A DNA stretch of 64,000 nt from Thermoanaerobaculia bacterium (GTDB lineage: Bacteria; Acidobacteriota; Thermoanaerobaculia; UBA5066). The stretch covers positions 1,664,001 to 1,728,000 of the forward strand of contig CAVRAY010000001.1 of NCBI GenBank assembly GCA_963719225.1, written 5' to 3'. Positions within the stretch are counted from its first letter, which is position 1; every line of letters begins with the position of its first letter. Made by a program: the position numbers and the translations under genes. Below are positions 1 through 64,000 of this stretch, piece after piece. The notes under the pieces are model-generated. The model was not told the origin of the DNA, made no database searches, and saw only the letters and a program-made list of their open reading frames with translations.

Positions 1-216
1 GCCGGGCCCGACCCCGACCGCCGCCATCGCCCCGTGAATCGCAGCGGTTCCGGACGAGAACGCGACCGCGAAGCGCGTGCCGAAATAGCGCGCCAGATGC
101 TCCTCGTATTCACGGACCGTTTCGCTGCTGCCGGAGATCCGGTCGGAGTGCAGCAGTCGCTCGAGCTGGTCCACCTCGCTCTGGTCGAAAGAGACGGCGC
201 AGGAATCGACCCTCAT
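1..216 (-). CDS. DegT/DnrJ/EryC1/StrS family PLP aminotransferase (5' part; runs off window)
   Basis: Manual translation from ATG at 216 (ATGA overlap with the upstream stop): MRVDSCAVSFDQSEVDQLERLLHSDRISGSSETVREYEEHLARYFGTRFAVAFSSGTAAIHGAMAAVGVGPG, a typical DegT N-terminal signature. Not in the ORF track. Confidence 0.85.
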   Translation of the reverse strand, partial: MRVDSCAVSFDQSEVDQLERLLHSDRISGSSETVREYEEHLARYFGTRFAVAFSSGTAAIHGAMAAVGVGPG

Positions 217-1280
217 GAGGAGCGCCTTTGGACGGCATCCGCGGTCGAATGCACGACGTTCGTCAGGCGCACGTTCCTCTTCAGGTAGGGGCAGATGGGA
301 ATCGCGCTGTCTTCAGGGTCGCATCTGGGATCCCGCTCGAATCGTCCTCCGAGGCGATTGGAATAGAGCCAGCAGCCGCCCTGGCAGCCTTCGAAGCGGC
401 CGCACGCGTGACAGGTCTGCATGGGCGCGTCATATTGCTGCCAGTTGCGGGCGTCGTTCCAGATGCTTTCGAGCGTCGCGTCGCGCACGTTTCCCAGGAA
501 CATGCCGGCATCGAGAAGAAACGTGCACGGGCTGACGTGCCCGTCACAGAGGAGCTGGCAGTACTTCTTCTGCCGTATCCGGCAGCCCAGCTGGTTCGCG
601 GCCACGTCCTTCCACTCGAGAAAGACCTGTTCCACCACCACGTCGGTTCGGGCGGAGCCCTTCGCCTCGCAGAGAGCCGTCACATCCTCGATGAACCCGA
701 GCCACTCCCGCTTTCCGATGGTCTCGTCGAGACGACCTGCGCCGGCGCCGAAAGGGGTGAAGTGGAAGAAGGAATGGACCTTCACGCCCAGCTCGAGCGT
801 GCTGTCCAGCAGGCCCGCGATCGAACGGAGGTTGCGCTGCATCACGACGGTGTTCACCCGCACGGGAATGCCAAGCGCCTGGGCAGCCTGCACGGCGTTC
901 CAGGCCTTTGCATGCGTCCCGTGGCCGCGGATGCTGTCGTTGACCTGCTCGGGGCCGTCGATGCTGATCATCAGTTCGTCGATCCCGAGCGCGGCCAGCC
1001 GCGCCAGCCCTTTCCGGTCCAGCAGCGTGCCGTTCGATTGAACGCGGACTCGCGCGCCCTGAACGATCGCTTCGGCCACGATCGTCAGGACATCCGGTCG
1101 GAGGAACGGCTCTCCTCCCGTGACGTGGATTTCCCGCGCTCCCAGCGCGATCGCTTCCGCGAGAACCTCGCAGATCCGGGCGGTCGGCAGCTCGGGCATC
1201 GCACGGCGGCCCGAGTCGAAGCAGCAGTGCATGCAACGAAGGTTGCAGCGGTTGGTGACGTGGAGATCGAGCTCTTCCAT
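213..1280 (-). CDS. Radical SAM protein with SPASM/twitch domain
   Basis: CNLRCMHCC (CxxxCxxC), TGGEPF motif, C-terminal CHACGRFEGCQGGC. Likely start ATG 1280 in TGATG overlap with the upstream gene. Confidence 0.9.
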   Translation of the reverse strand: MEELDLHVTNRCNLRCMHCCFDSGRRAMPELPTARICEVLAEAIALGAREIHVTGGEPFLRPDVLTIVAEAIVQGARVRVQSNGTLLDRKGLARLAALGIDELMISIDGPEQVNDSIRGHGTHAKAWNAVQAAQALGIPVRVNTVVMQRNLRSIAGLLDSTLELGVKVHSFFHFTPFGAGAGRLDETIGKREWLGFIEDVTALCEAKGSARTDVVVEQVFLEWKDVAANQLGCRIRQKKYCQLLCDGHVSPCTFLLDAGMFLGNVRDATLESIWNDARNWQQYDAPMQTCHACGRFEGCQGGCWLYSNRLGGRFERDPRCDPEDSAIPICPYLKRNVRLTNVVHSTADAVQRRSS

Positions 1281-2503
1281 CAATGGGGCCGGCCGATCCA
1301 CGTGCACAGGTAGTCCCTGTGCACGAGGGACTTCTGCACGTCCAGCTCCTCGACCCGTGGAAACGGCGGCAGGCGCGAAGCCTCGCCCTCCGAGAATCGC
1401 ACCGGGCAATAGGGATCGCTGGCACACAGCGTGCGCTCGCCGGTCCGGTAAAGGTGGCTATAGAAGGCCCGGGCCGCACATCCGCCGCGGCAGGTCTCGA
1501 GCCATCGGCACTCCGCACAGCCGTCGATCCGTCCCGGGTTCGCATGGCGGCGCCGGAACGCGCGGAACTGCGGCGAAGCCAGAATGGTTCGTACGTCCTG
1601 CCTGAGCAGGTCGCCGGCCTTGTAGTCGTGAATGTAGATGCACGGCGAGATCGGCATCTCTCCGGCCGGCGTCACGCTGTGGATGCGGAAGCTGCTTCGA
1701 CCGCACGGACATCCGGCGCCCTTGTATCCCGCGACCGCCGCGAGCAAGGGGTCGCCCAGGTCGACCTGGCGGGTGCCGGCGAGGAGCCGTTGGAACCCCG
1801 CGTAGAACTGGGCCGGTGAAAGTTGCGCGGCCTGGTGCTCTGGTGCGACCGGCCGTAGGGTGTTGACCCGAATGTTGGCGGCGTACGCACGGGCGAGCTC
1901 CAGAAAGCCGTCGACGTGCCGCGGACCGAAGTTCCAGTTCATGGCACAGAGAATCACGCTTCGTTCGATCCCGTACTTCTGGCAGATGGAGAGAGCCTCC
2001 ACGGCCAGCGGAAACATGCGGGCGCCGCGGTTCGTGTCGTGCTCCTCCGGAAACGGGCTGTCGAACGAGATGTCCACGTCGTTGAGAAGCCGCAGGACGT
2101 CCGGGTGCTTGCGCTCGAGGTGCAGCACCGTGACCCCGCTGCTCGTCAGGCCGACCTTGATGCCTCGGTCGACCAGGGTCCTGACGATGTACGGGAGAAG
2201 CGACTTGCTGGCATCGGGGCCCGACGTGTAGAGCGGTTCGTTGCCGCCCAGGTTCACGGTTTCCACACCCAGATCGGCCAGCTGGCCCACGACCCTGTCG
2301 ACCATCGACTGTTCGAGGTCGATGCCGGGTCGCCGCGCGCTCGCCGAATAACAGTGCCGGCATTGGTTCGGACAGTAGTTCCCCAGCGACCAGCCCACGT
2401 TGCGCACGGCCATGGGGCCTTCCGGAAGGCCCGGGAAATCCTCTCCCGGTGCCGGCGCCTCGAAATGCCGCTGCGGATCGATCGAACTGGGCAGATGGCT
2501 CAT
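1280..2503 (-). CDS. Radical SAM protein with SPASM domain
   Basis: CPNQCRHC, LGGNEP, C-terminal CAECRWLETCRGGC. Confidence 0.9.
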   Translation of the reverse strand: MSHLPSSIDPQRHFEAPAPGEDFPGLPEGPMAVRNVGWSLGNYCPNQCRHCYSASARRPGIDLEQSMVDRVVGQLADLGVETVNLGGNEPLYTSGPDASKSLLPYIVRTLVDRGIKVGLTSSGVTVLHLERKHPDVLRLLNDVDISFDSPFPEEHDTNRGARMFPLAVEALSICQKYGIERSVILCAMNWNFGPRHVDGFLELARAYAANIRVNTLRPVAPEHQAAQLSPAQFYAGFQRLLAGTRQVDLGDPLLAAVAGYKGAGCPCGRSSFRIHSVTPAGEMPISPCIYIHDYKAGDLLRQDVRTILASPQFRAFRRRHANPGRIDGCAECRWLETCRGGCAARAFYSHLYRTGERTLCASDPYCPVRFSEGEASRLPPFPRVEELDVQKSLVHRDYLCTWIGRPH

Positions 2504-2650
2504 CGCCTGCCTTACCGCTTGCGGAAGAAGAATGGATTGCGCCCGAAGTGCGCCGGCCGGGATCTCCAGCGATCGACGTTACGCACCGGAAGGCGGCGCC
2601 GGAATGGATCAAATGAATCAACGCTCGCTTCGGGCGGAGGGCGCGAGAAA

Positions 2651-2727
2651 TGGTGGGCCCGACAGGAATCGAACCTGCGACACGCGGTTTAGGAAACCGC
2701 TGCTCTATCCAACTGAGCTACGGGCCC
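2651..2727 (-). tRNA. tRNA-Arg(CCT)
   Basis: Reverse complement GGGCCCG TAGCTCAGTTGGATAGAGCA GCGGT TTCCTAA ACCGC GTGTC GCAGG TTCGATT CCTGT CGGGCCC ACCA; acceptor, D, anticodon and T arms and CCA all present. Confidence 0.97.
2689..2727 (-). repeat. att core copy (5' half of the intact tRNA)
   Basis: ttaggaaaccgctgctctatccaactgagctacgggccc, identical to 16839-16877. Confidence 0.95.
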
Positions 2728-3960
2728 ACCTTTTGTTTCTAACGACTTAGCAAAAGCGGCCTCGGACGAAACGGGTTCATTCTCGCTCGCGACCCGTACC
2801 AAAGCCGTACCGGCTTTCCGCGAGTGTACCTTGCCCGCGAGCCGGAGAACGCGGTCCGTCCGCGCCGAGATCCGCTTCGCCTCCTGCCACCTCTCGGAGT
2901 CGCCCCGGCCGCTCTCGTCGTAGTGCCGCTCCGTGACGGCCGTTCCTCGGTGCCCGAGGTTCGCCGAGACGGCCGAGAGCGTCTCGCCGCTTGTGCGGAG
3001 GAGAGTCGCGTTCTCGGCGCGAGCCCATCCCACCGTCGTCTTCTTCGGGACGCCCGCGCGCTCGCACGCGGCCTCAAGTGTGCGCCGGAGCGACGAGAGC
3101 GAGAGCGGGTGCCGGGCCTTCTCGCGGCGGCCGTCGGGGTGAGCCTGCCTGTAGCTCTCGACGGCGAGGAGCGGCGCGTCGGGCGCGAGCGGCGGCAGCG
3201 TGCTGATGTAGAGCTTGAGCGACCGCGCGAGGCCGGGGGAGACCGGCTTCTCGACGATCTCGCGGCGCCGGCTCTTCCGCCCCTTGTTGCGGCGGACGAG
3301 GAGGACTCGGTGCCGGAGGTCTACGTCTCCGACCTGTAGGCGCCGGACCTCGGCCTCGCGGATGCCGGTGTAGAGGCCGATCTCAAGAGCCGTCCGCGCG
3401 ACGGTGCCGAGCGGAAGCTCGCGGAGGAGGCGCCCAAGCTCGTCGGCCTTGAGCGTCTTCGGCTCGCGCGCCGGCAACTCAAGCGGCGGCATCGGCGGCA
3501 CCGGCAGCTGCGCGATCTTGAGCGCGGTCCGAAGGATGACGAGCCCGTTATGTATCGCGCGGCCGGCCGACGAGGTCGCGCGCTTGCCCCAAGCGATGAA
3601 GTCGACGAGGTCCTCGCGCCGGAGGTCCGCGTCGGCGGCCTCGCCGCGCCACCGGACGAAGAGCCCGCGCGCCTGGGCGATGCTCCGAAGGTGCGCGGCC
3701 GACTTCCCGAGGACCGAGCACTCGCGCGCGTAGGCGTCGAGAACGCCGCGGATCGTCGGCGGGGGAGTCGGGTCCGGCACGCTGATGCCGAAGCTCCGAA
3801 GGGCGGCGCGGCTCTGGAGGGTGTCGCGGAGCAGCTCGGCCTCCTCGCGCGTTCGGAACGTCTTCTTCACCTCTCGGCCGTTCACCTGAATGCGCAGCTT
3901 CCATTTCCCGCGCTTCGACCTCGCGATGCCGTCGACGGTTCCGGTTCGGGTCGTCCTCAT
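2689..3960 (-). CDS. int: Tyrosine recombinase/integrase with N-terminal arm-binding domain
   Basis: AGGAGG RBS before ATG 3960; LYTGIREAE (catalytic R), LGH...TERHY (H/Y); N-terminal KWKLRIQVNGREVKKTFRTREEAE. Stop codon TAA lies in the tRNA anticodon loop. Confidence 0.9.
   Translation of the reverse strand: MRTTRTGTVDGIARSKRGKWKLRIQVNGREVKKTFRTREEAELLRDTLQSRAALRSFGISVPDPTPPPTIRGVLDAYARECSVLGKSAAHLRSIAQARGLFVRWRGEAADADLRREDLVDFIAWGKRATSSAGRAIHNGLVILRTALKIAQLPVPPMPPLELPAREPKTLKADELGRLLRELPLGTVARTALEIGLYTGIREAEVRRLQVGDVDLRHRVLLVRRNKGRKSRRREIVEKPVSPGLARSLKLYISTLPPLAPDAPLLAVESYRQAHPDGRREKARHPLSLSSLRRTLEAACERAGVPKKTTVGWARAENATLLRTSGETLSAVSANLGHRGTAVTERHYDESGRGDSERWQEAKRISARTDRVLRLAGKVHSRKAGTALVRVASENEPVSSEAAFAKSLETKGGPVAQLDRAAVS
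2788..2812 (+). promoter_or_regulatory. Putative integrase arm-type site, left
   Basis: cgcgacccgtaccaaagccgtaccg; tandem CGTAC at 11-bp period, matching 16764-16788. Confidence 0.6.
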
Positions 3961-4189
3961 GAGTTCCTCCTGTCTTCGGGAAGGGGCGGGCGGGGAGTTG
4001 CGGCGCGAGGCTTCCGCACGCCGAGCCTGTCGCACGCGGCCGTCCACGCGCTCTCCTCCGTCTCGTGATCCGGCGCGCCCGAGCGGCGCGCTTCGTCGCG
4101 TCGATAGCCTCGGTGCGAGTCTGCGTCGTCATCGTGACCTTCTCGTTCTTGGTTCCTTCGTCGTGCGTGCGGGCGCGCTTCACGGCCCG

Positions 4190-5479
4190 TCAGACCCCAT
4201 CGAAGCGCTCGGCGCGAAGACTTTCTAGTGCCCCTGAAATGCCGGGCATGAGAGAGCTTGCGGTGATGCCCATGCTCCTGAGTTCCCTCAAGGCATTCCT
4301 TGCATCCTCCGCCGGAAGGTCAAACCACTCCAAGGCGTTCGGCACAAAGCCGGCGCTCGCATCTCCGTACGTACTGAGGAAGTGTATTGATTGCTGCGGC
4401 ACAGCCCGAGGATTGAAGGTTGCAGACGCCCTTACGAAGAGAGGATGACGTTCAGGGCCCGCAATTCTCCAAGGCGACGTTAAGTCGTCCCCAACCAGCC
4501 CGGATCCGATCTTCGTCCTATCGAGCTTGTAAATCCGGACGCGGTGCTCCGTGCGCCCCGCTAGACCGCACTCGCATCTCGGCCGGAGCGCGTTCGCGAA
4601 CGCGAAGTACGCAGCGATCATCGGCGAGAGTGACCAGTCAAGAAGAGGCGTCGGATAACCGTGATGCTGGGCGAGCGCGACGAGAAGAGCGTAGGTCTTT
4701 GGATCGCTTGCATCGAGGAGTTGCCCCATCGACGTCGACACAATCTCGGCGACGGCGGCCAGGTCCTCTTTTTCGAATCTGGCAAGGTCATACCGGCCCG
4801 ATCGGAAGAACGCCGTCGTCAGAGGGCGCATATTGCAGCCCTCTCCGCGGTAGAGAAACCGCGTGCGTGGCGCCTGTTCACCTCGAGCAAGCTCGAGTGT
4901 TTGGTCCCGAAACTCGTCCCAAGAACGATCACTATTCGCTCGCGACAAGACCCTCGCTACGACCTTTTCGAGATGGAAGTCCCCGCTCTTATCGGGTGAG
5001 TCGCCGCCGCTCCCTTTCTCATAGGAGACGGACCACTGTCCTACTAACGAATCACCTTCAACGGGCATCCACTCCGGCCTGAGGGGCTTAGCCGGATCAC
5101 TCGAAACCGGGACAATCTTCGCCGATGCCGTACACCTGTTTGGCAACGTCACGTTCGAGAAGGCTGACCGGGGCCGCACCGTCCACCCGCGCCGATCGTA
5201 GAAAACTGCCTCCGAGTCGCTGGTAACGAATTTGAAGCCCCCCCCAGGTGTTGGCCATGCATGGACAGGTAGCAGAACGAAAGGCGTATCACCGTGGGGG
5301 TCAGGGGAATCGATGTACGCGTGCCCGTTGATGTACGCGTGCCCGTCAGGGAGGGTTTGCAGGGATTGCTGGTCAAACGTGAGAACCAGTTGACGGAATC
5401 GGTCGACGAGCCCACCCCACCGGCCGACTAGAGCCGAAATTTCGGTTACAGCGCTCACTCCTTCGCCTCCGGCGCTCAC
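4190..5479 (-). CDS. FRG domain-containing protein
   Basis: FLYRGE...AQHHGYPTPLLDWSLSPMIAAYFA signature; visibly lower GC than its flanks. Confidence 0.85.
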   Translation of the reverse strand: MSAGGEGVSAVTEISALVGRWGGLVDRFRQLVLTFDQQSLQTLPDGHAYINGHAYIDSPDPHGDTPFVLLPVHAWPTPGGGFKFVTSDSEAVFYDRRGWTVRPRSAFSNVTLPNRCTASAKIVPVSSDPAKPLRPEWMPVEGDSLVGQWSVSYEKGSGGDSPDKSGDFHLEKVVARVLSRANSDRSWDEFRDQTLELARGEQAPRTRFLYRGEGCNMRPLTTAFFRSGRYDLARFEKEDLAAVAEIVSTSMGQLLDASDPKTYALLVALAQHHGYPTPLLDWSLSPMIAAYFAFANALRPRCECGLAGRTEHRVRIYKLDRTKIGSGLVGDDLTSPWRIAGPERHPLFVRASATFNPRAVPQQSIHFLSTYGDASAGFVPNALEWFDLPAEDARNALRELRSMGITASSLMPGISGALESLRAERFDGV

Positions 5480-5706
5480 GTTCGCGCCTTCTTCTTCGTG
5501 CTCACGACGCTCGGCGTTGGCCCGACCGCGATCCGATCCGCTACCGCGCGCCGCACCATCTCTGCGACCGACGACAGGCCCTCGCGCTTCGCGGCCCTAC
5601 GCCACGCCGCGAGCGTCCCTTTCGGGAGCTTCACGACGAACGCTTCGATGTGCGTTCGGCCACGCGGCCGACCCGGCTTTCGCTTCTTCGCCTGTTTCGT
5701 GGCCAT
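5476..5706 (-). CDS. Small ribbon-helix-helix/CopG-like DNA-binding protein
   Basis: 76 aa; basic PGRPRG start, then FVVKLP...WRRAAKREGLSSVAEMVRRAV; GTGA overlap with the FRG gene. Confidence 0.6.
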   Translation of the reverse strand: MATKQAKKRKPGRPRGRTHIEAFVVKLPKGTLAAWRRAAKREGLSSVAEMVRRAVADRIAVGPTPSVVSTKKKART

Positions 5707-5829
5707 AGTTTTAGTCTATCTCAAAACTCGGAAGCGCGCCACGCGACGCCCGGCGGTCGGTCGGGATGCCGAGGTCGGAGAGGTCGCGCGGCTGGCGCTC
5801 GAAGCGCCCTGCTTTATCCTTGCGTTAAC

Positions 5830-6328
5830 GTGGCTGAACAGCTCGCGACCATCTGCCCTAAGTGCGGCTTTCAACACCCGGCCCCGGCGCAGGCATGCGC
5901 GAAGTGCGGGGTTATCTTTGCGCGCTTCTCTCCTGAAAAGGTCCGCGTCCCGGCCGCCCAAGTTGTGGTCTCGACAACGACACTCGGAGAGCCGTTCGAC
6001 ACGCTCCGACCCGTCTACGCCGTCACGACGAATATGCAGGGCGTCTTGGACGCTGCCGCTCGGAAGCTCGGGGTCGACGTCAAGGCGGTGACGGATTCCG
6101 AGGTGTTCTCGGCGTTCCTGCTCGGCGACTCGGTCGCAAACTACAAGGCGTTCCCGATCGCTTTCGCGGTCGTGCGTCGAAGAACTGAAGCGCCAGACGG
6201 CCCGGCTTGGCGGAGACGCAGTCGTTGGGTTGCGGATGAACTTCGACCTCGATCGGTCGGGAGGCGGTCTTCAGGGCTTCACGATGCAGCTCTTCGGGAC
6301 CGCAGTGCGGCGCCGTCAGTCGTCCTGA
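5830..6328 (+). pseudogene. Zinc-ribbon plus YbjQ-like (heavy-metal-binding) protein, frameshifted near 6172
   Basis: CPKCG...CAKCG, then in a shifted frame EELKRQTARLGGDAVVGLRMNFD...MQLFGTAV (YbjQ-like). Confidence 0.6.
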
Positions 6329-6359
6329 GGCTCGGCCGTCGCGCTACCATCGCCACCTC

Positions 6360-6572
6360 GTGAGCACCGGCACCGTCAACATGTCCTTCGCCCCGATCGG
6401 AGCGAACCTGCCGGACTTCGACAATTACTACTGCCGCGACTGCCGGCGCATCGTTCACGTAAGGAAGGGATCGCCCGGCTTTCGCGCGTGCCCGACTCCG
6501 GGCTGCACGGGCCCGACGGGCTTCGGGATGTACTGGAAGACGCCGAGGCCGCGAGCCGGCGTGAAGCGCTGA
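6360..6572 (+). CDS. Small putative Zn-binding protein
   Basis: 70 aa with CRDC...CPTPGC. Confidence 0.4.
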   Translation: MSTGTVNMSFAPIGANLPDFDNYYCRDCRRIVHVRKGSPGFRACPTPGCTGPTGFGMYWKTPRPRAGVKR

Positions 6573-6812
6573 GACGCGCGGGAGAACGGCCTCGCCCGTC
6601 ACGGACGCGGGCGAGCTGCTGCGCGCGGGCGGCGCGATCCTTCGGGATGCCGAGGTCGGAGAGGGTCGGAGCAGACGGGACGCCGCGCCTCGTCTGCTGA
6701 GACTTCGGCTCGCCTCTCGCAGCCCGAGGCGCCGCGTAGAATTGCGTTGAATCGCTATCAGGATCGTCAGGACGGAGACCGCCACGCCCCCTGACCATAT
6801 GGAGACTCGAAC

Positions 6813-7343
6813 ATGAGGAAGACTTTCTTGACCGCCGTAGCCATGCGCTTTCTGACATTAGCGGTGGCGCTATCGTCCGGTGTAGTTCTCGCACAGAAGC
6901 CCGCCGACGTTCACGGCTGGGGAAAAGTGAAGTGGGGGATGACCCTCGCGCAGATCCAGAAGCTCTATCCAGAGGCGGAGCCGTTCACGAAGACGTGGGA
7001 AGACGGAAGAAAGTCGTCTGGACTGAGAATCCCCAAATTCGACCTGATCCACTTCCCGTTCGAGGTCACGTTCTGGAAGAAGGACGCCGACAAGAGGCTC
7101 GATTCAATCAGCCTCAGTACCGAGGCGGGCATGGTCGTGTTTAGGGAACTTGAAAAGCAGCTGACGCTCAAGTACGGCTCTCCTACGTTGAAGGATGATT
7201 CGAAGCCTCGGAAACGCTCCCGCACGTGGATGTTTCCGTCAACTGAGATTGAACTCTTGTTTTTGGAGTGGTTGCCTCCAGCTCCATCGGAAGTGAACCT
7301 CGGCTACTCGCCCGTCGATAAGGGTTCGCGCGACAAGTTGTAG
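6813..7343 (+). CDS. Exported hypothetical protein (accessory cargo)
   Basis: GGAG RBS, signal peptide ending VVLA-Q, lower GC, opposite strand to the element core. Confidence 0.7.
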   Translation: MRKTFLTAVAMRFLTLAVALSSGVVLAQKPADVHGWGKVKWGMTLAQIQKLYPEAEPFTKTWEDGRKSSGLRIPKFDLIHFPFEVTFWKKDADKRLDSISLSTEAGMVVFRELEKQLTLKYGSPTLKDDSKPRKRSRTWMFPSTEIELLFLEWLPPAPSEVNLGYSPVDKGSRDKL

Positions 7344-7656
7344 TCGATTCTCTTGAAGGGGGTCGAGAAGTGGCCCGCCGGGCGGCGCCATCGCCCAGCC
7401 GACGAGAGCCGCCCCAACGGGCCGCACGTTCCGTCAGGGCAGACCCTTCGATGCACGATGACGAGGAAGGTTCGTGTTTTCACCGGTAGCTCCTTTCAAG
7501 GGGAAACCCGTTCCAACGGTGAAACGGGTTTTGCGCGCGAAGGTAGGGGCGGGCGCTCGCAACGCCCGCGCAGTAGCGGGGTCCGCCGAACCCTCGGCCA
7601 CGAGGACCGCGACCGGCGACGCGCAACGGCGCACCGCGACGGCGGAGGTGGGAGAT

Positions 7657-7908
7657 TCACCACGGGAACTTCGTGCCGCCGAGGACGGGGCGCGGCTCGA
7701 AGCCGTCGTCGGGCGCGAGCTTTGTGAGCGACTCGGCGTCCTTCTCGGCTCTCGCGGCTTCGCGGAAGTCGCACTGTCCAAAATCGTTCGCGCTGTAGAT
7801 GAGTGTCGATTCTTGGCCGAGTCGCTCGTCGGATGCGGCGACGGCGGCCTTGAGGTCGCTCTCGCTCGGTCGGTCGATCGGGCCGAAGGTGAGACCGAAG
7901 AGTTTCAT
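7657..7908 (-). CDS. Hypothetical protein
   Basis: AAGGAG RBS, 83 aa. Confidence 0.55.
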   Translation of the reverse strand: MKLFGLTFGPIDRPSESDLKAAVAASDERLGQESTLIYSANDFGQCDFREAARAEKDAESLTKLAPDDGFEPRPVLGGTKFPW

Positions 7909-7959
7909 GATGACGTGCTCCTTTCGTTGGTCGTTGGTCGATGGTTGGGAAGGGACGGG

Positions 7960-8448
7960 CTATTTGAAAACTTCGGGATGGCTGCCGAACGCGCTGCCGA
8001 GCGGGTTCAGCACCAATTCGTAGTCGACGAGCCGCGTCAACCGGCGAGCGGCGGTGACGGCCTCGGGCGCGAAGACGACGGAGACCGAAGGCACCGGGCG
8101 AGCGCCGAGCGTTTTCAACTCGGCCTGAAGAGCCCACGCCTCGCGGATGGCGGCGTCGCGCTTGTCGAGGGCACAAGCCGCGCCAACGAGCGCCGCACCG
8201 AGCGCCGCGACGACGCGCGCGACGTCATCCGAGATGGCCGCGTGCTCTCTTGTCGCGGCGTCGATCCTCGCCTGCTTCTCGTGCTCGGCCTTCTCGCGCG
8301 CCTCCTCCTCCCCGCGTGCCTTCCGCTCCTCGTCGAGGCGCACCTCCTCTGCCTCCGCCTCCCGGAGGCGCCTCGACGAGGCCGCGAGCGTCCGCACCTC
8401 TTCTTCGGTCATCGTCTCGGCCGGTTTCGCAAAGGGGTTCATGCTCAT
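7960..8448 (-). CDS. Coiled-coil hypothetical protein
   Basis: GGAGGT RBS before ATG 8448; E/R/A-rich helical sequence. Confidence 0.65.
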   Translation of the reverse strand: MSMNPFAKPAETMTEEEVRTLAASSRRLREAEAEEVRLDEERKARGEEEAREKAEHEKQARIDAATREHAAISDDVARVVAALGAALVGAACALDKRDAAIREAWALQAELKTLGARPVPSVSVVFAPEAVTAARRLTRLVDYELVLNPLGSAFGSHPEVFK

Positions 8449-8977
8449 GCGTACCTCCTGTCGGTTTCGATGATTGCGGCGATCTCGTCGCCGTCGAGAT
8501 GCTTCCGATCCGCGAGCGCCTCGGCGATGAGCCGCCACGCGCGACGGTGTTCGGCGATGACCGTCCACGCCCCGACTGCGGCGTCGCAGACGATCTCGTG
8601 GACGCGCGGCGCGAGGCGTTCGAGAAGGGCCGCGAGCGCCGGGCCGTCCTCGGGCACGAGGCCGCCCGTCCGCGCGTGCTCTTCGAGTGCGATGTTCTGC
8701 GCGTGGCGGTACGCGATCCCGAGGTCGCGGCGCGAGCATTCGAGATCTGCGGCGAGCCCGAGCCTCATCCGATCGGACATGAGCCCGGCGACCGCGACGA
8801 GGACCATGACCCTCGGGGTCCCCGGCTGCGTCAAACCCCGCCGGCCGCGAACGGTCGCGAAGTCGGCGCCGTCGCCCTTCTCGGCGACGACGACGTAGCG
8901 GCCTCGTGAAAATCGACCTCGCCGGGCGCAGAGCGAGGGCACGCGACGAAGCGCGGCACGACGAGCGCGCTCACCAT
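8445..8977 (-). pseudogene. Peptidase M41-like (HExxH) protein, 1-nt frameshift near 8896
   Basis: cac gag gcc gct [c]ac gtc gtc gtc gcc: adding one base restores HEAAHVVVA. C-terminus IAEALADRKHLDGDEIAAII resembles the FtsH/M41 tail. Confidence 0.6.
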
Positions 8978-9717
8978 TTCTCCCTGTCGGCGACGGTGAG
9001 CAGCGCCTCGGGCAACACGCCGGACCTCGCCGGCCTGAAGGTGCACGTGTCGCCAGCGCGGAAACTCGACCTTCAGCCCCAAGAACGCGACCGTGCATCC
9101 GTTGTGTCCGTCCTCCCATTCGCTAAAGAGCACGCGCAGGCGGGAGAACTTCCGCTCGATTTCGAGGACGACTTCCTCGGCATCCGGCGCGCGCGGAACG
9201 AAAGGCCCCTCGCTCACGCGACCTCCTCGGCCACCGGCGCCAGGTTTTTCTTTGCACGACTCGCCCTCGGCTTTCGCTCGCGGCGCATCGCTTCGGAGGC
9301 GGCGTCGCGCTCTTTTCGATCTTCTCGGCGAAGGCGCGCCCGCGACGGAGCGCCTCGGAGACGGCAGCCTCACGGCCAAGCAACGTCTCCATCGCCGTCT
9401 CGGCGAAGCGGTCGCCGCGCGCCTCGCCGGAGAAGACGACCTCGCCGCACTCCTCCGTGACACCGACGCCGCGACGCCCGAGGGCCGCGATGAGGACGGC
9501 GACCTCGTCAACCTCGGTTGCGCTCGCGCGGCAGCCTGCCGCACGCCTCGGCCCCCCCGTTCGGGAGGGCGGCCCGGTCCGGCGCCTGCTCTTCGGCCAC
9601 GCAGGCTCCGGCAGATGCCGCGAGGGGATGCGCGAGGCTCCACGGCTGACTGATGCAAATGAACCGTTCACGTCGGCCGGGCACTCGCCGCATCCTGCGT
9701 GTGTAAACACTGGAGGC

Positions 9718-10041
9718 ATGACGATGCGTAGGAAGTTGCTGAACCTCGGCGTTCTTGTGATCGCCCTCGGGGTAGGCGCAGGGTGCAGCAGCACGGCCAT
9801 CCCCGGTGCCGAAAACGTGCGCATCACCGAGGACCCGAAGGACGTCGCCGCGTGCAAGCTGATCGAGGCGCGGCCGTCCGCCTACGTGTTCAACACGAAG
9901 GCCGTCAGGGTCACGCTGCAGGACTTCGCCATGCAGCACGGCGGCGATACCGTCCTGCTTCGCGTCCCGAACGCGGGCGTTATTTACAACTGCAAGGGTG
10001 TAGACACGCGCCAGCCGGTCCCCGTCGCGCCGCCGAAGTAG
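9718..10041 (+). CDS. DUF4156-like lipoprotein
   Basis: GGAGG RBS, lipobox GAG-C, GAENVRIT...ACKLI...GGDTVLL...IYNC pattern. Confidence 0.7.
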   Translation: MTMRRKLLNLGVLVIALGVGAGCSSTAIPGAENVRITEDPKDVAACKLIEARPSAYVFNTKAVRVTLQDFAMQHGGDTVLLRVPNAGVIYNCKGVDTRQPVPVAPPK

Positions 10042-10250
10042 GAGCGAGGGCGGACCTGGGCCTTCTTCGCGCTCGTCGTGACGAACGGTGAGCTTCCCAA
10101 TCAGCACCGCGCACTCGTCGACCTCGCTCGCGCGGCAGCCTGCCACACGCCCGAGCATCTCGGCCGGGGCCGAGGCCGCGCCTCCCGGCAGTTCGCCTGC
10201 GTGCGGCCTGCCGGCAGCGGAGGCGCCCGGCTTCGCAGACTTCGGCGCGC

Positions 10251-11718
10251 TCACCAGTCACCGTCCCACGCCGAGCGCGTCGGCGGGCTGCCCCAGGCCA
10301 CGAGCTTCTCCGCCGCCTCGGGCGTCAGCCAGGCGCTCGGCTGCCGATCGCCGCCGATGTCGTCCAACGTGAACGACCGGCCACCGGCCGCGACGCTCAA
10401 CGCGACGAGGAGCGAGTCGAAGAGGTCCGGCGAGTCCGACGGGTCGACGCAGCGAATCTTTCCGCTGCTCGTGATCAGGTACTTCATCCCGAGAAGCTCG
10501 CGGCGGAGGCCGTCGTGCTTCGGAAGGCGGAAGAGGCCCGCTTCGAGGAGGCCGCGAAGCGCCCACGCAAGTTCAGCCTTCACGTTGACGAAGCGGTCCG
10601 GTTCGAGGGCGCGGTCGCTCGCGCGGAACGCGACGATGCCGAGCGCCTTCTCCTCGCGCAGCGCGTCGGCGACGCCCTGCCCGATCGCCACCGTGTCGAT
10701 CGCGAGGACGCGCGCGCCGGCCTCGCGCAACCGCATCAACGTCTTCCCGCGCGTCACGGCGGTGTCGCGCTCGTGCCAGCCCTCGACCGAACGAAGTTGA
10801 AAGCGGCCGAGAGCGTCGGGGCCGGCGAGAAGCGAGAGCGCCGAGGCGTCGCCCGCGACGCTGCCCGCAACGTCGAGACCGGCGACGGGCACGCCGTCCA
10901 CCTCGAAGCCGGCGTCTTCGGCTCTCGCAATCCAGGAGTACGGGAACAAGCTGCCTTCGTCGTCGGCGATGTAGCGCGCGAGGCACCTGCTTTGATACTC
11001 GGGCGACTGCTCGCCCCATTCGGCGAGGCGAGCGGCCTTCCATTCCGCCTTGCCCGGCAGGCCCTCGGCGATCAGGTCGTCGATCGTCACGACGGCGCGA
11101 ACGACACTCGGCCCACCCTTGACGTCGCGCTCATAGAACGGGCCGGAAGGAATCGACGGGGTCGAGATCATCACGTCGAGCGTCTCGGGCGCGTCGAGGA
11201 GCGCCTCGGTCGACTCGAAGATCGCGGGCTCGATCGCCTTCGCCTCGTCTGCGATTCGGAGCGCCGCCACCGGGGAGTGTCTGCCTTCCAAGTTCACGGC
11301 GTGATCCGTCGAGAGGCCGACGAGGTCCCACGCGACGCCGAACGTCAGTTCCGTCTGCAAGAGGCGGCCGACGCCGGCCGAGGCGAGGAGGCTGCCGCCG
11401 TAAAGGCGCGCCAGCTCGACCCAGAGGACGCCTTCCACGGCCGCCCACGTCGGCGCCGTCGTCAGGCCGCGAGCGCCGGGCCTCGTCGCCATCCACCACA
11501 GACCGAGTGCCGCCGCCTCAAGTCGTCTTACCAGCGCCGTGTGCCGTTCGCGCGTGAACCCGGAGATGCTGCTTGCCGCGAACGAGGCGCGCGCGGATCT
11601 CCTCGCAGTGCGCGGCCTGCCAACGCCGAGGCTCGCCGCGAAGGACGAGGCGCCAGAAGAGCGCCGGATCGTCGCGACACTCCGCGAGGACGAGGGCGAG
11701 GTCGCGAGCGGTCGTCAC
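10251..11718 (-). pseudogene. terL: Terminase large subunit, frameshifted at ~11519
   Basis: Walker A (AHGAGKTT) in 11518-11718 continues in another frame: APT, Walker B IADEAK, RNase H-like GLDVA, IDTVAIGQG, SPDLFDS. Confidence 0.8.
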
Positions 11719-12313
11719 GAGCCGGCTCCGTCTTCGGGGTCCGACGCGGCGCCCGGCACAGAGACGCGCGGTTTTACTAACCTCGGATCGCCCCCCTTAA
11801 GTCCCGCCGCCAGAACGCCAGCCGGTAAAGCGGGTACGACATCGGGACGGGTCGCAGAGGTTTCCTCGCCCCTCGTCGCCTCGACCTTGAGGGCCGACGC
11901 GGGCTCGGCCGAACCTTCTACAACGCCCTGCGCCAGCTGCGCGCAGGCTTGTGTGACCTGAGCGGCTTCGAGCCCGGCTCTTCTCTGCCGAGCTTCGGCA
12001 AGGGCGCGCGCAAGCTCGGCGCTCAAGTCGCCGAAGCCGCCGCCCAGCGTGACCGACTGTTTCGGAGCGCCCCAGCTCCAGAGCAGAATCGCACGAGCCG
12101 CCTCGAATCGAATGCGCCCGCTGCGCGACGAGAGCAACGCCCGGAGCGTCTCGGCGGCCTGCGCACTCATCGCGTCGGCGACCTCGATACCGGCGCGCGT
12201 TCGACGATCCTTCAGGCCACGCGGGCGGCCGGGATTCTTCGGCGGGAACGGCCGGCCGATTCGCGTCTCGGGCGATCCGTTCGCGCGGCGGGCACGCCCG
12301 TCGTCTCCGTCAT
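11715..12313 (-). CDS. Putative terminase small subunit (DUF5681-like), probable frameshift near the 5' end
   Basis: Frame upstream of ATG 12170 reads GRPFPPKNPGRPRGLKDRRTR; directly upstream of terL; ATG 12313 with RBS is in another frame. Confidence 0.5.
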
Positions 12314-12320
12314 TCAGCCT

Positions 12321-12432
12321 TCTCCGTTCCGAGGCGTTCCGACCCGTTCCGACCAGTTCCTAGAGCGCGTCGGGAACACGTCACCCTCTCCGGCGCCGGG
12401 ACGCCGCGAGGCGTTCCCACGAGGCGTTCCCG
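12321..12432. repeat. GTTCC iteron-like repeats (putative replication origin)
   Basis: tctccgttcc gaggcgttcc gacccgttcc gaccagttcc at exact 10-bp period, an inverted GGAAC at 12373, and further gcgttccc copies at 12411 and 12424. Confidence 0.5.
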
Positions 12433-12486
12433 GCGCCCCGGGGGTACGGGGGGGAAATGACATCTCAAAACTCACCCCTTCGGCGG

Positions 12487-13763
12487 TCACGGGAGGGCCT
12501 CCCCGGGCGCCTCGACGTTTTGACGCGTTCCCGCTCCTGCCTCGTCCGTCGCGACCCAGACCCGAACGGTCCGCCGGTCGCCGTTCGCGTTCAGGCGTAC
12601 TACCGTTTCGAGGCGGATTCGGCCCTGCGCGTGACGCTGCCCGGCGAGATCGCCGACCCACTGCTTACGGCGACCGAGCGCCTTCGCCAGCTCCTCGACG
12701 GTGAGCCCGTCCCGGTGCCGGCGGAGGAGGAGGTCGAAGTCCTCCAGTTGCGCCGGTCGCGCTCCTCTGCCTTCGCGCTCGCCTCTGCCTTGCGGCGCTC
12801 CGGCGACGAGGGCTGCTCCTCGTCGGTCGACTCGGCGACCCGGTAGACGGCGAGGTCGCGGGAGTAGACGAGGGCGAGCGGCGACGGCTCGTCGCCGCTC
12901 CGAACCTTGTCGAAGACGAGGAGGCGCGCGTCGCGGTCGGAGCCCTTCGGGTGCTCGAAGATGAGCGAGAGGTCCGGGTCGTCGCGCATCGCCGACGTTC
13001 CCCGGATACGGTGACGGGATTCCTTTCCGTCTGTCGGCTTCGAGAAGTGGTGGAGGACGAGGAAGGCGATGCCGTGCTTCTCGGCGAGGCCGAGGAGCGG
13101 GCGGACGACGCCGGCCCGAAAGCGCGAGGCGTCGTTCTCGTCGTCGAAGTAGAAGCGCCCGAGCGGGTCGGCGACGACGAGCTTGATGCCGACGGCGGCG
13201 CAACGCGCGACCGTCGCGGCGAACTCCGGCGAGCGAAACTCCGCCGGCCGCGCTCCGCGCGACGGGACGTAGAAGTCCGGGGCCTCGATACCGAGCGCGT
13301 CGGCCGCCACGCGAATGCGGCGCTTGAATAGCTGCCGGTTTCCCTCCGCGAGCCAGTGAAAGACCGGAGCCGGCGAATGCGAGCGCCATCCGAACGCGCC
13401 GCGCCCTACGGAGAGGAGCAGCCCGGCGTTGACGGCGAGCGTCGTCTTACCGACGCCTCCCTCCCCGGAAAGCATCGCTAGCCCGCCCGCCGGGAGGAGC
13501 CCTTCGAGGAGCCACGCGACCGGCTCCTCCTCCTCGCCCAAGGCGGCGGAGAGGAGCACCGGCTCGACGCCACCATCGGCCGCGACGACGCGCCGGCCGT
13601 CCGACGCGGGCGAGGCGGGTTCCGTCGCGGGCACCACGAACTCCTCGCCCCAGTCGTTCCCGGCCTCCGTCGTCGAGTCGGCGTCGCGTGCCGCCTCCTC
13701 GCGCGTCGCGCCGAGACGTGCGACCTCCTCGATGATGTGGCTCGGCCGGTTCGGCTCGGTCAT
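12487..13763 (-). CDS. AAA_25/RepA-like SF4 helicase with C-terminal wHTH (frameshift ~12750)
   Basis: LLPAGGLAMLSGEGGVGKTT, VVADPL, VLHHFSK...RGTSA; the HTH (GLTVEELAKALGRRKQWV) is in a shifted frame. Confidence 0.8.
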
Positions 13764-14281
13764 CCGCGCCCCCGCGCCCGCTTCTGCTCCCGAGCGACAC
13801 GAGCGAAAACCTCGAGGATCTCCTCCTCGTTAGGCACCGGGCCGGCGTAGTTCGTCACCCAGGCCCCGACGAGGACGAGCGCGACGAGGTGAGCGACGCC
13901 CTTGTCGAGAAGGTAGCGCGTCAGGGTCGCGATCGCGTCCGCCCGCTCCTCGCCGAACGCGAGGCGCGTGGCGATCTTCAGCACGGCGCCGTCGGGCGTC
14001 TTCTCGAAGAAGTCCGCCCCCCGCTTCCCGACGAGTTCCCCGAGCCACGCCGGCGCGCGCTCGCCGATCAACGCGCGGGCCGCGAGCCTCCGGTTCCGCG
14101 CCGCCGCGATAGCGGCCCGCCGCTTCTCCTCGGAGGACATCGCCGCGCGCCGCGACTCCGCCTCTCGGACGAACGCGCCCGCGTTGAACGCGAGGACGTC
14201 CGCGAGGCGCTCGTCGGCGGTGCCGTCTAGCGCGGCGCGGGCCGCCTCGTCGTTCGCAGGCACCTCGATGACGTCGCTCAC
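13760..14281 (-). CDS. Primase C-terminal (PriCT-1)-like protein
   Basis: GEERADAIATLTRYLLDKGV...AWVTNYAGPVPNEEEILEVF pattern; GTGA coupling. Confidence 0.55.
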   Translation of the reverse strand: MSDVIEVPANDEAARAALDGTADERLADVLAFNAGAFVREAESRRAAMSSEEKRRAAIAAARNRRLAARALIGERAPAWLGELVGKRGADFFEKTPDGAVLKIATRLAFGEERADAIATLTRYLLDKGVAHLVALVLVGAWVTNYAGPVPNEEEILEVFARVAREQKRARGRG

Positions 14282-15313
14282 GCGCGGTCCGCTCCGAGCA
14301 CGAGGTCCGCCGCGACCTCGTCGTCGTCCGGCCGCGCCCTCTCGTCCGCGACCTGCTGCGCCTGGACCGAATCGGGCGCCTCCTTCCCCCATGAATCAAA
14401 GCCGGCAATCGTGCGTCTCGAAAACATGTCCAGCCGCCTCCCGGCCGTGACGCGCCGGACGAGGTCGTAGAACGCCTCGGGCTTCTCGCTGTGCTTGCCG
14501 CGCGGCGCCTCGAAGCAGGTCGGGAACGCCTTCGTGTCCATGAACAACGGCGAGCCCTTGCGCGCGTAGAGGGCGAACTCGCAGTTGTACGCCGGACCTC
14601 CGAGCGGCTGGTAGCCGCCCGGCTTGTGCCAGACAAACGTGCAGACGTACGTCAGGCCCCACGTCCGAAGCAGGCCGAACGCGTCCGGAAGAAACCGATG
14701 CGTCGTCCAGAGCCAGAAATGGGCGTCCTCTGCCAGCGGCGGCGCTATCGCCGCGATCTCGTCGAGGCTCATCGTCGGGTACTGAAAACCCGGGTGACTC
14801 GGGCTATCGCGCTCCATCCACTCGACGGGCCACGGTGGGTCGTCGACGGCGGCGTCGTAGGTCCCGGCAAGGGCCTTTGTTTCGCGGGCCTCGACGTCGT
14901 CGAGCTTCCGCCGCGCCTCGTCGCACCTAGCTGCCTGCCGAAGGCGACGATGTCTTTTCGCTCCGTCTCGGGCGTCACTTCGCCGGACTCGATGGCCGCG
15001 AGGAGCTTCTCCTCGGGCCACCGGGAGAGTTGATAGAGCGTTCCCACGAGGGCGGTAAAGCGAAACGGTGTTTCGCATTTGAGAGGACTGGGTTACGGGC
15101 AATGGCCATGAGCATCTGCGCCGCGCGTGGCCCGAAGGGCAATTCCGCCTCGACCATCGCCTCGAAGTCGCCGTGCTGTAGAGCCTCCTTCGCCCCGAGG
15201 AGAAGCCGGCCGGTGCCAACGATCCCTTCGACGAGCCCGGACCACATGGCGTAGATCGCGTCGCGCCAGTCGGCGGCCGTAGACAGCGCGGCCGGCATGA
15301 TGGCGGCGCTCAC
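14278..15313 (-). pseudogene. DUF3102-like N-terminus fused to MT-A70 family adenine methyltransferase, two frameshifts (~15040, ~14920)
   Basis: DPPW, YPTMSLDEI, FWLWTT, WHKP, HSEKPE, RLDMFSR; N-terminal GRLLLGAKEALQHGDFEAMVEAELPF. Confidence 0.75.
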
Positions 15314-15618
15314 GCGGTCCTCCGGCGTACTAGCGGGGCGGGCGTCAACGCGGCCTCCGTCACCCTGCGCCACGCGGCGACCATCCTCGGCGTCGAGACC
15401 CAACGGCCCGACGAGTCGCGGCGCACGAGCAGGTCGAGCCGATGCCGCGCGCGCTCCGACGGCGAGCGGAGCCACCTTCTCAAGGTCGCGACGCTGCGCC
15501 GGATCGACGACGCGACCTCGTCGAGCCCGATCTCGCGATCGGCGCCGCCGACGAGCGCGATGCGCTCAAGCTCCGCGACGCGGCGCGCGAGGTCCGCGAT
15601 GAGGGCGGCCTCGCTCAT
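15310..15618 (-). CDS. Excisionase/AlpA-like HTH protein
   Basis: IGLDEVASSIRRSVATLRRW. Confidence 0.6.
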   Translation of the reverse strand: MSEAALIADLARRVAELERIALVGGADREIGLDEVASSIRRSVATLRRWLRSPSERARHRLDLLVRRDSSGRWVSTPRMVAAWRRVTEAALTPAPLVRRRTA

Positions 15619-15839
15619 CGCGAGCCGCCCGCAGCGATCTTGTCGACGGCCTCGTCGAGACGGCGGAGCACGTCGGGGTCCACGCGCTCGGGGAATCTTT
15701 CGGCGATGGACGCCGTCGTCAAGCTCACGTGCGCGACCCTCGCCGTCTCGGCCAACGTGAGGCCGGCTCCGTTGACGGCGACGCGGAGACGCTTCAGGCG
15801 AAGCTCGGTCGCGGGCGAGAAGATGCGGCGTCGTTCCAT
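15615..15839 (-). CDS. Cro/XRE-like HTH protein
   Basis: LRVAVNGAGLTLAETARVAHVSLTTASIAER. Confidence 0.65.
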   Translation of the reverse strand: MERRRIFSPATELRLKRLRVAVNGAGLTLAETARVAHVSLTTASIAERFPERVDPDVLRRLDEAVDKIAAGGSR

Positions 15840-15911
15840 CGGCGCCGCTAATTACGAATCTAAATCGGGGCGCCGCGCCGGACGAGATGTCGCGGATCTC
15901 GTCCGGGATTT

Positions 15912-16652
15912 CTAGCGCTTCGGTCGCCCGCCCGCGCTCTTGGTCGCCCGCTCGACGCGCTTTCTAATCGCCTCGGCCAACCGCTCCAGCACCAGCGGGT
16001 CGCGCTCTACAGCCACCTTTGCGGCTTCCGGGTCGCGCGACCGTCGGTCGATCCTCTCGGCCCAAAGGACGAGCCCCTGCTTTGCGGCGCTCCGTCCACG
16101 GCGCCGCATCTCGTCGACGTGACGCGCTACCTGTCTTCTCAAGTCCGCGATCGCTCGCGAGTCCCCGGCCGTCGCCGACGAAAGGCTCGCTCCGGCTCCC
16201 CGAAGAAGACTCTTCGAGAACGCGAGCGCGTCGAGGAGGTCGACGTCGCGCCGCCGCTCACGGAGGGATGCTTTTACGCCCGGATCGAGGACCCGTCGCC
16301 GCCTGAGCGCGCTTACCACATCGTCGAAGGCGTCGGGCATGCGGCCGTCCTCGTGCAACATCGCGAGGTTGATGAACGCCTCCTGGACGCTCGAAGCTCG
16401 GACGACGGTCATGTCCTCGGCGAGCAGTTCGCCGAGGCGGTACACGAGGTCGGTTCGGTGCAACCCGCGAGCCGCGAGCCACTCGCGGACACGAATCTCC
16501 GCCGCGTACGCGCCGGAGAGGTGCCAGAAGGCCGAGACGCCAAGCTCTCCGAGGCCCTCTGCGGTCCGGCGAAGCCTCGACGCGTGCACGTCTCTCGTTG
16601 CCGCCGTCGCCGTCTTCGGTTTCGCGCCCACGTTCCCTCGCTCCCCTCGCAC
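15912..16652 (-). CDS. Hypothetical protein (first gene of the element)
   Basis: 246-aa ORF co-oriented with the element core. Confidence 0.5.
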   Translation of the reverse strand: MRGERGNVGAKPKTATAATRDVHASRLRRTAEGLGELGVSAFWHLSGAYAAEIRVREWLAARGLHRTDLVYRLGELLAEDMTVVRASSVQEAFINLAMLHEDGRMPDAFDDVVSALRRRRVLDPGVKASLRERRRDVDLLDALAFSKSLLRGAGASLSSATAGDSRAIADLRRQVARHVDEMRRRGRSAAKQGLVLWAERIDRRSRDPEAAKVAVERDPLVLERLAEAIRKRVERATKSAGGRPKR

Positions 16653-16763
16653 CGTGAGAGCCGAGGCGGGCGCGGGAGCGAGGAGAACCGCCTTCGGCGT
16701 CGGGAGCTACCCGGCGCCGCCCGCCCGGCGAGGAGAAGTCTAGATTGAGAACGAAGCGAAGAG

Positions 16764-16788
16764 CGCAACCCGTACTGTTGTCGTACCG
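16764..16788 (+). promoter_or_regulatory. Putative integrase arm-type site, right
   Basis: cgcaacccgtactgttgtcgtaccg; same spacing as 2788-2812. Confidence 0.6.
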
Positions 16789-16838
16789 CATCGATTCCGG
16801 CGACTCACGGCAAAGGGTTTACCGGCGAGGCGGGCTAA

Positions 16839-16877
16839 TTAGGAAACCGCTGCTCTATCCAACTGAGCTACGGGCCC
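16839..16877 (-). repeat. att core copy (orphan tRNA 5' half, ends in the anticodon loop)
   Basis: Identical to 2689-2727; no tRNA 3' half follows it. Confidence 0.95.
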
Positions 16878-16977
16878 GGACCTCTGGCCCCGATCTGGCC
16901 GCGGCGAGCGAGTGTATCCGATCGACCCGCCGCGGAGTCCCTTGCGCCCGCCGCTGAGCGGGGTATCGTTAGCCGTC

Positions 16978-18480
16978 ATGGCCGGCTGGCGGCGGGCGAT
17001 CCTCGGCGCGTTCTGCATAAGCGCCCACGCGGCTCTGGCAGGCGGGCCGCCGCCCCTCGAGGCGGTCAGGGAGTGCCGCTGGGACGGCCCGACGCTCCTC
17101 GTCGACCTGCCGTGCGCTCTCCGGCTGGCGCGGCAGAACAGTTTCGACATCCTCGACCAGGAAACTTTCCTCAAGGCAAGCGAGCGGCGCGAAAAGCTCG
17201 CCGAGCGGGACTTCGCGGTTCTGTTGACGCCCTCGGTTTCGGCGGTCACGACGGGAAGCTCCCCTCAGAGCACGGCCGGGGGTACCGGGACGGCCACGGC
17301 GACACCCTCGACCGACTTCTACCGGGCAGGCCTCGGCCTCTCGAAGCTCTTCGGCATCGGGACCAACGTGAGCGTTCAGCCCTTCTACGAGTTCGGAGAA
17401 GGCAACCGGGCATCGGGCGTCCTCGCCGGCATCTCGCAGCCGTTCCTGCGCGGCGTGGCGCCGGTCTACGTCCGGAGCGCGCTGGACGCCGCAAAGTCAC
17501 AGGAGAGGGTCGCCGGCTGGTCGCAGATCCAGTCGTGCCTCGGCACGCTCGTCGGGGTCGTCGGACAGCTTTCCAGCCTCGGTGAGATACAGGAACGGCA
17601 TCGCCTCTTCTCGGAATCGCTGCTGTCGATGGAAACGAAGCTGACGATCACGGAAGCGCGCGAGCGCGCCGGCCTCGCATCCAGCCTCGATGTCCTTCGC
17701 ACGCGTATCGAGCGGACGAACCTCCGGGACCTCGTCGCCTCCGTCTCCGAGCAGCTCGAAGGTGCCGTCGACGCACTCCGCTTCACCCTTCGACTCCCGC
17801 AGGGCCTGCCGATCCGGGGCCTGGTGGGACCGAGGGACGAGCCGAAGCGGCCGGAGCCGGACGTGGAAACGTCCGGGCGATTCGACGTGAAGATCGCCTC
17901 GGAGGCGCTCTCGGAAGCGCGCCGGCAAGTCCGCGTCACGCGTCACGCGATCCTTCCCGACCTGAGCGCAGCATTCACCATGACGTATCGCAAGTCGGAA
18001 GCCCCCGAGCTACCCGCGACCCTGGCCTCCCCGTCTGGCACCACGTGGGCCCTCTCCGTCAGCAGCTCCGGTGAGATCCGGCGGTCCGCCGAACGGGCCG
18101 CGTACCAGGATGCCCTCGATCGCGTGGAGGTCGCGACCCGCGCCCTCATCCAGACGCAGGAGCGGGCACGGGACGAAATCCGCTCTCTCGGCCGCCTTCT
18201 CGACCGGCTCCACAAGCAGGAGGCGATTCAAAGGGAGCAGATCGAGCAGGCGGCTTCCAAGCTCGCGATCGCCGAGGCCAAGTTCCGGAACGGCCTCGCG
18301 AGCAATTTCGACTTCCTCGAGGCGGAGTCGGAGCTTCGGAACGCGCAGGTCAACCTCCTGGTGGCGCAGCGGGACCTGGTTCCCGCCGCGTATCGCCTCC
18401 TGAATGGGATGGGCCTTTACGACGAATGGCTGAAGGAGACCTATGCCGTGGATTGCGCGGCTTCGACGTCTTCTCACTGA
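16978..18480 (+). CDS. TolC family outer membrane efflux protein
   Basis: Signal peptide; AGLASSLDVL and KFRNGLASNFDFLEAE repeats. Confidence 0.85.
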   Translation: MAGWRRAILGAFCISAHAALAGGPPPLEAVRECRWDGPTLLVDLPCALRLARQNSFDILDQETFLKASERREKLAERDFAVLLTPSVSAVTTGSSPQSTAGGTGTATATPSTDFYRAGLGLSKLFGIGTNVSVQPFYEFGEGNRASGVLAGISQPFLRGVAPVYVRSALDAAKSQERVAGWSQIQSCLGTLVGVVGQLSSLGEIQERHRLFSESLLSMETKLTITEARERAGLASSLDVLRTRIERTNLRDLVASVSEQLEGAVDALRFTLRLPQGLPIRGLVGPRDEPKRPEPDVETSGRFDVKIASEALSEARRQVRVTRHAILPDLSAAFTMTYRKSEAPELPATLASPSGTTWALSVSSSGEIRRSAERAAYQDALDRVEVATRALIQTQERARDEIRSLGRLLDRLHKQEAIQREQIEQAASKLAIAEAKFRNGLASNFDFLEAESELRNAQVNLLVAQRDLVPAAYRLLNGMGLYDEWLKETYAVDCAASTSSH

Positions 18481-19909
18481 GGATCGCCGCGCGGCCCTCG
18501 CGGTGACGGCGGCGCTCGTCGGGACCACTGCGCTCTGGCTGGTCGGGCCGTGGCCGTCGCGCGCCTCACGTGGAGGGGAGGAGCCCAACCGCACGTGGGT
18601 CGTCAAGCAGACCGATGTCCGAAGCGGGGTCTGGGCAATGGGCGAGCTGGCGGCGAGCCGCTCCGTGGTCGTCAAGAATCGCCTGCCTGGCGCAGATGGA
18701 CGGATCCTCTGGATCGTCGACGACGGCGCCGAGGTGAAGGAGGGGGACGTGCTGGTCCGCCTCGATTCGAGCGGTTTCGAGGCCGAGCTGGCGCGCCTCC
18801 GCGCGGAGCTCGTCGCCCAGAAGGCGACGGTCGAGGCCGCACGCCAAACCCGGCTTGGGGAGGCGACGCGGATCGAGCAGCTGAACGCCGTGGCCTCTTC
18901 AAAGGTGGCCGGCGCGAACCTTCGTCGAAAGACCCTCGAGCAGGGTGAGGGCCCGATGGAGGAAGGCAAGCTGCAGGCGGAGCTTCAGAAGGCCCAGGAA
19001 GAGGAGAAACGCTGGAAGGGCTACGTCGAGGACCTGACGAGAGTCCAGGAGTCGGGAAGAAACGTGGCAGGCGAGCTGAAGACGGCCTCGGAAAAGCTGT
19101 CCGAGCTTCGCGAGAAGACGGCGCTCGCGCGAAAGCAGCTCGAAGGCTTCAAGGAGTTCGTCCTCCCCGCCAGGCTCGAAGAGGCGCGCGTCGGCGTCGG
19201 CGACGCGGAGGCGGAGCGCCGCCGGAGCGAGGAAGCCGGGCGGTATGCCGTCGGACGGGCGGACTCCGAGGTCGAAAAAGCGCGGGCTCAGGTCTTTGCG
19301 CTCGAAGCCAGAATCCGGGATCTCGAACGGATCATCTCGGATGCCGCGATTCGGGCGCCGGGCTCGGGCCTCGTGGTCCTCCGCGAGAACAACATCGAAG
19401 GGCGCGCGCGCAAGGCCCAGGTCGGCGACCGCGTCTACCAGGATTTTCCCCTTCTCGAGCTGCCGGACCCCTCGACGATGGAGGTCCGGGCCCGTGTCCG
19501 CGAGCTGGATCTGGAAACCCTCCGGTCGTCCAAGGCCGGGGAGGTCCTCGTCGAGGCGGTCCCGGGCGAGGTTTATCGCGCCGAGCTCAAACAGATCGGC
19601 GCGCTCGCGCTGCGGCGGGATGGCGAGGAGGAGAAGTACTTCAACGTCAGCCTCACGATCCTGCGACCCGACGCCCGGCTGCGTCCGGGGATGACGGCGC
19701 GCGTCTTCCTGGTCCGCGAGGAACGGCGGGGGGTCCTCGCGATCCCGCGAGAGTTCATCGCGAACCGCGGCGGCCGACCCGTCAGTCAGGTCCGTGACGC
19801 GCGGGGAAAGCTCACCGAGAGACCGATCCAGCTCGGCGCCGAGGGGCGCATCCTGGTCGAAGTCCGGTCGGGGCTGAAGGAAGGCGACGTTGTCGTCGCA
19901 TGGCGCTGA
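18443..19909 (+). CDS. Efflux membrane fusion protein (HlyD/MacA-like)
   Basis: DGAEVKEGDVLVRLD, IRAPGSG, LRPGMTA. Confidence 0.9.
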   Translation: MPWIARLRRLLTEDRRAALAVTAALVGTTALWLVGPWPSRASRGGEEPNRTWVVKQTDVRSGVWAMGELAASRSVVVKNRLPGADGRILWIVDDGAEVKEGDVLVRLDSSGFEAELARLRAELVAQKATVEAARQTRLGEATRIEQLNAVASSKVAGANLRRKTLEQGEGPMEEGKLQAELQKAQEEEKRWKGYVEDLTRVQESGRNVAGELKTASEKLSELREKTALARKQLEGFKEFVLPARLEEARVGVGDAEAERRRSEEAGRYAVGRADSEVEKARAQVFALEARIRDLERIISDAAIRAPGSGLVVLRENNIEGRARKAQVGDRVYQDFPLLELPDPSTMEVRARVRELDLETLRSSKAGEVLVEAVPGEVYRAELKQIGALALRRDGEEEKYFNVSLTILRPDARLRPGMTARVFLVREERRGVLAIPREFIANRGGRPVSQVRDARGKLTERPIQLGAEGRILVEVRSGLKEGDVVVAWR

Positions 19910-20591
19910 GCCGGCGCCGAGCGGAATTCTCTGTCGCGTCGAGCAGCTCTCGCGGACGTTTCGCACCGCGACACGCGAGATCCCCGCGCTGCGGAGCGTG
20001 AGCCTCACGATCCTCCGAGGCGCGCGAGTCGGGATCATGGGCCCGTCGGGTTCGGGCAAGTCGACGCTGCTCGGGATTCTCGGCTGTCTCGACCGCCCTT
20101 CCTCGGGCCGTTACGTTCTGGACGAACAGGACGTCTCCGGGCTCTCGGACGACGCGCTCTCCGATATCCGGGCGGAGACGGTGGGGTTCGTCTTCCAGAG
20201 CTTCAACCTGATCGGGGAGCTCGACGTCCTGGAGAACATCGGCCTCCCGCTCGAGTACCGTGGCGTCGGCCGCGCGGAAGCCCTTTCGCGTGCAAAGGAC
20301 GTCGCGACGCGGGTCGGCCTCGGAGACAGGCTCGACCACCTGCCGGGGCAACTCTCGGGGGGCGAGCAGCAACGCGTTGCGATCGCCCGGGCCTTCGTCG
20401 GCCGGCCGAGACTTCTTCTGGCCGACGAGCCCACCGGCAACCTCGACTCGGAGACGAGCGCGGAAATCATCGGTCTCCTCCTCGAGCTCAATCGCGAAGG
20501 CGTCGCCCTCGTCGTCGTGACGCACAACGAAGAGCTCTCGCCGATTTTCCAGAGCATCCTTCGGATCCGGGACGGGCGCCTTGTCGCCTAG
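19890..20591 (+). CDS. ABC transporter ATP-binding protein (MacB/LolD-like)
   Basis: [33 protein letters not shown]. Confidence 0.95.
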
Positions 20592-21828
20592 GCTCGCCGC
20601 AGGTCCGGCGCTGCGGCTGGGGCTCCGGCAGATTCGTGCCCACCGGCTTCGCTCGGCGCTCTCGGCGCTCGGCGTTCTTCTCGGGGTCGCATCGGTCACG
20701 ATGGTCGTCGCCGTCGGAGAAGGCACGCGGCGGGACATTCAGGCCCGGTTCGCCGCTCTCGGAACCGATACGGTCATCGTCACGAGGCGGGAGCTCTCGA
20801 GGGAGGAAGGGAGCGCGGGCCGCCGTCTCCACGAAAAGGGCCTGGCCGTGCGCGACGCGCTCGATCTTCCGCTCGCCTGCGAGGGCGTCACTGACGCGGT
20901 GCCCGAGGTCGAGGTCGATGCGGAGCTGGCCGAAGGCCGCAGCCGGGGCGGGCTCAAGGTGCTGGGGACCACGCGAGCGGGACTCAGAATTCGAGGCGTG
21001 GTCGCCGTCCAGGGCCGCCTTTTCTCGGAGGAAGAGGAGGAGGCGGGTGCGCGGGTGGCGCTCGTCTCCGAATCGCTCTGGAACAGGCTCGGCGGGTCGA
21101 CTTCGCCCGGCGCCCCTCTGGTCCTCCGTTTGTCACACGCGCTCCTCGAGGTGGTGGGTGTTTTTCGCTCGGCAGGGTCGGTCCCCGAAGAACTCACGGC
21201 CGTACGGTCGTCGGCCCCGGAGATCCTGATCCCCGTGCGCGCGACGGCGGGACTCGGGGCGGCCGCGGACGGAATTCGCGGAATTCTCCTGACCCGGCTC
21301 CTCGTCAAGCTGCGATCCGACGACGCAGACCTTCGCGCCGCCGCCGCCGTGGAGGACGCGCTCCTTCTCGCCCACGGCGGGATTCGGGACTTCTCGGTCG
21401 TCTCGCCCGTGCGCCTCCTGCGCGAAAGAGAAAAGGCGAGCCGGAGCCTTCGCTCCATGCTCACCCTCACGGGTGGAATCTCCCTGGTCGTGGGCGGGAT
21501 CGGGATCCTCAACGTCATGCTGGCGAGCGTGAGTGAACGGCGCCGTGAGGTCGGGATCCACCGCGCCCTAGGTGCCCGGCGCCGGCAGGTCCTCCTCCTC
21601 TTCCTGACCGAGGCCGTTCTGCTGACGGTCCTGGGCGGAGCGGCGGGAATGGCGTCGGGAGCGCTCCTTTCGGTCCTGGCGGCGCGCGTCGCGGGGTTTC
21701 AGGCCGCGATCTCGCCCGCCGTTCTCGGCATCGGCTTCGTGACCTCGGTCGCCGTCGGCATCGCCGCAGGCCTCTATCCCGCGATTCGGGCCTCGTGGAT
21801 GGAGCCCATGGACGCGATCCGCGCCTGA
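20581..21828 (+). CDS. ABC transporter permease (MacB/FtsX)
   Basis: [28 protein letters not shown]. Confidence 0.92.
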
Positions 21829-21937
21829 CGGCCGGGAGCTCGCGCTCCGATGGGTGCGACTAAAATGTCCCACGTTGGCGGACCGGACGCGCATTCTCTC
21901 GCGATGGGAGCCCTCCGGTCGTCTGGACCCGTGACGA

Positions 21938-23905
21938 ATGGATCACCCTGATTCGCCGGTCTTCGACGAGAAATTCGAGTTCCTCGGCAAGCTCGGCGAG
22001 GGCGGGATGGGCGCCATCTACAAGGTTCGCCACCGCCTGCTGAACCAGATCTTCGTCATCAAGATGATGACGCCCAAGTCGGAGGCGAGCCCCGAGCTTC
22101 AGAAACGGTTCCTTCGCGAGGCCCAGACCGCCACGCGCCTGAGGCATCCGAGCATCGTCTCCATCTTCGATTTCGCTCTTCGCGAGGACGGCTCGGCCTA
22201 CATGGTCATGGAGTACCTCGAGGGAGCGAACCTGGCGGACGCGTTGCGGCGCTGCGGCCCCATGCCCGTCCCGCTCATGCTTCTCGTCGCCGACCAGGTT
22301 CTCGCGGCGATGGGCTTCATGCACGAGAAAGGGGCGATCCACCGCGACATTGCGCCCGACAACATCATGCTCACGCGAGAGGAGGCGGGCTTCGTCCGGG
22401 CGAAGGTGATCGATCTCGGCATCGCGAAGATTCTCAACGCCGAAGAAGATCTGTCGGTCAAGAATGAATTCATCGGGAAGCTCCGGTACTCGTCTCCGGA
22501 GCAGCTCCAGCCGCGGAACCGCGCCGGAGTGATCAGCGGCCGGACGGACGTCTATTCGTTCGGCGCCGTCGCGTACGAGCTGATCACCGGCGTGAAAGCG
22601 ATGCGCGGAGACAACGTCCTCGCGCTGATTCATGCACATCAGACGGGCCAGATCGTTCCCTTCGACGAGAGCGATCCGCGGGGAAACGTGTCGCCGGAGC
22701 TCCGCGAGGTTCTTCTTCGGGCGATGTCGGTGAACCCCGATGATCGTTTCGCGACCGCCGAGGAGTTCCGGCACGCGCTCACGTCGATGCTCGAGGGAAA
22801 CCCCCTCGAGGACCCGGCTGCTCGCTCCTACATCCAGGCAGCCCTTTCCCTCTCACCCGACGATTACCTTCTCGTCGAGGGGAGCCCCCGTTTCGGGAGC
22901 GGCGCCCCTACGGGCGCGACGCGACCCCGCTCGCCGGCGAGCGATTCCGCCTCCAGGGCCGTGACCCGGCCAGCCCCTTCCGATGAGCTCGAGCCGACGA
23001 AGAGCACGTCCCCCCTCTCGGCACCGCCAGCGCACGACGCGCGGCTCCAAATCTCCTCTCACGCGCCGCCGGCGAAACGGTCCTGGCTCGCGATCCTCGC
23101 GCTCGTGGGTGGGGTCGTCGTCATTGCGGGAGCGCTGGTGGCGCTCTGGCCAGGCCGATCACGGCCGCCGACGCGCTCGCGAGACGAGACGCTCGCCCGG
23201 CTGCCAGAGCCGCCGCCCGCCCTGCCGACTCCCGTCGCGACGGCGGCAAGACCCTCGAGCACACCCGTTCCCGTCGCGACCCCGGCGCCTCGCCCGACCT
23301 CGACATCTGCACCGGCGCCTACGCGCGCTGTGATGCCGGACCGCAGGCCGACGCTCGTTGCTCAGGTCTTCAAGACTCACCGGCCGGAAAACCTGCGGCC
23401 GTTGGAAAGAACCACCCCTTCTGCCGTGTCTGCCGGAGATCAGCTCCTTCCGGCGAACACGCGCTTCTGTCCGCTCCTCGACGCGACGTATTACCAGCAG
23501 GGGATCGTGAAAGAGAAGCCGAAGGGTTTCGCTTCCGAGTCAGGCGAGTTCTTCCGGCGCGCCCGGGACGACGCGGGCCGGATCCAGATCCGGCTGTCGG
23601 TATCGCCAAAACAGCCCGCGGACGGAGACTTCTTCCAGATCGTCGGCGACGTCGTGAACGGCGGCGATCTCGGCCTGGTCATCGAGCGCGTCGAGGAGTC
23701 GTCGGTTTCAGCGGCCGAGGGCTACCAGAAGGTCTCGGGCTTGAGTCTCCCCCTCGAGATCCCGAGTGGGGGAGCGGCTCGGATCTACACCTATCGCGGC
23801 ATCATCTCCGGGCGAAGCCCGTTCGTGAAGGAGCTGCGGATCGTGGATTCGCGAGCCGATTCCTGGAAGACCGCAATACGATTTCGGGCTTGTCCAGCGC
23901 CCTGA
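21938..23905 (+). CDS. Hanks-type Ser/Thr protein kinase with TM, Pro/Thr linker and extracytoplasmic domain
   Basis: LGEGGMG, HRDIAPDN, DLGIAK, YSSPEQ, DVYSFG. Confidence 0.92.
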   Translation: MDHPDSPVFDEKFEFLGKLGEGGMGAIYKVRHRLLNQIFVIKMMTPKSEASPELQKRFLREAQTATRLRHPSIVSIFDFALREDGSAYMVMEYLEGANLADALRRCGPMPVPLMLLVADQVLAAMGFMHEKGAIHRDIAPDNIMLTREEAGFVRAKVIDLGIAKILNAEEDLSVKNEFIGKLRYSSPEQLQPRNRAGVISGRTDVYSFGAVAYELITGVKAMRGDNVLALIHAHQTGQIVPFDESDPRGNVSPELREVLLRAMSVNPDDRFATAEEFRHALTSMLEGNPLEDPAARSYIQAALSLSPDDYLLVEGSPRFGSGAPTGATRPRSPASDSASRAVTRPAPSDELEPTKSTSPLSAPPAHDARLQISSHAPPAKRSWLAILALVGGVVVIAGALVALWPGRSRPPTRSRDETLARLPEPPPALPTPVATAARPSSTPVPVATPAPRPTSTSAPAPTRAVMPDRRPTLVAQVFKTHRPENLRPLERTTPSAVSAGDQLLPANTRFCPLLDATYYQQGIVKEKPKGFASESGEFFRRARDDAGRIQIRLSVSPKQPADGDFFQIVGDVVNGGDLGLVIERVEESSVSAAEGYQKVSGLSLPLEIPSGGAARIYTYRGIISGRSPFVKELRIVDSRADSWKTAIRFRACPAP

Positions 23906-23946
23906 AAAGAGCGCAATAATGGAGGCTGGGCCAGAAAGGACGAAGA

Positions 23947-25410
23947 GTGAGAACCCGCCAGCCGAAGCCTCTTTCCCTTTTCACGGTCGGCACGTTCGGT
24001 GTGCTTTCTCTTGCCCCCGTGCCGGCAGACGCACAAGCCCCGACCGCGAGCCGGCTGAAGATCGCTCACGCGCCGCTGGAGTGCATCACCACTCAGGCGC
24101 TCCCGGTCGTGGAGGCCGCCGTGGCGCCGGAACCGGACCTCTCCATCGGAAAGGTCTACTTCCGGGCAGCGCAGGCGGGCCCGGATTACTACTACGTCGT
24201 GCTGAAAGGACCGCCAAAGCAGCTGGCGGGATTCATGCCGAGGCCGGATCCGGCGACCAAGGTCGTCGATTACTACGTCGAAGCCGCAGACAAGGCGAGC
24301 CTGAGGCGCCGCACGCCCGGCTATGCGCCGAAGGTCGTCGAAGACACGAAGTGCGAGCGGCGAAGGATGGCGGCCCCGATTCCGCTGGCGGGCGCGGGGC
24401 TGACGATCGGCCTCACCCGGGCCGGTCAGACGCCGTACCCTCCCGGCTTCAACAAGGCGGACATCGCAAAGGTCATTCTCGTGACCGGCGCCATCGTCGA
24501 GGCGGCGGCCGCCGCGAGCGGGGCAACGACCGCTGGCGTTGCCGCTCCTGCAACGGCTGCAGCGGCACCTGGGACGACCGGTACGAACGCCGGTGAGGCA
24601 GCCGGGCCGCCGGCCCCGCCGCCCCCTCCGCCCCCGCCCTCGGGAGGGATCAGCACCGGCCTCCTCGTGGGAGGCGGCGCGGCGATCGTGGCCGGCGTCG
24701 TCATCGCGGCCGGATCCTCGGGCGGATCATCCGGATCGTCGGCGACCTCCACCCCGACGAGCGCGCCGACACAAACGCCTACGCTGACTCCGACGCAGAC
24801 GCCGACGTTTTCGGCGACCTCACCAGGGGCCACCCCGACGAGAACGCCGACGACGACGCCGACCGTGGCGCCGACAAACACGCCGACGAGGACGCCGACG
24901 GCGGCGCTGACCGCGACGCCTACGGCGACTCCGACGCCGACGTCGACGCCGCTGCTGACCGCGACGCCGACGCGGACGCCCACGGCCACGCCGACTCCGA
25001 CCCCGACTCCGACGCGGACCCCCACGTGGACTCCCAGCGTGACGCCGACGAACACACCGGCTCCCGCCCCTCTCGTGTTCCGGGTGTCGTGGAGCGTCAA
25101 CACCGGCTGTCGAGACCTCAACCTTCAGGTCTTCGATCCCTTTGGGGGGCTCCTCGTCCCGACGACGAACGTCAACCAGAACTGCGTGAGCTGCGTACCG
25201 AGCCCGTTCGAGGAGGTCACCATCTCGAAGCCCGTCTCCGGAGGCACCTATCGCTACGTGGCCATGGACGTCTCCGCGCCGACGTGCAACTGCAGGGCCG
25301 GCTCGATCCCGTCTCAGTTCACCGTGTACAAGTCGGGCCTCATCGTTCAAACGTTCACGTCGGCTTCATCCTGCGGTACGACCACGGAGGGCTTCTCTTA
25401 CACTTATTGA
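23947..25410 (+). CDS. Secreted/membrane protein with long Pro-Thr repeat linker
   Basis: Signal peptide; (TP)n tract at ~24745-25065; Cys-containing C-terminal domain. Confidence 0.8.
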
Positions 25411-25467
25411 GGGCCAGCGAGCGGGTGTGGAACAGGGATTTGCTTCTCACATGCCGGATTCGACAGA

Positions 25468-25836
25468 ATGGCCGTCGTGAAGAAGAAGAAGCCGGACGTC
25501 GGGGACTCCGCGACGAAGGAACACCGAAAGGGAAACCGGGCCAAGGCGGTCATCCCCATCGGGGTCCGCGTCGGAGGGCGGCCGCTGACCGCGGGCTGCA
25601 CGCTCAACGTGGGCGAGGGCGGCGCGCTTCTCATCTGCTCGGAAGACTTCGAGATCGGTACGGAGATGCAGGTCACGAACCTCAAGTCGGACGAGTTCTT
25701 CACCTGCCGGGTGGTGCGGCGCGCCGGCTTCCACGAATCGGGCCGGTTCGGCCTCGGCGTGGAGATCCTGAACGCCGACGGGGAGGCCGCCGACGCCCCC
25801 TCGTCTCACGAGCGAGGCAGGAAGAAGCGCCCCTAG
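25468..25836 (+). CDS. PilZ domain protein
   Basis: RKGNR (RxxxR) and NVGEGG motifs. Confidence 0.75.
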   Translation: MAVVKKKKPDVGDSATKEHRKGNRAKAVIPIGVRVGGRPLTAGCTLNVGEGGALLICSEDFEIGTEMQVTNLKSDEFFTCRVVRRAGFHESGRFGLGVEILNADGEAADAPSSHERGRKKRP

Positions 25837-25863
25837 CCGCCCGATGGTCCGCGGGTCGGCACT

Positions 25864-27051
25864 TCAGGGGCGGACGGCCTTCGCCCGCGTTTTTTCCAGA
25901 AGCTTGACCTTCACGCGTTCCGCGTTCGCCTTGAAGACGCCGGCATTCGGGTCGCCGCGCTTTTCGCCGAGCTCTTCCGCCTTCTGGTAGCTCCGGAGCG
26001 CGTCTTCGAGCGCCCCGCTCCTCTCGAGCGCCTCGCCGAGGCTGTCGTGGACGTTCGCCGATTCGGGGTACGTCGCGGCGTTGTACCGGAAGAAGGTGAG
26101 CGCGAGGGGGATGTTCTGTCCGAGCGCCTGGTAACCGAGGCGGTTCATGGTGATCTCGGGCGGGGAGATGGTCCAGCCGAGACGCTCGCTGAGATCCGCG
26201 TACCGCTTCTTGACTTCGTCCAGCGTACCCACGATCCGCTCTGTCTCCGGGTTCACGGGCAGGGCCCAGCCCTCGAAGATCATCCGGAGCGCGGCGTAGT
26301 GGCTCCTCAAGACGACCGAGCCGTGGTTCTCGTCGGGATAGATCGCGCTGGCCCAGCGCAGCCCCTTCGACCTGGTTTTTCCGAGCGCGGACGAGAGCTG
26401 TCGGAGACCGTCCTTGAGGGCGGCCCCTTCGTCTCCGAGGGTGAAGAAGAGAGCGCGTGTCTTCACGCCGTCCCCCGAGAGGAACGGCGTCAGGAGCTTG
26501 AGCTCCTTGCCTCCGTCCCAGATGAGCCAGGGGCTGACCGCGATCACGGCCTGGAAGAGGCCAGGCCTGGCGCGCATCGAATGGAGCGCGAAGAGGCCGC
26601 CGGCCGAGTGTCCCGCGAAGATCCGGAAGGGGGCCGTGCGGTATCCGGCCTCGACGAACGGAATGAGCTCCTTCTCGAAGAAATCCAGGAACCGGTCCGC
26701 GCCTCCGCTCGTCGCGGAGCTCGGGTCGTGCGAAGGCGAGAGGTCGCGCGTGCGGTCGGTGTTCGTCACGCCCACGACGATCACGTCGGGCACGACGCCG
26801 GCTCGCGCGAGGAACCGGGCCGTCGCGCTCGTGTGCTCGAATTGCGCCTCGGCGTCGGTCAAGTAGAGGACGGGATAGACGCGGGTCGTGCGCGCGTAGC
26901 CGTCGGGCAGCGAAACGAAGACGGTTCGCTCCTCACCCATCACCTTGGAGGGAAACGGAAGGCGCTCGCCCCGCACGAGGGGAGTCCCCGCATGCGAGAC
27001 GGAAGCCGCGAAGACAGGGACGAGAACGAATTGGAGCAGGCGACGGCTCAT
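25864..27051 (-). CDS. Alpha/beta hydrolase (IroE/Fes-like esterase) with C-terminal TPR
   Basis: GHSAGG, YPVLYLTD, YPESANVHDSLGEA. Confidence 0.88.
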   Translation of the reverse strand: MSRRLLQFVLVPVFAASVSHAGTPLVRGERLPFPSKVMGEERTVFVSLPDGYARTTRVYPVLYLTDAEAQFEHTSATARFLARAGVVPDVIVVGVTNTDRTRDLSPSHDPSSATSGGADRFLDFFEKELIPFVEAGYRTAPFRIFAGHSAGGLFALHSMRARPGLFQAVIAVSPWLIWDGGKELKLLTPFLSGDGVKTRALFFTLGDEGAALKDGLRQLSSALGKTRSKGLRWASAIYPDENHGSVVLRSHYAALRMIFEGWALPVNPETERIVGTLDEVKKRYADLSERLGWTISPPEITMNRLGYQALGQNIPLALTFFRYNAATYPESANVHDSLGEALERSGALEDALRSYQKAEELGEKRGDPNAGVFKANAERVKVKLLEKTRAKAVRP

Positions 27052-27120
27052 TTCCAGCCTCCGGCGTCGGGGGGTGATACGCCCCGCGCAAGCGGAAGTT
27101 GCCGCCCCCGAAGGGCCGGA

Positions 27121-27348
27121 TCAGCCCGCCTTCTCGGCCTTCACGTGGACGAGGTGGATCACCTTGCTCGCGCGTACTGCCGCGGTCGTGCCGAGCGGCA
27201 GGAAATCGTCTTCCTGGCGCGCGACGTACTTCGCGAACCCGTCGGTCACCTCGGCGACGTCGTCGAGCTCGTGGAACATCCCGAACTCGAGCGTTTCCGG
27301 CAGGCCCTCCACCGTGAGCCGAAAGGTGTGCAGGTAGTTGTGTTCCAT
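27121..27348 (-). CDS. Small hypothetical protein
   Basis: GGAGGG RBS before ATG 27348; 75 aa. Confidence 0.6.
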   Translation of the reverse strand: MEHNYLHTFRLTVEGLPETLEFGMFHELDDVAEVTDGFAKYVARQEDDFLPLGTTAAVRASKVIHLVHVKAEKAG

Positions 27349-27416
27349 GAGGGGCCCTCCACCGTCGATTGTCGCGCAGGACGCGATCCGGAGGCGGCGT
27401 CGTATCGTTACGGCGC

Positions 27417-29045
27417 TTGAAAGAGTCGTCAGGTTCCCTCCGGATCCCGCTCCTCCTCGCGGCGGCGGCGGCCGTGCTTTACCTCGTCGCCGCGGCCGGG
27501 CGCGATTTCTGGGCGCCCGACGAGCCCGATTTCGCCGAGCACGTGAGGGAGATGCTCGAGAGGAGAAGCCTCCTCCTGCCCTACCAGAACGGGAAGCCCT
27601 ATTCGGAGAAGCCGATCTTCTTCTACTGGGCGGTCGCGGCGACGACGCCGCTCTCGGGCGGCGACGTGAAACCGCTTGCGACACGCCTGCCTTCCGTCCT
27701 CGCGGGCGCGACGCTCGTCTTTTGCGCGGCCTCTTTTGCCGGCCGGCGCGGGGGAGATCGGGAGGCCCTCGTCGCGGGCGCGGCAACCGCGGTCGCGCCG
27801 ATCGTCTTCTGGCAGTCGCAGTTTCTGCAGGTGGATGCGCTCTTTTCCTGTTTTCTGATGCTCGCGCTTGTTTCGGTGTTTTTCTTAGAAGGTGAAGAGG
27901 GACGGCCCCGGGCGACGGGTTGGCTCTGGGCGCTGCGGGTGGCGCTCGCAGCGGCGGTCCTGACCAAGGGCCCGCTCGCGATCGTCATCCTGGGTCTGGT
28001 CGTCCTCGCCCGTTGCACGATGGCGAGGTCTTTGCGCCTGCTTGGCCGGCTGCAACCCTTTCGAAGCATCCTCGTCTTTCTTCTCCTGGTCGTCCCCTGG
28101 TACTTCTTCGCCGCGCGGGCCGGCGGGCCGGCCTATGCCTACGACCTGGTCGTGAACCAGAACTGGAACCGATTCTTCCGGGCGTTCGATCACATCCAGC
28201 CGTGGTGGTTCTATTGCGAGAGCATCTGGGGGGACTTCTTCCCGTGGACGGCATTGGCGCTCGCGGCGCCCTTCCTCCTCTCGCGCGCGGGCGTGCTTCG
28301 CGAAAGACCCGATCTGCGGTTCGCGACGACGGCCGTCGCCGTGACGTTCGTGTTCCTTTCGCTGTCCGGGTCCAAACAGGGGAAATACCTGCTCGCCGCA
28401 TACCCGTTCGCGGCGGTGATCGTCGCGGCTCTCGCGGGAGAGGCGGAGCGCAGGGCCCAGGCGGGGAAAAGCGGCCTTCTGCGGGTCGTGCGCGGCTGGG
28501 TCGCGTTCGCGGCGGTCCTTCTCTTCCTCGCGGCGGTGGCTCTCGCGCCGGTCATCCGGCGGCTCGCCCCCGAGCAGTTCGGCCTCGTGCCCTTCGGCGC
28601 TATCCCGATCGGCCTCGGCGCCGCCGCGACGATCGCCGTCCTCGTCTGGCGAAAACGCGAAGCGGTTGCCGGACTGCTCGCTCTCGCGGCGACCCTCGCG
28701 GCGGGGGAGGTCGTGGCGGGCGCCGTCGTCTTCCCGGCCATCGACACGCTGAAGACCGGAAGGCCCTTTTACGAACGCCTCCGGCCGCGCGTCTCTCACG
28801 GCGAGCCGCTCGCATACTTCGGCGGAACGTATCGCTGCTATCCCATCCTCGTGCTGAGGCGGAAGACCGAGCACTTCCGGGACGACGTCGCGCTCGCCCA
28901 GTGGCTCGAGAAGACTCCCGGAGGACTCGTCCTCGCCGACGAAAGCGAGCGTCAGCACTGGACGGACGCGCGCCTTTCCCGGCTCGTCGTCCTCGACCGG
29001 CAGCGCGTGGGCAGCGACGAGGCTCTCCTCCTGGGCAGGCCATGA
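27417..29045 (+). CDS. ArnT/PMT-like (GT83) membrane glycosyltransferase
   Basis: WAPDEP, YSEKP, LTKGP, HIQPWWFY, KQGKYLL. Confidence 0.88.
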   Translation: MKESSGSLRIPLLLAAAAAVLYLVAAAGRDFWAPDEPDFAEHVREMLERRSLLLPYQNGKPYSEKPIFFYWAVAATTPLSGGDVKPLATRLPSVLAGATLVFCAASFAGRRGGDREALVAGAATAVAPIVFWQSQFLQVDALFSCFLMLALVSVFFLEGEEGRPRATGWLWALRVALAAAVLTKGPLAIVILGLVVLARCTMARSLRLLGRLQPFRSILVFLLLVVPWYFFAARAGGPAYAYDLVVNQNWNRFFRAFDHIQPWWFYCESIWGDFFPWTALALAAPFLLSRAGVLRERPDLRFATTAVAVTFVFLSLSGSKQGKYLLAAYPFAAVIVAALAGEAERRAQAGKSGLLRVVRGWVAFAAVLLFLAAVALAPVIRRLAPEQFGLVPFGAIPIGLGAAATIAVLVWRKREAVAGLLALAATLAAGEVVAGAVVFPAIDTLKTGRPFYERLRPRVSHGEPLAYFGGTYRCYPILVLRRKTEHFRDDVALAQWLEKTPGGLVLADESERQHWTDARLSRLVVLDRQRVGSDEALLLGRP

Positions 29046-29755
29046 CGTCCCTCCGCGACTTCCTCGCTTTCGAGACAGATCCGGACCGCCACCCCGGCCG
29101 TCACGAGGTCGTGAACGCGACGCTCGAGCGCGGAAGCGAGCGGATCCCGGTCGTCGTCAAGAAGGTGCGGCTCGACCTCCGGCAGCGAATGACGACGCCG
29201 AAGGCCATGCGCTCCTTCGCGACGGCCCGTGCCCTTCTGGCCCGCGCGCTCGACACGCCTGAGCCCCTGGCCGCCGAGGTCGTGGGAGACGAAAGCTGGT
29301 ACGTGGCACGCCGGCTCGAGGGAGCGTCGCAGATCCGCGCCTGGTTCCTGCATCGCGACGACCCGAGGCGCCCCTCCCCGCCGTTGCCGTTTTCGTTCGA
29401 GGAGGTCGTCGCGGCCCTCGGAAGGCTCGGGCGGCGGATGCACGACGCGGGCGTGTTCTTTCGGGACTTCTCCGACGGAAACGTTCTCGTGACGAGCGAC
29501 GCCGGCCGCCTCCGGCTGTGGCTCGTGGACCTGAACCGCGCCCGGGTCGGCGAGGCTCCCGTCGCGCCTCTCTCGCGGTATCGGGACCTCGCGCGTCCGG
29601 GTCTGAACCGGCTCGAGGATCTCAACCTCCTTCTTTCCAGCTACTTCCTGCCCGAACCGCCTCCGTCGCGAGCGGTCCTCGCGGTACGCTGGCTCCGGCG
29701 AAGGGTCGTTTTGTGGGACGATTTCAAGGCCTTTGCGAGACCCTGGAGACGATGA
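29042..29755 (+). CDS. Lipopolysaccharide kinase (Kdo/WaaP/InaA family)
   Basis: MHDAGVFFRDFSDGNVL, LVDLNR. Confidence 0.8.
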   Translation: MTSLRDFLAFETDPDRHPGRHEVVNATLERGSERIPVVVKKVRLDLRQRMTTPKAMRSFATARALLARALDTPEPLAAEVVGDESWYVARRLEGASQIRAWFLHRDDPRRPSPPLPFSFEEVVAALGRLGRRMHDAGVFFRDFSDGNVLVTSDAGRLRLWLVDLNRARVGEAPVAPLSRYRDLARPGLNRLEDLNLLLSSYFLPEPPPSRAVLAVRWLRRRVVLWDDFKAFARPWRR

Positions 29756-29772
29756 AGGCTCGCGCGCATGCC

Positions 29773-29799
29773 GTAAACCGCGGGAGAGGAAAGTGCGTC
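29773..29799 (+). promoter_or_regulatory. Putative ECF-type autoregulatory promoter
   Basis: GTAAAC-N17-CGTC, 8 nt upstream of in-frame GTG 29808. Confidence 0.5.
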
Positions 29800-29807
29800 C
29801 AATCGGC

Positions 29808-30509
29808 GTGAGCGGAACCGCGCTGGCCCCGGTCCTGACTTTTCCCCGTGGAATCGGAGACGAAAGGCACGCTCGCCATGACACTTCCGGAAGACAGGCG
29901 GCGGGATCCGTGAGCCTCGACGAACGCGCGGCCAAGAGGGAGCGCGAGGCCAAGATCCTCACGCGCGTCGTCGCGGGGGACGTGGACGCCTTCGAGTATT
30001 TCGTCGTCACGTACCAGAAGCGGATCACGCGCTTCGTCTACACCCTTCTTCGCGATCCGGCCGACGCCGACGGGATCACGCAGGACATCTTCGTGAAGGC
30101 GTTTCGCGCCCTTCCCGAGTTCCAGGGACAATCGGCTTTCGAGACGTGGCTCACGCGCATCGCGATCAACGCCGTGCGCGACCACATCCGCCGCCGGAAG
30201 CCGGTCTTGCACTTCTCGGAGCTGCGGACCGACCCGGACGACGACGGCCCCGAGCTCCCGGCCGGGTTCGATCCGGCCGACGGCACGTCGCCCGAGCGCG
30301 ACCTCCTGTCCCGCGACATCCGCCGCCGGATCGCCGAGGCGCTCGTCTCTCTCTCGCCGCGCCAGCGATCGGTGTTCGTCATGAAACACTACGAAGAAAA
30401 GTCTATCGCCGAGATCGGGGAAGTCACCGGCCTCGACGAGGGCACGATCAAGTCGCACCTTTTTCGCGCAGCCCGCAAGCTGCGCGAGCGCCTGGAGGAC
30501 CTCCGATGA
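29808..30509 (+). CDS. ECF RNA polymerase sigma factor
   Basis: DADGITQDIFVKAF, FETWLTRIAIN, SIAEIGEVTGLDEGTIKSHLFRA. Confidence 0.92.
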   Translation: MSGTALAPVLTFPRGIGDERHARHDTSGRQAAGSVSLDERAAKREREAKILTRVVAGDVDAFEYFVVTYQKRITRFVYTLLRDPADADGITQDIFVKAFRALPEFQGQSAFETWLTRIAINAVRDHIRRRKPVLHFSELRTDPDDDGPELPAGFDPADGTSPERDLLSRDIRRRIAEALVSLSPRQRSVFVMKHYEEKSIAEIGEVTGLDEGTIKSHLFRAARKLRERLEDLR

Positions 30510-31024
30510 ACCCGAGCCGCCACCTCACCCCCGACGAGATCGTCGACCACGTCTTCCCGGTCAACGCCCGCGCCGGCGCCGACTCCGGGCACCTCGCGAC
30601 GTGCGCGGCCTGCCGGGATCGCGTCGCCGCGCTGCACGACGCGTGGCTCCTCGACCGCGGTGCCGTGAGCGGGGCCGTCGACGACCTGCCCTCCGGCTTC
30701 TGGGAGAGTCAGACCGCGGCGACGATGTCGGCCGTACGCGCCCTCCCCGTCCATTCCGCCGTGAACGAGGTCGGCGTCTTCCCGTCGCGGATGCGCGGCA
30801 TCCTGAGGCATCCGGCCCTCGCTTTCTCGAGCCTCGCCGCGGCCTTGCTCCTCGTCGGCGGGCTTTCACTCCTGCGCTCCGGCTCGACGACGCCTCCCGT
30901 GATGACGGCGGCCGCGACTCCTGCCGCCGTGAACGACGCCTCCGACGACGAGCTGCTCGTCTCGGTCGACCGTGCGCTCGAGGACTCTTCGCTCGCTGGC
31001 CTGGTCGTGGAAGAGACGTTGTGA
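30506..31024 (+). CDS. Anti-sigma factor (zinc-binding HxxxCxxC)
   Basis: HLATCAAC plus single TM segment. Confidence 0.8.
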   Translation: MNPSRHLTPDEIVDHVFPVNARAGADSGHLATCAACRDRVAALHDAWLLDRGAVSGAVDDLPSGFWESQTAATMSAVRALPVHSAVNEVGVFPSRMRGILRHPALAFSSLAAALLLVGGLSLLRSGSTTPPVMTAAATPAAVNDASDDELLVSVDRALEDSSLAGLVVEETL

Positions 31025-31590
31025 ACGGCGCGGTGAGGGGCACGGCGAGACGCGCGCCGAAGGGTGTCGCGAGACTTCTCCCGGCAGCCGCGATCGCGTT
31101 CCTCGCCGCGGCGCCTGCGCGCCCCGCCCGTGCCCAGATGCCGGAGGTGCCTCCGGGCAAATGGTGGAAACGTCCGCTCATCGTCCGGATGCTGAATATC
31201 ACGGCCGATCAGCAGGCGAAGCTGGAGGCCATCTTCTCCCGCCATCGGCGCGAGTTCGTGGATCTCAAAGCCGACGTCGAGCGACGTCGGATCGACGTCG
31301 AGGACCTCGTCGCGAAAAAGGACTCGGACGCCCGAAATGTCTCGGAGGCGGTCGATGCGCTGGAGGTGTCCCGGTTCAAGCTGCGCAAGGCGGCCACCAT
31401 GATGTTTCTCGAGCAGAAGGACGTTCTTTCGGCGTCACAGTGGCAGCAGATCCTCGACAAGCGCGACGAGTGGCGCAGGCAGAGGCAGATGGAAAGACGG
31501 GGAGGGAGCCGGCGCGAGCTTTCACCCGACGAGGAAGCCGGGCCGCGCTCCGGCCGCGAACGCCCGCAACCACCTCCGCAAGAGAAGTAG
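31021..31590 (+). CDS. Spy/CpxP-like periplasmic protein
   Basis: Signal peptide; LNITADQQ and VLSASQW (LTxxQ-like) motifs. Confidence 0.75.
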   Translation: MNGAVRGTARRAPKGVARLLPAAAIAFLAAAPARPARAQMPEVPPGKWWKRPLIVRMLNITADQQAKLEAIFSRHRREFVDLKADVERRRIDVEDLVAKKDSDARNVSEAVDALEVSRFKLRKAATMMFLEQKDVLSASQWQQILDKRDEWRRQRQMERRGGSRRELSPDEEAGPRSGRERPQPPPQEK

Positions 31591-31592
31591 CC

Positions 31593-32453
31593 TCAAGGCG
31601 CGGGGGCGCCGAGAGCCTTCGGCGCTCCGCCCCGCCCGCGGGCCGCCGCGAGCGCGAAGAGCGCGAGAAGGCCCGGCAGGGCCAGGAAGACCGCGTAGGG
31701 GATGCGAGATCCGCCGGCCTGAAGGCGGTACTGGAGAGCCGTCGCGCCGGCGACGAGGAGGGCGCCGGGCACGAGGCGCAGCGGTTTCCAGCGTGCGAAG
31801 ACGACGAGGGCCAGCGCCAGGAATCCGCGTCCGGCGGTCACACCTTCCACGAACGTCGGAGAGACGGTGAGCACGAGGAGACCGCCGCCTGAAGCGCCGA
31901 GCGCTCCCGCCGCGACCGAGGCGGCGGTCCGCACGGCGACGACGGAGCCGCCCGTCGCCGCGAGAGCGAGAGGGTTGTCGCCCGCGGCCGCCAGCGCGAG
32001 GCCCGGACGCGTCCGTGCGAGGAACGCCTGCAGGACGAGCGGAGCGAGAAAAGCGGCAAAGACGGCCGCCGGCAGGCCGAACGCGAGGGGCGGCAGAGTC
32101 CCGACCTCGAGAATCGAGCCGGTCGCACCGGCGAGGAGTCGGTAGCAGAACGCCGTCAGGCCCGCCGCGACGAGATTCCACGCGGTGCCCACGAGGATCG
32201 GGTCCGCCCGCCCCGCGACGGCGAACAGGGCGAATGCGGCCCCGGCGAAAAGGCCCGCAGCGGCGGCGGCGAGCAGCGCGAGGTGAGGACCGGCTCCGGA
32301 GCGTGCCGCGGCGAAAGCCGTGAACGCCCCGACGAGCATCGTGCCCTCGAGCCCGATCTGGATCGACCCCGCGCGCTCCAGCAGGAGCTCGCCCGCCGCC
32401 GCGAGGAGGAGCGGCGCGGCGAGGAGCAGCGCGACGCCGAGAAAGCCGCTCAT
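31593..32453 (-). CDS. Nucleoside/sugar ABC permease
   Basis: ERAGSIQIGLEG, GRGFLALALV. Confidence 0.9.
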   Translation of the reverse strand: MSGFLGVALLLAAPLLLAAAGELLLERAGSIQIGLEGTMLVGAFTAFAAARSGAGPHLALLAAAAAGLFAGAAFALFAVAGRADPILVGTAWNLVAAGLTAFCYRLLAGATGSILEVGTLPPLAFGLPAAVFAAFLAPLVLQAFLARTRPGLALAAAGDNPLALAATGGSVVAVRTAASVAAGALGASGGGLLVLTVSPTFVEGVTAGRGFLALALVVFARWKPLRLVPGALLVAGATALQYRLQAGGSRIPYAVFLALPGLLALFALAAARGRGGAPKALGAPAP

Positions 32454-33472
32454 GCCGTCTTCCGCGAAAGGCGCGCCCGCGCCGCGAGGACCGCGAGGAC
32501 GAGGACGCCCGGCACGATCGTGGCGAGCGCCCCCGGCACCCCCGTGTCGCGCTGCATCGCGGAAGAGCCGGCGCCGAGCGCCGCGAAAAGGAGCGCCGAA
32601 GCCGCGGCCGCGAGCGGGTGAGATCCTCCGAGCAGGGCCGCGGCGATGCCGGTGTAGCCGGCGCCCTCGGCGAAGGGATCGTAGAGACGGCCCGTCACCG
32701 CCAGCACCTCGAGGCCTCCCGCGAGGCCGGCGAGCGCGCCGGAGCCCGCGAAGGCGAGGAGCCGAAGGCGGGCGTGGGGAAGGCCGATCGCCCTGGCGGC
32801 TGCCGGGGCGCAGCCCGTCGCGCGCAGCTTCAGGCCCAGCGGCGTCCGCTCGAGGAGGAGCGTTGCGAGGATCGCGAGCGCAAGGGCGATGAGGATCGCG
32901 GCCGTCACGCGGGCGCCGGCGGCGAGGGGTGGGAGGCGCACGGCGTCCGGGAGCGCGCGGCTCTGCGGGTAATCGCCGCCCGGATCCTGCAGCGCGCCGC
33001 GCACGAGACCGCTCACGGCCGCGACGGCGACGAGGTTGAGGAGGATCGTCGACAGCACCTCCGGGACTCCGCGCCGTGCCTCGAGGTACGCGGCCGGGAG
33101 GACCCAGAGCGCGCCCGCGAGCGCCGCCGCTGCGAGGAGTCCGACGCGCGCGGCCAAAGGGCTTCCGTCGAGAAGAGGCCCGATGGCCGCCGAGGCCGCG
33201 GCTCCCGCGAGGAATTGTCCCTCCAGCCCGATGTTCAGGACGCCGGCGCGGAAGGCGAGGCTCGCGCCGACCGCCGTGAGGATGAGCGCGGACGCCCGCG
33301 CGAGCGTCTCACCGAGCGCCGCCCGGGAACCCGCCGCGCCTTCGACGAGGGCACGGAGCGCGTCGAGAGGCGACGCCCCCGCGAGGAGAGCGAGGCCGAC
33401 GAGCGCAGCCGCGGCCGCCGAGACGACGACGGCCACGACCGCGAGACGACGGGCGGTCGAGTTCCGGCTCAT
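32450..33472 (-). CDS. Nucleoside/sugar ABC permease
   Basis: RAGVLNIGLEGQ, EVLSTILLN. Confidence 0.9.
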   Translation of the reverse strand: MSRNSTARRLAVVAVVVSAAAAALVGLALLAGASPLDALRALVEGAAGSRAALGETLARASALILTAVGASLAFRAGVLNIGLEGQFLAGAAASAAIGPLLDGSPLAARVGLLAAAALAGALWVLPAAYLEARRGVPEVLSTILLNLVAVAAVSGLVRGALQDPGGDYPQSRALPDAVRLPPLAAGARVTAAILIALALAILATLLLERTPLGLKLRATGCAPAAARAIGLPHARLRLLAFAGSGALAGLAGGLEVLAVTGRLYDPFAEGAGYTGIAAALLGGSHPLAAAASALLFAALGAGSSAMQRDTGVPGALATIVPGVLVLAVLAARARLSRKTA

Positions 33473-35079
33473 CCTTCGAGCCCGGCCATCAGGCGTCCGA
33501 GCTCGGTGGAGGGCGCTGTCCGCTCGAGTACGGCCGAGAGACGGCCTCGGTAGACGACACGAATCGGCGCGCCGAAGAGCTGGGCTTCGTCGGGATCCGC
33601 CGTAACGACGAGCGCCGCCGTCCCCGAGCGGCACGCGTCGAGGATCCGGATCCTGACCGCGGCGGCGGAGGCGACATCGAGGCCCCTCGTCGGATGGACG
33701 GCGAGAAGAACGACGGGCGGATTCGCGAGCTCGCGCGCGAGCACGGCCTTCTGCTGATTCCCGCCGGAGAGAGAGCCGGCCGGGGCTTCGGGAGAAGCGT
33801 AGCGGACGCCGAACGCGCTCAGCCGCTCCTCGGCATGAGCGCGCATCTTCGCGCGGTCGAGGAAGATGCGGCCTGGAGGATTCGGCAGCGAGAGATTCTC
33901 CGAGAGGGGCAGCGCCGCCACGAGCCCCTCGTCGCGCCTGTCCGCGGGCACGAAAGCTCCCCCACAGGCGCGAAACGCGAGCGGATCGCCCGCGGTCGGG
34001 AGCGGTACCCCGCCGATGTCCACGCGTCCCGAGAACGGCTCGAGCCCCGCGATCGCGCGGGCGATGTCGTCGGCGCCGTTTCCGTCGATCGCGAGGAGGA
34101 CGAGGAGCTCGCCGGGAAGAAGAGAGAAAGAAATTCTTTCTGTTCGGACCGCTCGCGCCTGCTCTGGTCCGAAGCCGCTGACTTCGAGGCTTTTGACAGG
34201 GCGTTGCGCGGCGCTTCGCGCCGCGTGCCTAGAAGGGTGAGTCTTGCTGGTGCGCGTCGGTGTGCCGGAGCGCCTCACGAGCGGCACGTCGCCCTCTTCA
34301 CCCTCTAAGAAAATCTTCTCTTTCTCTTCTTCTTTTCTGCTCCCTCCGATTTCCGCGTTTGCGAGCAGAAGGTTCCCGATCTCCTCACGAGTCGTCTCGC
34401 CGATCAGACAGGTCTTCAACGTCCGGCCCCGCGCGAGGAGCGTCAGCCTGTCGGCGCCTGCGAACACTTCGGCGAGCCGGTGCGTGATGACGACGACGGC
34501 GGCACCGACCTCAGTGCGCTTTCGCAGCGCGGAAAAGAGGGCTGCCGTCTCGTCGGGAGAGAGGACCGCCGTCGGCTCGTCGAGGATCAGGACGTCCGGG
34601 TTGCCGGCGAGGGCGCCCGCGATCTCGATGCGCTGGCGGGTCCCGACGGGCAGCGATTCGGCGCGGGCATCCGCGTCGCCCAGCTCGAGAGCGAACGCCT
34701 GTGCGAGGCGGCCGACGCGCGCGCGCCGCGACCCAGCGGATTCGAAGAATGGCGCCGCGGAATCGAGAAAAGCGAGGTTGTCGGCGACGCTCGCGGCCCC
34801 GATCAGTAGATCGTGCTGCGGCACCAGAACGAGCCCGGCACGGCGGGCGTCGCGCGCGCCGCGAAACGACACCGGGGTCCCCCCTCGCAGGATCTCGCCT
34901 GAATCGGCCGCGAGCCTCCCCGCGGCGATCGACACGAGCGTGGATTTTCCCGCGCCGTTCTCGCCGAGGAGGGCGTGGATCTCTCCGGGAAAGACGACGA
35001 GATCTGCTTCGGAAAGAGCCTGTGTATCGCCGAAGCGCTTCGAGATGCGGCGGAGCTCGAGAGCCGCTCTTCTCGTCAG
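33469..35079 (-). CDS. ABC ATP-binding protein, two NBDs (start approximate)
   Basis: GENGAGKS, LILDEPT, LSGGNQQK, PTRGLD; expanded linker. Confidence 0.9.
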   Translation of the reverse strand: MTRRAALELRRISKRFGDTQALSEADLVVFPGEIHALLGENGAGKSTLVSIAAGRLAADSGEILRGGTPVSFRGARDARRAGLVLVPQHDLLIGAASVADNLAFLDSAAPFFESAGSRRARVGRLAQAFALELGDADARAESLPVGTRQRIEIAGALAGNPDVLILDEPTAVLSPDETAALFSALRKRTEVGAAVVVITHRLAEVFAGADRLTLLARGRTLKTCLIGETTREEIGNLLLANAEIGGSRKEEEKEKIFLEGEEGDVPLVRRSGTPTRTSKTHPSRHAARSAAQRPVKSLEVSGFGPEQARAVRTERISFSLLPGELLVLLAIDGNGADDIARAIAGLEPFSGRVDIGGVPLPTAGDPLAFRACGGAFVPADRRDEGLVAALPLSENLSLPNPPGRIFLDRAKMRAHAEERLSAFGVRYASPEAPAGSLSGGNQQKAVLARELANPPVVLLAVHPTRGLDVASAAAVRIRILDACRSGTAALVVTADPDEAQLFGAPIRVVYRGRLSAVLERTAPSTELGRLMAGLEG

Positions 35080-36053
35080 AAATTCCCCCGTGGCACGACG
35101 AGGGCTCCTGCCTTGATCCTCTCTCCCGTCGTTTTCGCCTCTTCGACGACCGGAGGCGGGACCCTTGCGAGCGCGGCCGGATTCCACACGAACGAGATCA
35201 CGCCGCTCGAAAGGCCGTAGCGCAGAGGTTGGCCGTCGAACTTCCCGTCCCTGGCGCGGCGCGCAGTCTCGACGAACGCGCGCGGCATGTCGATGACGGC
35301 CGACGCGAGGACGGCCGGGGAGAGAGCGTTCTGGTCCTTGTTAGTGCCGAAGGCCCAGATCGTCCGTTCTTCGGCCCCCTTGAAGACGCCGAGCGCCGCG
35401 GCATCCGCGTTCTGGAAGAGGAAGTCGCACCCCCTGTCCGCGAGCGCGAGCGTGGCGGCCTTCGCCCCCGCGACGTCCTCGAAGGAGCCCGTGAAGACGG
35501 GCTGTGTGCTCCCGCCGGGACGTCCCGCCCGAAAGCCCGCCTCGAAAGCGAGGAACGTGGACTTGATCGAAGGAAGCTCCACGCCGCCGACCATTCCGGC
35601 CTTGCCGGACTTCGTCATTCGGCCCGCCACGAGGCCGCACAGATATGCGGCCTGTTCCAGCTCGAAGACGATGGGCGCGAGGTTCGGTCCCGTCCGCGAG
35701 CCGGAGGTCGTCACGAAGATCGTCTTCGGGTATTCCTTCGCCACGCGCGCCGCAGCGTCCTGGAACTCGAACCCGTGGCCGAACACGAGGCGCGTGTCCT
35801 TCGCCGCGTAGGCGCGGAACTGCTCCTCGAACTCCGAAGGCGATTTCACCTGCACGTGGGAGATGGAGGCTCCCAGCTCTTTCTCGATCGCCTTGAGGCC
35901 GTCGTAGGCGCCGGCGTTCCAGCCGGCGTCCGAAATGGGTCCGGGCGTCAGAAGCGCGACGCTGAATCCGGCGGGACGGGCAGGCGTTTCGTTCCTGCCG
36001 CAGGAGACGAAGAGGAGGGCGGCGGCCGCCGGGAGGAGGGCGCGACGCTTCAT
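35076..36053 (-). CDS. BMP family substrate-binding lipoprotein
   Basis: Lipobox FVS-C; ISDAGWN, GHGFEF. Confidence 0.9.
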   Translation of the reverse strand: MKRRALLPAAAALLFVSCGRNETPARPAGFSVALLTPGPISDAGWNAGAYDGLKAIEKELGASISHVQVKSPSEFEEQFRAYAAKDTRLVFGHGFEFQDAAARVAKEYPKTIFVTTSGSRTGPNLAPIVFELEQAAYLCGLVAGRMTKSGKAGMVGGVELPSIKSTFLAFEAGFRAGRPGGSTQPVFTGSFEDVAGAKAATLALADRGCDFLFQNADAAALGVFKGAEERTIWAFGTNKDQNALSPAVLASAVIDMPRAFVETARRARDGKFDGQPLRYGLSSGVISFVWNPAALARVPPPVVEEAKTTGERIKAGALVVPRGNF

Positions 36054-36088
36054 GTCTCGATTATGCCGTCGCGACCTATCATCGAAAG

Positions 36089-36694
36089 ATGACTTTCGAC
36101 CTCGACGCGACGGCTCGAGAGCGCATCCGCGACTTCGTGAGGCCCCTCTCCGTCGGTCTCGACGGCGTCACGAACTTCGGCTACGTGGAGAGAAGACTGA
36201 GGATTTCGGAGAGGTTCTTAGAAGGTGAAGAAGGGGAGGGAGGCGCTGCGGGCGGCCTGCGGGCCGACCCGAACCGCCTGTTCCTTCTCGCCGCGTTTGC
36301 CGGCCTCCCGTCAGTGCGCCGCATCACCCACGATAGCCGCGAAGAGCTGCTCCTGCGCTCCCTTCACATTCCATTCGAGGAAATCACCTCTCTTTCTCTT
36401 TCTCTTTCCAACCTCGAGTCTTCGCCCGAATCGCCCGAGGAGAAGATCGTCCACGACGCGATGCTCCTCGAGTCCGTGGGCGCATATGGAGTCACCCAGC
36501 TCCTCGTCGCGGGCGCGCGCGAACGGATGACGCTGGCCGAGATGGCGCGGGAGATCCTGGAGAAGATGGAGTCGGCCGTCTTCACGACCGCGGCCGCCCG
36601 GGGCCTGGCGGCCGATCGAGTCGCCTTCGCGACGCTCTTCGCGCGGAAGCTCGCCGAGGAGGCAGCGGAATTCGAGGCCGTCGCGCCGAGGTGA
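36089..36694 (+). CDS. HD-fold-like hypothetical protein (degenerate)
   Basis: EEKIVHDAMLLESVGAYGV resembles the HD-domain C-terminal motif; the HD pair itself is absent. Confidence 0.55.
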   Translation: MTFDLDATARERIRDFVRPLSVGLDGVTNFGYVERRLRISERFLEGEEGEGGAAGGLRADPNRLFLLAAFAGLPSVRRITHDSREELLLRSLHIPFEEITSLSLSLSNLESSPESPEEKIVHDAMLLESVGAYGVTQLLVAGARERMTLAEMAREILEKMESAVFTTAAARGLAADRVAFATLFARKLAEEAAEFEAVAPR

Positions 36695-37104
36695 CTCCGG
36701 CGCCGTCATACGGATCGGCCCGAAAAGCCACTCAGAGGCGAAGCGCAGCCCGAGTAGGCGACGAAGACCTCCGGCGGCTCTTCGCGGAGAGGCGGGTGTC
36801 GGACGAAAAGGAGGCGCCGCCGTTCCGAGGGCTCCTCGAGAGCCAACGGTCCGGCGCCCGCCCGGCGCGGAGAGTCGTGCCGAGGCTGGTCGTCGCGGCC
36901 GCGGCGATCTTCGTGGTCGCCCTCTCGCTGGCGCTGTTTTCCCGAAGGCCGCGGCCCGACATCGACATCGGGGAATGGAAGGCGCCGACGGATTTCCTCC
37001 TCGAAGCCTCCTACCCGGACCTTTTCGACACGACGCCGCCGCTCCTGGAAGCGGTTCCGGACTACGCCCCCCTCCTGAAGACCGAGAAAGGAAGCACGTC
37101 ATGA
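36691..37104 (+). CDS. Anti-sigma-like single-TM protein
   Basis: DLRRLF...PPF, TM segment, WKAPTDFLL. Confidence 0.5.
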   Translation: MTPAPSYGSARKATQRRSAARVGDEDLRRLFAERRVSDEKEAPPFRGLLESQRSGARPARRVVPRLVVAAAAIFVVALSLALFSRRPRPDIDIGEWKAPTDFLLEASYPDLFDTTPPLLEAVPDYAPLLKTEKGSTS

Positions 37105-37411
37105 GAATCAGCACGAAGGTCGCAGTGGTCACGACGCGCAGCGCCAGAGCATCCGTGCAGAGCTCCAGAAGACTCAGCCGAAGTTCCTGGACCTTCAGCT
37201 CGACATCCAGGCTGAGGTGGAGAAGATGACGCAGCTCCTCCAGGAAAAGCCCGTGGAAGAGGCAAAGGTCATGGCCCAGCTCGACCGCGTTCTCACGATC
37301 GAGAATCAGGCGAAGAAGACGCAGATCGCTCTACTCGTGAGGATCAAGAATCTCCTGACGCCCGGGCAGCAGACGAAGATGAGCGCCCTGCAGAAGGGCG
37401 AAGGAAGGTGA
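37101..37411 (+). pseudogene. Spy/CpxP-like gene with internal deletion/frameshift
   Basis: MRISTKVAVV joined out of frame to DAQRQSIRAELQKTQ...LLTPGQQ. Confidence 0.6.
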
Positions 37412-37414
37412 CGC

Positions 37415-38215
37415 TCAGTCTCCTTTGATCGATCGTCCCGCGTCGACCGAAACGACCTGGCCCGTCATGGAACGATTCTCGAGCACGGCGATGGCGATCT
37501 CCATGAGGTCTTTGACGTCGACTTTTCGCTCGAGAGGCGTCCTGGCGACGAGAGCGGCGACGGTTTCTTCCGGCATGTCGTCCGGGGGCATCACGATGCC
37601 CGGGGCGATCCCGTTCACGCGCACGTCCGGTCCGAGCGCGACGGCGAGGTTCCCGACGAGGACGTTGATCGCGGCCTTCGCGGCTACGTGCGGGATATGC
37701 GAGGGCCAGGCCTGCGTTGCCGCCACGTCGGAGACGAGGAGGATCGACCCCTGCGCCGCGCGAAGCGCCGGCGCCGCGGCCTGAGCCAGGAAGAACGCCG
37801 CGCGGGGGCCGGCGCGAAAGACGGCCTCCCAGTCGGAGAGCGTCACCGAAGAAAAGGGCTTCGGAATCCAGGGCGACGCGGCGTGGACGAGAGCGTCGAG
37901 GCGGGGAGAAGAGGGATGAAGAAGCGAAGGCGAAGAGGAAGAAAAAAGAGACGAAGAGAAGATTTCTTCGAATAGTTTGAGGGGCGCGTCGTCGGCGGCG
38001 AGATCGGCTCGGAACGCTTCGGCGCGGGCTCCCTCTTCCTTTCTAAGAAAATCTACTGCGCGACCTGCCGCGTCGGCATCGCTTCTGTAGGAAAGAGCCA
38101 GCGAATAGCCGCTTCTCGCGAGCGCCTTCGCGAACTCGAACCCGAGCCGCTTCGCGCCGCCCGTCACGAGGGCGACCCTCTCGACGGTCTTCGCTTCCCT
38201 CTTCGTGTCCCTCAC
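37415..38215 (-). CDS. SDR oxidoreductase (pteridine reductase/FolM-like)
   Basis: ALVTGGAKRLG, VRVNGIAPG. Confidence 0.85.
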   Translation of the reverse strand: MRDTKREAKTVERVALVTGGAKRLGFEFAKALARSGYSLALSYRSDADAAGRAVDFLRKEEGARAEAFRADLAADDAPLKLFEEIFSSSLFSSSSPSLLHPSSPRLDALVHAASPWIPKPFSSVTLSDWEAVFRAGPRAAFFLAQAAAPALRAAQGSILLVSDVAATQAWPSHIPHVAAKAAINVLVGNLAVALGPDVRVNGIAPGIVMPPDDMPEETVAALVARTPLERKVDVKDLMEIAIAVLENRSMTGQVVSVDAGRSIKGD

Positions 38216-38727
38216 GGCGCCGCGGCCTCGCTCCCCGGCGGGACGACCGTGGCGGCTTCGTCCATGAGCTGGTTCGTCTCGGCCATGGCCACGACCTCCC
38301 GGCCGAAGGCCAGAACGTGGAGGGCCACGCAGAAGACGGCCGCGACCAGGTGCAGAGAGGCGGGTGTATTTCCCGTGTGCGCGGTCACGCCGAGGAGGCC
38401 GGTGGCCAGAGCGGACAGCGGAGCGAAGGTGCAGAGGGCGGATGTCCTGATCTTGAACGCTCTGACCCGGCCCAGGATGAAATCCCGGCCGGCCGGATCC
38501 GGACGCTTCGCGGCGGCTTCCTTGAGGAGCTTTCCCGTGCCAATGAAGAAGAAGAGGACCATCGACTGGGTGAACAGGGAGAAGAGCACCGTCGGAATCG
38601 CGACCGCGATGTGGGGCGCGGCGGTGACCGACCCACCGAGGGCATGCGAGAGCGCCCAACCCGAGACCGCCGACAGAATGAGCCCGACCAGGGTGAAAAT
38701 CGACAGGAGTGTGAGCGCCAGAGCCAC
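38212..38727 (-). CDS. Membrane protein
   Basis: About four hydrophobic segments. Confidence 0.7.
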   Translation of the reverse strand: MALALTLLSIFTLVGLILSAVSGWALSHALGGSVTAAPHIAVAIPTVLFSLFTQSMVLFFFIGTGKLLKEAAAKRPDPAGRDFILGRVRAFKIRTSALCTFAPLSALATGLLGVTAHTGNTPASLHLVAAVFCVALHVLAFGREVVAMAETNQLMDEAATVVPPGSEAAAP

Positions 38728-38781
38728 GGCGTCCCACTATAATCCGTTCGGTTTGCGCACAGTGCGCCGGGAGGCTGCTTC

Positions 38782-40584
38782 ATGACGCCACGGACGCTCG
38801 TCGACATTTTTCGGAATCTCGCGGACACGCCGAAACCCGATCTGCTCCTTTCGAAGCAGGGCGGAAAGTGGATCCCTATCGGCACCGCCGAGTTCATGGA
38901 CCGCGTCAAGGCACTTTCGTCGGCTCTGGAAGGGCTCGGTGTGAAGCAGGGTGGTCGGGTGGCGCTTCTCTCCGAAAACCGTCCCGAGTGGCCGATCGTG
39001 GATTTCGCCTGCCAGTGTTACGGCGCCGTTCTCGTGCCGATCTTTCCCACGATGGTCGCCGAGCAGGCGGCCTATCTCCTCAAGGACTCGGGGGCGACCG
39101 TCGCGTTCGCGTCGACACCCGACCAGGCGGCGAAGATCCTCGGCGCGCAAATGACGTCTCCCGAGGTCAAGCAGACGCTGAAGCACGTGATCGTCTTCGA
39201 GCCCTCGTCGCAGCCCGGCACGACCCCGTACGCGACCGTCGTCGAGGCGGGCCGTGCCGCGTACGCCGCCGACCCGTCCGCGTTCGATAAGCGCGCCGAC
39301 GCGCGCCAGCCCTCCGACCTGGCGACGCTCATCTACACCTCGGGCACGACGGGCGAGCCGAAGGGCGCGATGCTCACGCAGAGCAACTTCGTCTCGAACG
39401 TCGTCGCGGGCTGCTCGATCCTGCCGTTCGACTCCACGGCCGTGGGCCTGTCGTTCCTGCCCCTCTCGCACGTCTTCGAGCGGATGCTCGAGTACTGCTT
39501 CTACCATCGCGCCGCGACGATCGCGTACGCCGAGTCGATCGACAAGCTGCGCGACAACCTCTCCGAGGTCAACCCGCACGTCTTCGGCGCGGTCCCTCGC
39601 GTCTACGAGAAGGTCTACGGACGCGTGCAGGAGAACCTTTCGAAGTCCTCGCCCGGCAAGAGGAAGCTCTTCGAGAAGGCGATCGAGGTCGGAAAGCAGG
39701 TCACGGAGCTGCGCACGAAGAAAAAAACGCCGGGATTCTCGCTCGCGCTCCAGCATTTCATCTTCGATCGGCTCGTCTACCGCAAGGTGCGCGCGGCGCT
39801 CGGCTCGCGGTTCCGGTTCGCCGTCTCCGGGGGGGCGCCGCTCGCCAGAGAGCTGGCGGAGTTCTTCTGGGCCGTCGGCGTCGAGGTTTACGAGGGCTAC
39901 GGGCTCACGGAGACGAGCCCGGTCATCGCCGTCGCCTGCCCGTCCGCGTGGAGACTCGGTACCGTCGGGAAGATCCTGCCGGGAGTCGAGTGCCGCATCG
40001 CGCCGGACGGGGAGATCCTGACACGCGGCCCGCACATCATGAAGGGATACTTCAACAAGCCGAAGGAGACGGCCGAGGCGATCGACGCGGAGGGCTGGTT
40101 TCACACGGGCGACATCGGCCGGATCGACGAGGACGGCTTCCTGATGATCACGGACCGCAAGAAGGAGATCCTCGTCAACTCGAACGGCAAGAACATCGCG
40201 CCGGCGCCGATCGAGGGATTTCTCAAGGGCCATCCCTTCGTCTCGCTCCCGGTCCTCATCGGCGACCGGCGGAAATACCTGTCGTGCCTGCTCATCCCGA
40301 ACTTCGACAAGCTCGCGGGCTGGGCGAAGGAAAACGGGCTCGGCAGCGTCTCGATGGAAGACCTCGTCAAGGAGCCGCGGGTCGTCGCGATCTTCCAGAG
40401 CGCGATCGACGAGTGGAACGCGGGCAAGCCCCACGAGATGCTCATCAACCGCTTCGCGATCCTTCCCCGCGACCTCACGATCGAGAGCGGCGAGCTGACG
40501 CCGACGCTCAAGGTGAAACGCCGGATCATCGATCAGCACTTCAAGCATCTGATCGACGGGATGTACGAGGGAACGGCCGCCTGA
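38782..40584 (+). CDS. fadD: Long-chain fatty-acid-CoA ligase
   Basis: YTSGTTGEPKG, EGYGLTE, WFHTGDIG, ELTPTLK. Confidence 0.92.
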   Translation: MTPRTLVDIFRNLADTPKPDLLLSKQGGKWIPIGTAEFMDRVKALSSALEGLGVKQGGRVALLSENRPEWPIVDFACQCYGAVLVPIFPTMVAEQAAYLLKDSGATVAFASTPDQAAKILGAQMTSPEVKQTLKHVIVFEPSSQPGTTPYATVVEAGRAAYAADPSAFDKRADARQPSDLATLIYTSGTTGEPKGAMLTQSNFVSNVVAGCSILPFDSTAVGLSFLPLSHVFERMLEYCFYHRAATIAYAESIDKLRDNLSEVNPHVFGAVPRVYEKVYGRVQENLSKSSPGKRKLFEKAIEVGKQVTELRTKKKTPGFSLALQHFIFDRLVYRKVRAALGSRFRFAVSGGAPLARELAEFFWAVGVEVYEGYGLTETSPVIAVACPSAWRLGTVGKILPGVECRIAPDGEILTRGPHIMKGYFNKPKETAEAIDAEGWFHTGDIGRIDEDGFLMITDRKKEILVNSNGKNIAPAPIEGFLKGHPFVSLPVLIGDRRKYLSCLLIPNFDKLAGWAKENGLGSVSMEDLVKEPRVVAIFQSAIDEWNAGKPHEMLINRFAILPRDLTIESGELTPTLKVKRRIIDQHFKHLIDGMYEGTAA

Positions 40585-40613
40585 GCCCCGGCTGAAGGGG
40601 AGAGCGGGAACGA

Positions 40614-41576
40614 ATGCGCGTCGTCGTGGCTCTCGGGGGAAATGCCCTGCTCCGCAGGGGCGAAGCCATGACGGTGGAGCGTCAGCGCGCGAACGTGCGC
40701 CGGGCCGCCGAGGCGCTGGCGCCGGTCGCCCGGGAGCACGAGCTCGTCATTTCTCATGGAAACGGCCCGCAGGTGGGACTCCTCGCCCTGCAGGCCGAAG
40801 CGGGGAACGACGCGGCGCGCCTTCCGCTGGACGTCCTCGGCGCCCAGACCGAAGGGATGATCGGTTACATGATCGAGCAGGAGCTCGGGAACCTCATGCC
40901 GTTCGAGGTCCCCTTCGCGACGCTTCTGACGATGGTGGAGGTCGATCCCGCCGATCCCGCCTTCGCGAGGCCGGACAAGCCGATCGGCCCGGTCTACATG
41001 GAAGGAGAGGCGCAAAGGCTCGCCAAGGAGCGCGGCTGGACCGTGGCGCGCGACGGCGACGGGTGGCGTCGCGTCGTCGCGTCGCCTCTGCCGAAGAGAA
41101 TCTTCGAGATTCGTCCCGTGAAGTGGCTTCTCGAAAAAGGCACGATCGTGACGTGCGGCGGAGGAGGCGGGATCCCGACGTTCTATGGCGAGGACGGGAA
41201 GCTGCACGGCGTCGAAGCCGTGATCGACAAGGACCGTGCGGCGGCGCTTCTCGCGCAGCAGCTCGAGGCGGACTTCTTCATCATGGCGACGGACGTCCCG
41301 GCGGTCATCGTCGGGTGGGGGACGCCCGACGCGCGGGCCGTGCGCCGGGCCTCGCCTGCGGCGCTCTCCCGCTTCGACTTTGCCTCCGGCTCGATGGGCC
41401 CGAAGGTCGGGGCGGCGAGGGACTTCGCCGAGCGGACCGGCAACACCGCGGCCATCGGCGCGCTCGAGGACATTCCGCGCATCCTCGGCGGCGAGGCGGG
41501 AACGCTCGTCTCGAACGACGTCGCCACGATCGAGTGGGCGCCCACGCAGGGCACGCTCGCCCTCTTCCAGGAATGA
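40614..41576 (+). CDS. arcC: Carbamate kinase
   Basis: [34 protein letters not shown]. Confidence 0.95.
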
Positions 41577-41589
41577 CGGTGCGCCCGGT

Positions 41590-43938
41590 TCAGCCTTCCC
41601 ACCGCCAGTTCTTCACTTCAGGCAGATCGTCTCCGGCGCGGCGGACCCATTCTTGGTGTTCCGCTCGCTTTGCGACGAGTCGCTCGCGCAGCGCGGCTGC
41701 TCGGTCGATGAGACCCGGGACGCGGTCGATGACGTCCATCGCGAGCCGGAACCGGTCCAAATCGTTCAGGACGCACATGTCGAAGGGCGTCGTCGTCGTG
41801 CCCTCCTCCTTGTAGCCGCGCACGTGCAGGTTGTCGTGGTTCCGGCGCCGGTAGGTGAGCTCGTGAATCAGCGACGGGTAGCCGTGGAACGCGAAGAGGA
41901 TCGGGCGGTCCGTCGTGAAGAGGCGGTCGAACTCCGCGTCGGAGAGGCCGTGCGGGTGCTCGGACGGGGGCTGGAGGCGCATGAGGTCGACGACGTTCAC
42001 GAACCGGACGCGAAGGTCGGGCAGCTCGCGCCGGAGGATCGACACGGCGGCGAGCGCTTCGAGCGTGGGAACGTCGCCTGCGGCGGCCACGACGACGTCC
42101 GGGGCGCCGTCGTGGCTCGCCCATTCCCACACGCCGATGCCCGCCGCGGCGTGCCGGGACGCGGCTTCCATGTCCAGCCACTGGGGGGCGGGCTGCTTGC
42201 CTGCGACGACGACGTTGACGTAATGGCGGCTTCGAAGGCAGTGGTCGGTCACGGAGAGGAGCGTGTTCGCATCCGCGGGAAGGTAGATGCGGATCACCTC
42301 TGCCTTCTTGTTCGCGACGTGGTCGAGGAAGCCCGGGTCCTGGTGCGAGAACCCGTTGTGGTCCTGGCGCCAGACGTGCGACGACAGGAGGATGTTGAGC
42401 GAGGCGATCGGCTTCCGCCACGGAATCCGGCGCGTCGACTTCAGCCATTTCGCGTGCTGATTGAACATCGCGTCGACGATGTGGATGAACGCCTCGTAGC
42501 AGGCGAAGAAGCCGTGCCGGCCCGTGAGGAGATAGCCCTCGAGCCAGCCTTCGCACTGGTGCTCGGAGAGCATCTCGAGGACGCGCCCGTCGGCCGAGAG
42601 GTTCTCGTCGGTCGGCAGGATTTCGGCGACGGACATCCGGTCCGTGACCTGGAAAACGTCTCCCCAGCGGTTGGACTCCGCCTCGTCCGGGGAGAAGAGC
42701 CGGAAATTCTGCGCTGCGGCATTGCGCTCGAGGGTGTCCCGCAGGAAGCGGCCCATGACACGTGTCGCCTCGGCGTCCACGCCGCCGGGTTTCGCGACCG
42801 CGACGGCGTACGAACGGAAGTCGGGCAGGTCGAGATCCCGAAGCAGGATTCCGCCGTTCGCGTGCGGGTTCGCCCCCATCCGCCTTTCCCCCTTCGGTGC
42901 GAGCGCGCGTAACTCCGGCCGCAGGCGGCCGGTCTCGTCGAAGAGCTCCCCGGGCCGGTAACTCCGCATCCAGTCCTCGAGGAGGCGCAGGTGCTCGGGG
43001 TTCTCGCGGATCTTGTCGAGAGGCACCTGGTGCGCCCGCCACGTGCCCTCGACGGGCTTGCCGTCCACCACCTTCGGGCCCGTCCACCCTTTCGGCGAGA
43101 CGAGGACGATCACCGGCCAGCGCGGCCGCCCGGCCTTCCCCGACGCGCGCGCACGCGTCTGGACGTCCCGGATGACGTCGAGCGCCCGGTCGAGGGTGTC
43201 TGCCATCAGCCGATGCATCGTCCGCGGGTCGCTGCCTTCGACGAAGAGGGGGTCCCAACCGCAGCCACGCAGGAGGTCGGCGAGCTCGTCGCGGGGGATG
43301 CGCGCGAGGACCGTCGCGCTCGCGATCTTGTAGCCGTTCAAATGGAGCACGGGGAGAACCGCGCCGTCGCGCACCGGGTTCAGGAACTTGTTCGAGTGCC
43401 AGCTCGTCGCCAGCGGTCCGGTCTCCGCCTCGCCGTCTCCGACGACGCAAGCGACGAGAAGGCCGGGGTTGTCGAACGCAGCGCCGAACGCGTGCGAAAG
43501 CGAGTATCCGAGCTCGCCGCCCTCGTGGATGGAGCCGGGCGTTTCCGGGGCGACGTGGCTCGGCACGCCGCCGGGGAAGGAGAACTGCTTGAAGAGGCGG
43601 CGCATCCCCTCCTCGTCCTCGGAGACGTGCGGGTAGACCTCGCTGTACGTGCCCTCGAGGTACGTGTTCGCGACGAGCGCGGGCCCGCCGTGGCCCGGGC
43701 CTGCGATGTAAACGACCGACAGGTCGCGCTCGACGATCGCGCGGTTGAGGTGGGCATAGATGAAGTTCAGGCCCGGCGTCGTGCCCCAATGCCCGAGAAG
43801 CCGCGGCTTGACGTGCTCGAGGACGAGCGAGGACTTCAGGAGCGGATTGTCCATGAGGTAGATCTGGCCGACGGAGAGGTAGTTCGCGGCGCGCCAGTAA
43901 GCGTCCATCCTCGAGAGGAGGTCCTCGGGTGGGCTCAT
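41590..43938 (-). CDS. xfp: Xylulose-5-P/fructose-6-P phosphoketolase
   Basis: [45 protein letters not shown]. Confidence 0.96.
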
Positions 43939-45038
43939 TTGCCGGGTGTCCTGTCGCGAACGACGGCGAGCGTGTGGTTGGCGATGACGTGCTCCTCGTC
44001 CGTTGGAATGACGAACGTCTTGACGCGCGCTCCCGGCGCGCCGATTCGAAGGTCGTTTCGGCGATTCGCCTCCCCGTCGACGCTCACGCCGAGGAATGAG
44101 AGGCCGTCCGCGATACGCCGTCGCGTCTCCGGCTGATTCTCGCCGATCCCTGCGGTGAAGACGAGACCGTCCAGGCCTCCGAGGGCGGCTGCCATGGCCG
44201 CAACCTGCTTGACGGCGGTGTAGACGAAGACGTCGGCGGCGAGCCGGGCGGAGGGCGTTCCGGCGGCGAGGATTTCGCGCAGGTCGCCGCTCGCCTCTGA
44301 AAGCGCGAGCAGGCCCGACTCCTTCCAGAGTAGGCGTTCGATCCGTTCCCTGTCCCAGCCCTGGCCGAGGAGCCAGAGGACGACGCCGGCGTCGAGGGAA
44401 CCCGGGCGCGTCGACATGACGAGTCCGTCGAGCGCCGTGAACGTCATCGTGGAGTCCACGCTCTTCCCGTTTCGGAGGGCGCAGAGGCTCGCACCATTGC
44501 CGAGGTGGGCGACGACGACGCGTCCCTCGGCGACCTCTGGATCCAGCTGCGCAAGGCGGGCCGCGACGTACTCGTACGACAGGCCGTGGAAGCCGTAGCG
44601 GCGGACGCCGGCCTCGCGGAGCGCCCGGGGCAGGGCCACGGCATCGGCGACTTCCGGGTGGCCGCGATGGAACGAGGTGTCGAAGCAGGCCACGTGAAGG
44701 GCGGAGGGAAAGCGGGTGCGCGCGGCGCGCAGCGCGGCGAGGCTCCGGGGCTGGTGAACCGGATCGAGAGGGACGAGACGTTCGAGAGCCGCGAGAACCC
44801 GATCGTCGATGGGTGTCGGCTCGAGAAAATCCGCCCCGCCGTGGACGACCCGGTGGCCGACGGCGGAGGGGCCCTGGCCGTCGAGATGACCCTCTAGTAT
44901 TTTCGCGACCGGATCGATCGAGTTGCCGTCGGCGCCACCCCGGACGAGGGCGGTCAGCGTGCCGTCGCTCTCGGCCCGATACACGGCGTACTTCAGGGTG
45001 GACGAACCGGCGTTGAGGACGAAGAGCGGGGAGGGCAC
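43935..45038 (-). CDS. ackA: Acetate/propionate kinase
   Basis: [31 protein letters not shown]. Confidence 0.95.
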
Positions 45039-45091
45039 CCTTCGGATTATGGGGCGCTTGACTCTCTGCCGCGGCGCGCCTACGCTACTGA

Positions 45092-45916
45092 GTGATGGCT
45101 CACTCAGCGGGCCGTGACGCGCTCCCCGAGCCGGCCCTCGCGGCCGGGGGGGAGGAGCGTTCTCCCGCCGGGGCGGATCCCGAAAAGCGCCGGCGCATCC
45201 TGGACGCCGCCGTCCGGACGTTCGGCCGGCGGGGATTCCACGAGGCCCGAATCGCGGAGATCGCGGCCGCGGCGAAGGTGGCCGAGGGCACCGTCTACCT
45301 CTATTTCCGCAACAAGGAGGACCTCCTCGGCGTCGTCTTCGACGAGTCGATGGACGAGGTCCTCGAGAAGGGGCGCGCGCTCGCGCGCACGAAAGGTCCG
45401 GCCGGAGAGCGGCTCACGGCGCTCGTGGACCTCCATCTCCAGTTCATCGGATCGGACCGCGATCTCGCGTCCGTTTTCCAGATCGAGCTGAGGCGGAGCG
45501 CGCGGCTCGTCGAACGCTTCTCGCGCAGCAAGCTCGTCGAGTATTTCCGCCTCCTCGGCGACGTCCTGCGCGACGGCATCGCGCGCGGCGAGTTCCGCAA
45601 GGATCTCGATCCGCGCCTCGCCGTCAGGATCCTCTTTGGCGCCGCGGACGAAATCCTCTCGGAGTGGCTGCTGTCGGGGGAGAAGAAGCCGATCGCGGAT
45701 GCACGTCAACTGGTGGGAACGCTTTTAGACGGGTTTGCTGATGAAGATTCTTTGAAAAGGAAGACTTCAGCGGGCGAGGCCCGGGCGCGCCGAAAAACGC
45801 AGCAGCTTCCCGGCGCGCACCCTCGAAATTCACCCTTCAAAGCACGCGCCGAAGGCGCGAACAGCGGCACGCGAAACGACAACATCGCCCTCAGGCGCAG
45901 GAGCAAACCCCAGTGA
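45092..45916 (+). CDS. TetR family regulator (FadR/YsiA-like) with C-terminal extension
   Basis: ILDAAVRTFGRRGF...VAEGTVYLYFRNKEDL; heads the beta-oxidation operon. Confidence 0.9.
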   Translation: MMAHSAGRDALPEPALAAGGEERSPAGADPEKRRRILDAAVRTFGRRGFHEARIAEIAAAAKVAEGTVYLYFRNKEDLLGVVFDESMDEVLEKGRALARTKGPAGERLTALVDLHLQFIGSDRDLASVFQIELRRSARLVERFSRSKLVEYFRLLGDVLRDGIARGEFRKDLDPRLAVRILFGAADEILSEWLLSGEKKPIADARQLVGTLLDGFADEDSLKRKTSAGEARARRKTQQLPGAHPRNSPFKARAEGANSGTRNDNIALRRRSKPQ

Positions 45917-47169
45917 GCAAAACCGCATACGTCGTTCACGGAGCCCGGACGCCCTACGCGCGCGCCGGCACCGACTTCGCTGGCGTGTCGGCCGTCGACC
46001 TCGGCCGCACGGCCGCCGTCGAGGCGATGGCCCGCGCGGACGTCGAGCCCGCCGCGATCGACCAGGTCATCTTCGGCAACATCGCGACGCCCGTCGATGC
46101 CGCGAACATCGCGCGCATCATCGCGCTCCGCGCGGGGGTGCCGAAGGAGAAGCCGGCGCACTCGGTCTCGCGCAACTGCGCCTCCGGCATCGAGTCCGTC
46201 GTCGAGGCCGCGCGCCTCATCGCGACGGGCGAGGCGGAAGTCCTCCTCGCGGGCGGCGTCGAGAACATGACGCAGATACCGTTCCTCTACCGCGAGGGCG
46301 TCAAGGAAGTCTTCACGAAAGCCGGCATGTCGAAGACGGCGGGCGAAAAGGTGTCGGCGCTCTCGAAGATGCCCTGGAAGGACCTCTTCAACCCCGTGAT
46401 CGGCCTCAAGCAGGGCCTGACGGACCCCGTGTGCGACCTCGGCATGGGGGACACCGCCGAGATCCTCGCGAAGGAGGGGCACATCACGCGCGAGGCGCAG
46501 GACGCCTTCGCGCTGCGCTCGCACCACCGCGCCACGGCGGGACGTGCGCGCCTGGCCGAGGAGATCGTGCCGGTACCGGTCCCGCCGGACTACGACCGCG
46601 TCCTCACGATCGACAACGGCGTGCGCGAGAACCAGACGATGGAGGCTCTCGCGAAGCTGAAGCCCTTCTTCGACCGGAAGTTCGGAACGGTCACGGCGGG
46701 CAACTCGTCCCAGATCACGGACGGCGGCGCGGCCGTCGTCGTCGCCTCCGAGGAATACGTGACGAAGCATGGGTTGAAGCCTCTCGGCCGGATCACCGGC
46801 TGGGGCTTCGCGGGCCTCGAGCCCGAGCGCATGGGTCTCGGGCCGTCGCGCTCGACGCCGATCGCGCTGAAGCGGGCCGGCCTCTCGATGAAGGACGTCG
46901 GCCTCGTCGAGATCAACGAGGCGTTCGCCGCGCAGGTCCTCGCGAATCTCGACGCGTTCGCGAAGTCTCCCGAGCTCGGAGAGATCGCGGACGAGAACCT
47001 CAACGTGAACGGCGGCGCGATCGCACTCGGTCACCCGGTCGGAAGCTCGGGCACGCGCCTCATCCTGACGCTCCTGCTCGAGATGCGCCGCCGCAAGGTC
47101 GCGCACGGCCTCGCGACGCTCTGCGTCGGGGGCGGGCAGGGCGCGTCGATCCTCCTGGAGGCGGTCTGA
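45913..47169 (+). CDS. fadI: Acetyl-CoA C-acyltransferase (thiolase)
   Basis: RNCASG, NEAFA, GHPVG, CVGGG. Confidence 0.9.
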   Translation: MSKTAYVVHGARTPYARAGTDFAGVSAVDLGRTAAVEAMARADVEPAAIDQVIFGNIATPVDAANIARIIALRAGVPKEKPAHSVSRNCASGIESVVEAARLIATGEAEVLLAGGVENMTQIPFLYREGVKEVFTKAGMSKTAGEKVSALSKMPWKDLFNPVIGLKQGLTDPVCDLGMGDTAEILAKEGHITREAQDAFALRSHHRATAGRARLAEEIVPVPVPPDYDRVLTIDNGVRENQTMEALAKLKPFFDRKFGTVTAGNSSQITDGGAAVVVASEEYVTKHGLKPLGRITGWGFAGLEPERMGLGPSRSTPIALKRAGLSMKDVGLVEINEAFAAQVLANLDAFAKSPELGEIADENLNVNGGAIALGHPVGSSGTRLILTLLLEMRRRKVAHGLATLCVGGGQGASILLEAV

Positions 47170-49388
47170 TGTCCACGCTCGTCGACGAATCGATTCCTGC
47201 CACGGCACCGGCCGGCTCGCTTTCGCCCTTTCGGCTCTCGGTCGAGCCGGACGGCCTCGCGCTTCTCGTCTTCGACACGCCCGGCGAAAAGGTGAACAAG
47301 TTCTCGACGGCGGTGATGAGGGAATTCGAGCGCGTGATCGACGGCCTCGCGGCGCGCACCGACGTGAGGGCGCTCCTCCTTCTCTCGGCGAAGCCGGGGA
47401 TCTTCATCGCCGGCGCGGACGTGAACGAGATCGCGAAGGCCGACCAGAACGCGGACCCGGAGATGATCCGGGGCGGCCACCGGACGTTCAACAAGCTCGC
47501 GAACCTGCCGTATCCCACGGTCGCCGCGATCAGCGGCGCCTGCGTGGGCGGCGGCTGCGAGACGGCTCTTTCGATGGACTGGCGGCTCGCGTCCGACTCG
47601 CCGAAGACCCAGATCGGCCTTCCGGAGGTCAAACTGGGCATCCTGCCGGCGTGGGGCGGCACGACGCGCCTTCCGCGCATGATCGGCCTCGCGAACGCCA
47701 TCGACGTCATTCTCGGGGGGAAGGTCCTCGACGCGAAGCGGGCGAAGAAAATCGGCCTCGTGGATGAGGTCGTCCCGGAGGCGATCCTCGAGGAGTGGGC
47801 GAAGTCGTTCGCGCGCGGGAAGTTTGGGAGCCGGAAACGCTCGAACGCGGGCGCGGGCGGCGCTCCGGCGCGCGTGCGCGAGCCGAAGCTGACGGAGAAG
47901 CTCCTCGAGGGGCCGGGCAAGGGCCTCGTCTTCTCGAAGGCGCGCCAGGCGGTCCTGAAGGAGACGAAGGGCCATTATCCGGCGCCGCTCACGGCGCTCG
48001 GCGTCGTCGAGAAGGGGTTCGGCGAAGACTTCACGAAGGCGCTCGAGCTCGAGGTCGAAGGGGTCGGATCGCTCATCGGCACGCCGGTCATGCGCAGTCT
48101 CATGGGCCTTTTCTTCCGGATGGAAGAGGTCAAGAAGGAGACGGGCGTCGAGGCTCTCGGGGCGCCGGGGGCCGGCGTCAAGCCGCGGAAGATCGTGCGC
48201 GTGGGCGTCCTCGGCGCCGGCGTCATGGGAGGCGGCATCGCCCAGCTCGCGGCCGACAAGGGCTATCCGACGCGCATGAAGGACATCAAGGCCGATGCGC
48301 TGGCGCTGGGATTCGCGCAGGCGGCGCGCATCTGGAAGGAGCAGCTCAAGAAGCGCCGCATGACCCGCGCCGATTTCGCGAGGAAGATGGCGTTCCTCAG
48401 CGGGTCGCTCGAGTACGCGGGCTTCGAGGGCTGCGACATCACGATCGAGGCGGTCCTCGAGAAAATGACCGTCAAGCAGGCGGTCCTCGCGGACTGGGAG
48501 CGCGTCGCACCGGCGAACGCGATTTTCGCCTCCAACACCTCGACTCTTCCGATCACCGAGATCGCGTCGAAGGCGGCGCACCCCGAGCGCGTCGTGGGAA
48601 TGCACTTCTTCAATCCGGTGAACAAGATGCCTCTCGTCGAGGTCATCTACGGCGCGAAGACCGACCCCGAGGTGACGGCGACGATCTTCGACCTCGCGAA
48701 GAAGCTGGGGAAGACGCCGGTCGTCGTGAAGGACTCGCCCGGCTTCCTCGTGAACCGCATCCTCAGCCCCTACATCGGCGAATCGGTGCGTCTCCTCGTC
48801 GAAGGCAACTCCATGGAGTCCGTCGACAAGGCGATGCGGACCTTCGGGATGCCGGTCGGACCGATCGAGCTCCTCGACGACGTCGGAATCGACGTCGCGG
48901 CGAAAGCCGGCGGGACCATGGCGGCCGCGTTCCCGGAGCGCATGCCCGCGGACCCGGCACTCGAGAAGCTCGTCGAAGCCGGGCGGCTCGGGCGGAAGGC
49001 GAAGAAGGGATTTTATTTCTACGAAAGGGAAAGAAGGGGTGGCCCGGACCCGAACGCGTATCGCGATCTCGGCCTCTCAACACCTTCTAAGAATCTGAAT
49101 CTTTCTTCTTCCGTGATCCAGGAGCGTCTCGTCCTTCCCATGATCAACGAAGCCGCGTTCTGCCTGTCCGAGGGCATCGTCGCGAGCCCCGCGAAGCTCG
49201 ACTTGGCGATGATCTTCGGCACGGGCTTCCCGCCCTTCCGCGGTGGCCTGTGCGCATACGCGGACTCGCTGGGCGCCAGGGCGGTCGTCGAGGGCCTCGA
49301 GAAGCTCGCGAGGGTAAAGGGCGAACGCTTCAGCCCGGCCCCGCGCCTCGTCGACATGGCAAGACAAGGGAAGAGGTTCTTCGAATGA
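47169..49388 (+). CDS. fadJ: Fatty-acid oxidation complex alpha subunit (hydratase/3-hydroxyacyl-CoA dehydrogenase)
   Basis: FIAGAD, GGGCE, GAGVMGGG, GMHFFNPV, GFPPFRGG. Confidence 0.9.
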   Translation: MSTLVDESIPATAPAGSLSPFRLSVEPDGLALLVFDTPGEKVNKFSTAVMREFERVIDGLAARTDVRALLLLSAKPGIFIAGADVNEIAKADQNADPEMIRGGHRTFNKLANLPYPTVAAISGACVGGGCETALSMDWRLASDSPKTQIGLPEVKLGILPAWGGTTRLPRMIGLANAIDVILGGKVLDAKRAKKIGLVDEVVPEAILEEWAKSFARGKFGSRKRSNAGAGGAPARVREPKLTEKLLEGPGKGLVFSKARQAVLKETKGHYPAPLTALGVVEKGFGEDFTKALELEVEGVGSLIGTPVMRSLMGLFFRMEEVKKETGVEALGAPGAGVKPRKIVRVGVLGAGVMGGGIAQLAADKGYPTRMKDIKADALALGFAQAARIWKEQLKKRRMTRADFARKMAFLSGSLEYAGFEGCDITIEAVLEKMTVKQAVLADWERVAPANAIFASNTSTLPITEIASKAAHPERVVGMHFFNPVNKMPLVEVIYGAKTDPEVTATIFDLAKKLGKTPVVVKDSPGFLVNRILSPYIGESVRLLVEGNSMESVDKAMRTFGMPVGPIELLDDVGIDVAAKAGGTMAAAFPERMPADPALEKLVEAGRLGRKAKKGFYFYERERRGGPDPNAYRDLGLSTPSKNLNLSSSVIQERLVLPMINEAAFCLSEGIVASPAKLDLAMIFGTGFPPFRGGLCAYADSLGARAVVEGLEKLARVKGERFSPAPRLVDMARQGKRFFE

Positions 49389-49453
49389 GGGAGACCGGGG
49401 TTTTCTTCTATTCACTTTCTAAGAAATTCTGATTTGTGCTGAGGGGAGCCGTC

Positions 49454-51238
49454 ATGTCCACAGTCAAAGAATCGACGACCGTCAAGTCCGAGCACGTCGA
49501 GGTCGAGTCGTTCCTGAAGACTCTCTTCCAGGGGCACATCGCGGAAGATCTCGTCTTTCCGTTCCCCGAGATCCCGCAGGACGTGAAGGAGACCGTGGAG
49601 GCGTTTGCGAGCGCCTACACGGAATTCGACGCGGCCAACCTCGATTCCGAGAAGATGGACGCCGCGCACTTCTTTCCGCGCGAGGCGGTCAAGGCCATGG
49701 GCGAGCTCGGCGTCCTCGGCATGACGATTCCCGAGGAGTACGGCGGCAGCGGCTTTTCGTCGGCTGCGTACTGCCGGATGACCGAGACGATCGCGCCCCT
49801 CGACGCGTCGGCCTCGATCGTCGTCGGCGCCCACCAATCCATCGGGCTCAAGCCCCTTCTCCTCTTTGGAAATGACGAACAGAAGAAGAAGTGGCTGCCC
49901 GACCTCGCGAGCGGAAAGATGGTCGCGGCTTTCTGCCTCACGGAGCCGGAAGCCGGCTCGGACGCGGGCTCGCTCCGGACGACGGCCGCCTACGATCCGT
50001 CGACGAATACGTACGTTCTCAACGGCACGAAGCAGTGGATCTCCAACGGCGGATTCGCGCGCTTCTTCTCGGTGTTCGCGCGAATTCCTTCCGGCACGCC
50101 CGAAAAGGACAAGCACAAGGAGATCGCCTGCTTCGCGGTCGTCGCGAACGAGGACGGCACGCTGCCCGGCCTCTCGCGCGGCGCCGAGGAGAAGAAGCTC
50201 GGCCTCTGCGCTTCGTCGACCTGCCAGATCATCTTCGAGAACTGCCGGATCCCGGCCGGGAACCTCATCGGAGAAAAGGGCCATGGCTTCAAGGTCGCCG
50301 TGGAGACGCTGAACACGGGCCGCACGTCGCTCGGCGCCGGCTCGGTCGGCGGCTCGAAGATGATGCTCAGGCTCGCGGTCGCGCACGCGACGCAGCGCAA
50401 GCAGTTCAAGACCCGCGTCGCCGATTTCGAGATGATCCGCCACAAGATCACGCGCATGGCGGCGACGACGTACGCGCTCGAGTCGATGGTCTACCTGACG
50501 GCCGGGCTCGTGGACAAGGGCATCGGCGACTACTCGCTCGAGGGCGCCTGCTGCAAGGTCTTCGGCACCGAGGTGCTCTGGCAGAACATCAACGACGGCC
50601 TTCAGATCGCCGGCGGCAACGGCTTCATGAACGAGTACCCGTACGGCCGCGCGCTTCGTGACAGTCGCATCAACATGATCTTCGAGGGCACGAACGAGAT
50701 CCTGCGCCTTCTGCTGGCCCTCTCGGGCATGAAGGAGCTCGGCGATTCGCTGAAGGAGGTCCAGGGCGCCTTGAAGAGCCCGCTGGCACAGCGCGGCGTT
50801 CTCACCGAGTACGCGCACAAGCGGCTCAAGGGCGTCATCACGCACGACAAGCTGACGAAGGTGCATCCCTCTCTCGCGCCCGAGGCGGACCAGGTCGGGC
50901 GGTACGCGGGCGTCTTCGCGAACGCGTGCGAGACGATCCTGCGCAAGCACGGGAAGAAGGTCGTGGACAAGGAATACCATCAGGAGCGACTCGCCGACGT
51001 CCTCATCGACCTCTTCGCGCAGATCGCGACACTTTCGCGTGTGACGGCCTCGATCGCGAAGAGGGGCGAGGAGAAAGCCGCGGGGGAGATCGAGATCGCG
51101 CGCTGGTTCTGCCGCGAGGCCAGGCACCGCATGGTCGGGAATCTCAAGGCTCTCGACAAGAACCGCGACGCCGACTGCACGTCCATCAGCGACCGCGTGT
51201 ACGAGGCGGGCGGCTATCCCTACGACTTGTGGTCCTAG
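49454..51238 (+). CDS. Acyl-CoA dehydrogenase (VLCAD/ACAD9-like)
   Basis: FCLTEPEAGSD, GTKQWISNG, IFEGTNEILR. Confidence 0.93.
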   Translation: MSTVKESTTVKSEHVEVESFLKTLFQGHIAEDLVFPFPEIPQDVKETVEAFASAYTEFDAANLDSEKMDAAHFFPREAVKAMGELGVLGMTIPEEYGGSGFSSAAYCRMTETIAPLDASASIVVGAHQSIGLKPLLLFGNDEQKKKWLPDLASGKMVAAFCLTEPEAGSDAGSLRTTAAYDPSTNTYVLNGTKQWISNGGFARFFSVFARIPSGTPEKDKHKEIACFAVVANEDGTLPGLSRGAEEKKLGLCASSTCQIIFENCRIPAGNLIGEKGHGFKVAVETLNTGRTSLGAGSVGGSKMMLRLAVAHATQRKQFKTRVADFEMIRHKITRMAATTYALESMVYLTAGLVDKGIGDYSLEGACCKVFGTEVLWQNINDGLQIAGGNGFMNEYPYGRALRDSRINMIFEGTNEILRLLLALSGMKELGDSLKEVQGALKSPLAQRGVLTEYAHKRLKGVITHDKLTKVHPSLAPEADQVGRYAGVFANACETILRKHGKKVVDKEYHQERLADVLIDLFAQIATLSRVTASIAKRGEEKAAGEIEIARWFCREARHRMVGNLKALDKNRDADCTSISDRVYEAGGYPYDLWS

Positions 51239-52263
51239 GGAAACCGGGAATAGAGATTTCTGCGAATGAAAGAACGGGCCGCCGCGGCGCGCCGCGGCGC
51301 TCTTCCTCTTCACCATTCATAGAAACTCTTTCTCTTCCGACTCCCTTCCCCGTGGGACCCGTCAACGTTCACGTGATCCTGCGCGATCCCATCACGTTGA
51401 TCGATTCAGGACCTCTCACCGAGGAAGCCTGGGGTGCGCTCAAAGCCGGTCTCGCCGGCCTCGGCCTCGGAATCTCCGACGTGAAGCGCGTCCTGCTGAC
51501 GCACGGCCATCAGGACCATTACGGCCTCGCCGAGAAGATAGCCGGCGCGTCGGGGGCGAGGCTCTACGGCGGGAGGCTCGACCGCCGAAATTTCCGGCAG
51601 GAAAGGAGCCACGGCCTGCTCCTCGAGGACATGGCCCGGGCGGGGTTCGGGCTTCTGCCGCGCCTCGCGGTCGTCGCTTCCGTCACCGCCGTGGACCGCT
51701 TCGCGAAGCCGCTCGAAGCGTGGGACGAGCTCGCGGGGGGAGAGACCATGCCGGGAGACGGCTGGTCCGTCGTCGTGCGGTCGACGCCCGGCCACACGCC
51801 GGGCAGCCTCACGTTTTCGATTCCGGAGGCGGGGGTCGTCTTCACGGGAGACACCGTCCTGAAGGAGATCACGCCGAACGCGGTCGTCGACGAGGATCCC
51901 GAGAAGGCCGGGCGCCCTTTTCGCAGCGTCACGCGATATTTCGAGACGCTCGACGAGCTCGGCCGGACGAGCGGCGACGCGACTCTTCTCACGGGACACG
52001 GCGCGCCGGTCACGGACTGGTTCGCCCATCGTAGGACCCTCGACCGGCATCACGGACTCCGCATCGGGCAGATCGAACGGGAGCTGTCGAAGGGACCGGC
52101 GGCGGTATGCGACCTCGTGGCCGCGATCTTCCCCCGCGTGAAGACACTCGAAATCTTCCTCGCCTACAGCGAGATCCTCGGCTTCCTCATGTATCTCGAA
52201 GATGAGAAGCGCGTCGTGAAGCTCGCCGAGGAGACGCGGAACCGCTACCGGCTGGCTGGCTGA
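51229..52263 (+). CDS. MBL-fold metallo-hydrolase (start uncertain)
   Basis: THGHQDH, TPGHT, FTGD, TGHG. Confidence 0.88.
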   Translation: MVLGKPGIEISANERTGRRGAPRRSSSSPFIETLSLPTPFPVGPVNVHVILRDPITLIDSGPLTEEAWGALKAGLAGLGLGISDVKRVLLTHGHQDHYGLAEKIAGASGARLYGGRLDRRNFRQERSHGLLLEDMARAGFGLLPRLAVVASVTAVDRFAKPLEAWDELAGGETMPGDGWSVVVRSTPGHTPGSLTFSIPEAGVVFTGDTVLKEITPNAVVDEDPEKAGRPFRSVTRYFETLDELGRTSGDATLLTGHGAPVTDWFAHRRTLDRHHGLRIGQIERELSKGPAAVCDLVAAIFPRVKTLEIFLAYSEILGFLMYLEDEKRVVKLAEETRNRYRLAG

Positions 52264-52273
52264 CGCGATTTCC

Positions 52274-52948
52274 TCAGCGGCAGCGGATACTCAGCGACGA
52301 GGCCGTGTCCTCCCCGACGGGGGTGTTCCTGAGGTTGTTGTCGCGCTCGCGAAAGTCGGCGCGGCGGCCTCGGTAACCGGGCTGCTCGTAGAGGGTCAGG
52401 ATGCAGCCGGGTGACACGTCCACGGAGCTCGCCATGCGGGAGCCGAACCGCGTGCGGTCGAGGTCGGGAACGTCCCGATCGAAGAACGCGCTCGGCCCGC
52501 GTCCCTCCCGGTCACGGTAGAGGACGGCACCCCGGCGCTCGGACGGCCGGGATCGCTCGACCACGGGTGGTGCGGGCTCGACGGGCGGCCGCTCGCCCGG
52601 ATGATGCCCGCGGCAGTTCACGCGCATCGAGGAAGCCCGGTCTTCGCCGACCATCGTGTTCGAGAGGTCGTTGTCGTTGTCGCGGAACACCGTGGATCGG
52701 CCGCGGTAACGGGGGAATTCATACAGGACGGCGACGCAGCCGGGCGACACGGCGATCGAGCTCGCCTTCCGGTTGCCGAACTTCGTGTACCTCAGGTCCG
52801 GCACGTCGTCGTGGAAGGTCTGTCGTGAGCCGCTCAGGTTGCGCTCCCGAAAAAGCGTGACACCTTCGGCACGGAGGTTCCCGCCGGCTGCTATGGCGGA
52901 CGCGGTCAGGGCGGTAACCACGAGAGAGCGGAGTCGTTCCATTTGCAT
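52274..52948 (-). CDS. Secreted beta/gamma-crystallin domain protein (two repeats)
   Basis: Two copies of ASS..VSPGC..LYE.P.YRGR...DNxL.NT.VGED.ASS. Confidence 0.82.
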   Translation of the reverse strand: MQMERLRSLVVTALTASAIAAGGNLRAEGVTLFRERNLSGSRQTFHDDVPDLRYTKFGNRKASSIAVSPGCVAVLYEFPRYRGRSTVFRDNDNDLSNTMVGEDRASSMRVNCRGHHPGERPPVEPAPPVVERSRPSERRGAVLYRDREGRGPSAFFDRDVPDLDRTRFGSRMASSVDVSPGCILTLYEQPGYRGRRADFRERDNNLRNTPVGEDTASSLSIRCR

Positions 52949-53049
52949 GAGCCCTCCCAGGACGAACTTTACCGCACGAACGCGGCCCGACGAGCGTCGC
53001 GTCACGCGGGAGATTACTTTGCTATTCTCCCCGTTCGGAGGACCGCCAG

Positions 53050-53910
53050 ATGGCCGATGAAATGAAGGCTTCCACGCCCCTGAGTGCCGGTTCGACCGCT
53101 CCCGATTTCACGCTTCCAGCTCGCTCGGGCAAGACGATCTCCCTGCATGACTACCGGGGCAGCAAGGACGTATTGATCTATTTCTACCCGAAAGACGACA
53201 CACCCGGATGCACGCGCGAGTCGTGCAGCCTGCGCGACGCCTGGGGCGAGCTGCAGGGCGCCGGCATCGAGGTTCTGGGCATCTCGCGCGACGACGCGGC
53301 GTCTCACAATGCGTTCGCCGCCAAGTACAACCTGCCCTTCGAGCTCCTGACGGACGCCGATCACGCCGTTCACGAGGCGTACGGCGCCTGGGGCCAGAAT
53401 CCGAATCCCGCCTGGGGAGTCGGTCCGCTGCGCAAGTCGTTCCTCGTCGGCAAGGACGGGGTCATCCGCCACGTCTTCGACAAGGTCGACACCGAGCACC
53501 ACGCCGAACAGGTCCTCCGGGCCGCGGGCGTCGCGGTCGCGCCGAAGCCCGCTCCGGCCCCCGCGCCCGCGCCCGCGCCGAAGCCCGCAGCTCCGGCAGC
53601 CGCTCCGGCCCCGAGGCCTGCGGCCCCGCCGACCCCGAAGCCGCCCGCCACGCCCGCGCCGAAGCCCGCGGCTCCTGCGGCCGCTCCGAAGAAGAAGGCG
53701 GCTCCCAAAAAGAAAGCGGCGGCGAAGAAAAAGCCCGCGAAGAAGAAAGCGGCGAAGAAGTCCGCTCCGAAGCGAAAAGCCGCCCGGAAGTCCGCGCCGA
53801 AGAGGAAATCAAAGGCGAAAGCGGCGAGGAAATCCGCACCGAAGAGGAAGAAGGCCGCCAAAAAGTCTCGCAAGCCGGCAAAGAGGCCGGCGAAGCGGAA
53901 GAAGCGCTGA
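53050..53910 (+). CDS. bcp: Peroxiredoxin Bcp/PrxQ with Pro/Ala linker and Lys-rich histone H1-like tail
   Basis: YFYPKDDTPGCTRESC; C-terminal KKKAAPKKKAAAKKKPAKK... repeats. Confidence 0.9.
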   Translation: MADEMKASTPLSAGSTAPDFTLPARSGKTISLHDYRGSKDVLIYFYPKDDTPGCTRESCSLRDAWGELQGAGIEVLGISRDDAASHNAFAAKYNLPFELLTDADHAVHEAYGAWGQNPNPAWGVGPLRKSFLVGKDGVIRHVFDKVDTEHHAEQVLRAAGVAVAPKPAPAPAPAPAPKPAAPAAAPAPRPAAPPTPKPPATPAPKPAAPAAAPKKKAAPKKKAAAKKKPAKKKAAKKSAPKRKAARKSAPKRKSKAKAARKSAPKRKKAAKKSRKPAKRPAKRKKR

Positions 53911-53996
53911 AGAAGCGCTGAAGAAGAGTTGAACCCGCGGCGAGGGCGGGACGCGGCGCGCGCCGTGTCCCGCTGAGCGGCTTCTGGAAAGAGCAC

Positions 53997-54707
53997 ATGG
54001 CCCGACTCACGAAGCAACAGATGAAGACCGATCAGCTCCAGCACGCGCTGACGGATGCGCGCGACTATGTCGTGACGCACCGGTCGGAGACGACCCGCTG
54101 GGCTCTCATCGCGGGCGGCGCGGTCCTGGTCGTCGGCGGCCTCTGGGGTGGACTCGTCCTGAGAAATGGCCGTCTCGCGGCGCGCCTCTCGTCCGCGCTC
54201 GCGCTGTTCGATGCGCCGCTCGCGTCCGACGCGGCTCCCCCTCCCGGCGCGCGCGTCTTCAAGGACGTCGCAGAACGAACGGCGGCGGCGAAGGCGGAGC
54301 TGGCGTCCCTCTTGAAGGACGCGCCCTCTTCCGCGGCCGGACGCGCGGCGGCGGTCGTCGTGCTTTCGCTCGACGGTCCGAAAGCGGCGACGGGCGCGAA
54401 CCTCGACGCCGCAAAGGCCTTCGCGAAGTCCGAATGCGGCACGGTCGCGGCCGGAGTCGCGGCCGTCGCGGCGATCGACGCCGAGGCGGCGGCCGGCCGT
54501 CCGAAGGAAGCGCTCGAGACGGCGAAGAAGTATCTCGAGGCCAGCGACTCACCCGTGTCGAAAGACGTCCTGGTTTTCACGATGGCACGTCTCTACGAGC
54601 AGACGGGTCAAAATGTCGAGGCGAAGAGCTTTTATCAGCGCCTCGTGACGGATTTTCCGGATTCCCCTCTCCGGACCGACGCCCAGCAGAAGCTCGCGAA
54701 CCTCTGA
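53997..54707 (+). CDS. TPR membrane protein (YfgM-like)
   Basis: N-terminal TM; C-terminal YQRLVTDFPDS TPR. Confidence 0.7.
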   Translation: MARLTKQQMKTDQLQHALTDARDYVVTHRSETTRWALIAGGAVLVVGGLWGGLVLRNGRLAARLSSALALFDAPLASDAAPPPGARVFKDVAERTAAAKAELASLLKDAPSSAAGRAAAVVVLSLDGPKAATGANLDAAKAFAKSECGTVAAGVAAVAAIDAEAAAGRPKEALETAKKYLEASDSPVSKDVLVFTMARLYEQTGQNVEAKSFYQRLVTDFPDSPLRTDAQQKLANL

Positions 54708-54713
54708 CGCGCC

Positions 54714-55886
54714 GTGAAGCGTCGCGTCATCGTCGTCGTCTGCGATGGCCTCGGCGTCGGAACGGCGCCGGACGCGGCGCTCTTTGGAGACGAGGGCAAG
54801 AAGACGCTCCAGCATGTCCTTCGCGACGGAACGCCGCATCTTCCGAACCTGGCGAGCCTCGGCCTCCTGCACACGATGTATGAAGACGCCCCTGCCGGTT
54901 TGCCCGCGCCCGCGGGCGCTTTCGGGCGCCTCGCCGAGGCGTCTGCCGGGAAGGACACGACGACCGGTCATTGGGAGCTGATGGGGCTCACCCTGGACGT
55001 CGCCTTTCCCCTTTATCCGGATGGGTTTCCTCCCGAGGTCGTCGAGCCGTTCGAGAAGGCGATCGGGCGGAAGGTCCTGTGGAACAAGCCGGCGTCGGGG
55101 ACGACGATCCTCGAGCAGCTCGGCGACGAGCACGTGAGGACGGGCCGGCCCATCCTCTACACGTCGGGCGACTCCGTCTTCCAGATCGCGGCCCACGAGG
55201 GCGTCGTCCCGATCGAGACCCTCTACGCGTGGTGCGCGGCGGCGCGCGGAATCCTGAAACCTCCGCACCAGGTCGGCCGCGTCATCGCCCGGCCCTTTGT
55301 CGGGGCGAACGGAAAATACCAGCGTACGCATCGCCGAAAGGACTTCACGGTTCCGCCCTCCGGCGAAACGCTTCTCGACCGCGCGAGTTCGCGCGGCCTC
55401 GAGGTGCACGCCCTCGGCAAGATCGAGGACATTTTTTCGGGGCGGGGGATCGCCACGGCGGTGCACACCGTCTCGAACCGCGACGGCATCGAGAAGACCA
55501 TCTCCGCCATCCGCGATCGCGACGACGACTTCGTCTTCACGAACCTCGTCGACTTCGACACCAAGTACGGGCACCGCAACGACGTCGTCGGCTACGCGAA
55601 GTGTCTCGAGGAGCTCGACTTCTTCATGCCCGAGATGGTGGAGTCTCTTCGTCCGGCCGACCTCTTGATGCTCTCGGCGGACCACGGGGGCGACCCCTCC
55701 GACACGTCCACCGATCACACGCGGGAATACGTCCCGATGGTCGCGGCTGGCCCGGGCGTGGTCGGCGGAGCCGACGTCGGCACGCGGAGGACGTTCGCCG
55801 ATCTCGGCGCCACCGCCGCCGAGCACCTCGGAATCCCGCCCGTCGGCGGCACGAGCTTCCTCGGCGCGATCTTTCCGGCGGCCTGA
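54714..55886 (+). CDS. deoB: Phosphopentomutase
   Basis: GKDTTTGHWE, RVIARPF, NLVDFDTKYGHR, ADHGGDP, DHTREY. Confidence 0.95.
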   Translation: MKRRVIVVVCDGLGVGTAPDAALFGDEGKKTLQHVLRDGTPHLPNLASLGLLHTMYEDAPAGLPAPAGAFGRLAEASAGKDTTTGHWELMGLTLDVAFPLYPDGFPPEVVEPFEKAIGRKVLWNKPASGTTILEQLGDEHVRTGRPILYTSGDSVFQIAAHEGVVPIETLYAWCAAARGILKPPHQVGRVIARPFVGANGKYQRTHRRKDFTVPPSGETLLDRASSRGLEVHALGKIEDIFSGRGIATAVHTVSNRDGIEKTISAIRDRDDDFVFTNLVDFDTKYGHRNDVVGYAKCLEELDFFMPEMVESLRPADLLMLSADHGGDPSDTSTDHTREYVPMVAAGPGVVGGADVGTRRTFADLGATAAEHLGIPPVGGTSFLGAIFPAA

Positions 55887-55981
55887 CCTCGAGCAGGCGG
55901 GCGCGACGTACGACCCGCCTTCTCCTCCTATACTGCGTCCAGCTCTCACATGACGATAGCGCCGACACGGGGAGGCTCCTG

Positions 55982-56419
55982 ATGGGCGATGCCGTGGATT
56001 CCAGCACCCTCGACCTCTTCGAGAAGAGCCTCGCGCGGTGCGAGGCGCGGCCCGACTTTCTCGACCTCTTCTACGGGAGGTTCATGGCCTCGTCGCCCGA
56101 GGTGGCGGCGAAGTTTGCCGGAACGGATTTCGTGCGGCAAAAACGTGCGCTGAAGGCCTCTTTCCATCATCTCCTTCTCGTCGCGAACGACCGCAAGCAG
56201 GGTCCGGACGCGTACCTTTCGGACGTCGCGGCGCGGCATGGATCAGGGCAGCTTGCGATCGGCGCCAGCCTCTACGATTTCTGGCTCGACAGTCTCCTCG
56301 CCACGGTGAGGGAGTGCGATCCGGAGTGGTCCCTCGAGATCGACCATGCATGGGAAGCCGTGATGATGGTCGGCATCCACTACCTCTGCCAGAGTTACCA
56401 CGGCCGGCACGAGAAGTGA
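55982..56419 (+). CDS. Single-domain globin
   Basis: FLDLFYGRFMASSPEVAAKF, VAARH, YDFWLDSLL. Confidence 0.85.
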   Translation: MGDAVDSSTLDLFEKSLARCEARPDFLDLFYGRFMASSPEVAAKFAGTDFVRQKRALKASFHHLLLVANDRKQGPDAYLSDVAARHGSGQLAIGASLYDFWLDSLLATVRECDPEWSLEIDHAWEAVMMVGIHYLCQSYHGRHEK

Positions 56420-57615
56420 CGGCCGTTCTCGCCGTCATTCTGTTTCTGTGGCTTTTCCGCGCGTCAAACGTCGCTCTGAGCTTCGCCCTGATTCCGCGGA
56501 TCGCGCCGGCGCCTCGGCGAGAGCCCGGCGCGCCTTTCGTGTCGATCGTCGTCCCGGCGCGAAACGAGGAGCGCGACGTCGAGGGCGCAACGCGCAGCAA
56601 GTGCGCTCAGGATGATCCCTGTTTCGAAGTCGTCGTCGTGGACGACCGGTCCTCGGACGGCACGCGCCGCATCCTCGCGGGCCTCGAGCGAGAGCTCCCG
56701 GAGGTCCTCCGGGTCGTCGACGGGGTCGAGCCGCCGGTGGACTGGCTCGGAAAGCCGCATGCGCTCCACGAAGGCGCTCGCGCGGCCCGGGCGTCGCGGC
56801 CCCACGACTGGCTCGTCTTCTCGGACGCGGACGTGTACTTCGAGCCCGACCTCCTCGCCCGGTCCCTCGCACATGCGAATCGGCATGGGCTCGAGTTCCT
56901 GGCTCTTCTGCCGACCCTCGAGGCGAAGACCTTCGGCGAGAAGCTCATGGTCTCGACCGTCCCCGCCGCGGCGTTCTGCTACTTCCCCGGCTGGCTCATG
57001 AACGTCCCGTCCGCCCGTCGTTTCGGAGGCGGGGGAGGGATTTTCAATCTGATCCGGCGGGACCTCTTCGACCGCATTGGCGGGCATGAAGCGCTCAGGG
57101 CTTCGGTCGTCGACGACATCCAGCTCGGCCGCAATGCCCGCATGGGCGGAGGGCGGACGGGAATCGCGATCGCGATCGACTCGGTGCGAGTCCGCATGTA
57201 CCACGGATTCGGCGAGATCGTGAAGGGACTGGAGAAGAACGCGTACTTCGCCATGCTCGGCAGCCTCCCTTTGGCGGTGTTCGTCCTAAGCGAGTTTTTC
57301 TTAGAAGGTGAATTGCCCTTCGCGGTCCTTCTCGGCGGCGTGCTCGAACGGGCGCTGGCCCGCGGCGCCGCCGTGGCCCCTGCTTTCTTCACCTTCAAAG
57401 AAGTCCTTCTTTCTCTCTCCATCGTCGCGCTGACGATCCTCGTCCGCGGCGCCGTCGACCTTCGCCTCCGCCTGGGCCTCTTCTCGACTCTCCTGCATCC
57501 CCTTTGGGTCGCGGCTCTCTCGTGGATCTTCGGCCGCTCGGCCTGGGTCAACGGCGTTCTCCATCGCAATGAATGGAGAGGACGGGTTCGGGACGCGCGC
57601 GCCCTTCGGCCCTGA
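56416..57615 (+). CDS. Glycosyltransferase family 2 (CrtQ/HpnB-like)
   Basis: VPARNEE, DDRSSDGT, WLGKPHA, FSDAD, RMY. Confidence 0.88.
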   Translation: MTAVLAVILFLWLFRASNVALSFALIPRIAPAPRREPGAPFVSIVVPARNEERDVEGATRSKCAQDDPCFEVVVVDDRSSDGTRRILAGLERELPEVLRVVDGVEPPVDWLGKPHALHEGARAARASRPHDWLVFSDADVYFEPDLLARSLAHANRHGLEFLALLPTLEAKTFGEKLMVSTVPAAAFCYFPGWLMNVPSARRFGGGGGIFNLIRRDLFDRIGGHEALRASVVDDIQLGRNARMGGGRTGIAIAIDSVRVRMYHGFGEIVKGLEKNAYFAMLGSLPLAVFVLSEFFLEGELPFAVLLGGVLERALARGAAVAPAFFTFKEVLLSLSIVALTILVRGAVDLRLRLGLFSTLLHPLWVAALSWIFGRSAWVNGVLHRNEWRGRVRDARALRP

Positions 57616-57622
57616 CAAAGAG

Positions 57623-58105
57623 CTAGGGGACGACGATGACCGCGAAATTCGTGTTGTTGTCCTCGTTCGTCTCGACGAGTGTTTCCGTGAAGTCGGCCTT
57701 CGCCCGAATGGTGTAGTGGCCGGTCTGCCACGCCTCCGTCTCCGGACCGAGGACGACGGCGCTGTTGCTGACGGGGATCCCGGGAGTGTCGAGCTTGACG
57801 ACGCTCGTGGCGCCGGCCTCGACCGGCGGATCGAACCGGCCGGACCCGATAAGGAGAAGCGGACAAACGCCGGGGCCGGCGACGCACCAGGCTCCGAGCG
57901 TGGTCGGGGGCGTCGGGGCGAAGCCGATGTTCGACACGGTGAAGCGTAGCCGGACGTACCATTTTCCGAGCTTCCGCTCCTTCTGGTAGTCGACCCGCAC
58001 GATCAGGTCGGGGCCGCCCGGGGTGTCGGCCGGTTGCGGCCTGGATGGCACCCCGAGCAGGGGCATGGCGGCGGCGAGCAGGGCGGCGATTGGTGTGTGG
58101 CGCAC
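57623..58105 (-). CDS. Secreted CARDB (Ig-like) domain protein
   Basis: Signal peptide; PDLIV, VSNIG, ETNEDNN. Confidence 0.75.
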   Translation of the reverse strand: MRHTPIAALLAAAMPLLGVPSRPQPADTPGGPDLIVRVDYQKERKLGKWYVRLRFTVSNIGFAPTPPTTLGAWCVAGPGVCPLLLIGSGRFDPPVEAGATSVVKLDTPGIPVSNSAVVLGPETEAWQTGHYTIRAKADFTETLVETNEDNNTNFAVIVVP

Positions 58106-58182
58106 GGTCCTTCCCTTCTTCGTCGAACGTCTTCGCGTCACGGGCTCTCGAAGACGAAGTGTTCCCGCTGTTACGTGTGGGA

Positions 58183-58250
58183 AATCTGGGGCCACGCCTC
58201 GCGAAGATCTCGCTGGATTCCTGAACGATACGTGACCATTCCCTGAAAGG
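58183..58250 (-). promoter_or_regulatory. Triple 11-bp TCA-repeat promoter, copy 1
   Basis: Reverse complement TTCAGggaatgGTCACGtatcgTTCAGG...gcccCAGATT; spacing identical to copies 2 and 3. Confidence 0.65.
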
Positions 58251-58270
58251 CGCCGGCGGCGCAAACGGCG

Positions 58271-60391
58271 TCAGCGGCCGAGCGTCACCGAGAAGATCTG
58301 GTTTCGGCCGCCGGCCTGCGCCCAGAGGACGCGCTCGCCCGCGACGTCGAAGTGGGTGACGCCCCGGTCGAAAGGTCGCACGCGCGCGACGGGCTTGCCC
58401 GAGGCGGCGACCTTCCAGAGACCCGCGAACTCGCCCAGTCGCGCAAAGTAGATGGTGGATCCGTCGGCGGAGAACGCGGGCTCGTGCCCGTCCGCCGCGA
58501 TTCGCCGGGGTCCCCCGGCCGTACCGAGGACGAAGACGCCGTTCGTCTCGGCCGAGCCGGTCTCGGCGGGGCCGCTCCACGCGAGGGTCGAGCCGTCGGG
58601 CGAGAAGCGGATCGCGTCGTAGACCTGACCCTCCGCGAGGCGGGCCTCGCGCCCCGTAACCACGTCGCGAACGAGGAGCGCCCGGCGCCCGTCGGCGAGC
58701 GGCTCCTCGACGGCCACGCGCTTCAGGTCGCGGGAAACCGCGAACGACGTGGTCCGGAAGGAGAACCGCGTCACGACCCGCCGGACCAAGGTCGCGATGT
58801 CGACCACGAGAGCTTCCGTCCCGCCGTCCGGCGCGTCGACGAGGTAGGCCACGTTCGACGAACCGGCCCAGCATGGATCGTGGGCGGCCCCTTCGCTCAA
58901 GGTGGTTCGCCGGAGCGACGAGAGGTTCGTCAGGACGACGACATCGTCCGTCTCCGTCCTCGTCAGGACGCTCGCGGCGAGGCGGCCGCCGGGCGAGAGG
59001 CGCGGCCGCTGGTGATAGTCGTCGTTCGTGAGGCGGCGGCCCTCGCTGGCCGGCGGGCCGTCGGCGAGATAGAGATTCGACAGGTCGCTGCCGTGCGAGA
59101 AGAGGAGTGTCTGGCCGGTCGGCGAGGCCGTGGGAGAGGAGAAATCCCCGATCCCGAGGGTCAGCGGGTCGGGCCGGGACGAGGTCCGCGCGACCATCCA
59201 GAGAATGAAACGGCCGCCCCGCCGGCCGGCGAATATGAGCGTCTCGCTGTCGGCCAGCCACGTGATCCCGTAGAGTTGCCCCGGTTCCTTGAACAGGGCT
59301 TTCGTCTCCCTCGAGGCGAGGTTGCGCACGTAGAGGTGACCGAGGCCGCCGTTCGGGTCGCTCGTCGTGAAGGCGAGCCACTTTCCGTCCGGGGAGAAGC
59401 GGGGAACGAATCCCACCGGAGCGATCTCGGCGTGCTCGCCGAGGCGGTCCGGCGGACCTCCCCAGAGAGCGTGCCCGCCGAGGTCGTGCTTCGTGTAGGC
59501 GACCATTTTCCCGTCGGGTGAGAAGCCGGCGCCGCTCGCTCCCGGAATCCAGAGCCTCGGCGCGCCCCCCATACTCCCGACCCGCCAAAGATCGGGCAGG
59601 TGCGTGCCGTCCTCGCCGCTCCGGAAACGGGAAAAGACGATCTCGTTCCCGTCGGCCGTGAAGACGGGCATGTCGCCGCTCGCGCCGATCGCCTCGGTCA
59701 GGCGCCACGCCGTTCCGCCATGGGGGGCCATGACGTAAATATCGAGGTTCGTGGAGCTCTGCGGCTCGTACGAGACGTACGTGACGATCTTCCCGTCCGG
59801 GGAGAAGGCCGGTTTCACGGCCGTCGAGAGGCCGGTCGTGACCTGGCGGAGCGTCCCGGCGGAAGGCGCGAAAGGCCGGTACCACGAGATCGCCGGCGCG
59901 GAAGCCGACTCCTTCCGGCGCGAAATGAGCCGAGGCACGACGAGGACGAGGCCGAACAGGACCGCCGCCGCGCCGAGGGCGACGAGAGCCCGCTTCGAGC
60001 GGCGCGGCGAAGGAGGGGCGTGCGCCGGTGCCGGTGTGGCCGACTCCGTCGCGTCCACCGGGCCCGGAGCCGGCAGAGCCGTTGCGGCGCCGTCGAGTGG
60101 CGCCACGAACCGGAACCCCCTTCCGTGGACGGTCCGGATGACTTCCTGGTCCGTCGCCTCGGCGATCGCCTCGCGCACCTTCCGGATCGAGTGGTGGAGG
60201 GCCGACTCGCTGACGACCTTCACGTCCCAGACCTTCTCGATCAGCTCCTCTTTCGGAACGACGCGGTCGCGGTTCCGGACGAGATAGAAGAGGACGTCGA
60301 GGGCGCGCGGCTCCAGCCGGACCGGCTGGCCCGCCCTGTAAAGCTCGAACCGCTCTTCGTCGAGCTCCATCCCGAGAAATGCGTAGATCAC
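58271..60391 (-). CDS. CadC/ToxR-like OmpR-type wHTH regulator with TM and TolB/PD40 beta-propeller
   Basis: LEPRALDVLFYLV...KEELIEKVW...IRTVHGRGFRF; TM; repeated FSPDG. Confidence 0.9.
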   Translation of the reverse strand: MIYAFLGMELDEERFELYRAGQPVRLEPRALDVLFYLVRNRDRVVPKEELIEKVWDVKVVSESALHHSIRKVREAIAEATDQEVIRTVHGRGFRFVAPLDGAATALPAPGPVDATESATPAPAHAPPSPRRSKRALVALGAAAVLFGLVLVVPRLISRRKESASAPAISWYRPFAPSAGTLRQVTTGLSTAVKPAFSPDGKIVTYVSYEPQSSTNLDIYVMAPHGGTAWRLTEAIGASGDMPVFTADGNEIVFSRFRSGEDGTHLPDLWRVGSMGGAPRLWIPGASGAGFSPDGKMVAYTKHDLGGHALWGGPPDRLGEHAEIAPVGFVPRFSPDGKWLAFTTSDPNGGLGHLYVRNLASRETKALFKEPGQLYGITWLADSETLIFAGRRGGRFILWMVARTSSRPDPLTLGIGDFSSPTASPTGQTLLFSHGSDLSNLYLADGPPASEGRRLTNDDYHQRPRLSPGGRLAASVLTRTETDDVVVLTNLSSLRRTTLSEGAAHDPCWAGSSNVAYLVDAPDGGTEALVVDIATLVRRVVTRFSFRTTSFAVSRDLKRVAVEEPLADGRRALLVRDVVTGREARLAEGQVYDAIRFSPDGSTLAWSGPAETGSAETNGVFVLGTAGGPRRIAADGHEPAFSADGSTIYFARLGEFAGLWKVAASGKPVARVRPFDRGVTHFDVAGERVLWAQAGGRNQIFSVTLGR

Positions 60392-60443
60392 GTCCGCCGT
60401 CCGCCGCCGAGTATTCCCCGAGGTGCCGCGCCGGACAACCGGG

Positions 60444-60510
60444 CCTTCAGGCATTCGTCACGATTTCTTCACGGGTCGGGCGAGACTCCAGGCGGCACGC
60501 GCCCCAGGTT
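60444..60510 (+). promoter_or_regulatory. Triple 11-bp TCA-repeat promoter, copy 2
   Basis: ccttcaggcattcgtcacgatttcttcacg...gccccaggtt, 6 nt before ATG 60517. Confidence 0.75.
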
Positions 60511-60516
60511 GTCGGC

Positions 60517-61547
60517 ATGAGTAAGAACCGCCTTTCCGTCCTGGCCGTGGCCCTCCTCGCCGCCCCGCATCCGCTGGGTGCTGAGAACCTGCTCCGAAAC
60601 GGGACCTTCGACCGAAGCGTGGGCGAGTGGCCGGCCGAGGGCTCCGCGGCGCAGGTCGCCTGGAGCGCGCTGGATGCGGGCGGGTCGCCTTCCTCCGGGT
60701 CCGCTCTCGTGTCGAACGTCTGGAACGGCCCTCTGAAGGGCATGGGATCTTCCAATGCATCGCGACCCCCGCGGTCGTCGCCGGGGCTACCTACACGTAC
60801 GGGGGCCGGGTGCGGATTCCGTCCGGGCAGGCGCGCACCGGGCCCTCGATGCTCAAGCTTCATGGGGCGGGGGGGACCTTCTTCCACTCGGACCTCTTGG
60901 TGATGAACCTCTCTTTCTCCGAGACCGCCGGCGTGACCGCCCAATATCAGTGCTTCACTGGGCAGACCTGCAATACGGCTCCCTGTACGCTCACACTCGG
61001 CCCCCGCGCATCGGCGCTCTACTCCGACGCCGTGGGTACGCTCTTCGCTTCTCCCGACACGGCGGGCGCCATCGAGCTGGCGTTCGATCCCTCCGTCGGC
61101 GACATCGCGGCGACGAGCCGTGTCTATACACCCAGCCTCCCGGCACCGACGTACGGGGCCTCGGTCCCCGGGCAGCTCTCGAATCGCGCTCTCACGCACG
61201 CGCTGTTCCTCGGGCTGGGTTCCAGCGAGGGCGACGCCTCGAGGGGATTCCGGACCAATGCGGGCGCGTACAACCCGAACTCCGCGGCGGTCTCGGTCAC
61301 TTTCGAGCTTCATCGAGCGGACGGATACCCGCTCGGCGCCCCTCTCACGCGGACCTGGGAGGCCTTCGAGGCGTTCCAGATCAGCGGCCTGTTCGGGGCC
61401 GTGGGTGCGGGTGGCGCCGTGACGACCAACGCCTGGCTCGCCGTGACGGCTTCGGCCCCGGTCTTCCCGTTCGTCACGGTCATCGACAACCAGTCGGGGG
61501 ACTCGACGTGGGTCGTTCCATGGGAAGACGCGGCGTCAGCGCCGTAG
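60517..61547 (+). pseudogene. Secreted protein, frameshifted near 60745
   Basis: Signal peptide and NLLRNGTFD, continuing in a second frame (HGAGGTFFHSDL...FRTNAGAYN...TVIDNQSGD). Confidence 0.65.
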
Positions 61548-63326
61548 CAGGGCGGCTGCAAGCTCCTCGCGCATCCGGTACCAGTCGTTCGGATCGGACG
61601 ACCACGGTGGCTCTCCAGGAATCTTCGCTTCGGTGAGGGCCACGGGCACGACGCGCCTCACGATCGCGTCGGCGGCGTCGCGCCTTCCCGCTTGTGCGAG
61701 CAGCCACGCGTACTCGAAGTCCTGGAGACCTCTGCGATAGGCCTTCATCCTGAGGCTCGGGAGGGGGCCGTCGATCGGAGGCAGCCCGACGTCAGGTAGG
61801 CGCGAGCCCGGGTAGAGAAGGACGCCGTTGCCCCAGCGCGTCTCGCCCCTTTTGTAGTTCGGGACCTCGAGAGGCTTCTCGGGGTCGCCGAAGTCCACAG
61901 CCCAAAAGAAGGTGCCCTGAAGGCCGTACCTCCAGCAGATCGCCCCCCACGTCCTGAGCTCCACGCCCGTCGCGTTCACCCCGTGAACGCCGACCGCGGG
62001 GTGGCCGTGGTGGTAGAACCAGACGCGTTCGCCCAGGGCGATCCGCGGCCTCAGGAACTCCGGGTCGCAGGCGCCCCCGTTCGGGACCCACCATCGCGTC
62101 AATCCCCTTCGGTCGCGCGCGGCGTCCCCTGCGAGCGTCGCGGGGTTCGTGTGCGACGTCCAGAGGAGCGGCAGACCTTCGGGTGCGGCGCCCTCGTCGA
62201 GCGCGGCCTGCAGCCGCCGCTCGTTCTCGCGGGTCCGCGCGTCCGTCGGGGCCTCGTCGACGATGTACGCGAAGAACCGAGTCCGCGTCCAGCCCCGTTC
62301 GGCAACGTGCTTCCGAAACTCCCCGGCGGTGCGCGCGTACGCCGCGAGGTCCGCTGCGGCGAAATCCGGCGCGTGCCCGTCGTACGCCTGTTTGAACGGC
62401 GCCCGAAAGACCGCGACGCCGGTCCCGGATCCTGGTCCTGTGTAGCCGCGGGCCTTCGTGAAGAGGCTCCCGTCGAAAAGCGATCCGTAGAACGCGTCGT
62501 AGTCGGCGCCCTCTTCGAAAGCGGGCCCCTCGCCCTCGCGCTCCGCCACGACGATCCGGTGGCGGTGCGCGAGTTGGTGATAGCGCGCGGCCAGTCTCCT
62601 CCACGCCTCCGGATCCTTCGCATAAGAAGCTCCATGCGCGCGGTAGGCATGCCCGTAGATCTCGCCGTAGGCGTCGACGTGCGTTTCGTCCGGAAGCACG
62701 AAGGGGTGGACCGTCAGCTCGAGACGCGCCTCGGCGGCGACGGAGCCCGCCGGCCGGACGCGAATCCTCCCCGCGTAGAGTCCGGGGCAGGCGTCTCGCG
62801 GGATCGTGAGATCGAGGAAGACGCCCTGGGTCGAAGACGCGGCGACGTCGAACGGGGTACCGACCTTCCGCCCGGCCGTGAACGGGTCGACGAACGGAAC
62901 GAGCACGTCCGGGTACCAGCGCCGCGACGGGAGGACCCGGCTTTTCGGGCCCCAGCTCCAATCCCCGTTCTCGACGAACTGGTAAACCTCCCGGAAGAGC
63001 TCGATGCTCTCGGACGAGCGGATCAGGCCGGGTCCTGTGAGGTCGCTCACCTCGACGTCGACCTTCTTCAAGTTTCCCCGGGTCGCGGTGAGCATCAGCT
63101 GCGCGCCGACGACTTCGTTGCGCGCACCGTGAAGCCGAAGGATCTTCGCTTGGCGATCCCAGAAGTGAGGCGATGGGGGGATGGCGCCGTCCCGTGTCAC
63201 CCTTTCGCAGTCCCCGAGGCCCGCGAGCACGAGCCCCGCTTCCCGCGGCCGCCACGCGCCCGCGACGGCTCCGGTGAGAAGCAAAGCGGCGAGAGCGGCG
63301 AGCGAGAGCCGGAAAGGGCTCTTCAT
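61536..63326 (-). CDS. DUF4091/GH123-like secreted glycoside hydrolase
   Basis: LHGARNEVVGAQ, YIVDE, GVLLYPG, SLRMKAYRRGLQDFEY. Confidence 0.75.
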   Translation of the reverse strand: MKSPFRLSLAALAALLLTGAVAGAWRPREAGLVLAGLGDCERVTRDGAIPPSPHFWDRQAKILRLHGARNEVVGAQLMLTATRGNLKKVDVEVSDLTGPGLIRSSESIELFREVYQFVENGDWSWGPKSRVLPSRRWYPDVLVPFVDPFTAGRKVGTPFDVAASSTQGVFLDLTIPRDACPGLYAGRIRVRPAGSVAAEARLELTVHPFVLPDETHVDAYGEIYGHAYRAHGASYAKDPEAWRRLAARYHQLAHRHRIVVAEREGEGPAFEEGADYDAFYGSLFDGSLFTKARGYTGPGSGTGVAVFRAPFKQAYDGHAPDFAAADLAAYARTAGEFRKHVAERGWTRTRFFAYIVDEAPTDARTRENERRLQAALDEGAAPEGLPLLWTSHTNPATLAGDAARDRRGLTRWWVPNGGACDPEFLRPRIALGERVWFYHHGHPAVGVHGVNATGVELRTWGAICWRYGLQGTFFWAVDFGDPEKPLEVPNYKRGETRWGNGVLLYPGSRLPDVGLPPIDGPLPSLRMKAYRRGLQDFEYAWLLAQAGRRDAADAIVRRVVPVALTEAKIPGEPPWSSDPNDWYRMREELAAALLRR

Positions 63327-63343
63327 CGAGCGGGGATTCTGCG

Positions 63344-63410
63344 CCTTCAGCGATTCGTCACGATTTCTTCACGCCGTCCGCCAGACTTTCGCGCGCGCTC
63401 GCCCCAGGTT
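63344..63410 (+). promoter_or_regulatory. Triple 11-bp TCA-repeat promoter, copy 3
   Basis: ccttcagcgattcgtcacgatttcttcacg...gccccaggtt, 6 nt before ATG 63417. Confidence 0.75.
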
Positions 63411-63416
63411 TCCGGC

Positions 63417-64000
63417 ATGAGCCAACACCGTGCCGCCGTCCTCGCCGTCTTCTCGTTCTCCCTCGCCGTCCTTTCCGCGGGTCCTGCCGTGGCCCAGGCC
63501 CCCGTCCTCTATTTCTCCGACCTCACGAGCGGGCCCGCGACCGGGAACACCGACTCCTCGGGAGGCCGGGTCGCGGGCCGGGACGGCGCGATCGTGACCG
63601 TCTGGGGGAGGAACTTCGGGAGCTCGCTCCTGGGCGTGCGGATCTTCTGCGGCGGGGTGGAGGCGTCGTCCACCTACAGCCTCTCGGACGCGACGGCGCC
63701 CGCGAACCTCTCGACCTTTCACCGGATGCAGAGGCTCTCGTTCCAGGTCGGTTCTTCGGCGCGTGCGGGTCTCGGCGAGATCACCGTCGCCGTCGGCGGT
63801 CAGTCTTCGAATCCCCTTCCGTTCACCGTTCGCGGAGGAGCCATCCGGTTCGTGAAGACGACGGGGGACGACGCGGCGGGGAACGGGACCTGGACGAGCC
63901 CCTGGCGGACGATCCCGAAGGCCGTCGAGTCTCTAGCGCCCGGCGACATCGCCTACGTCGGCGACGGCGTCGACCAGGCAGTCGAATACGACTTCGGCGC
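63417..64000 (+). CDS. Secreted protein with IPT/TIG-like domain and start of a beta-helix domain (partial)
   Basis: Manual translation: signal peptide, PVLYFSDLTSGP...VTVWGRNFG...SNPLPFTVR...PWRTIPKAVESLAPGD. Confidence 0.75.
   Translation, partial: MSQHRAAVLAVFSFSLAVLSAGPAVAQAPVLYFSDLTSGPATGNTDSSGGRVAGRDGAIVTVWGRNFGSSLLGVRIFCGGVEASSTYSLSDATAPANLSTFHRMQRLSFQVGSSARAGLGEITVAVGGQSSNPLPFTVRGGAIRFVKTTGDDAAGNGTWTSPWRTIPKAVESLAPGDIAYVGDGVDQAVEYDFG

Follow-up and report, generated by a model that had tools for sequence, protein, structure and literature searches.

A tyrosine-integrase element that probably supplies the 5′ half of a tRNA-Arg(CCT) gene, with signs of repeated use of the site

Integration that restores the 5′ end of a target gene has been described in several settings. 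In the Islander survey, 159 of 3,919 islands (about 4%) carried a 5′ fragment (PMC4383910). PMC6563490 cites a 'reversed orientation' element from Zhao and Williams (2002), and islands at the arg2 5′ end in Klebsiella have 5′ polarity (bioRxiv 2020.11.02.365908). Archaeal pTN3-like elements use the 5′ half of a tRNA gene as attB, and their attP lies partly within the integrase gene; integration cuts the rebuilt tRNA off from the promoter it had before, and its expression is attributed to that of the integrase (PMC8371274, PMC5495485). In HTVC019P-type pelagiphages, attP lies downstream of the integrase; in several of them integration restores a 5′ tRNA end (tRNA-Cys, -Leu or -Arg), and PCR confirmed the junctions (bioRxiv 410191). 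With dusA-associated integrases, the element replaces the 5′ end of the gene and brings putative promoter elements (PMC4482086). In tRNA-dependent lysogeny, integration disturbs a host tRNA gene and the element compensates (PMC10865867). The polarity and promoter swap that a sequence-only reading of the present locus had put forward are already in print (PMC4383910, PMC8371274, PMC5495485, bioRxiv 410191). The 5′-restoring polarity is uncommon and already known; here it recurs across relatives.

The window, a 64,000-nucleotide stretch of DNA, belongs to a 4.75-Mb genome bin with an estimated contamination of 6.2%. The features that define the element are:

2651..2727, minus strand: intact tRNA-Arg(CCT) gene (ARAGORN and Rfam), rebuilt at the integrase-side junction
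2689..2727, minus strand: att identity block, tRNA nt 1-39, the inferred crossover region
2689..3960, minus strand: tyrosine integrase, 423 aa (PF00589 above cut-off; phrog_1)
16839..16877, minus strand: orphan 5′ half of the tRNA, the displaced original front half (repeat and genome BLAST)

A 39-nt direct repeat with 100% identity occupies 2689-2727 and 16839-16877. It comprises tRNA nt 1-39, its final base being the last of the 7-nt anticodon loop, and the element between the orphan half and the intact gene is 14,150 bp in size. The earlier observations that the duplication spans the tRNA 5′ end through the anticodon loop, and that the intact tRNA lies downstream of an integrase gene ending in tRNA sequence, were confirmed: the last 12 codons and the stop are tRNA sequence, giving a C-terminus of GPVAQLDRAAVS followed by TAA. 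The gene at 2651-2727 is the only bona fide one for its anticodon found in the genome; a second ARAGORN call of tRNA-Arg(CCT), at C1:714271, fails Rfam and was ruled out. Genome-wide BLAST with all ARAGORN tRNAs identified the orphan half as the only 5′-end duplicate of tRNA-Arg(CCT) outside a tRNA (E 1e-15), and the genome contains no 3′-side fragment of this gene, which would make the site two-sided. Intact tDNA, a same-orientation 5′ fragment upstream and a spacing within 2-200 kb are all present, as in Islander-type islands (criteria in PMC4383910). The host also has a tRNA-Arg(TCT) gene. We consider it highly probable that a tyrosine-integrase element lies inside tRNA-Arg(CCT) and that the 5′ half of the functional gene comes from it, with a likely crossover in the anticodon loop.

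Further genes of the element were assigned as follows:

4190..5479, minus strand: FRG-domain cargo gene, upstream of the integrase gene and co-oriented with it
10251..11492, minus strand: terminase-large-subunit-like gene with an RNase H-like domain (weak match)
12600..13763, minus strand: AAA_25 primase/helicase-like replication gene
14278..15219, minus strand: MT-A70-family DNA methyltransferase-like gene
15615..15839, minus strand: small HTH protein, below the Pfam cut-off

The small HTH protein is possibly a regulator or directionality factor. No capsid or tail match was found among the 24 ORFs scanned, and the element carries no separate tRNA gene. PICI-like phage satellites combine an integrase, a primase/helicase and a packaging gene in ~10-20 kb and have no virion genes. 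With its integrase, AAA_25 gene and weak terminase-large match, the element is a possible candidate for this group.

The arrangement was found in related genomes. A 14.6-kb related element in genome G001 has an integrase 75% identical to that of the window and the same 39-nt orphan half, and its outer flanks are the sequences that border the intact tRNA in G013, an empty site. The proposed comparison with an empty site thus succeeded for this sister element; for the window's own flanks, none of the 28 genus genomes supplied one. All seven integrase-family loci with sequence past the gene have a tRNA-Arg(CCT) 5′ end directly downstream; two more loci, whose sequence ends too early, were left out. 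Of 12 further genomes of the class that were examined because they showed two pattern matches, 5 have an upstream orphan half with an intact gene, three of these five having an unrelated tyrosine recombinase in the examined stretch. Double matches in G012, G004, G271, G362, G230 and G110 were contig-end duplicates or two full genes, and those in G294 and G098 were two separate gene copies; these were rejected. The unpublished genomes G019, G188 and G192 carry no weight in any conclusion.

Sequences on either side of the core suggest the architecture of attP:

2736..2749, plus strand: degenerate IHF-like site adjoining the core
2794..2811, minus strand: predicted integrase arm-type sites, two GGTACGG direct repeats with period 11, inside the integrase tail
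16770..16787, minus strand: period-11 GTACG repeats at the element's other end, matching the predicted arm-type sites

Scored against the IHF consensus, the IHF-like site is clearer at the same place in related elements (7-8 of 9 positions); four HU/IHF-family genes occur in the genome. Of the attP junctions which the sequence-only reading had asked for, attP-like examples were located at homologous loci, and none was found for the window's own element. Three metagenome contigs carry such junctions with the tRNA 5′ half only, and so do viral junctions of two types (contigs L061/L064 and L063/L065). At L032, L033, L034 and, less clearly, L036, only tRNA nt 1-39 to 1-43 follow the integrase side; period-11 repeats flank this stretch on both sides at L032, while at L033 they lie next to the integrase and the pair on the far side is imperfect. 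A relative of the window integrase was absent from 64 pattern-matched viral contigs. In the mechanism we propose, a lambda-type attP would consist of arm repeats, an IHF-like site, the core and further arm repeats, and its pairing with the symmetric anticodon stem-loop would be reversed relative to the usual orientation. The integrase frame would then run on to the first stop it meets, here the TAA in the loop. Since the gene ends inside an attP arm, its last ~35 codons would be DNA sites read as protein.

The integrase represents a new clade, found in Thermoanaerobaculia genomes (3 of the 401 in the class). Residues R201, K226 and R314 are invariant and H337 and Y347 near-invariant, and we assume that these have catalytic roles; G311 occupies the place where the H-x-x-R motif usually has H. 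Xer and integron models all scored far below their cut-offs. The stop codon lies within the identity block, so integration would leave the protein unchanged, and a computed circular junction gives the same stop with the gene whole. A profile search over 1.84 billion representatives yielded 40 proteins at E 1e-30 or better. At the DNA level, stops in seven loci lie at +37, +37, +21, +21, +8, -17 and -19, that is, five of the seven read into the tRNA; shuffled tails stay open in 15-43% of trials. The read-through is a mild excess, which a purely neutral tail would not lead one to expect, for loci that are related and a shuffle that ignores dinucleotides.

The overlap might instead be regulatory, a reading that we regard as improbable. 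In the integrated state, the int message would end in a cloverleaf, and RNase P cleavage at tRNA +1 would leave a stop-less message open to tmRNA tagging; the excised circle, with half a tRNA, would make stable integrase, so that the overlap would act as an integration-state switch. Lambda retroregulation is a comparable form of integration-state control. The cloverleaf folds in silico behind 30, 60 or 100 nt of integrase leader, the host has a tmRNA gene, and the stop would be lost in any frame in the 10 of 23 family proteins, and the five DNA loci, that read into the tRNA. These 10 are spread evenly over the three tRNA frames (4, 3 and 3), however, and the other 13 close homologues have no tRNA-encoded ending, as is the case for the two DNA loci that stop before the tRNA. 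None of 41 further, more distant representative C-termini has the loop ending, two fitting only a loose two-residue rule, and in G094 the integrase lies at the end far from the intact tRNA. The stop in the loop is thus not conserved, and a special role for it is not supported: homologues stop in any tRNA frame or before the tRNA. A literature phrase search on 5′-half restoration and promoters gave no match, which does not mean that the RNase P idea is unpublished.

Because the element supplies the tRNA 5′ half, transcription from element DNA is predicted, and tRNA-Arg(CCT) likely depends on the element for it. Two candidate signals precede the rebuilt gene:

2779..2784, minus strand: GAGAAT at -57, like the genus-type tRNA-Arg -10; candidate second promoter element or accessory-protein site
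2823..2828, minus strand: TACACT at -101, a candidate -10 that the element would bring to the rebuilt tRNA

TACACT does not occur in the 1,100 nt of the integrase gene before 2823..2828. A TANNNT hexamer at -101 to -127, a range picked post hoc, is present in 4/4 same-genus integrase tails versus 2.9% of random 40-mers, and in 0/4 more distant tails. There is thus modest support, from sequence comparison, for a putative -10-like hexamer in the integrase 3′ end ~100 nt upstream of the tRNA. Consensus promoter scans found no promoter. With a matrix built from 38 host tRNA upstream regions, the p values in the window were 0.08 (integrase-side flank) and 0.75 (TACACT flank), and at fixed position among nine family flanks only L036 was significant (p 0.015); this matrix has little power, because several true empty-site flanks also score weakly. 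In our judgement, there is about an even chance that a weak promoter within the integrase 3′ end drives the rebuilt tRNA. Read-through of the integrase transcript is a possible but less favoured source, and it is rather unlikely that the tRNA is barely expressed and covered by tRNA-Arg(TCT). The E. coli argW gene is reported as dispensable (PMC4652775).

The sequence in front of the orphan half has its own history, for which three segments are relevant:

16878..16925, minus strand: likely remnant of the integrase tail of an older, related element (alignment and period-11 repeats)
16926..25420, plus strand: TolC/ABC exporter/Ser-Thr kinase block
25433..25480, minus strand: genus-type upstream flank of tRNA-Arg(CCT), stranded 8.5 kb off

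The sequence-only reading had correctly noted TACACT at 16911-16916 and a second copy of its 9-mer at 2820-2828. It took the former as the probable native -10 of the tRNA, the host promoter having been taken over by the element; on this view the element would have evolved its copy of the 9-mer as a replacement. TACACT is indeed the sole TANNNT in the 160 nt that precede the orphan half, and its position, -39, falls within the host tRNA -10 range; a TANNNT-containing 9-mer was common to random 60-nt and 200-nt segments in 0/5,000 trials, and in G001 a strong host -10 remains before the orphan half. Against this, the TACACT flank occurs in 0/28 genus genomes, none of which joins the TolC side to tRNA-Arg(CCT), the outcome that the sequence-only reading had named as refuting it, while the 25433-type flank precedes this gene in 7/16; in that flank, the GAGAAT of relatives reads GAGAAG. 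The stretch also aligns to an integrase tail with arm repeats. In addition to TACACT, it contains two GGCCAGA repeats with period 11 (16883-16889 and 16894-16900); a period-11 repeat of at least 7 nt is found in 0.18% of random 45-mers, and TACACT in G157 is part of an arm repeat. Local alignment of 16878-16925 to the G001 integrase tail scored 49, a value reached by 1/5,000 random segments, and the 45-nt part alone again gave 1/5,000. The lone random segment matching the relic's score reached the self-match maximum. The match was to one of nine integrase tails tested, the window's own not being matched. The TACACT-containing 9-mer has 11 copies in the 4.75-Mb genome.

An ancestral promoter at TACACT is thus very unlikely and largely refuted. 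The flank before the orphan half is likely left over from a previous element of this family, which would mean that the site was used more than once, and it may well have served the tRNA just before the present insertion, as an element-derived promoter. G005 keeps ~120 nt of integrase tail before its tRNA, the integrase gene itself being gone. The TolC block, matched in 2/28 genus genomes, was on this comparative evidence acquired earlier and separates the tRNA from its ancestral flank. Of the promoter swap as first proposed, the restoration of the 5′ half and the parting of the tRNA from its former front sequence stand (G001 versus G013, and the 5′-half-only junctions), and TACACT as native promoter does not.

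It is extremely improbable that the repeat is no att site but arose through misassembly, by chance or from a decayed duplication: the genome is a bin with some estimated contamination, but the exact match stops at the loop edge, matching arm repeats lie at both ends, and independent loci show the same structure. Misassembly at the repeat in particular is unlikely, because the independent G001 element has the same layout. Contigs from one DNA sequencing run with 6% of words gave scattered pieces and no element junction.

A broader conjecture, which we consider quite unlikely as a whole, is that wobble-backed tRNA-Arg(CCT) is a recurring reversed-polarity target whose promoter is replaced repeatedly by one in an integrase tail that outlives its element, and that RNase P destroys the read-through integrase message only when integrated, locking the element in. 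If true, the processing switch would be a new coupling of integrase level to integration state, and the locus makes testing simple. The element is in any case a clear example of the uncommon 5′-restoring class, with a new integrase clade and signs that the upstream region of one tRNA was remade repeatedly from element leftovers. It also cautions that the original host promoter is not always what precedes an orphan tRNA half.

In Mx8-type elements, attP lies inside int and integration changes the integrase C-terminus, whereas here the C-terminus is not replaced. Integration of pTN3 splits the integrase gene, which here stays whole with its stop inside the identity block; the rebuilt tRNA of pTN3-like elements is said to be read from the integrase promoter, while here integrase and tRNA are co-oriented only. 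The E. coli phages at argW, a tRNA-Arg(CCU) gene and so the same isoacceptor, have 5′ polarity and leave host upstream sequence before the fragment in the two records checked (LC616031.1, HQ424691.1); they duplicate nt 1-24, the D-loop region, in contrast to nt 1-39 here, and their integrase is transcribed away from the tRNA. Pelagiphage record MT375520.1 has an integrase followed by a co-oriented tRNA 5′ half; unlike the window element, pelagiphages are full phages with a non-coding attP and an integrase stop before it. The dusA integrases target a protein-coding gene and not a tRNA gene. Phages with tRNA-dependent lysogeny have a ~10 bp core and encode a whole tRNA, whereas here 39 bp rebuild the gene and no separate tRNA is carried. 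The Islander 5′-fragment islands share with the present element a tyrosine integrase, intact tDNA, a same-orientation 5′ fragment upstream and an anticodon-centred site. Relative to these, the present locus has a new integrase clade, a gene that extends over the attP arm and in many cases over the tRNA half, and signs that one site was used repeatedly.

The locus is a real, intact-looking member of a known reversed-polarity class, in which the island supplies the 5′ half of the working tRNA gene; its integrase clade is new and the history at this one tRNA is layered. The following features were located within the window (C1:1664001-1728000 of the source genome, 4.75 Mb in two contigs):

2651-2727, minus strand: tRNA-Arg(CCT), called by ARAGORN and Rfam, the single such tRNA within the window
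3960-2689, minus strand: tyrosine integrase ORF (P0001), 423 aa, from domain and profile matches
16877-16839, minus strand: exact repeat of tRNA nt 1-39 (orphan 5′ half), from direct-repeat search, 100% identity
2794-2811: GGTACGG period-11 repeats, integrase-side end
16770-16787: GTACG period-11 repeats, far end of the element

A second ARAGORN call of tRNA-Arg(CCT) elsewhere in the genome failed Rfam and was rejected. The 39-nt identity block extends through the anticodon loop and no further, and the final 12 codons and stop of the integrase ORF are tRNA sequence; on both points the sequence-only reading, which had described the duplication and an integrase ending in the loop, was correct. 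Read along the tRNA, the flank comes first, then the orphan 5′ half, the element, the integrase and finally the intact tRNA. Counting the identity block once, the element measures 14,150 bp, has a GC content (68.2%) near the genome-wide value, and carries FRG, terminase-like, AAA_25 and MT-A70 genes; no virion genes were matched among the 24 element ORFs scanned. Residues 311-314 of P0001 are G-W-x-R, as in 23/23 aligned integrases, where H-x-x-R is usual for tyrosine recombinases; judged by this alignment, the motif is a clade signature.

The element ends would form a lambda-type attP, with one arm inside the integrase 3′ end. The sister element in genome G001 carries GGGGCCA repeats at the equivalent places at both ends, and repeat-to-core spacing was ungapped in four genus tails (integrase 3′ ends before the tRNA). 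An IHF-like word, scored against the usual consensus, occurred on the opposite strand 18 to 24 nt upstream of the tRNA (-18 to -24) at 7-8 of 9 positions in 12/17 element-side flanks; the rate among random 45-mers was 5.7%. On the forward strand, host flanks of the genus type likewise reach 7-8 of 9 positions. The copy in the window itself is degenerate. Four genes of the HU/IHF family are present in the genome.

Reversed polarity was found across relatives. The G001 element (14.6 kb) has a 75% identical integrase and an identical 39-nt orphan half, and in genome G013 both of its outer flanks adjoin an intact tRNA directly, with TAGAAT at -14. By this comparison G013 is an empty site for the element family and not for the window's own flanks, so that the empty site anticipated earlier was obtained for the sister element only. 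The 5′ end of tRNA-Arg(CCT) comes next after the integrase in 7/7 family loci with sequence past the gene (L031 and L035 end too early and are left out), confirming that integrase homologues sit at tRNA 5′ ends. Only tRNA nt 1-39 to 1-43 follow in four of the seven, and in one (L032) period-11 repeats flank the tRNA half on both sides, as expected of attP. The attP junctions sought are matched in layout at these homologous loci, free circles and tandem copies both being possible sources. Among five viral pattern matches, L061/L064 and L063/L065 have only the 5′ half and L062 the full gene. The integrase protein was matched in 3/401 class genomes. Twelve other genomes with two pattern matches were fetched; five showed an upstream orphan half plus intact gene, three of these with an unrelated recombinase within the fetched stretch, and reversed polarity at tRNA-Arg(CCT) therefore recurs with several integrase types. 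Flanks before orphan halves at L043:12983, L044:11655 and L046:3098 (G021, G197, G205) resemble the IHF-like element-side motif, which suggests that another family has likewise inserted more than once.

TACACT in the flank before the orphan half had been taken for the probable native -10 of the tRNA, a claim that the relatives largely contradict. Sequence like window 25433-25480 stands directly before tRNA-Arg(CCT) in 7/16 genus genomes, with GAGAAT at -22 to -24; in the window copy, which is 8.5 kb away from the orphan half, this hexamer is GAGAAG. The intervening TolC/ABC/kinase block (16926-25420; L010 and L039 in G003, L011 and L038 in G011) was matched in 2/28 genus genomes and joined to the tRNA in none of the 28. 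It lies upstream of tRNA-Arg(CCT) in G000 (the source genome) and G003. The G003 locus has a further 2.9 kb and then a stretch of ~60 nt similar to an integrase tail (p 0.02 and 0.08); in G011 the block lies near tRNA-Val(TAC), ~950 bp downstream of the tRNA gene, with no join to tRNA-Arg(CCT). This block may be an old cassette that lacks an integrase. G003 retains an intact genus-type promoter, followed by bases with a loose likeness to the decayed start of a tRNA. Within a predicted exported protein, window 24724-25060 encodes a Pro/Thr-rich repeat with a 12-nt period; repeats of this kind have many matches among the relatives.

Window 16878-16937 aligned to the G001 integrase tail with a score of 49, equalled by 1/5,000 random segments; when the shared block was excluded, the remaining 45 nt again gave 1/5,000. 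The other eight integrase tails gave no match. The segment holds two GGCCAGA repeats of period 11. On this alignment, the flank is taken as what is left of an earlier element resembling that of G001. G005 has likewise lost the integrase gene and kept ~120 nt of its tail, beginning at the same codons as the window relic.

The anticodon-loop stop is probably incidental. Whichever frame enters tRNA-Arg(CCT), a stop is reached inside the 5′ half; stopping in the loop is thus one outcome of three. Assigned by C-terminal peptide, the 23 family proteins end in the loop (4), at tRNA nt 8-10 (3), at nt 21-23 (3) or without a tRNA-encoded ending (13); DNA-level stops in seven loci (+37, +37, +21, +21, +8, -17, -19) confirmed every class. 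Against a neutral stop, 5/7 loci read into the tRNA, above the 15-43% of shuffled-tail trials that stayed open, though the loci are related and the shuffle crude. A switch based on RNase P cleavage is a hypothetical possibility.

Reversed polarity by itself entails a promoter swap. Consensus promoter scans found none, and a host-trained matrix gave p 0.08 for the window's integrase-side flank. The element-borne -10 proposed at 2823-2828 fared unevenly: TANNNT occurs at -101 to -127, an interval picked after seeing the data, in 4/4 genus tails, each with a different hexamer, but in 0/4 more distant tails. For comparison, such a hexamer turned up in 2.9% of random 40-mers, and three integrase bodies held 0-1 per 1,100 nt. 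Both relics also start a short way before a hexamer of this kind. Taken together, these results make an element-borne -10 plausible and in part bear out the 2823-2828 candidate. Alternatively, the rebuilt tRNA could be fed by read-through from the co-oriented integrase; a search for terminator-like sites between 2400 and 4300 found none. By analogy with E. coli, weak tRNA-Arg(CCT) expression may cost the host little: the AGG-reading tRNA is reported as dispensable there because the UCU tRNA also reads AGG (PMC4652775). The host has tRNA-Arg(TCT), and in a rough set of ORFs AGG accounts for ~9% of Arg codons.

Other tRNA-linked features were recorded. Two radical-SAM/SPASM-type genes (213-2503; one domain-scanned) lie directly downstream of the tRNA; neither matched DNA in any of 28 other genus genomes, which makes the 3′ side accessory as well. 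In G000, no 3′ fragment of tRNA-Arg(CCT) was found. In G003 a 42-nt 3′ fragment (L010:8472-8512) lies ~370 bp downstream of the gene, and a single small ORF separates the two: a very small 3′-side cassette, which leaves the tRNA there flanked on both sides. G000 has other tRNA fragments (C1:3644952-3665335, C1:107786-116241, C2:859071-866061): two exact 3′ copies of tRNA-Ala(CGC) 2.25 kb apart (possibly tandem), one piece from the 3′ end of tRNA-Met and one from the interior of tRNA-Val(CAC). Its two tmRNA genes (C2:217541-222743 and 609793-615051), with slightly different tags, each lie near tRNA-Pro(TGG), reflecting either duplication or the bin's estimated contamination.

Promoter swap at a tRNA has precedent. 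pTN3-like integrases use the tRNA 5′ half, with the rebuilt tRNA expressed from the integrase promoter (PMC8371274, PMC5495485), a use seldom met in bacteria according to the review (PMC8371274); Islander lists 5′ fragments in 159/3,919 islands (PMC4383910), and PMC6563490 credits the rarer 5′ case to Zhao and Williams 2002. Pelagiphages (bioRxiv 410191) and Klebsiella islands at arg2 (bioRxiv 2020.11.02.365908) are likewise described as restoring tRNA 5′ ends. The E. coli argW 5′ half was matched in 128 phage records; in the two examined, the duplication covers tRNA nt 1 to 24 or 25. Looser analogues are dusA islands (PMC4482086) and tRNA-dependent lysogeny (PMC10865867). Unlike pTN3 and Mx8, the window element keeps its integrase protein unchanged on integration, identical in circle and chromosome because the stop lies inside the identity block.

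Follow-up and report, generated by a model that had tools for sequence, protein, structure and literature searches.

To our knowledge, the DNA signals found throughout bacterial genomes are either single sites (uptake sequences, KOPS, and matS) or extragenic hairpins (REPINs). As outlined in PMC3116915, REPINs are inverted doublets with modal spacings of 71 and 110 bp, accompanied by singlets; they lie outside genes, fold into hairpins that show compensatory changes, and are linked to a RAYT transposase. AIMS are strand-biased octamers (PMC5993296), and the 23 copies of matS, a site of 13 bp, all lie within 800 kb (PMC3330122). Uptake sequences are reported to constrain amino acids little (PMC2817400). 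REPIN, MITE, AIMS/KOPS, and matS were each considered for the signal described here, and each fails a defining test.

The motif arm is a ~30-base asymmetric DNA site in a GC-rich genome of one Thermoanaerobaculia genus (Acidobacteriota). A preliminary description of a 64-kb window, the whole stretch of DNA analyzed, had listed 18 arms, and all 18 cores were located and oriented as it described (Table 1). Our scoring matrix was built genome-wide from the flanks of TTCTTAGAA and is independent of those picks. At the main threshold of at least 12 bits, the genome contains 899 sites, compared with 53 (Markov-3) and 65 (Markov-6) in simulations. In the codon-shuffle test, which used in-gene sites of at least 20 bits, 422 sites were found versus 24–32 in three synonymous-codon shuffles. 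The motif is thus over-represented under a genome-wide matrix. Fifteen of the 18 arms reached 12 bits; 45748, 34226, and 45836 did not, the latter two since each has a GC-rich hairpin as its outer flank. When only the core plus tail was scored, 34226 (6.0 bits) and 45836 ranked 27th and 16th within the window, respectively. The outer flanks carry recurrent discrete words, such as TCTGCAAA (12/26 genome copies). An unconstrained refinement of the motif was dropped, as it drifted to A-rich and AT-rich sequence. No description of the motif was found in the open-access papers searched. The absence from the integrated element noted in the preliminary description was confirmed, with 0 sites at positions 1–27,800 and 15 in the rest of the window.

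Table 1. Arms, facing pairs, and the control element in the 64-kb window (core positions with strand; arm scores in bits)
Feature	Positions	Spacing (bp)	Scores (bits)	Context
Facing pair 27882(+)/28060(-)	27870..28080	178	28.8 + 14.2	ArnT-like gene 27417-29045; colinear with the G050 orthologue
Strong arm 34303(-) with weak facing arm 34226(+)	34214..34323	77	37.7 (34303); -14.1 (34226)	ABC ATPase gene 33469-34935
Facing pair 36215(+)/36374(-)	36203..36394	159	25.3 + 20.0	201-aa gene 36089-36694, without an NCBIfam family
Facing pair 37964(+)/38041(-)	37952..38061	77 (modal)	24.7 + 30.4	SDR gene 37415-38215; classed as colinear with the G050 orthologue
Weak pair 45748(+)/45836(-)	45736..45856	88	10.5 + -4.2 (core plus tail, 14.5 + 12.4)	C-terminal extension of TetR/FadR-like gene 45095-45916
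Facing pair 49017(+)/49085(-)	49005..49105	68		fadJ 47169-49388; arose by substitutions on colinear sequence (30 orthologues aligned)
Facing pair 49377(+)/49417(-)	49365..49437	40	17.9 + 34.9	Runs from fadJ across its stop into the following spacer; second arm variably present among relatives
Facing pair 51258(+)/51316(-)	51246..51336	58	24.0 + 25.2	Intergenic
Facing pair 57298(+)/57394(-)	57286..57414	96	28.2 + 34.9	HpnB-like glycosyltransferase gene 56416-57615; classed as a partial insertion versus G050
Integrated element, site-free (control)	2708..16877			Tyrosine recombinase 2689-3960; direct repeat of tRNA-Arg end at 2708 and 16858

The sites are strongly paired. Genome-wide, couples within 200 bp were plus/minus in 292 cases, plus/plus in 47, minus/minus in 40, and minus/plus in only 4, which confirms the convergent arrangement noted in the window. 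The 291 adjacent facing pairs use 582 of the 899 sites, with arms mostly 65–240 bases apart. Among 200 unpaired strong sites, a weak facing partner was present for 103, versus only 12 on the far side. Repeated spacers (26/291 pairs, mostly in paralogous kinase genes) were excluded before the spacing and covariation tests; a spacing peak at 93 bp was that of a paralogous kinase family.

The preliminary description also proposed that spacings follow a 10-bp phase and argued from this for looping. Helical phasing is normally expected of a loop that is short and rigid. However, 129 of the 251 non-repeated spacings fell at 10n-4 to 10n, which is half, as by chance; the distribution modulo 10 was flat and periodogram power did not exceed 1.4 at 10–10.8 bp. 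The helical phasing argument is refuted. Spacings of 70 bp or less (n=27) fell in that interval in 23 cases, a post hoc subset consisting mostly of values of 68–70, and the top periodogram peak was near 28.5 bp (power 6.3). The spacing distribution has its minimum at about 65 bp and its mode at 74–77 bp, followed by a long tail. The strongest pairs favor 74–77 bp, and the modal spacing was found at 35 of 70 independent loci. The preferred unit is ~75–76 bp with two unlike inner tails (none of 25 shuffles was as good), and the inner tails of facing arms are less alike than expected by chance.

Being inverted copies, the two arms may form stems in RNA or cruciforms in DNA, and core positions 1 and 5 do covary slightly (z = 2.4). 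However, arm covariation over 251 pairs was z = 0.8 for the lead, -0.5 for the tail, and -0.5 for the inner part, and the unlike inner tails also oppose pairing. Spacer folding gave z = -0.1 ± 0.1 (127 genic) and 0.0 ± 0.2 (52 intergenic), the arm duplex energy was -21.1 versus -20.8 ± 0.4 with permuted partners, RNA-strand asymmetry was absent (560 G-U-allowed versus 520 disallowed), and no match was found in Rfam. Since there is neither arm covariation nor spacer folding, the pairs are not hairpins. We consider the stem or cruciform reading highly improbable, and refuted as far as sequence can refute it.

In layout, the pairs resemble REPINs: inverted doublets are over-represented, the mode is 74–77 bp, and singlets also occur. 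In contrast to REPINs, two thirds are genic, and they lack a hairpin signal and a linked Y1 transposase. They differ from MITEs in having no interior conserved across copies. A mobile unit of ~130 bp, similar to a REPIN or MITE, may nevertheless have spread in the genus ancestor, the sites being its copies, remnants, or domesticated ends. The modal length, the unlike arms, an inner word common to some units, recurrent flank words, and the gain or loss of intergenic units as whole blocks of 120–200 bp fit such an origin, as does lead-tail linkage (91 versus 32 ± 7), although the latter is confounded by site strength. But another genomic copy exists only for the 26 repeated spacers, an oriented spacer consensus is absent (18/25 shuffles as good), and spacers within genes are ancestral coding sequence. 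Among the filled/empty alignments listed, neither target duplications nor sharp ends were seen. Y1 transposases occur in 4 of 28 genus members versus 17 of 17 in a motif-free genus, a pair was present at only one of 30 Y1 loci, and this genome encodes no Y1 (RAYT) transposase. Whole-block gain and loss, added residues (16/39 in-gene comparisons), and recurrent flank words hint at copying; the mobile-unit explanation is already weakened, and we regard it as rather improbable.

Sites lie within genes in 563 of 838 cases. All six frames are used, and the peptides FLEGEE, FLRKEE, and STPSKNL were present as claimed in different frames and strands. TTA codons, which the motif was said to force, number 270 in the genome, and 75 of them fall inside sites. 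Action at the DNA level is supported by the absence of any dependence on frame, strand, or gene position, and by the lack of arm covariation, spacer folding, and RNA-strand asymmetry. In fadJ, third positions are A or T at a frequency of 0.61 in arms versus 0.09 elsewhere. Regarding whether sites are substitutions or insertions, the comparisons are mixed: in addition to the substitutions in fadJ, 22 of 39 in-gene comparisons with motif-free relatives were colinear, whereas 16 added residues. Amino acid identity in these comparisons was 0.35 and 0.36 in the arms, 0.59 between the arms, and 0.65 elsewhere. These alignments indicate that the sites formed in place inside genes. Low arm identity may partly reflect sites settling in tolerant segments.

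Only one Thermoanaerobaculia genus, together with part of its sister genus, carries the signal. The sister genus is intermediate (two near-complete genomes, 28 versus 1 exact copies). The motif arose on one short branch and other relatives are motif-free. Site positions are conserved. Of 53 loci identified from their flanks alone, 32 carry a site in this genome and 20 carry a pair, whereas the background density is 0.23 sites per kb. Sites number 7 and pairs 2 in 400 kb of G050, versus 110 and 39. Using a word search in which the motif scored z = 12 here, no variant motif was detected in 420 kb of G071 or 400–420 kb of G050, and no paired match was found in viral contigs. In a check for inversion, excision, or splicing between the arms, joints over pair regions in the contigs of relatives were read as divergence; sequencing runs contained at most 0.18 of the words.

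The sites increase in density from the origin to the terminus. With dnaA at C2:326 kb and dif at C1:2,037,575, the number of sites per 100 kb rises from 8.7 to 31.5 (~3.6-fold; Spearman 0.61, 94 bins). The rise is seen on both replichores, both within genes (6.6 to 20.4) and between them (20.7 to 95.4). It is flat in the highest-GC3 fifth of genes. The gradient was repeated in G055 (2.4, 1.7, and 1.3 per 100 kb, p = 0.016), and the origin of G003 is depleted of sites. Among the first 100 of 133 matches, G019 departs from this pattern, with dense sites within 90 kb of dnaA and dif only 730 kb away on the contig. In the present genome, dif is flanked by two pairs, forming the sole four-site spacer among 179 terminus-region spacers. 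Of 20 genus members, 16 have a site no more than 270 bp from dif, although comparisons among genus members rest on kin genomes and are not independent. A clade-shared signal that becomes more abundant towards the terminus on both arms is a likeness to AIMS/KOPS (PMC5993296, as outlined there). In contrast, the present sites are ~30-bp facing pairs without leading-strand bias: sites pointing to versus from dif numbered 250 versus 256 when paired and 117 versus 139 when unpaired. The matS/MatP system is similar in its repeated, terminus-associated site and in the organizer proposed to bind it; however, ~900 asymmetric paired sites form a chromosome-wide gradient here, their density still reaches 8.7 per 100 kb close to the origin, and no MatP is present.

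The sites may also accumulate without any chromosomal function by molecular drive, as uptake sequences do, if DNA fragments bearing two facing sites are favored by some machinery for uptake, packaging, or recombination. Near-identical units at the tuf-rpsJ junction in distant subclades are in keeping with this, and a protein that we take to be ComEA-like is present. Like the uptake sequences of PMC2817400, hundreds of copies are clade-restricted, overprint proteins in all frames, and are missing from foreign DNA, here the integrated element. However, arms here halve amino acid identity, unlike the uptake sequences of that account, and they form facing pairs 65–240 bp apart in genes with a terminus gradient. 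Drive alone gives no evident reason for the symmetric rise towards dif, the crowding at dif, or the 75–76 bp mode inside genes. We consider it unlikely, though less so than a mobile unit.

Searches for a protein reader covered several families. MatP (PF06303) was absent from five genomes, with the control found in E. coli, and no histone fold was detected in the five genomes. HU/IHF paralogues number mostly four in the genus and mostly three elsewhere, with no clean match to motif presence. Neither small basic proteins nor genes missing between syntenic neighbors provided a candidate in the part of two outgroup genomes compared. The core TTTC-N3-GAA resembles the parS frame TTTC-N4-GAAA, as in the origin parS. 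A second parAB adjoins dif, with pairs just downstream; the ParB encoded there may be the reader and the pairs a dispersed terminus centromere. Six of 300 ungapped ParB columns separate motif-bearing from motif-free groups, and two of these correspond to Caulobacter ParB specificity positions 179 and 201 (PMC7383237). But these are mild replacements (K to R, T/S to A) that were spotted post hoc, and each of the family's ten genera has the dif-side ParB with an unchanged recognition helix; it and SMC are also present in motif-free genera. G071 has this ParB, yet the 420 kb surrounding dif contain neither a site nor any other facing word, and motif-free genera keep a different palindrome beside dif. 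The motif also differs from parS and NBS, the sites of ParB and Noc, in its odd-length core, asymmetric flanks, and paired arrangement (PMC7383237). The ParB explanation appears improbable.

We favor, with a probability of roughly 55%, the reading that the facing pairs are docking sites for one sequence-specific, genus-restricted chromosome-organizing protein. Such a protein would recognize the ~30-base asymmetric arms, bind both facing arms simultaneously, and bend the intervening GC-rich DNA or wrap it, and the pairs may help to organize the late-replicated half of the chromosome through compaction or segregation. This is supported by the observed pairing, the preferred unit with unlike inner tails, the conserved positions, the formation of sites in place within genes, the gradient, the crowding at dif, and the arms matching the consensus independently and not each other (251 pairs). 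Against it stand the hints of copying, the flat gradient in the highest-GC3 genes, the departure of G019, and the searches for a reader, which found no binding protein. The organizing role in the preliminary description thus gains the gradient and the crowding at dif but loses helical phasing as evidence for looping. More tentatively, we speculate that the pairs are a sequence-programmed chromatin unit, in which a lineage-specific protein, possibly the terminus-linked ParB, would clamp two unlike facing sites and wrap at least ~75 bp of GC-rich DNA. Such units would number in the hundreds, graded along the chromosome from the origin to dif, and the selection acting on them would be strong enough to alter conserved proteins.

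Since the motif originated on one branch, with an intermediate sister genus and motif-free relatives, the reader is searchable by comparative genomics and testable in vitro. Annotators should be aware that FLEGEE, LLRK, and SPSKK peptides in these proteomes reflect DNA and not protein function. If the favored reading is true, these bacteria would use a different grammar of chromosome organization, with a need for two facing sites that do not base-pair, a preferred unit length, scaling with distance from the origin, and override of protein sequence.

The source genome (4.75 Mb, two contigs, 68% GC) was assigned 4,150 genes with approximate borders by a hexamer model made in this analysis. Its top non-homopolymer 10-mer was TTTCTTAGAA (189 copies vs 17 expected), and in a matrix seeded on flanks taken genome-wide, a lead rich in purines precedes the core TTCTT(A/C)GAA, which is followed by the tail (G/A)G(G/T)GAA. 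At 12 bits, 899 sites were called vs 53-65 in simulations, which confirmed over-representation genome-wide. The 18 core positions in the preliminary description were all correct; against the matrix, two of its 18 arms failed, one was marginal, and the remainder passed. Feature coordinates are collected in the table.

Table. Coordinates of features in the source genome (contigs C1 and C2; window, C1:1,664,001-1,728,000) and in G019, another motif-bearing genome
Feature	Location	Remarks
Low-complexity stretch	C1:54,900-61,700	G/T and homopolymer; looks like a long-read assembly artefact
17-bp palindrome, two copies	C1:679,325 and 679,356	Before Lrp-like gene
17-bp palindrome, three copies	C1:1,590,215-1,590,297	Before presumed lexA-like gene
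Two radical SAM/SPASM genes	Window 213-2413	Just outside the integrated element
Integrated element, ~14 kb	Window 2651-16877	At tRNA-Arg; tyrosine recombinase
GC-rich mini-hairpin, three-base loop	Window 34208-34224 and 45845-45859; loci L017, L050, L104	Several unrelated sites have it instead of the purine-rich lead
dif	C1:2,037,575	Close to skew maximum; between two pairs
17-bp palindrome, dif-side	C1:2,037,610	
Second parA-parB operon (locus L198)	C1:2,037,865-2,039,524	Adjoins dif
Insertion-sequence-like end, several copies	C1:2,197,263-2,208,285 and elsewhere	Clustered near terminus; unrelated to motif
Tandem array, ~nine long Ser/Thr kinase genes	C1:2,293,328-2,319,611	Most with same 93-bp pair in N-terminal kinase region
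Canonical 75-bp pair	C1:2,856,113/2,856,188	Directly upstream of recA; conserved in relatives (loci L011, L068, L086, L099)
dnaA and perfect parS	C2:326-334 kb	
dif and dnaA of G019	G019 C2:107.8 kb and 838 kb	3.9-Mb genome; site density falls at dnaA

At 14 bits, 838 sites were distributed within genes (563), between genes (260), and on gene borders (15), and the in-gene sites occupied all six frames and every part of the gene. Synonymous shuffles preserving codons kept 24-32 sites vs 422 strong in-gene sites. In fadJ, the sequence under the pair aligns colinearly with that of six outgroup orthologues, and the conserved codons of the gene end in A/T in 61% of 14 cases in the arms vs 9% of 497 elsewhere. 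The 172 in-gene pairs yielded 39 comparisons with reciprocal-best orthologues in available outgroup DNA, some pairs being counted against two or three genomes. These comprised 22 colinear cases, 13 short additions, 3 insertions, and one terminal case. Residue identity in the colinear cases was 0.35 in one arm and 0.36 in the other, compared with 0.59 for the stretch separating the arms and 0.65 outside the pair.

Convergent pairing was borne out, with 292 facing vs 4 diverging couples within 200 bp. Adjacent pairs (291) take in 582 sites at a median spacing of 108 bp (5th-95th percentile, 65-235), and a weak facing partner accompanied 103 of 200 strong unpaired sites vs 12 of 200 on the far side. 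The proposed ~10-bp phasing was not upheld: 129 of 251 spacings fell in the predicted half of residues, and there was no power at 10-11 bp. Spacing between orthologous pairs shifts by arbitrary amounts. Relatives contributed perfect-arm pairs at 70 independent loci, and 35 of these were spaced 74-77 bp (searched range, 58-88), an excess over a naive uniform null. The 71 units that measure 73-78 bp have unlike inner tails, GGTGAATG opposite GGGTGAGTG, an arrangement that beat 25/25 shuffles; these units had no oriented spacer consensus, and their GC was uneven by position (peaks near 20, 27, and 38) with no clean 10-bp wave. Several discrete words recur in the outer flanks of sites, and lead similarity was linked with tail similarity threefold over permutation, which may be explained by site strength.

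Facing arms could form a hairpin. Spacers were richer in GC than flanks (0.72 vs 0.62-0.67). We rejected a hairpin as highly improbable because the arms of one pair matched no better than random partners, the core slightly excepted, spacers folded no better than shuffles, and the transcribed strand had no duplex-energy or G-U-usage advantage.

The paired exact pattern was found at no fewer than 119 loci in GTDB species genomes, and the 80 titles listed were all Thermoanaerobaculia or Acidobacteriota. The exact 12-mer occurred in 28/28 genus members, 7/8 members of the sister genus (1-16 copies), and 0/26 other family members. Among 301 class genomes, a relaxed 12-mer had 54-235 copies in 17 genus members, 28 in a sister-genus member (G049), and a control-like four or fewer in the remaining 283; the motif therefore does not extend across the class. 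In a family-wide search, Y1 (IS200/RAYT-type) transposases occurred in 17/17 genomes of one motif-free genus vs 4/28 of the motif-bearing genus.

Site density climbs from 8.7 per 100 kb at the origin to 31-35 at dif under either inferred join of the two contigs. The rise was present on each replichore, for genic and intergenic sites alike, and in 4/5 GC3 classes; sites had no strand bias. Two further motif-bearing genomes repeated the gradient (G055) and the origin depletion (G003). G019 departs from the gradient in the first 100 of 133 matches; its dnaA and dif share one contig, 730 kb apart, which may reflect rearrangement or mis-assembly. A site lies within 270 bp of dif in 16/20 genus members, 3/7 sister-genus members, and 0/17 loci of other genera, partly because dif occupies a terminus-region spacer.

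Architecture sequences (AIMS, PMC5993296) are likewise graded to the terminus, uptake sequences (PMC2817400) likewise overprint proteins, and REPINs (PMC3116915) have a similar doublet arrangement; however, the signal lacks a defining feature of each of AIMS, matS (PMC3330122), REPIN, and MITE. Drive by putative uptake or packaging, with which the overprinting is consistent, appears rather doubtful. Between genes, the unit is either there or missing as a whole block of ~120-200 bp whose ends are ragged and AG-rich, and in some cases remnants are left; a domesticated mobile unit, which might behave in this manner, is unlikely. Searches of an open-access literature library returned no description of the motif.

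Among the candidates considered, no binding protein was found. MatP and histone folds were absent from the five genomes searched, and SMC is common to motif-bearing and motif-free genera. Most members of the family, motif-free genera included, carry a 17-bp palindrome, CC(T/G)NA-N5-TN(A/C)GG, 15 bp beyond dif; it recurs before an Lrp-like gene and a gene that we take to be lexA-like, and was not clearly present before recA. It may be a LexA box or a ParB site. The dif-side ParB is a weak lead because this separate palindrome is kept where the motif is missing and recurs before the lexA-like gene; moreover, each of the family's ten genera carries this second parAB. Although the ParB of the genus differs at two specificity-equivalent positions (as numbered in PMC7383237), its recognition of the sites is quite improbable.

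The sites are best read as paired docking sites for a putative organising protein (probability, approximately 0.55), a reading that leaves the outer-flank words and the lead-tail linkage unaccounted for. We conclude that the signal is real, selected at the DNA level, paired without phasing, graded towards the terminus, and restricted to the genus.
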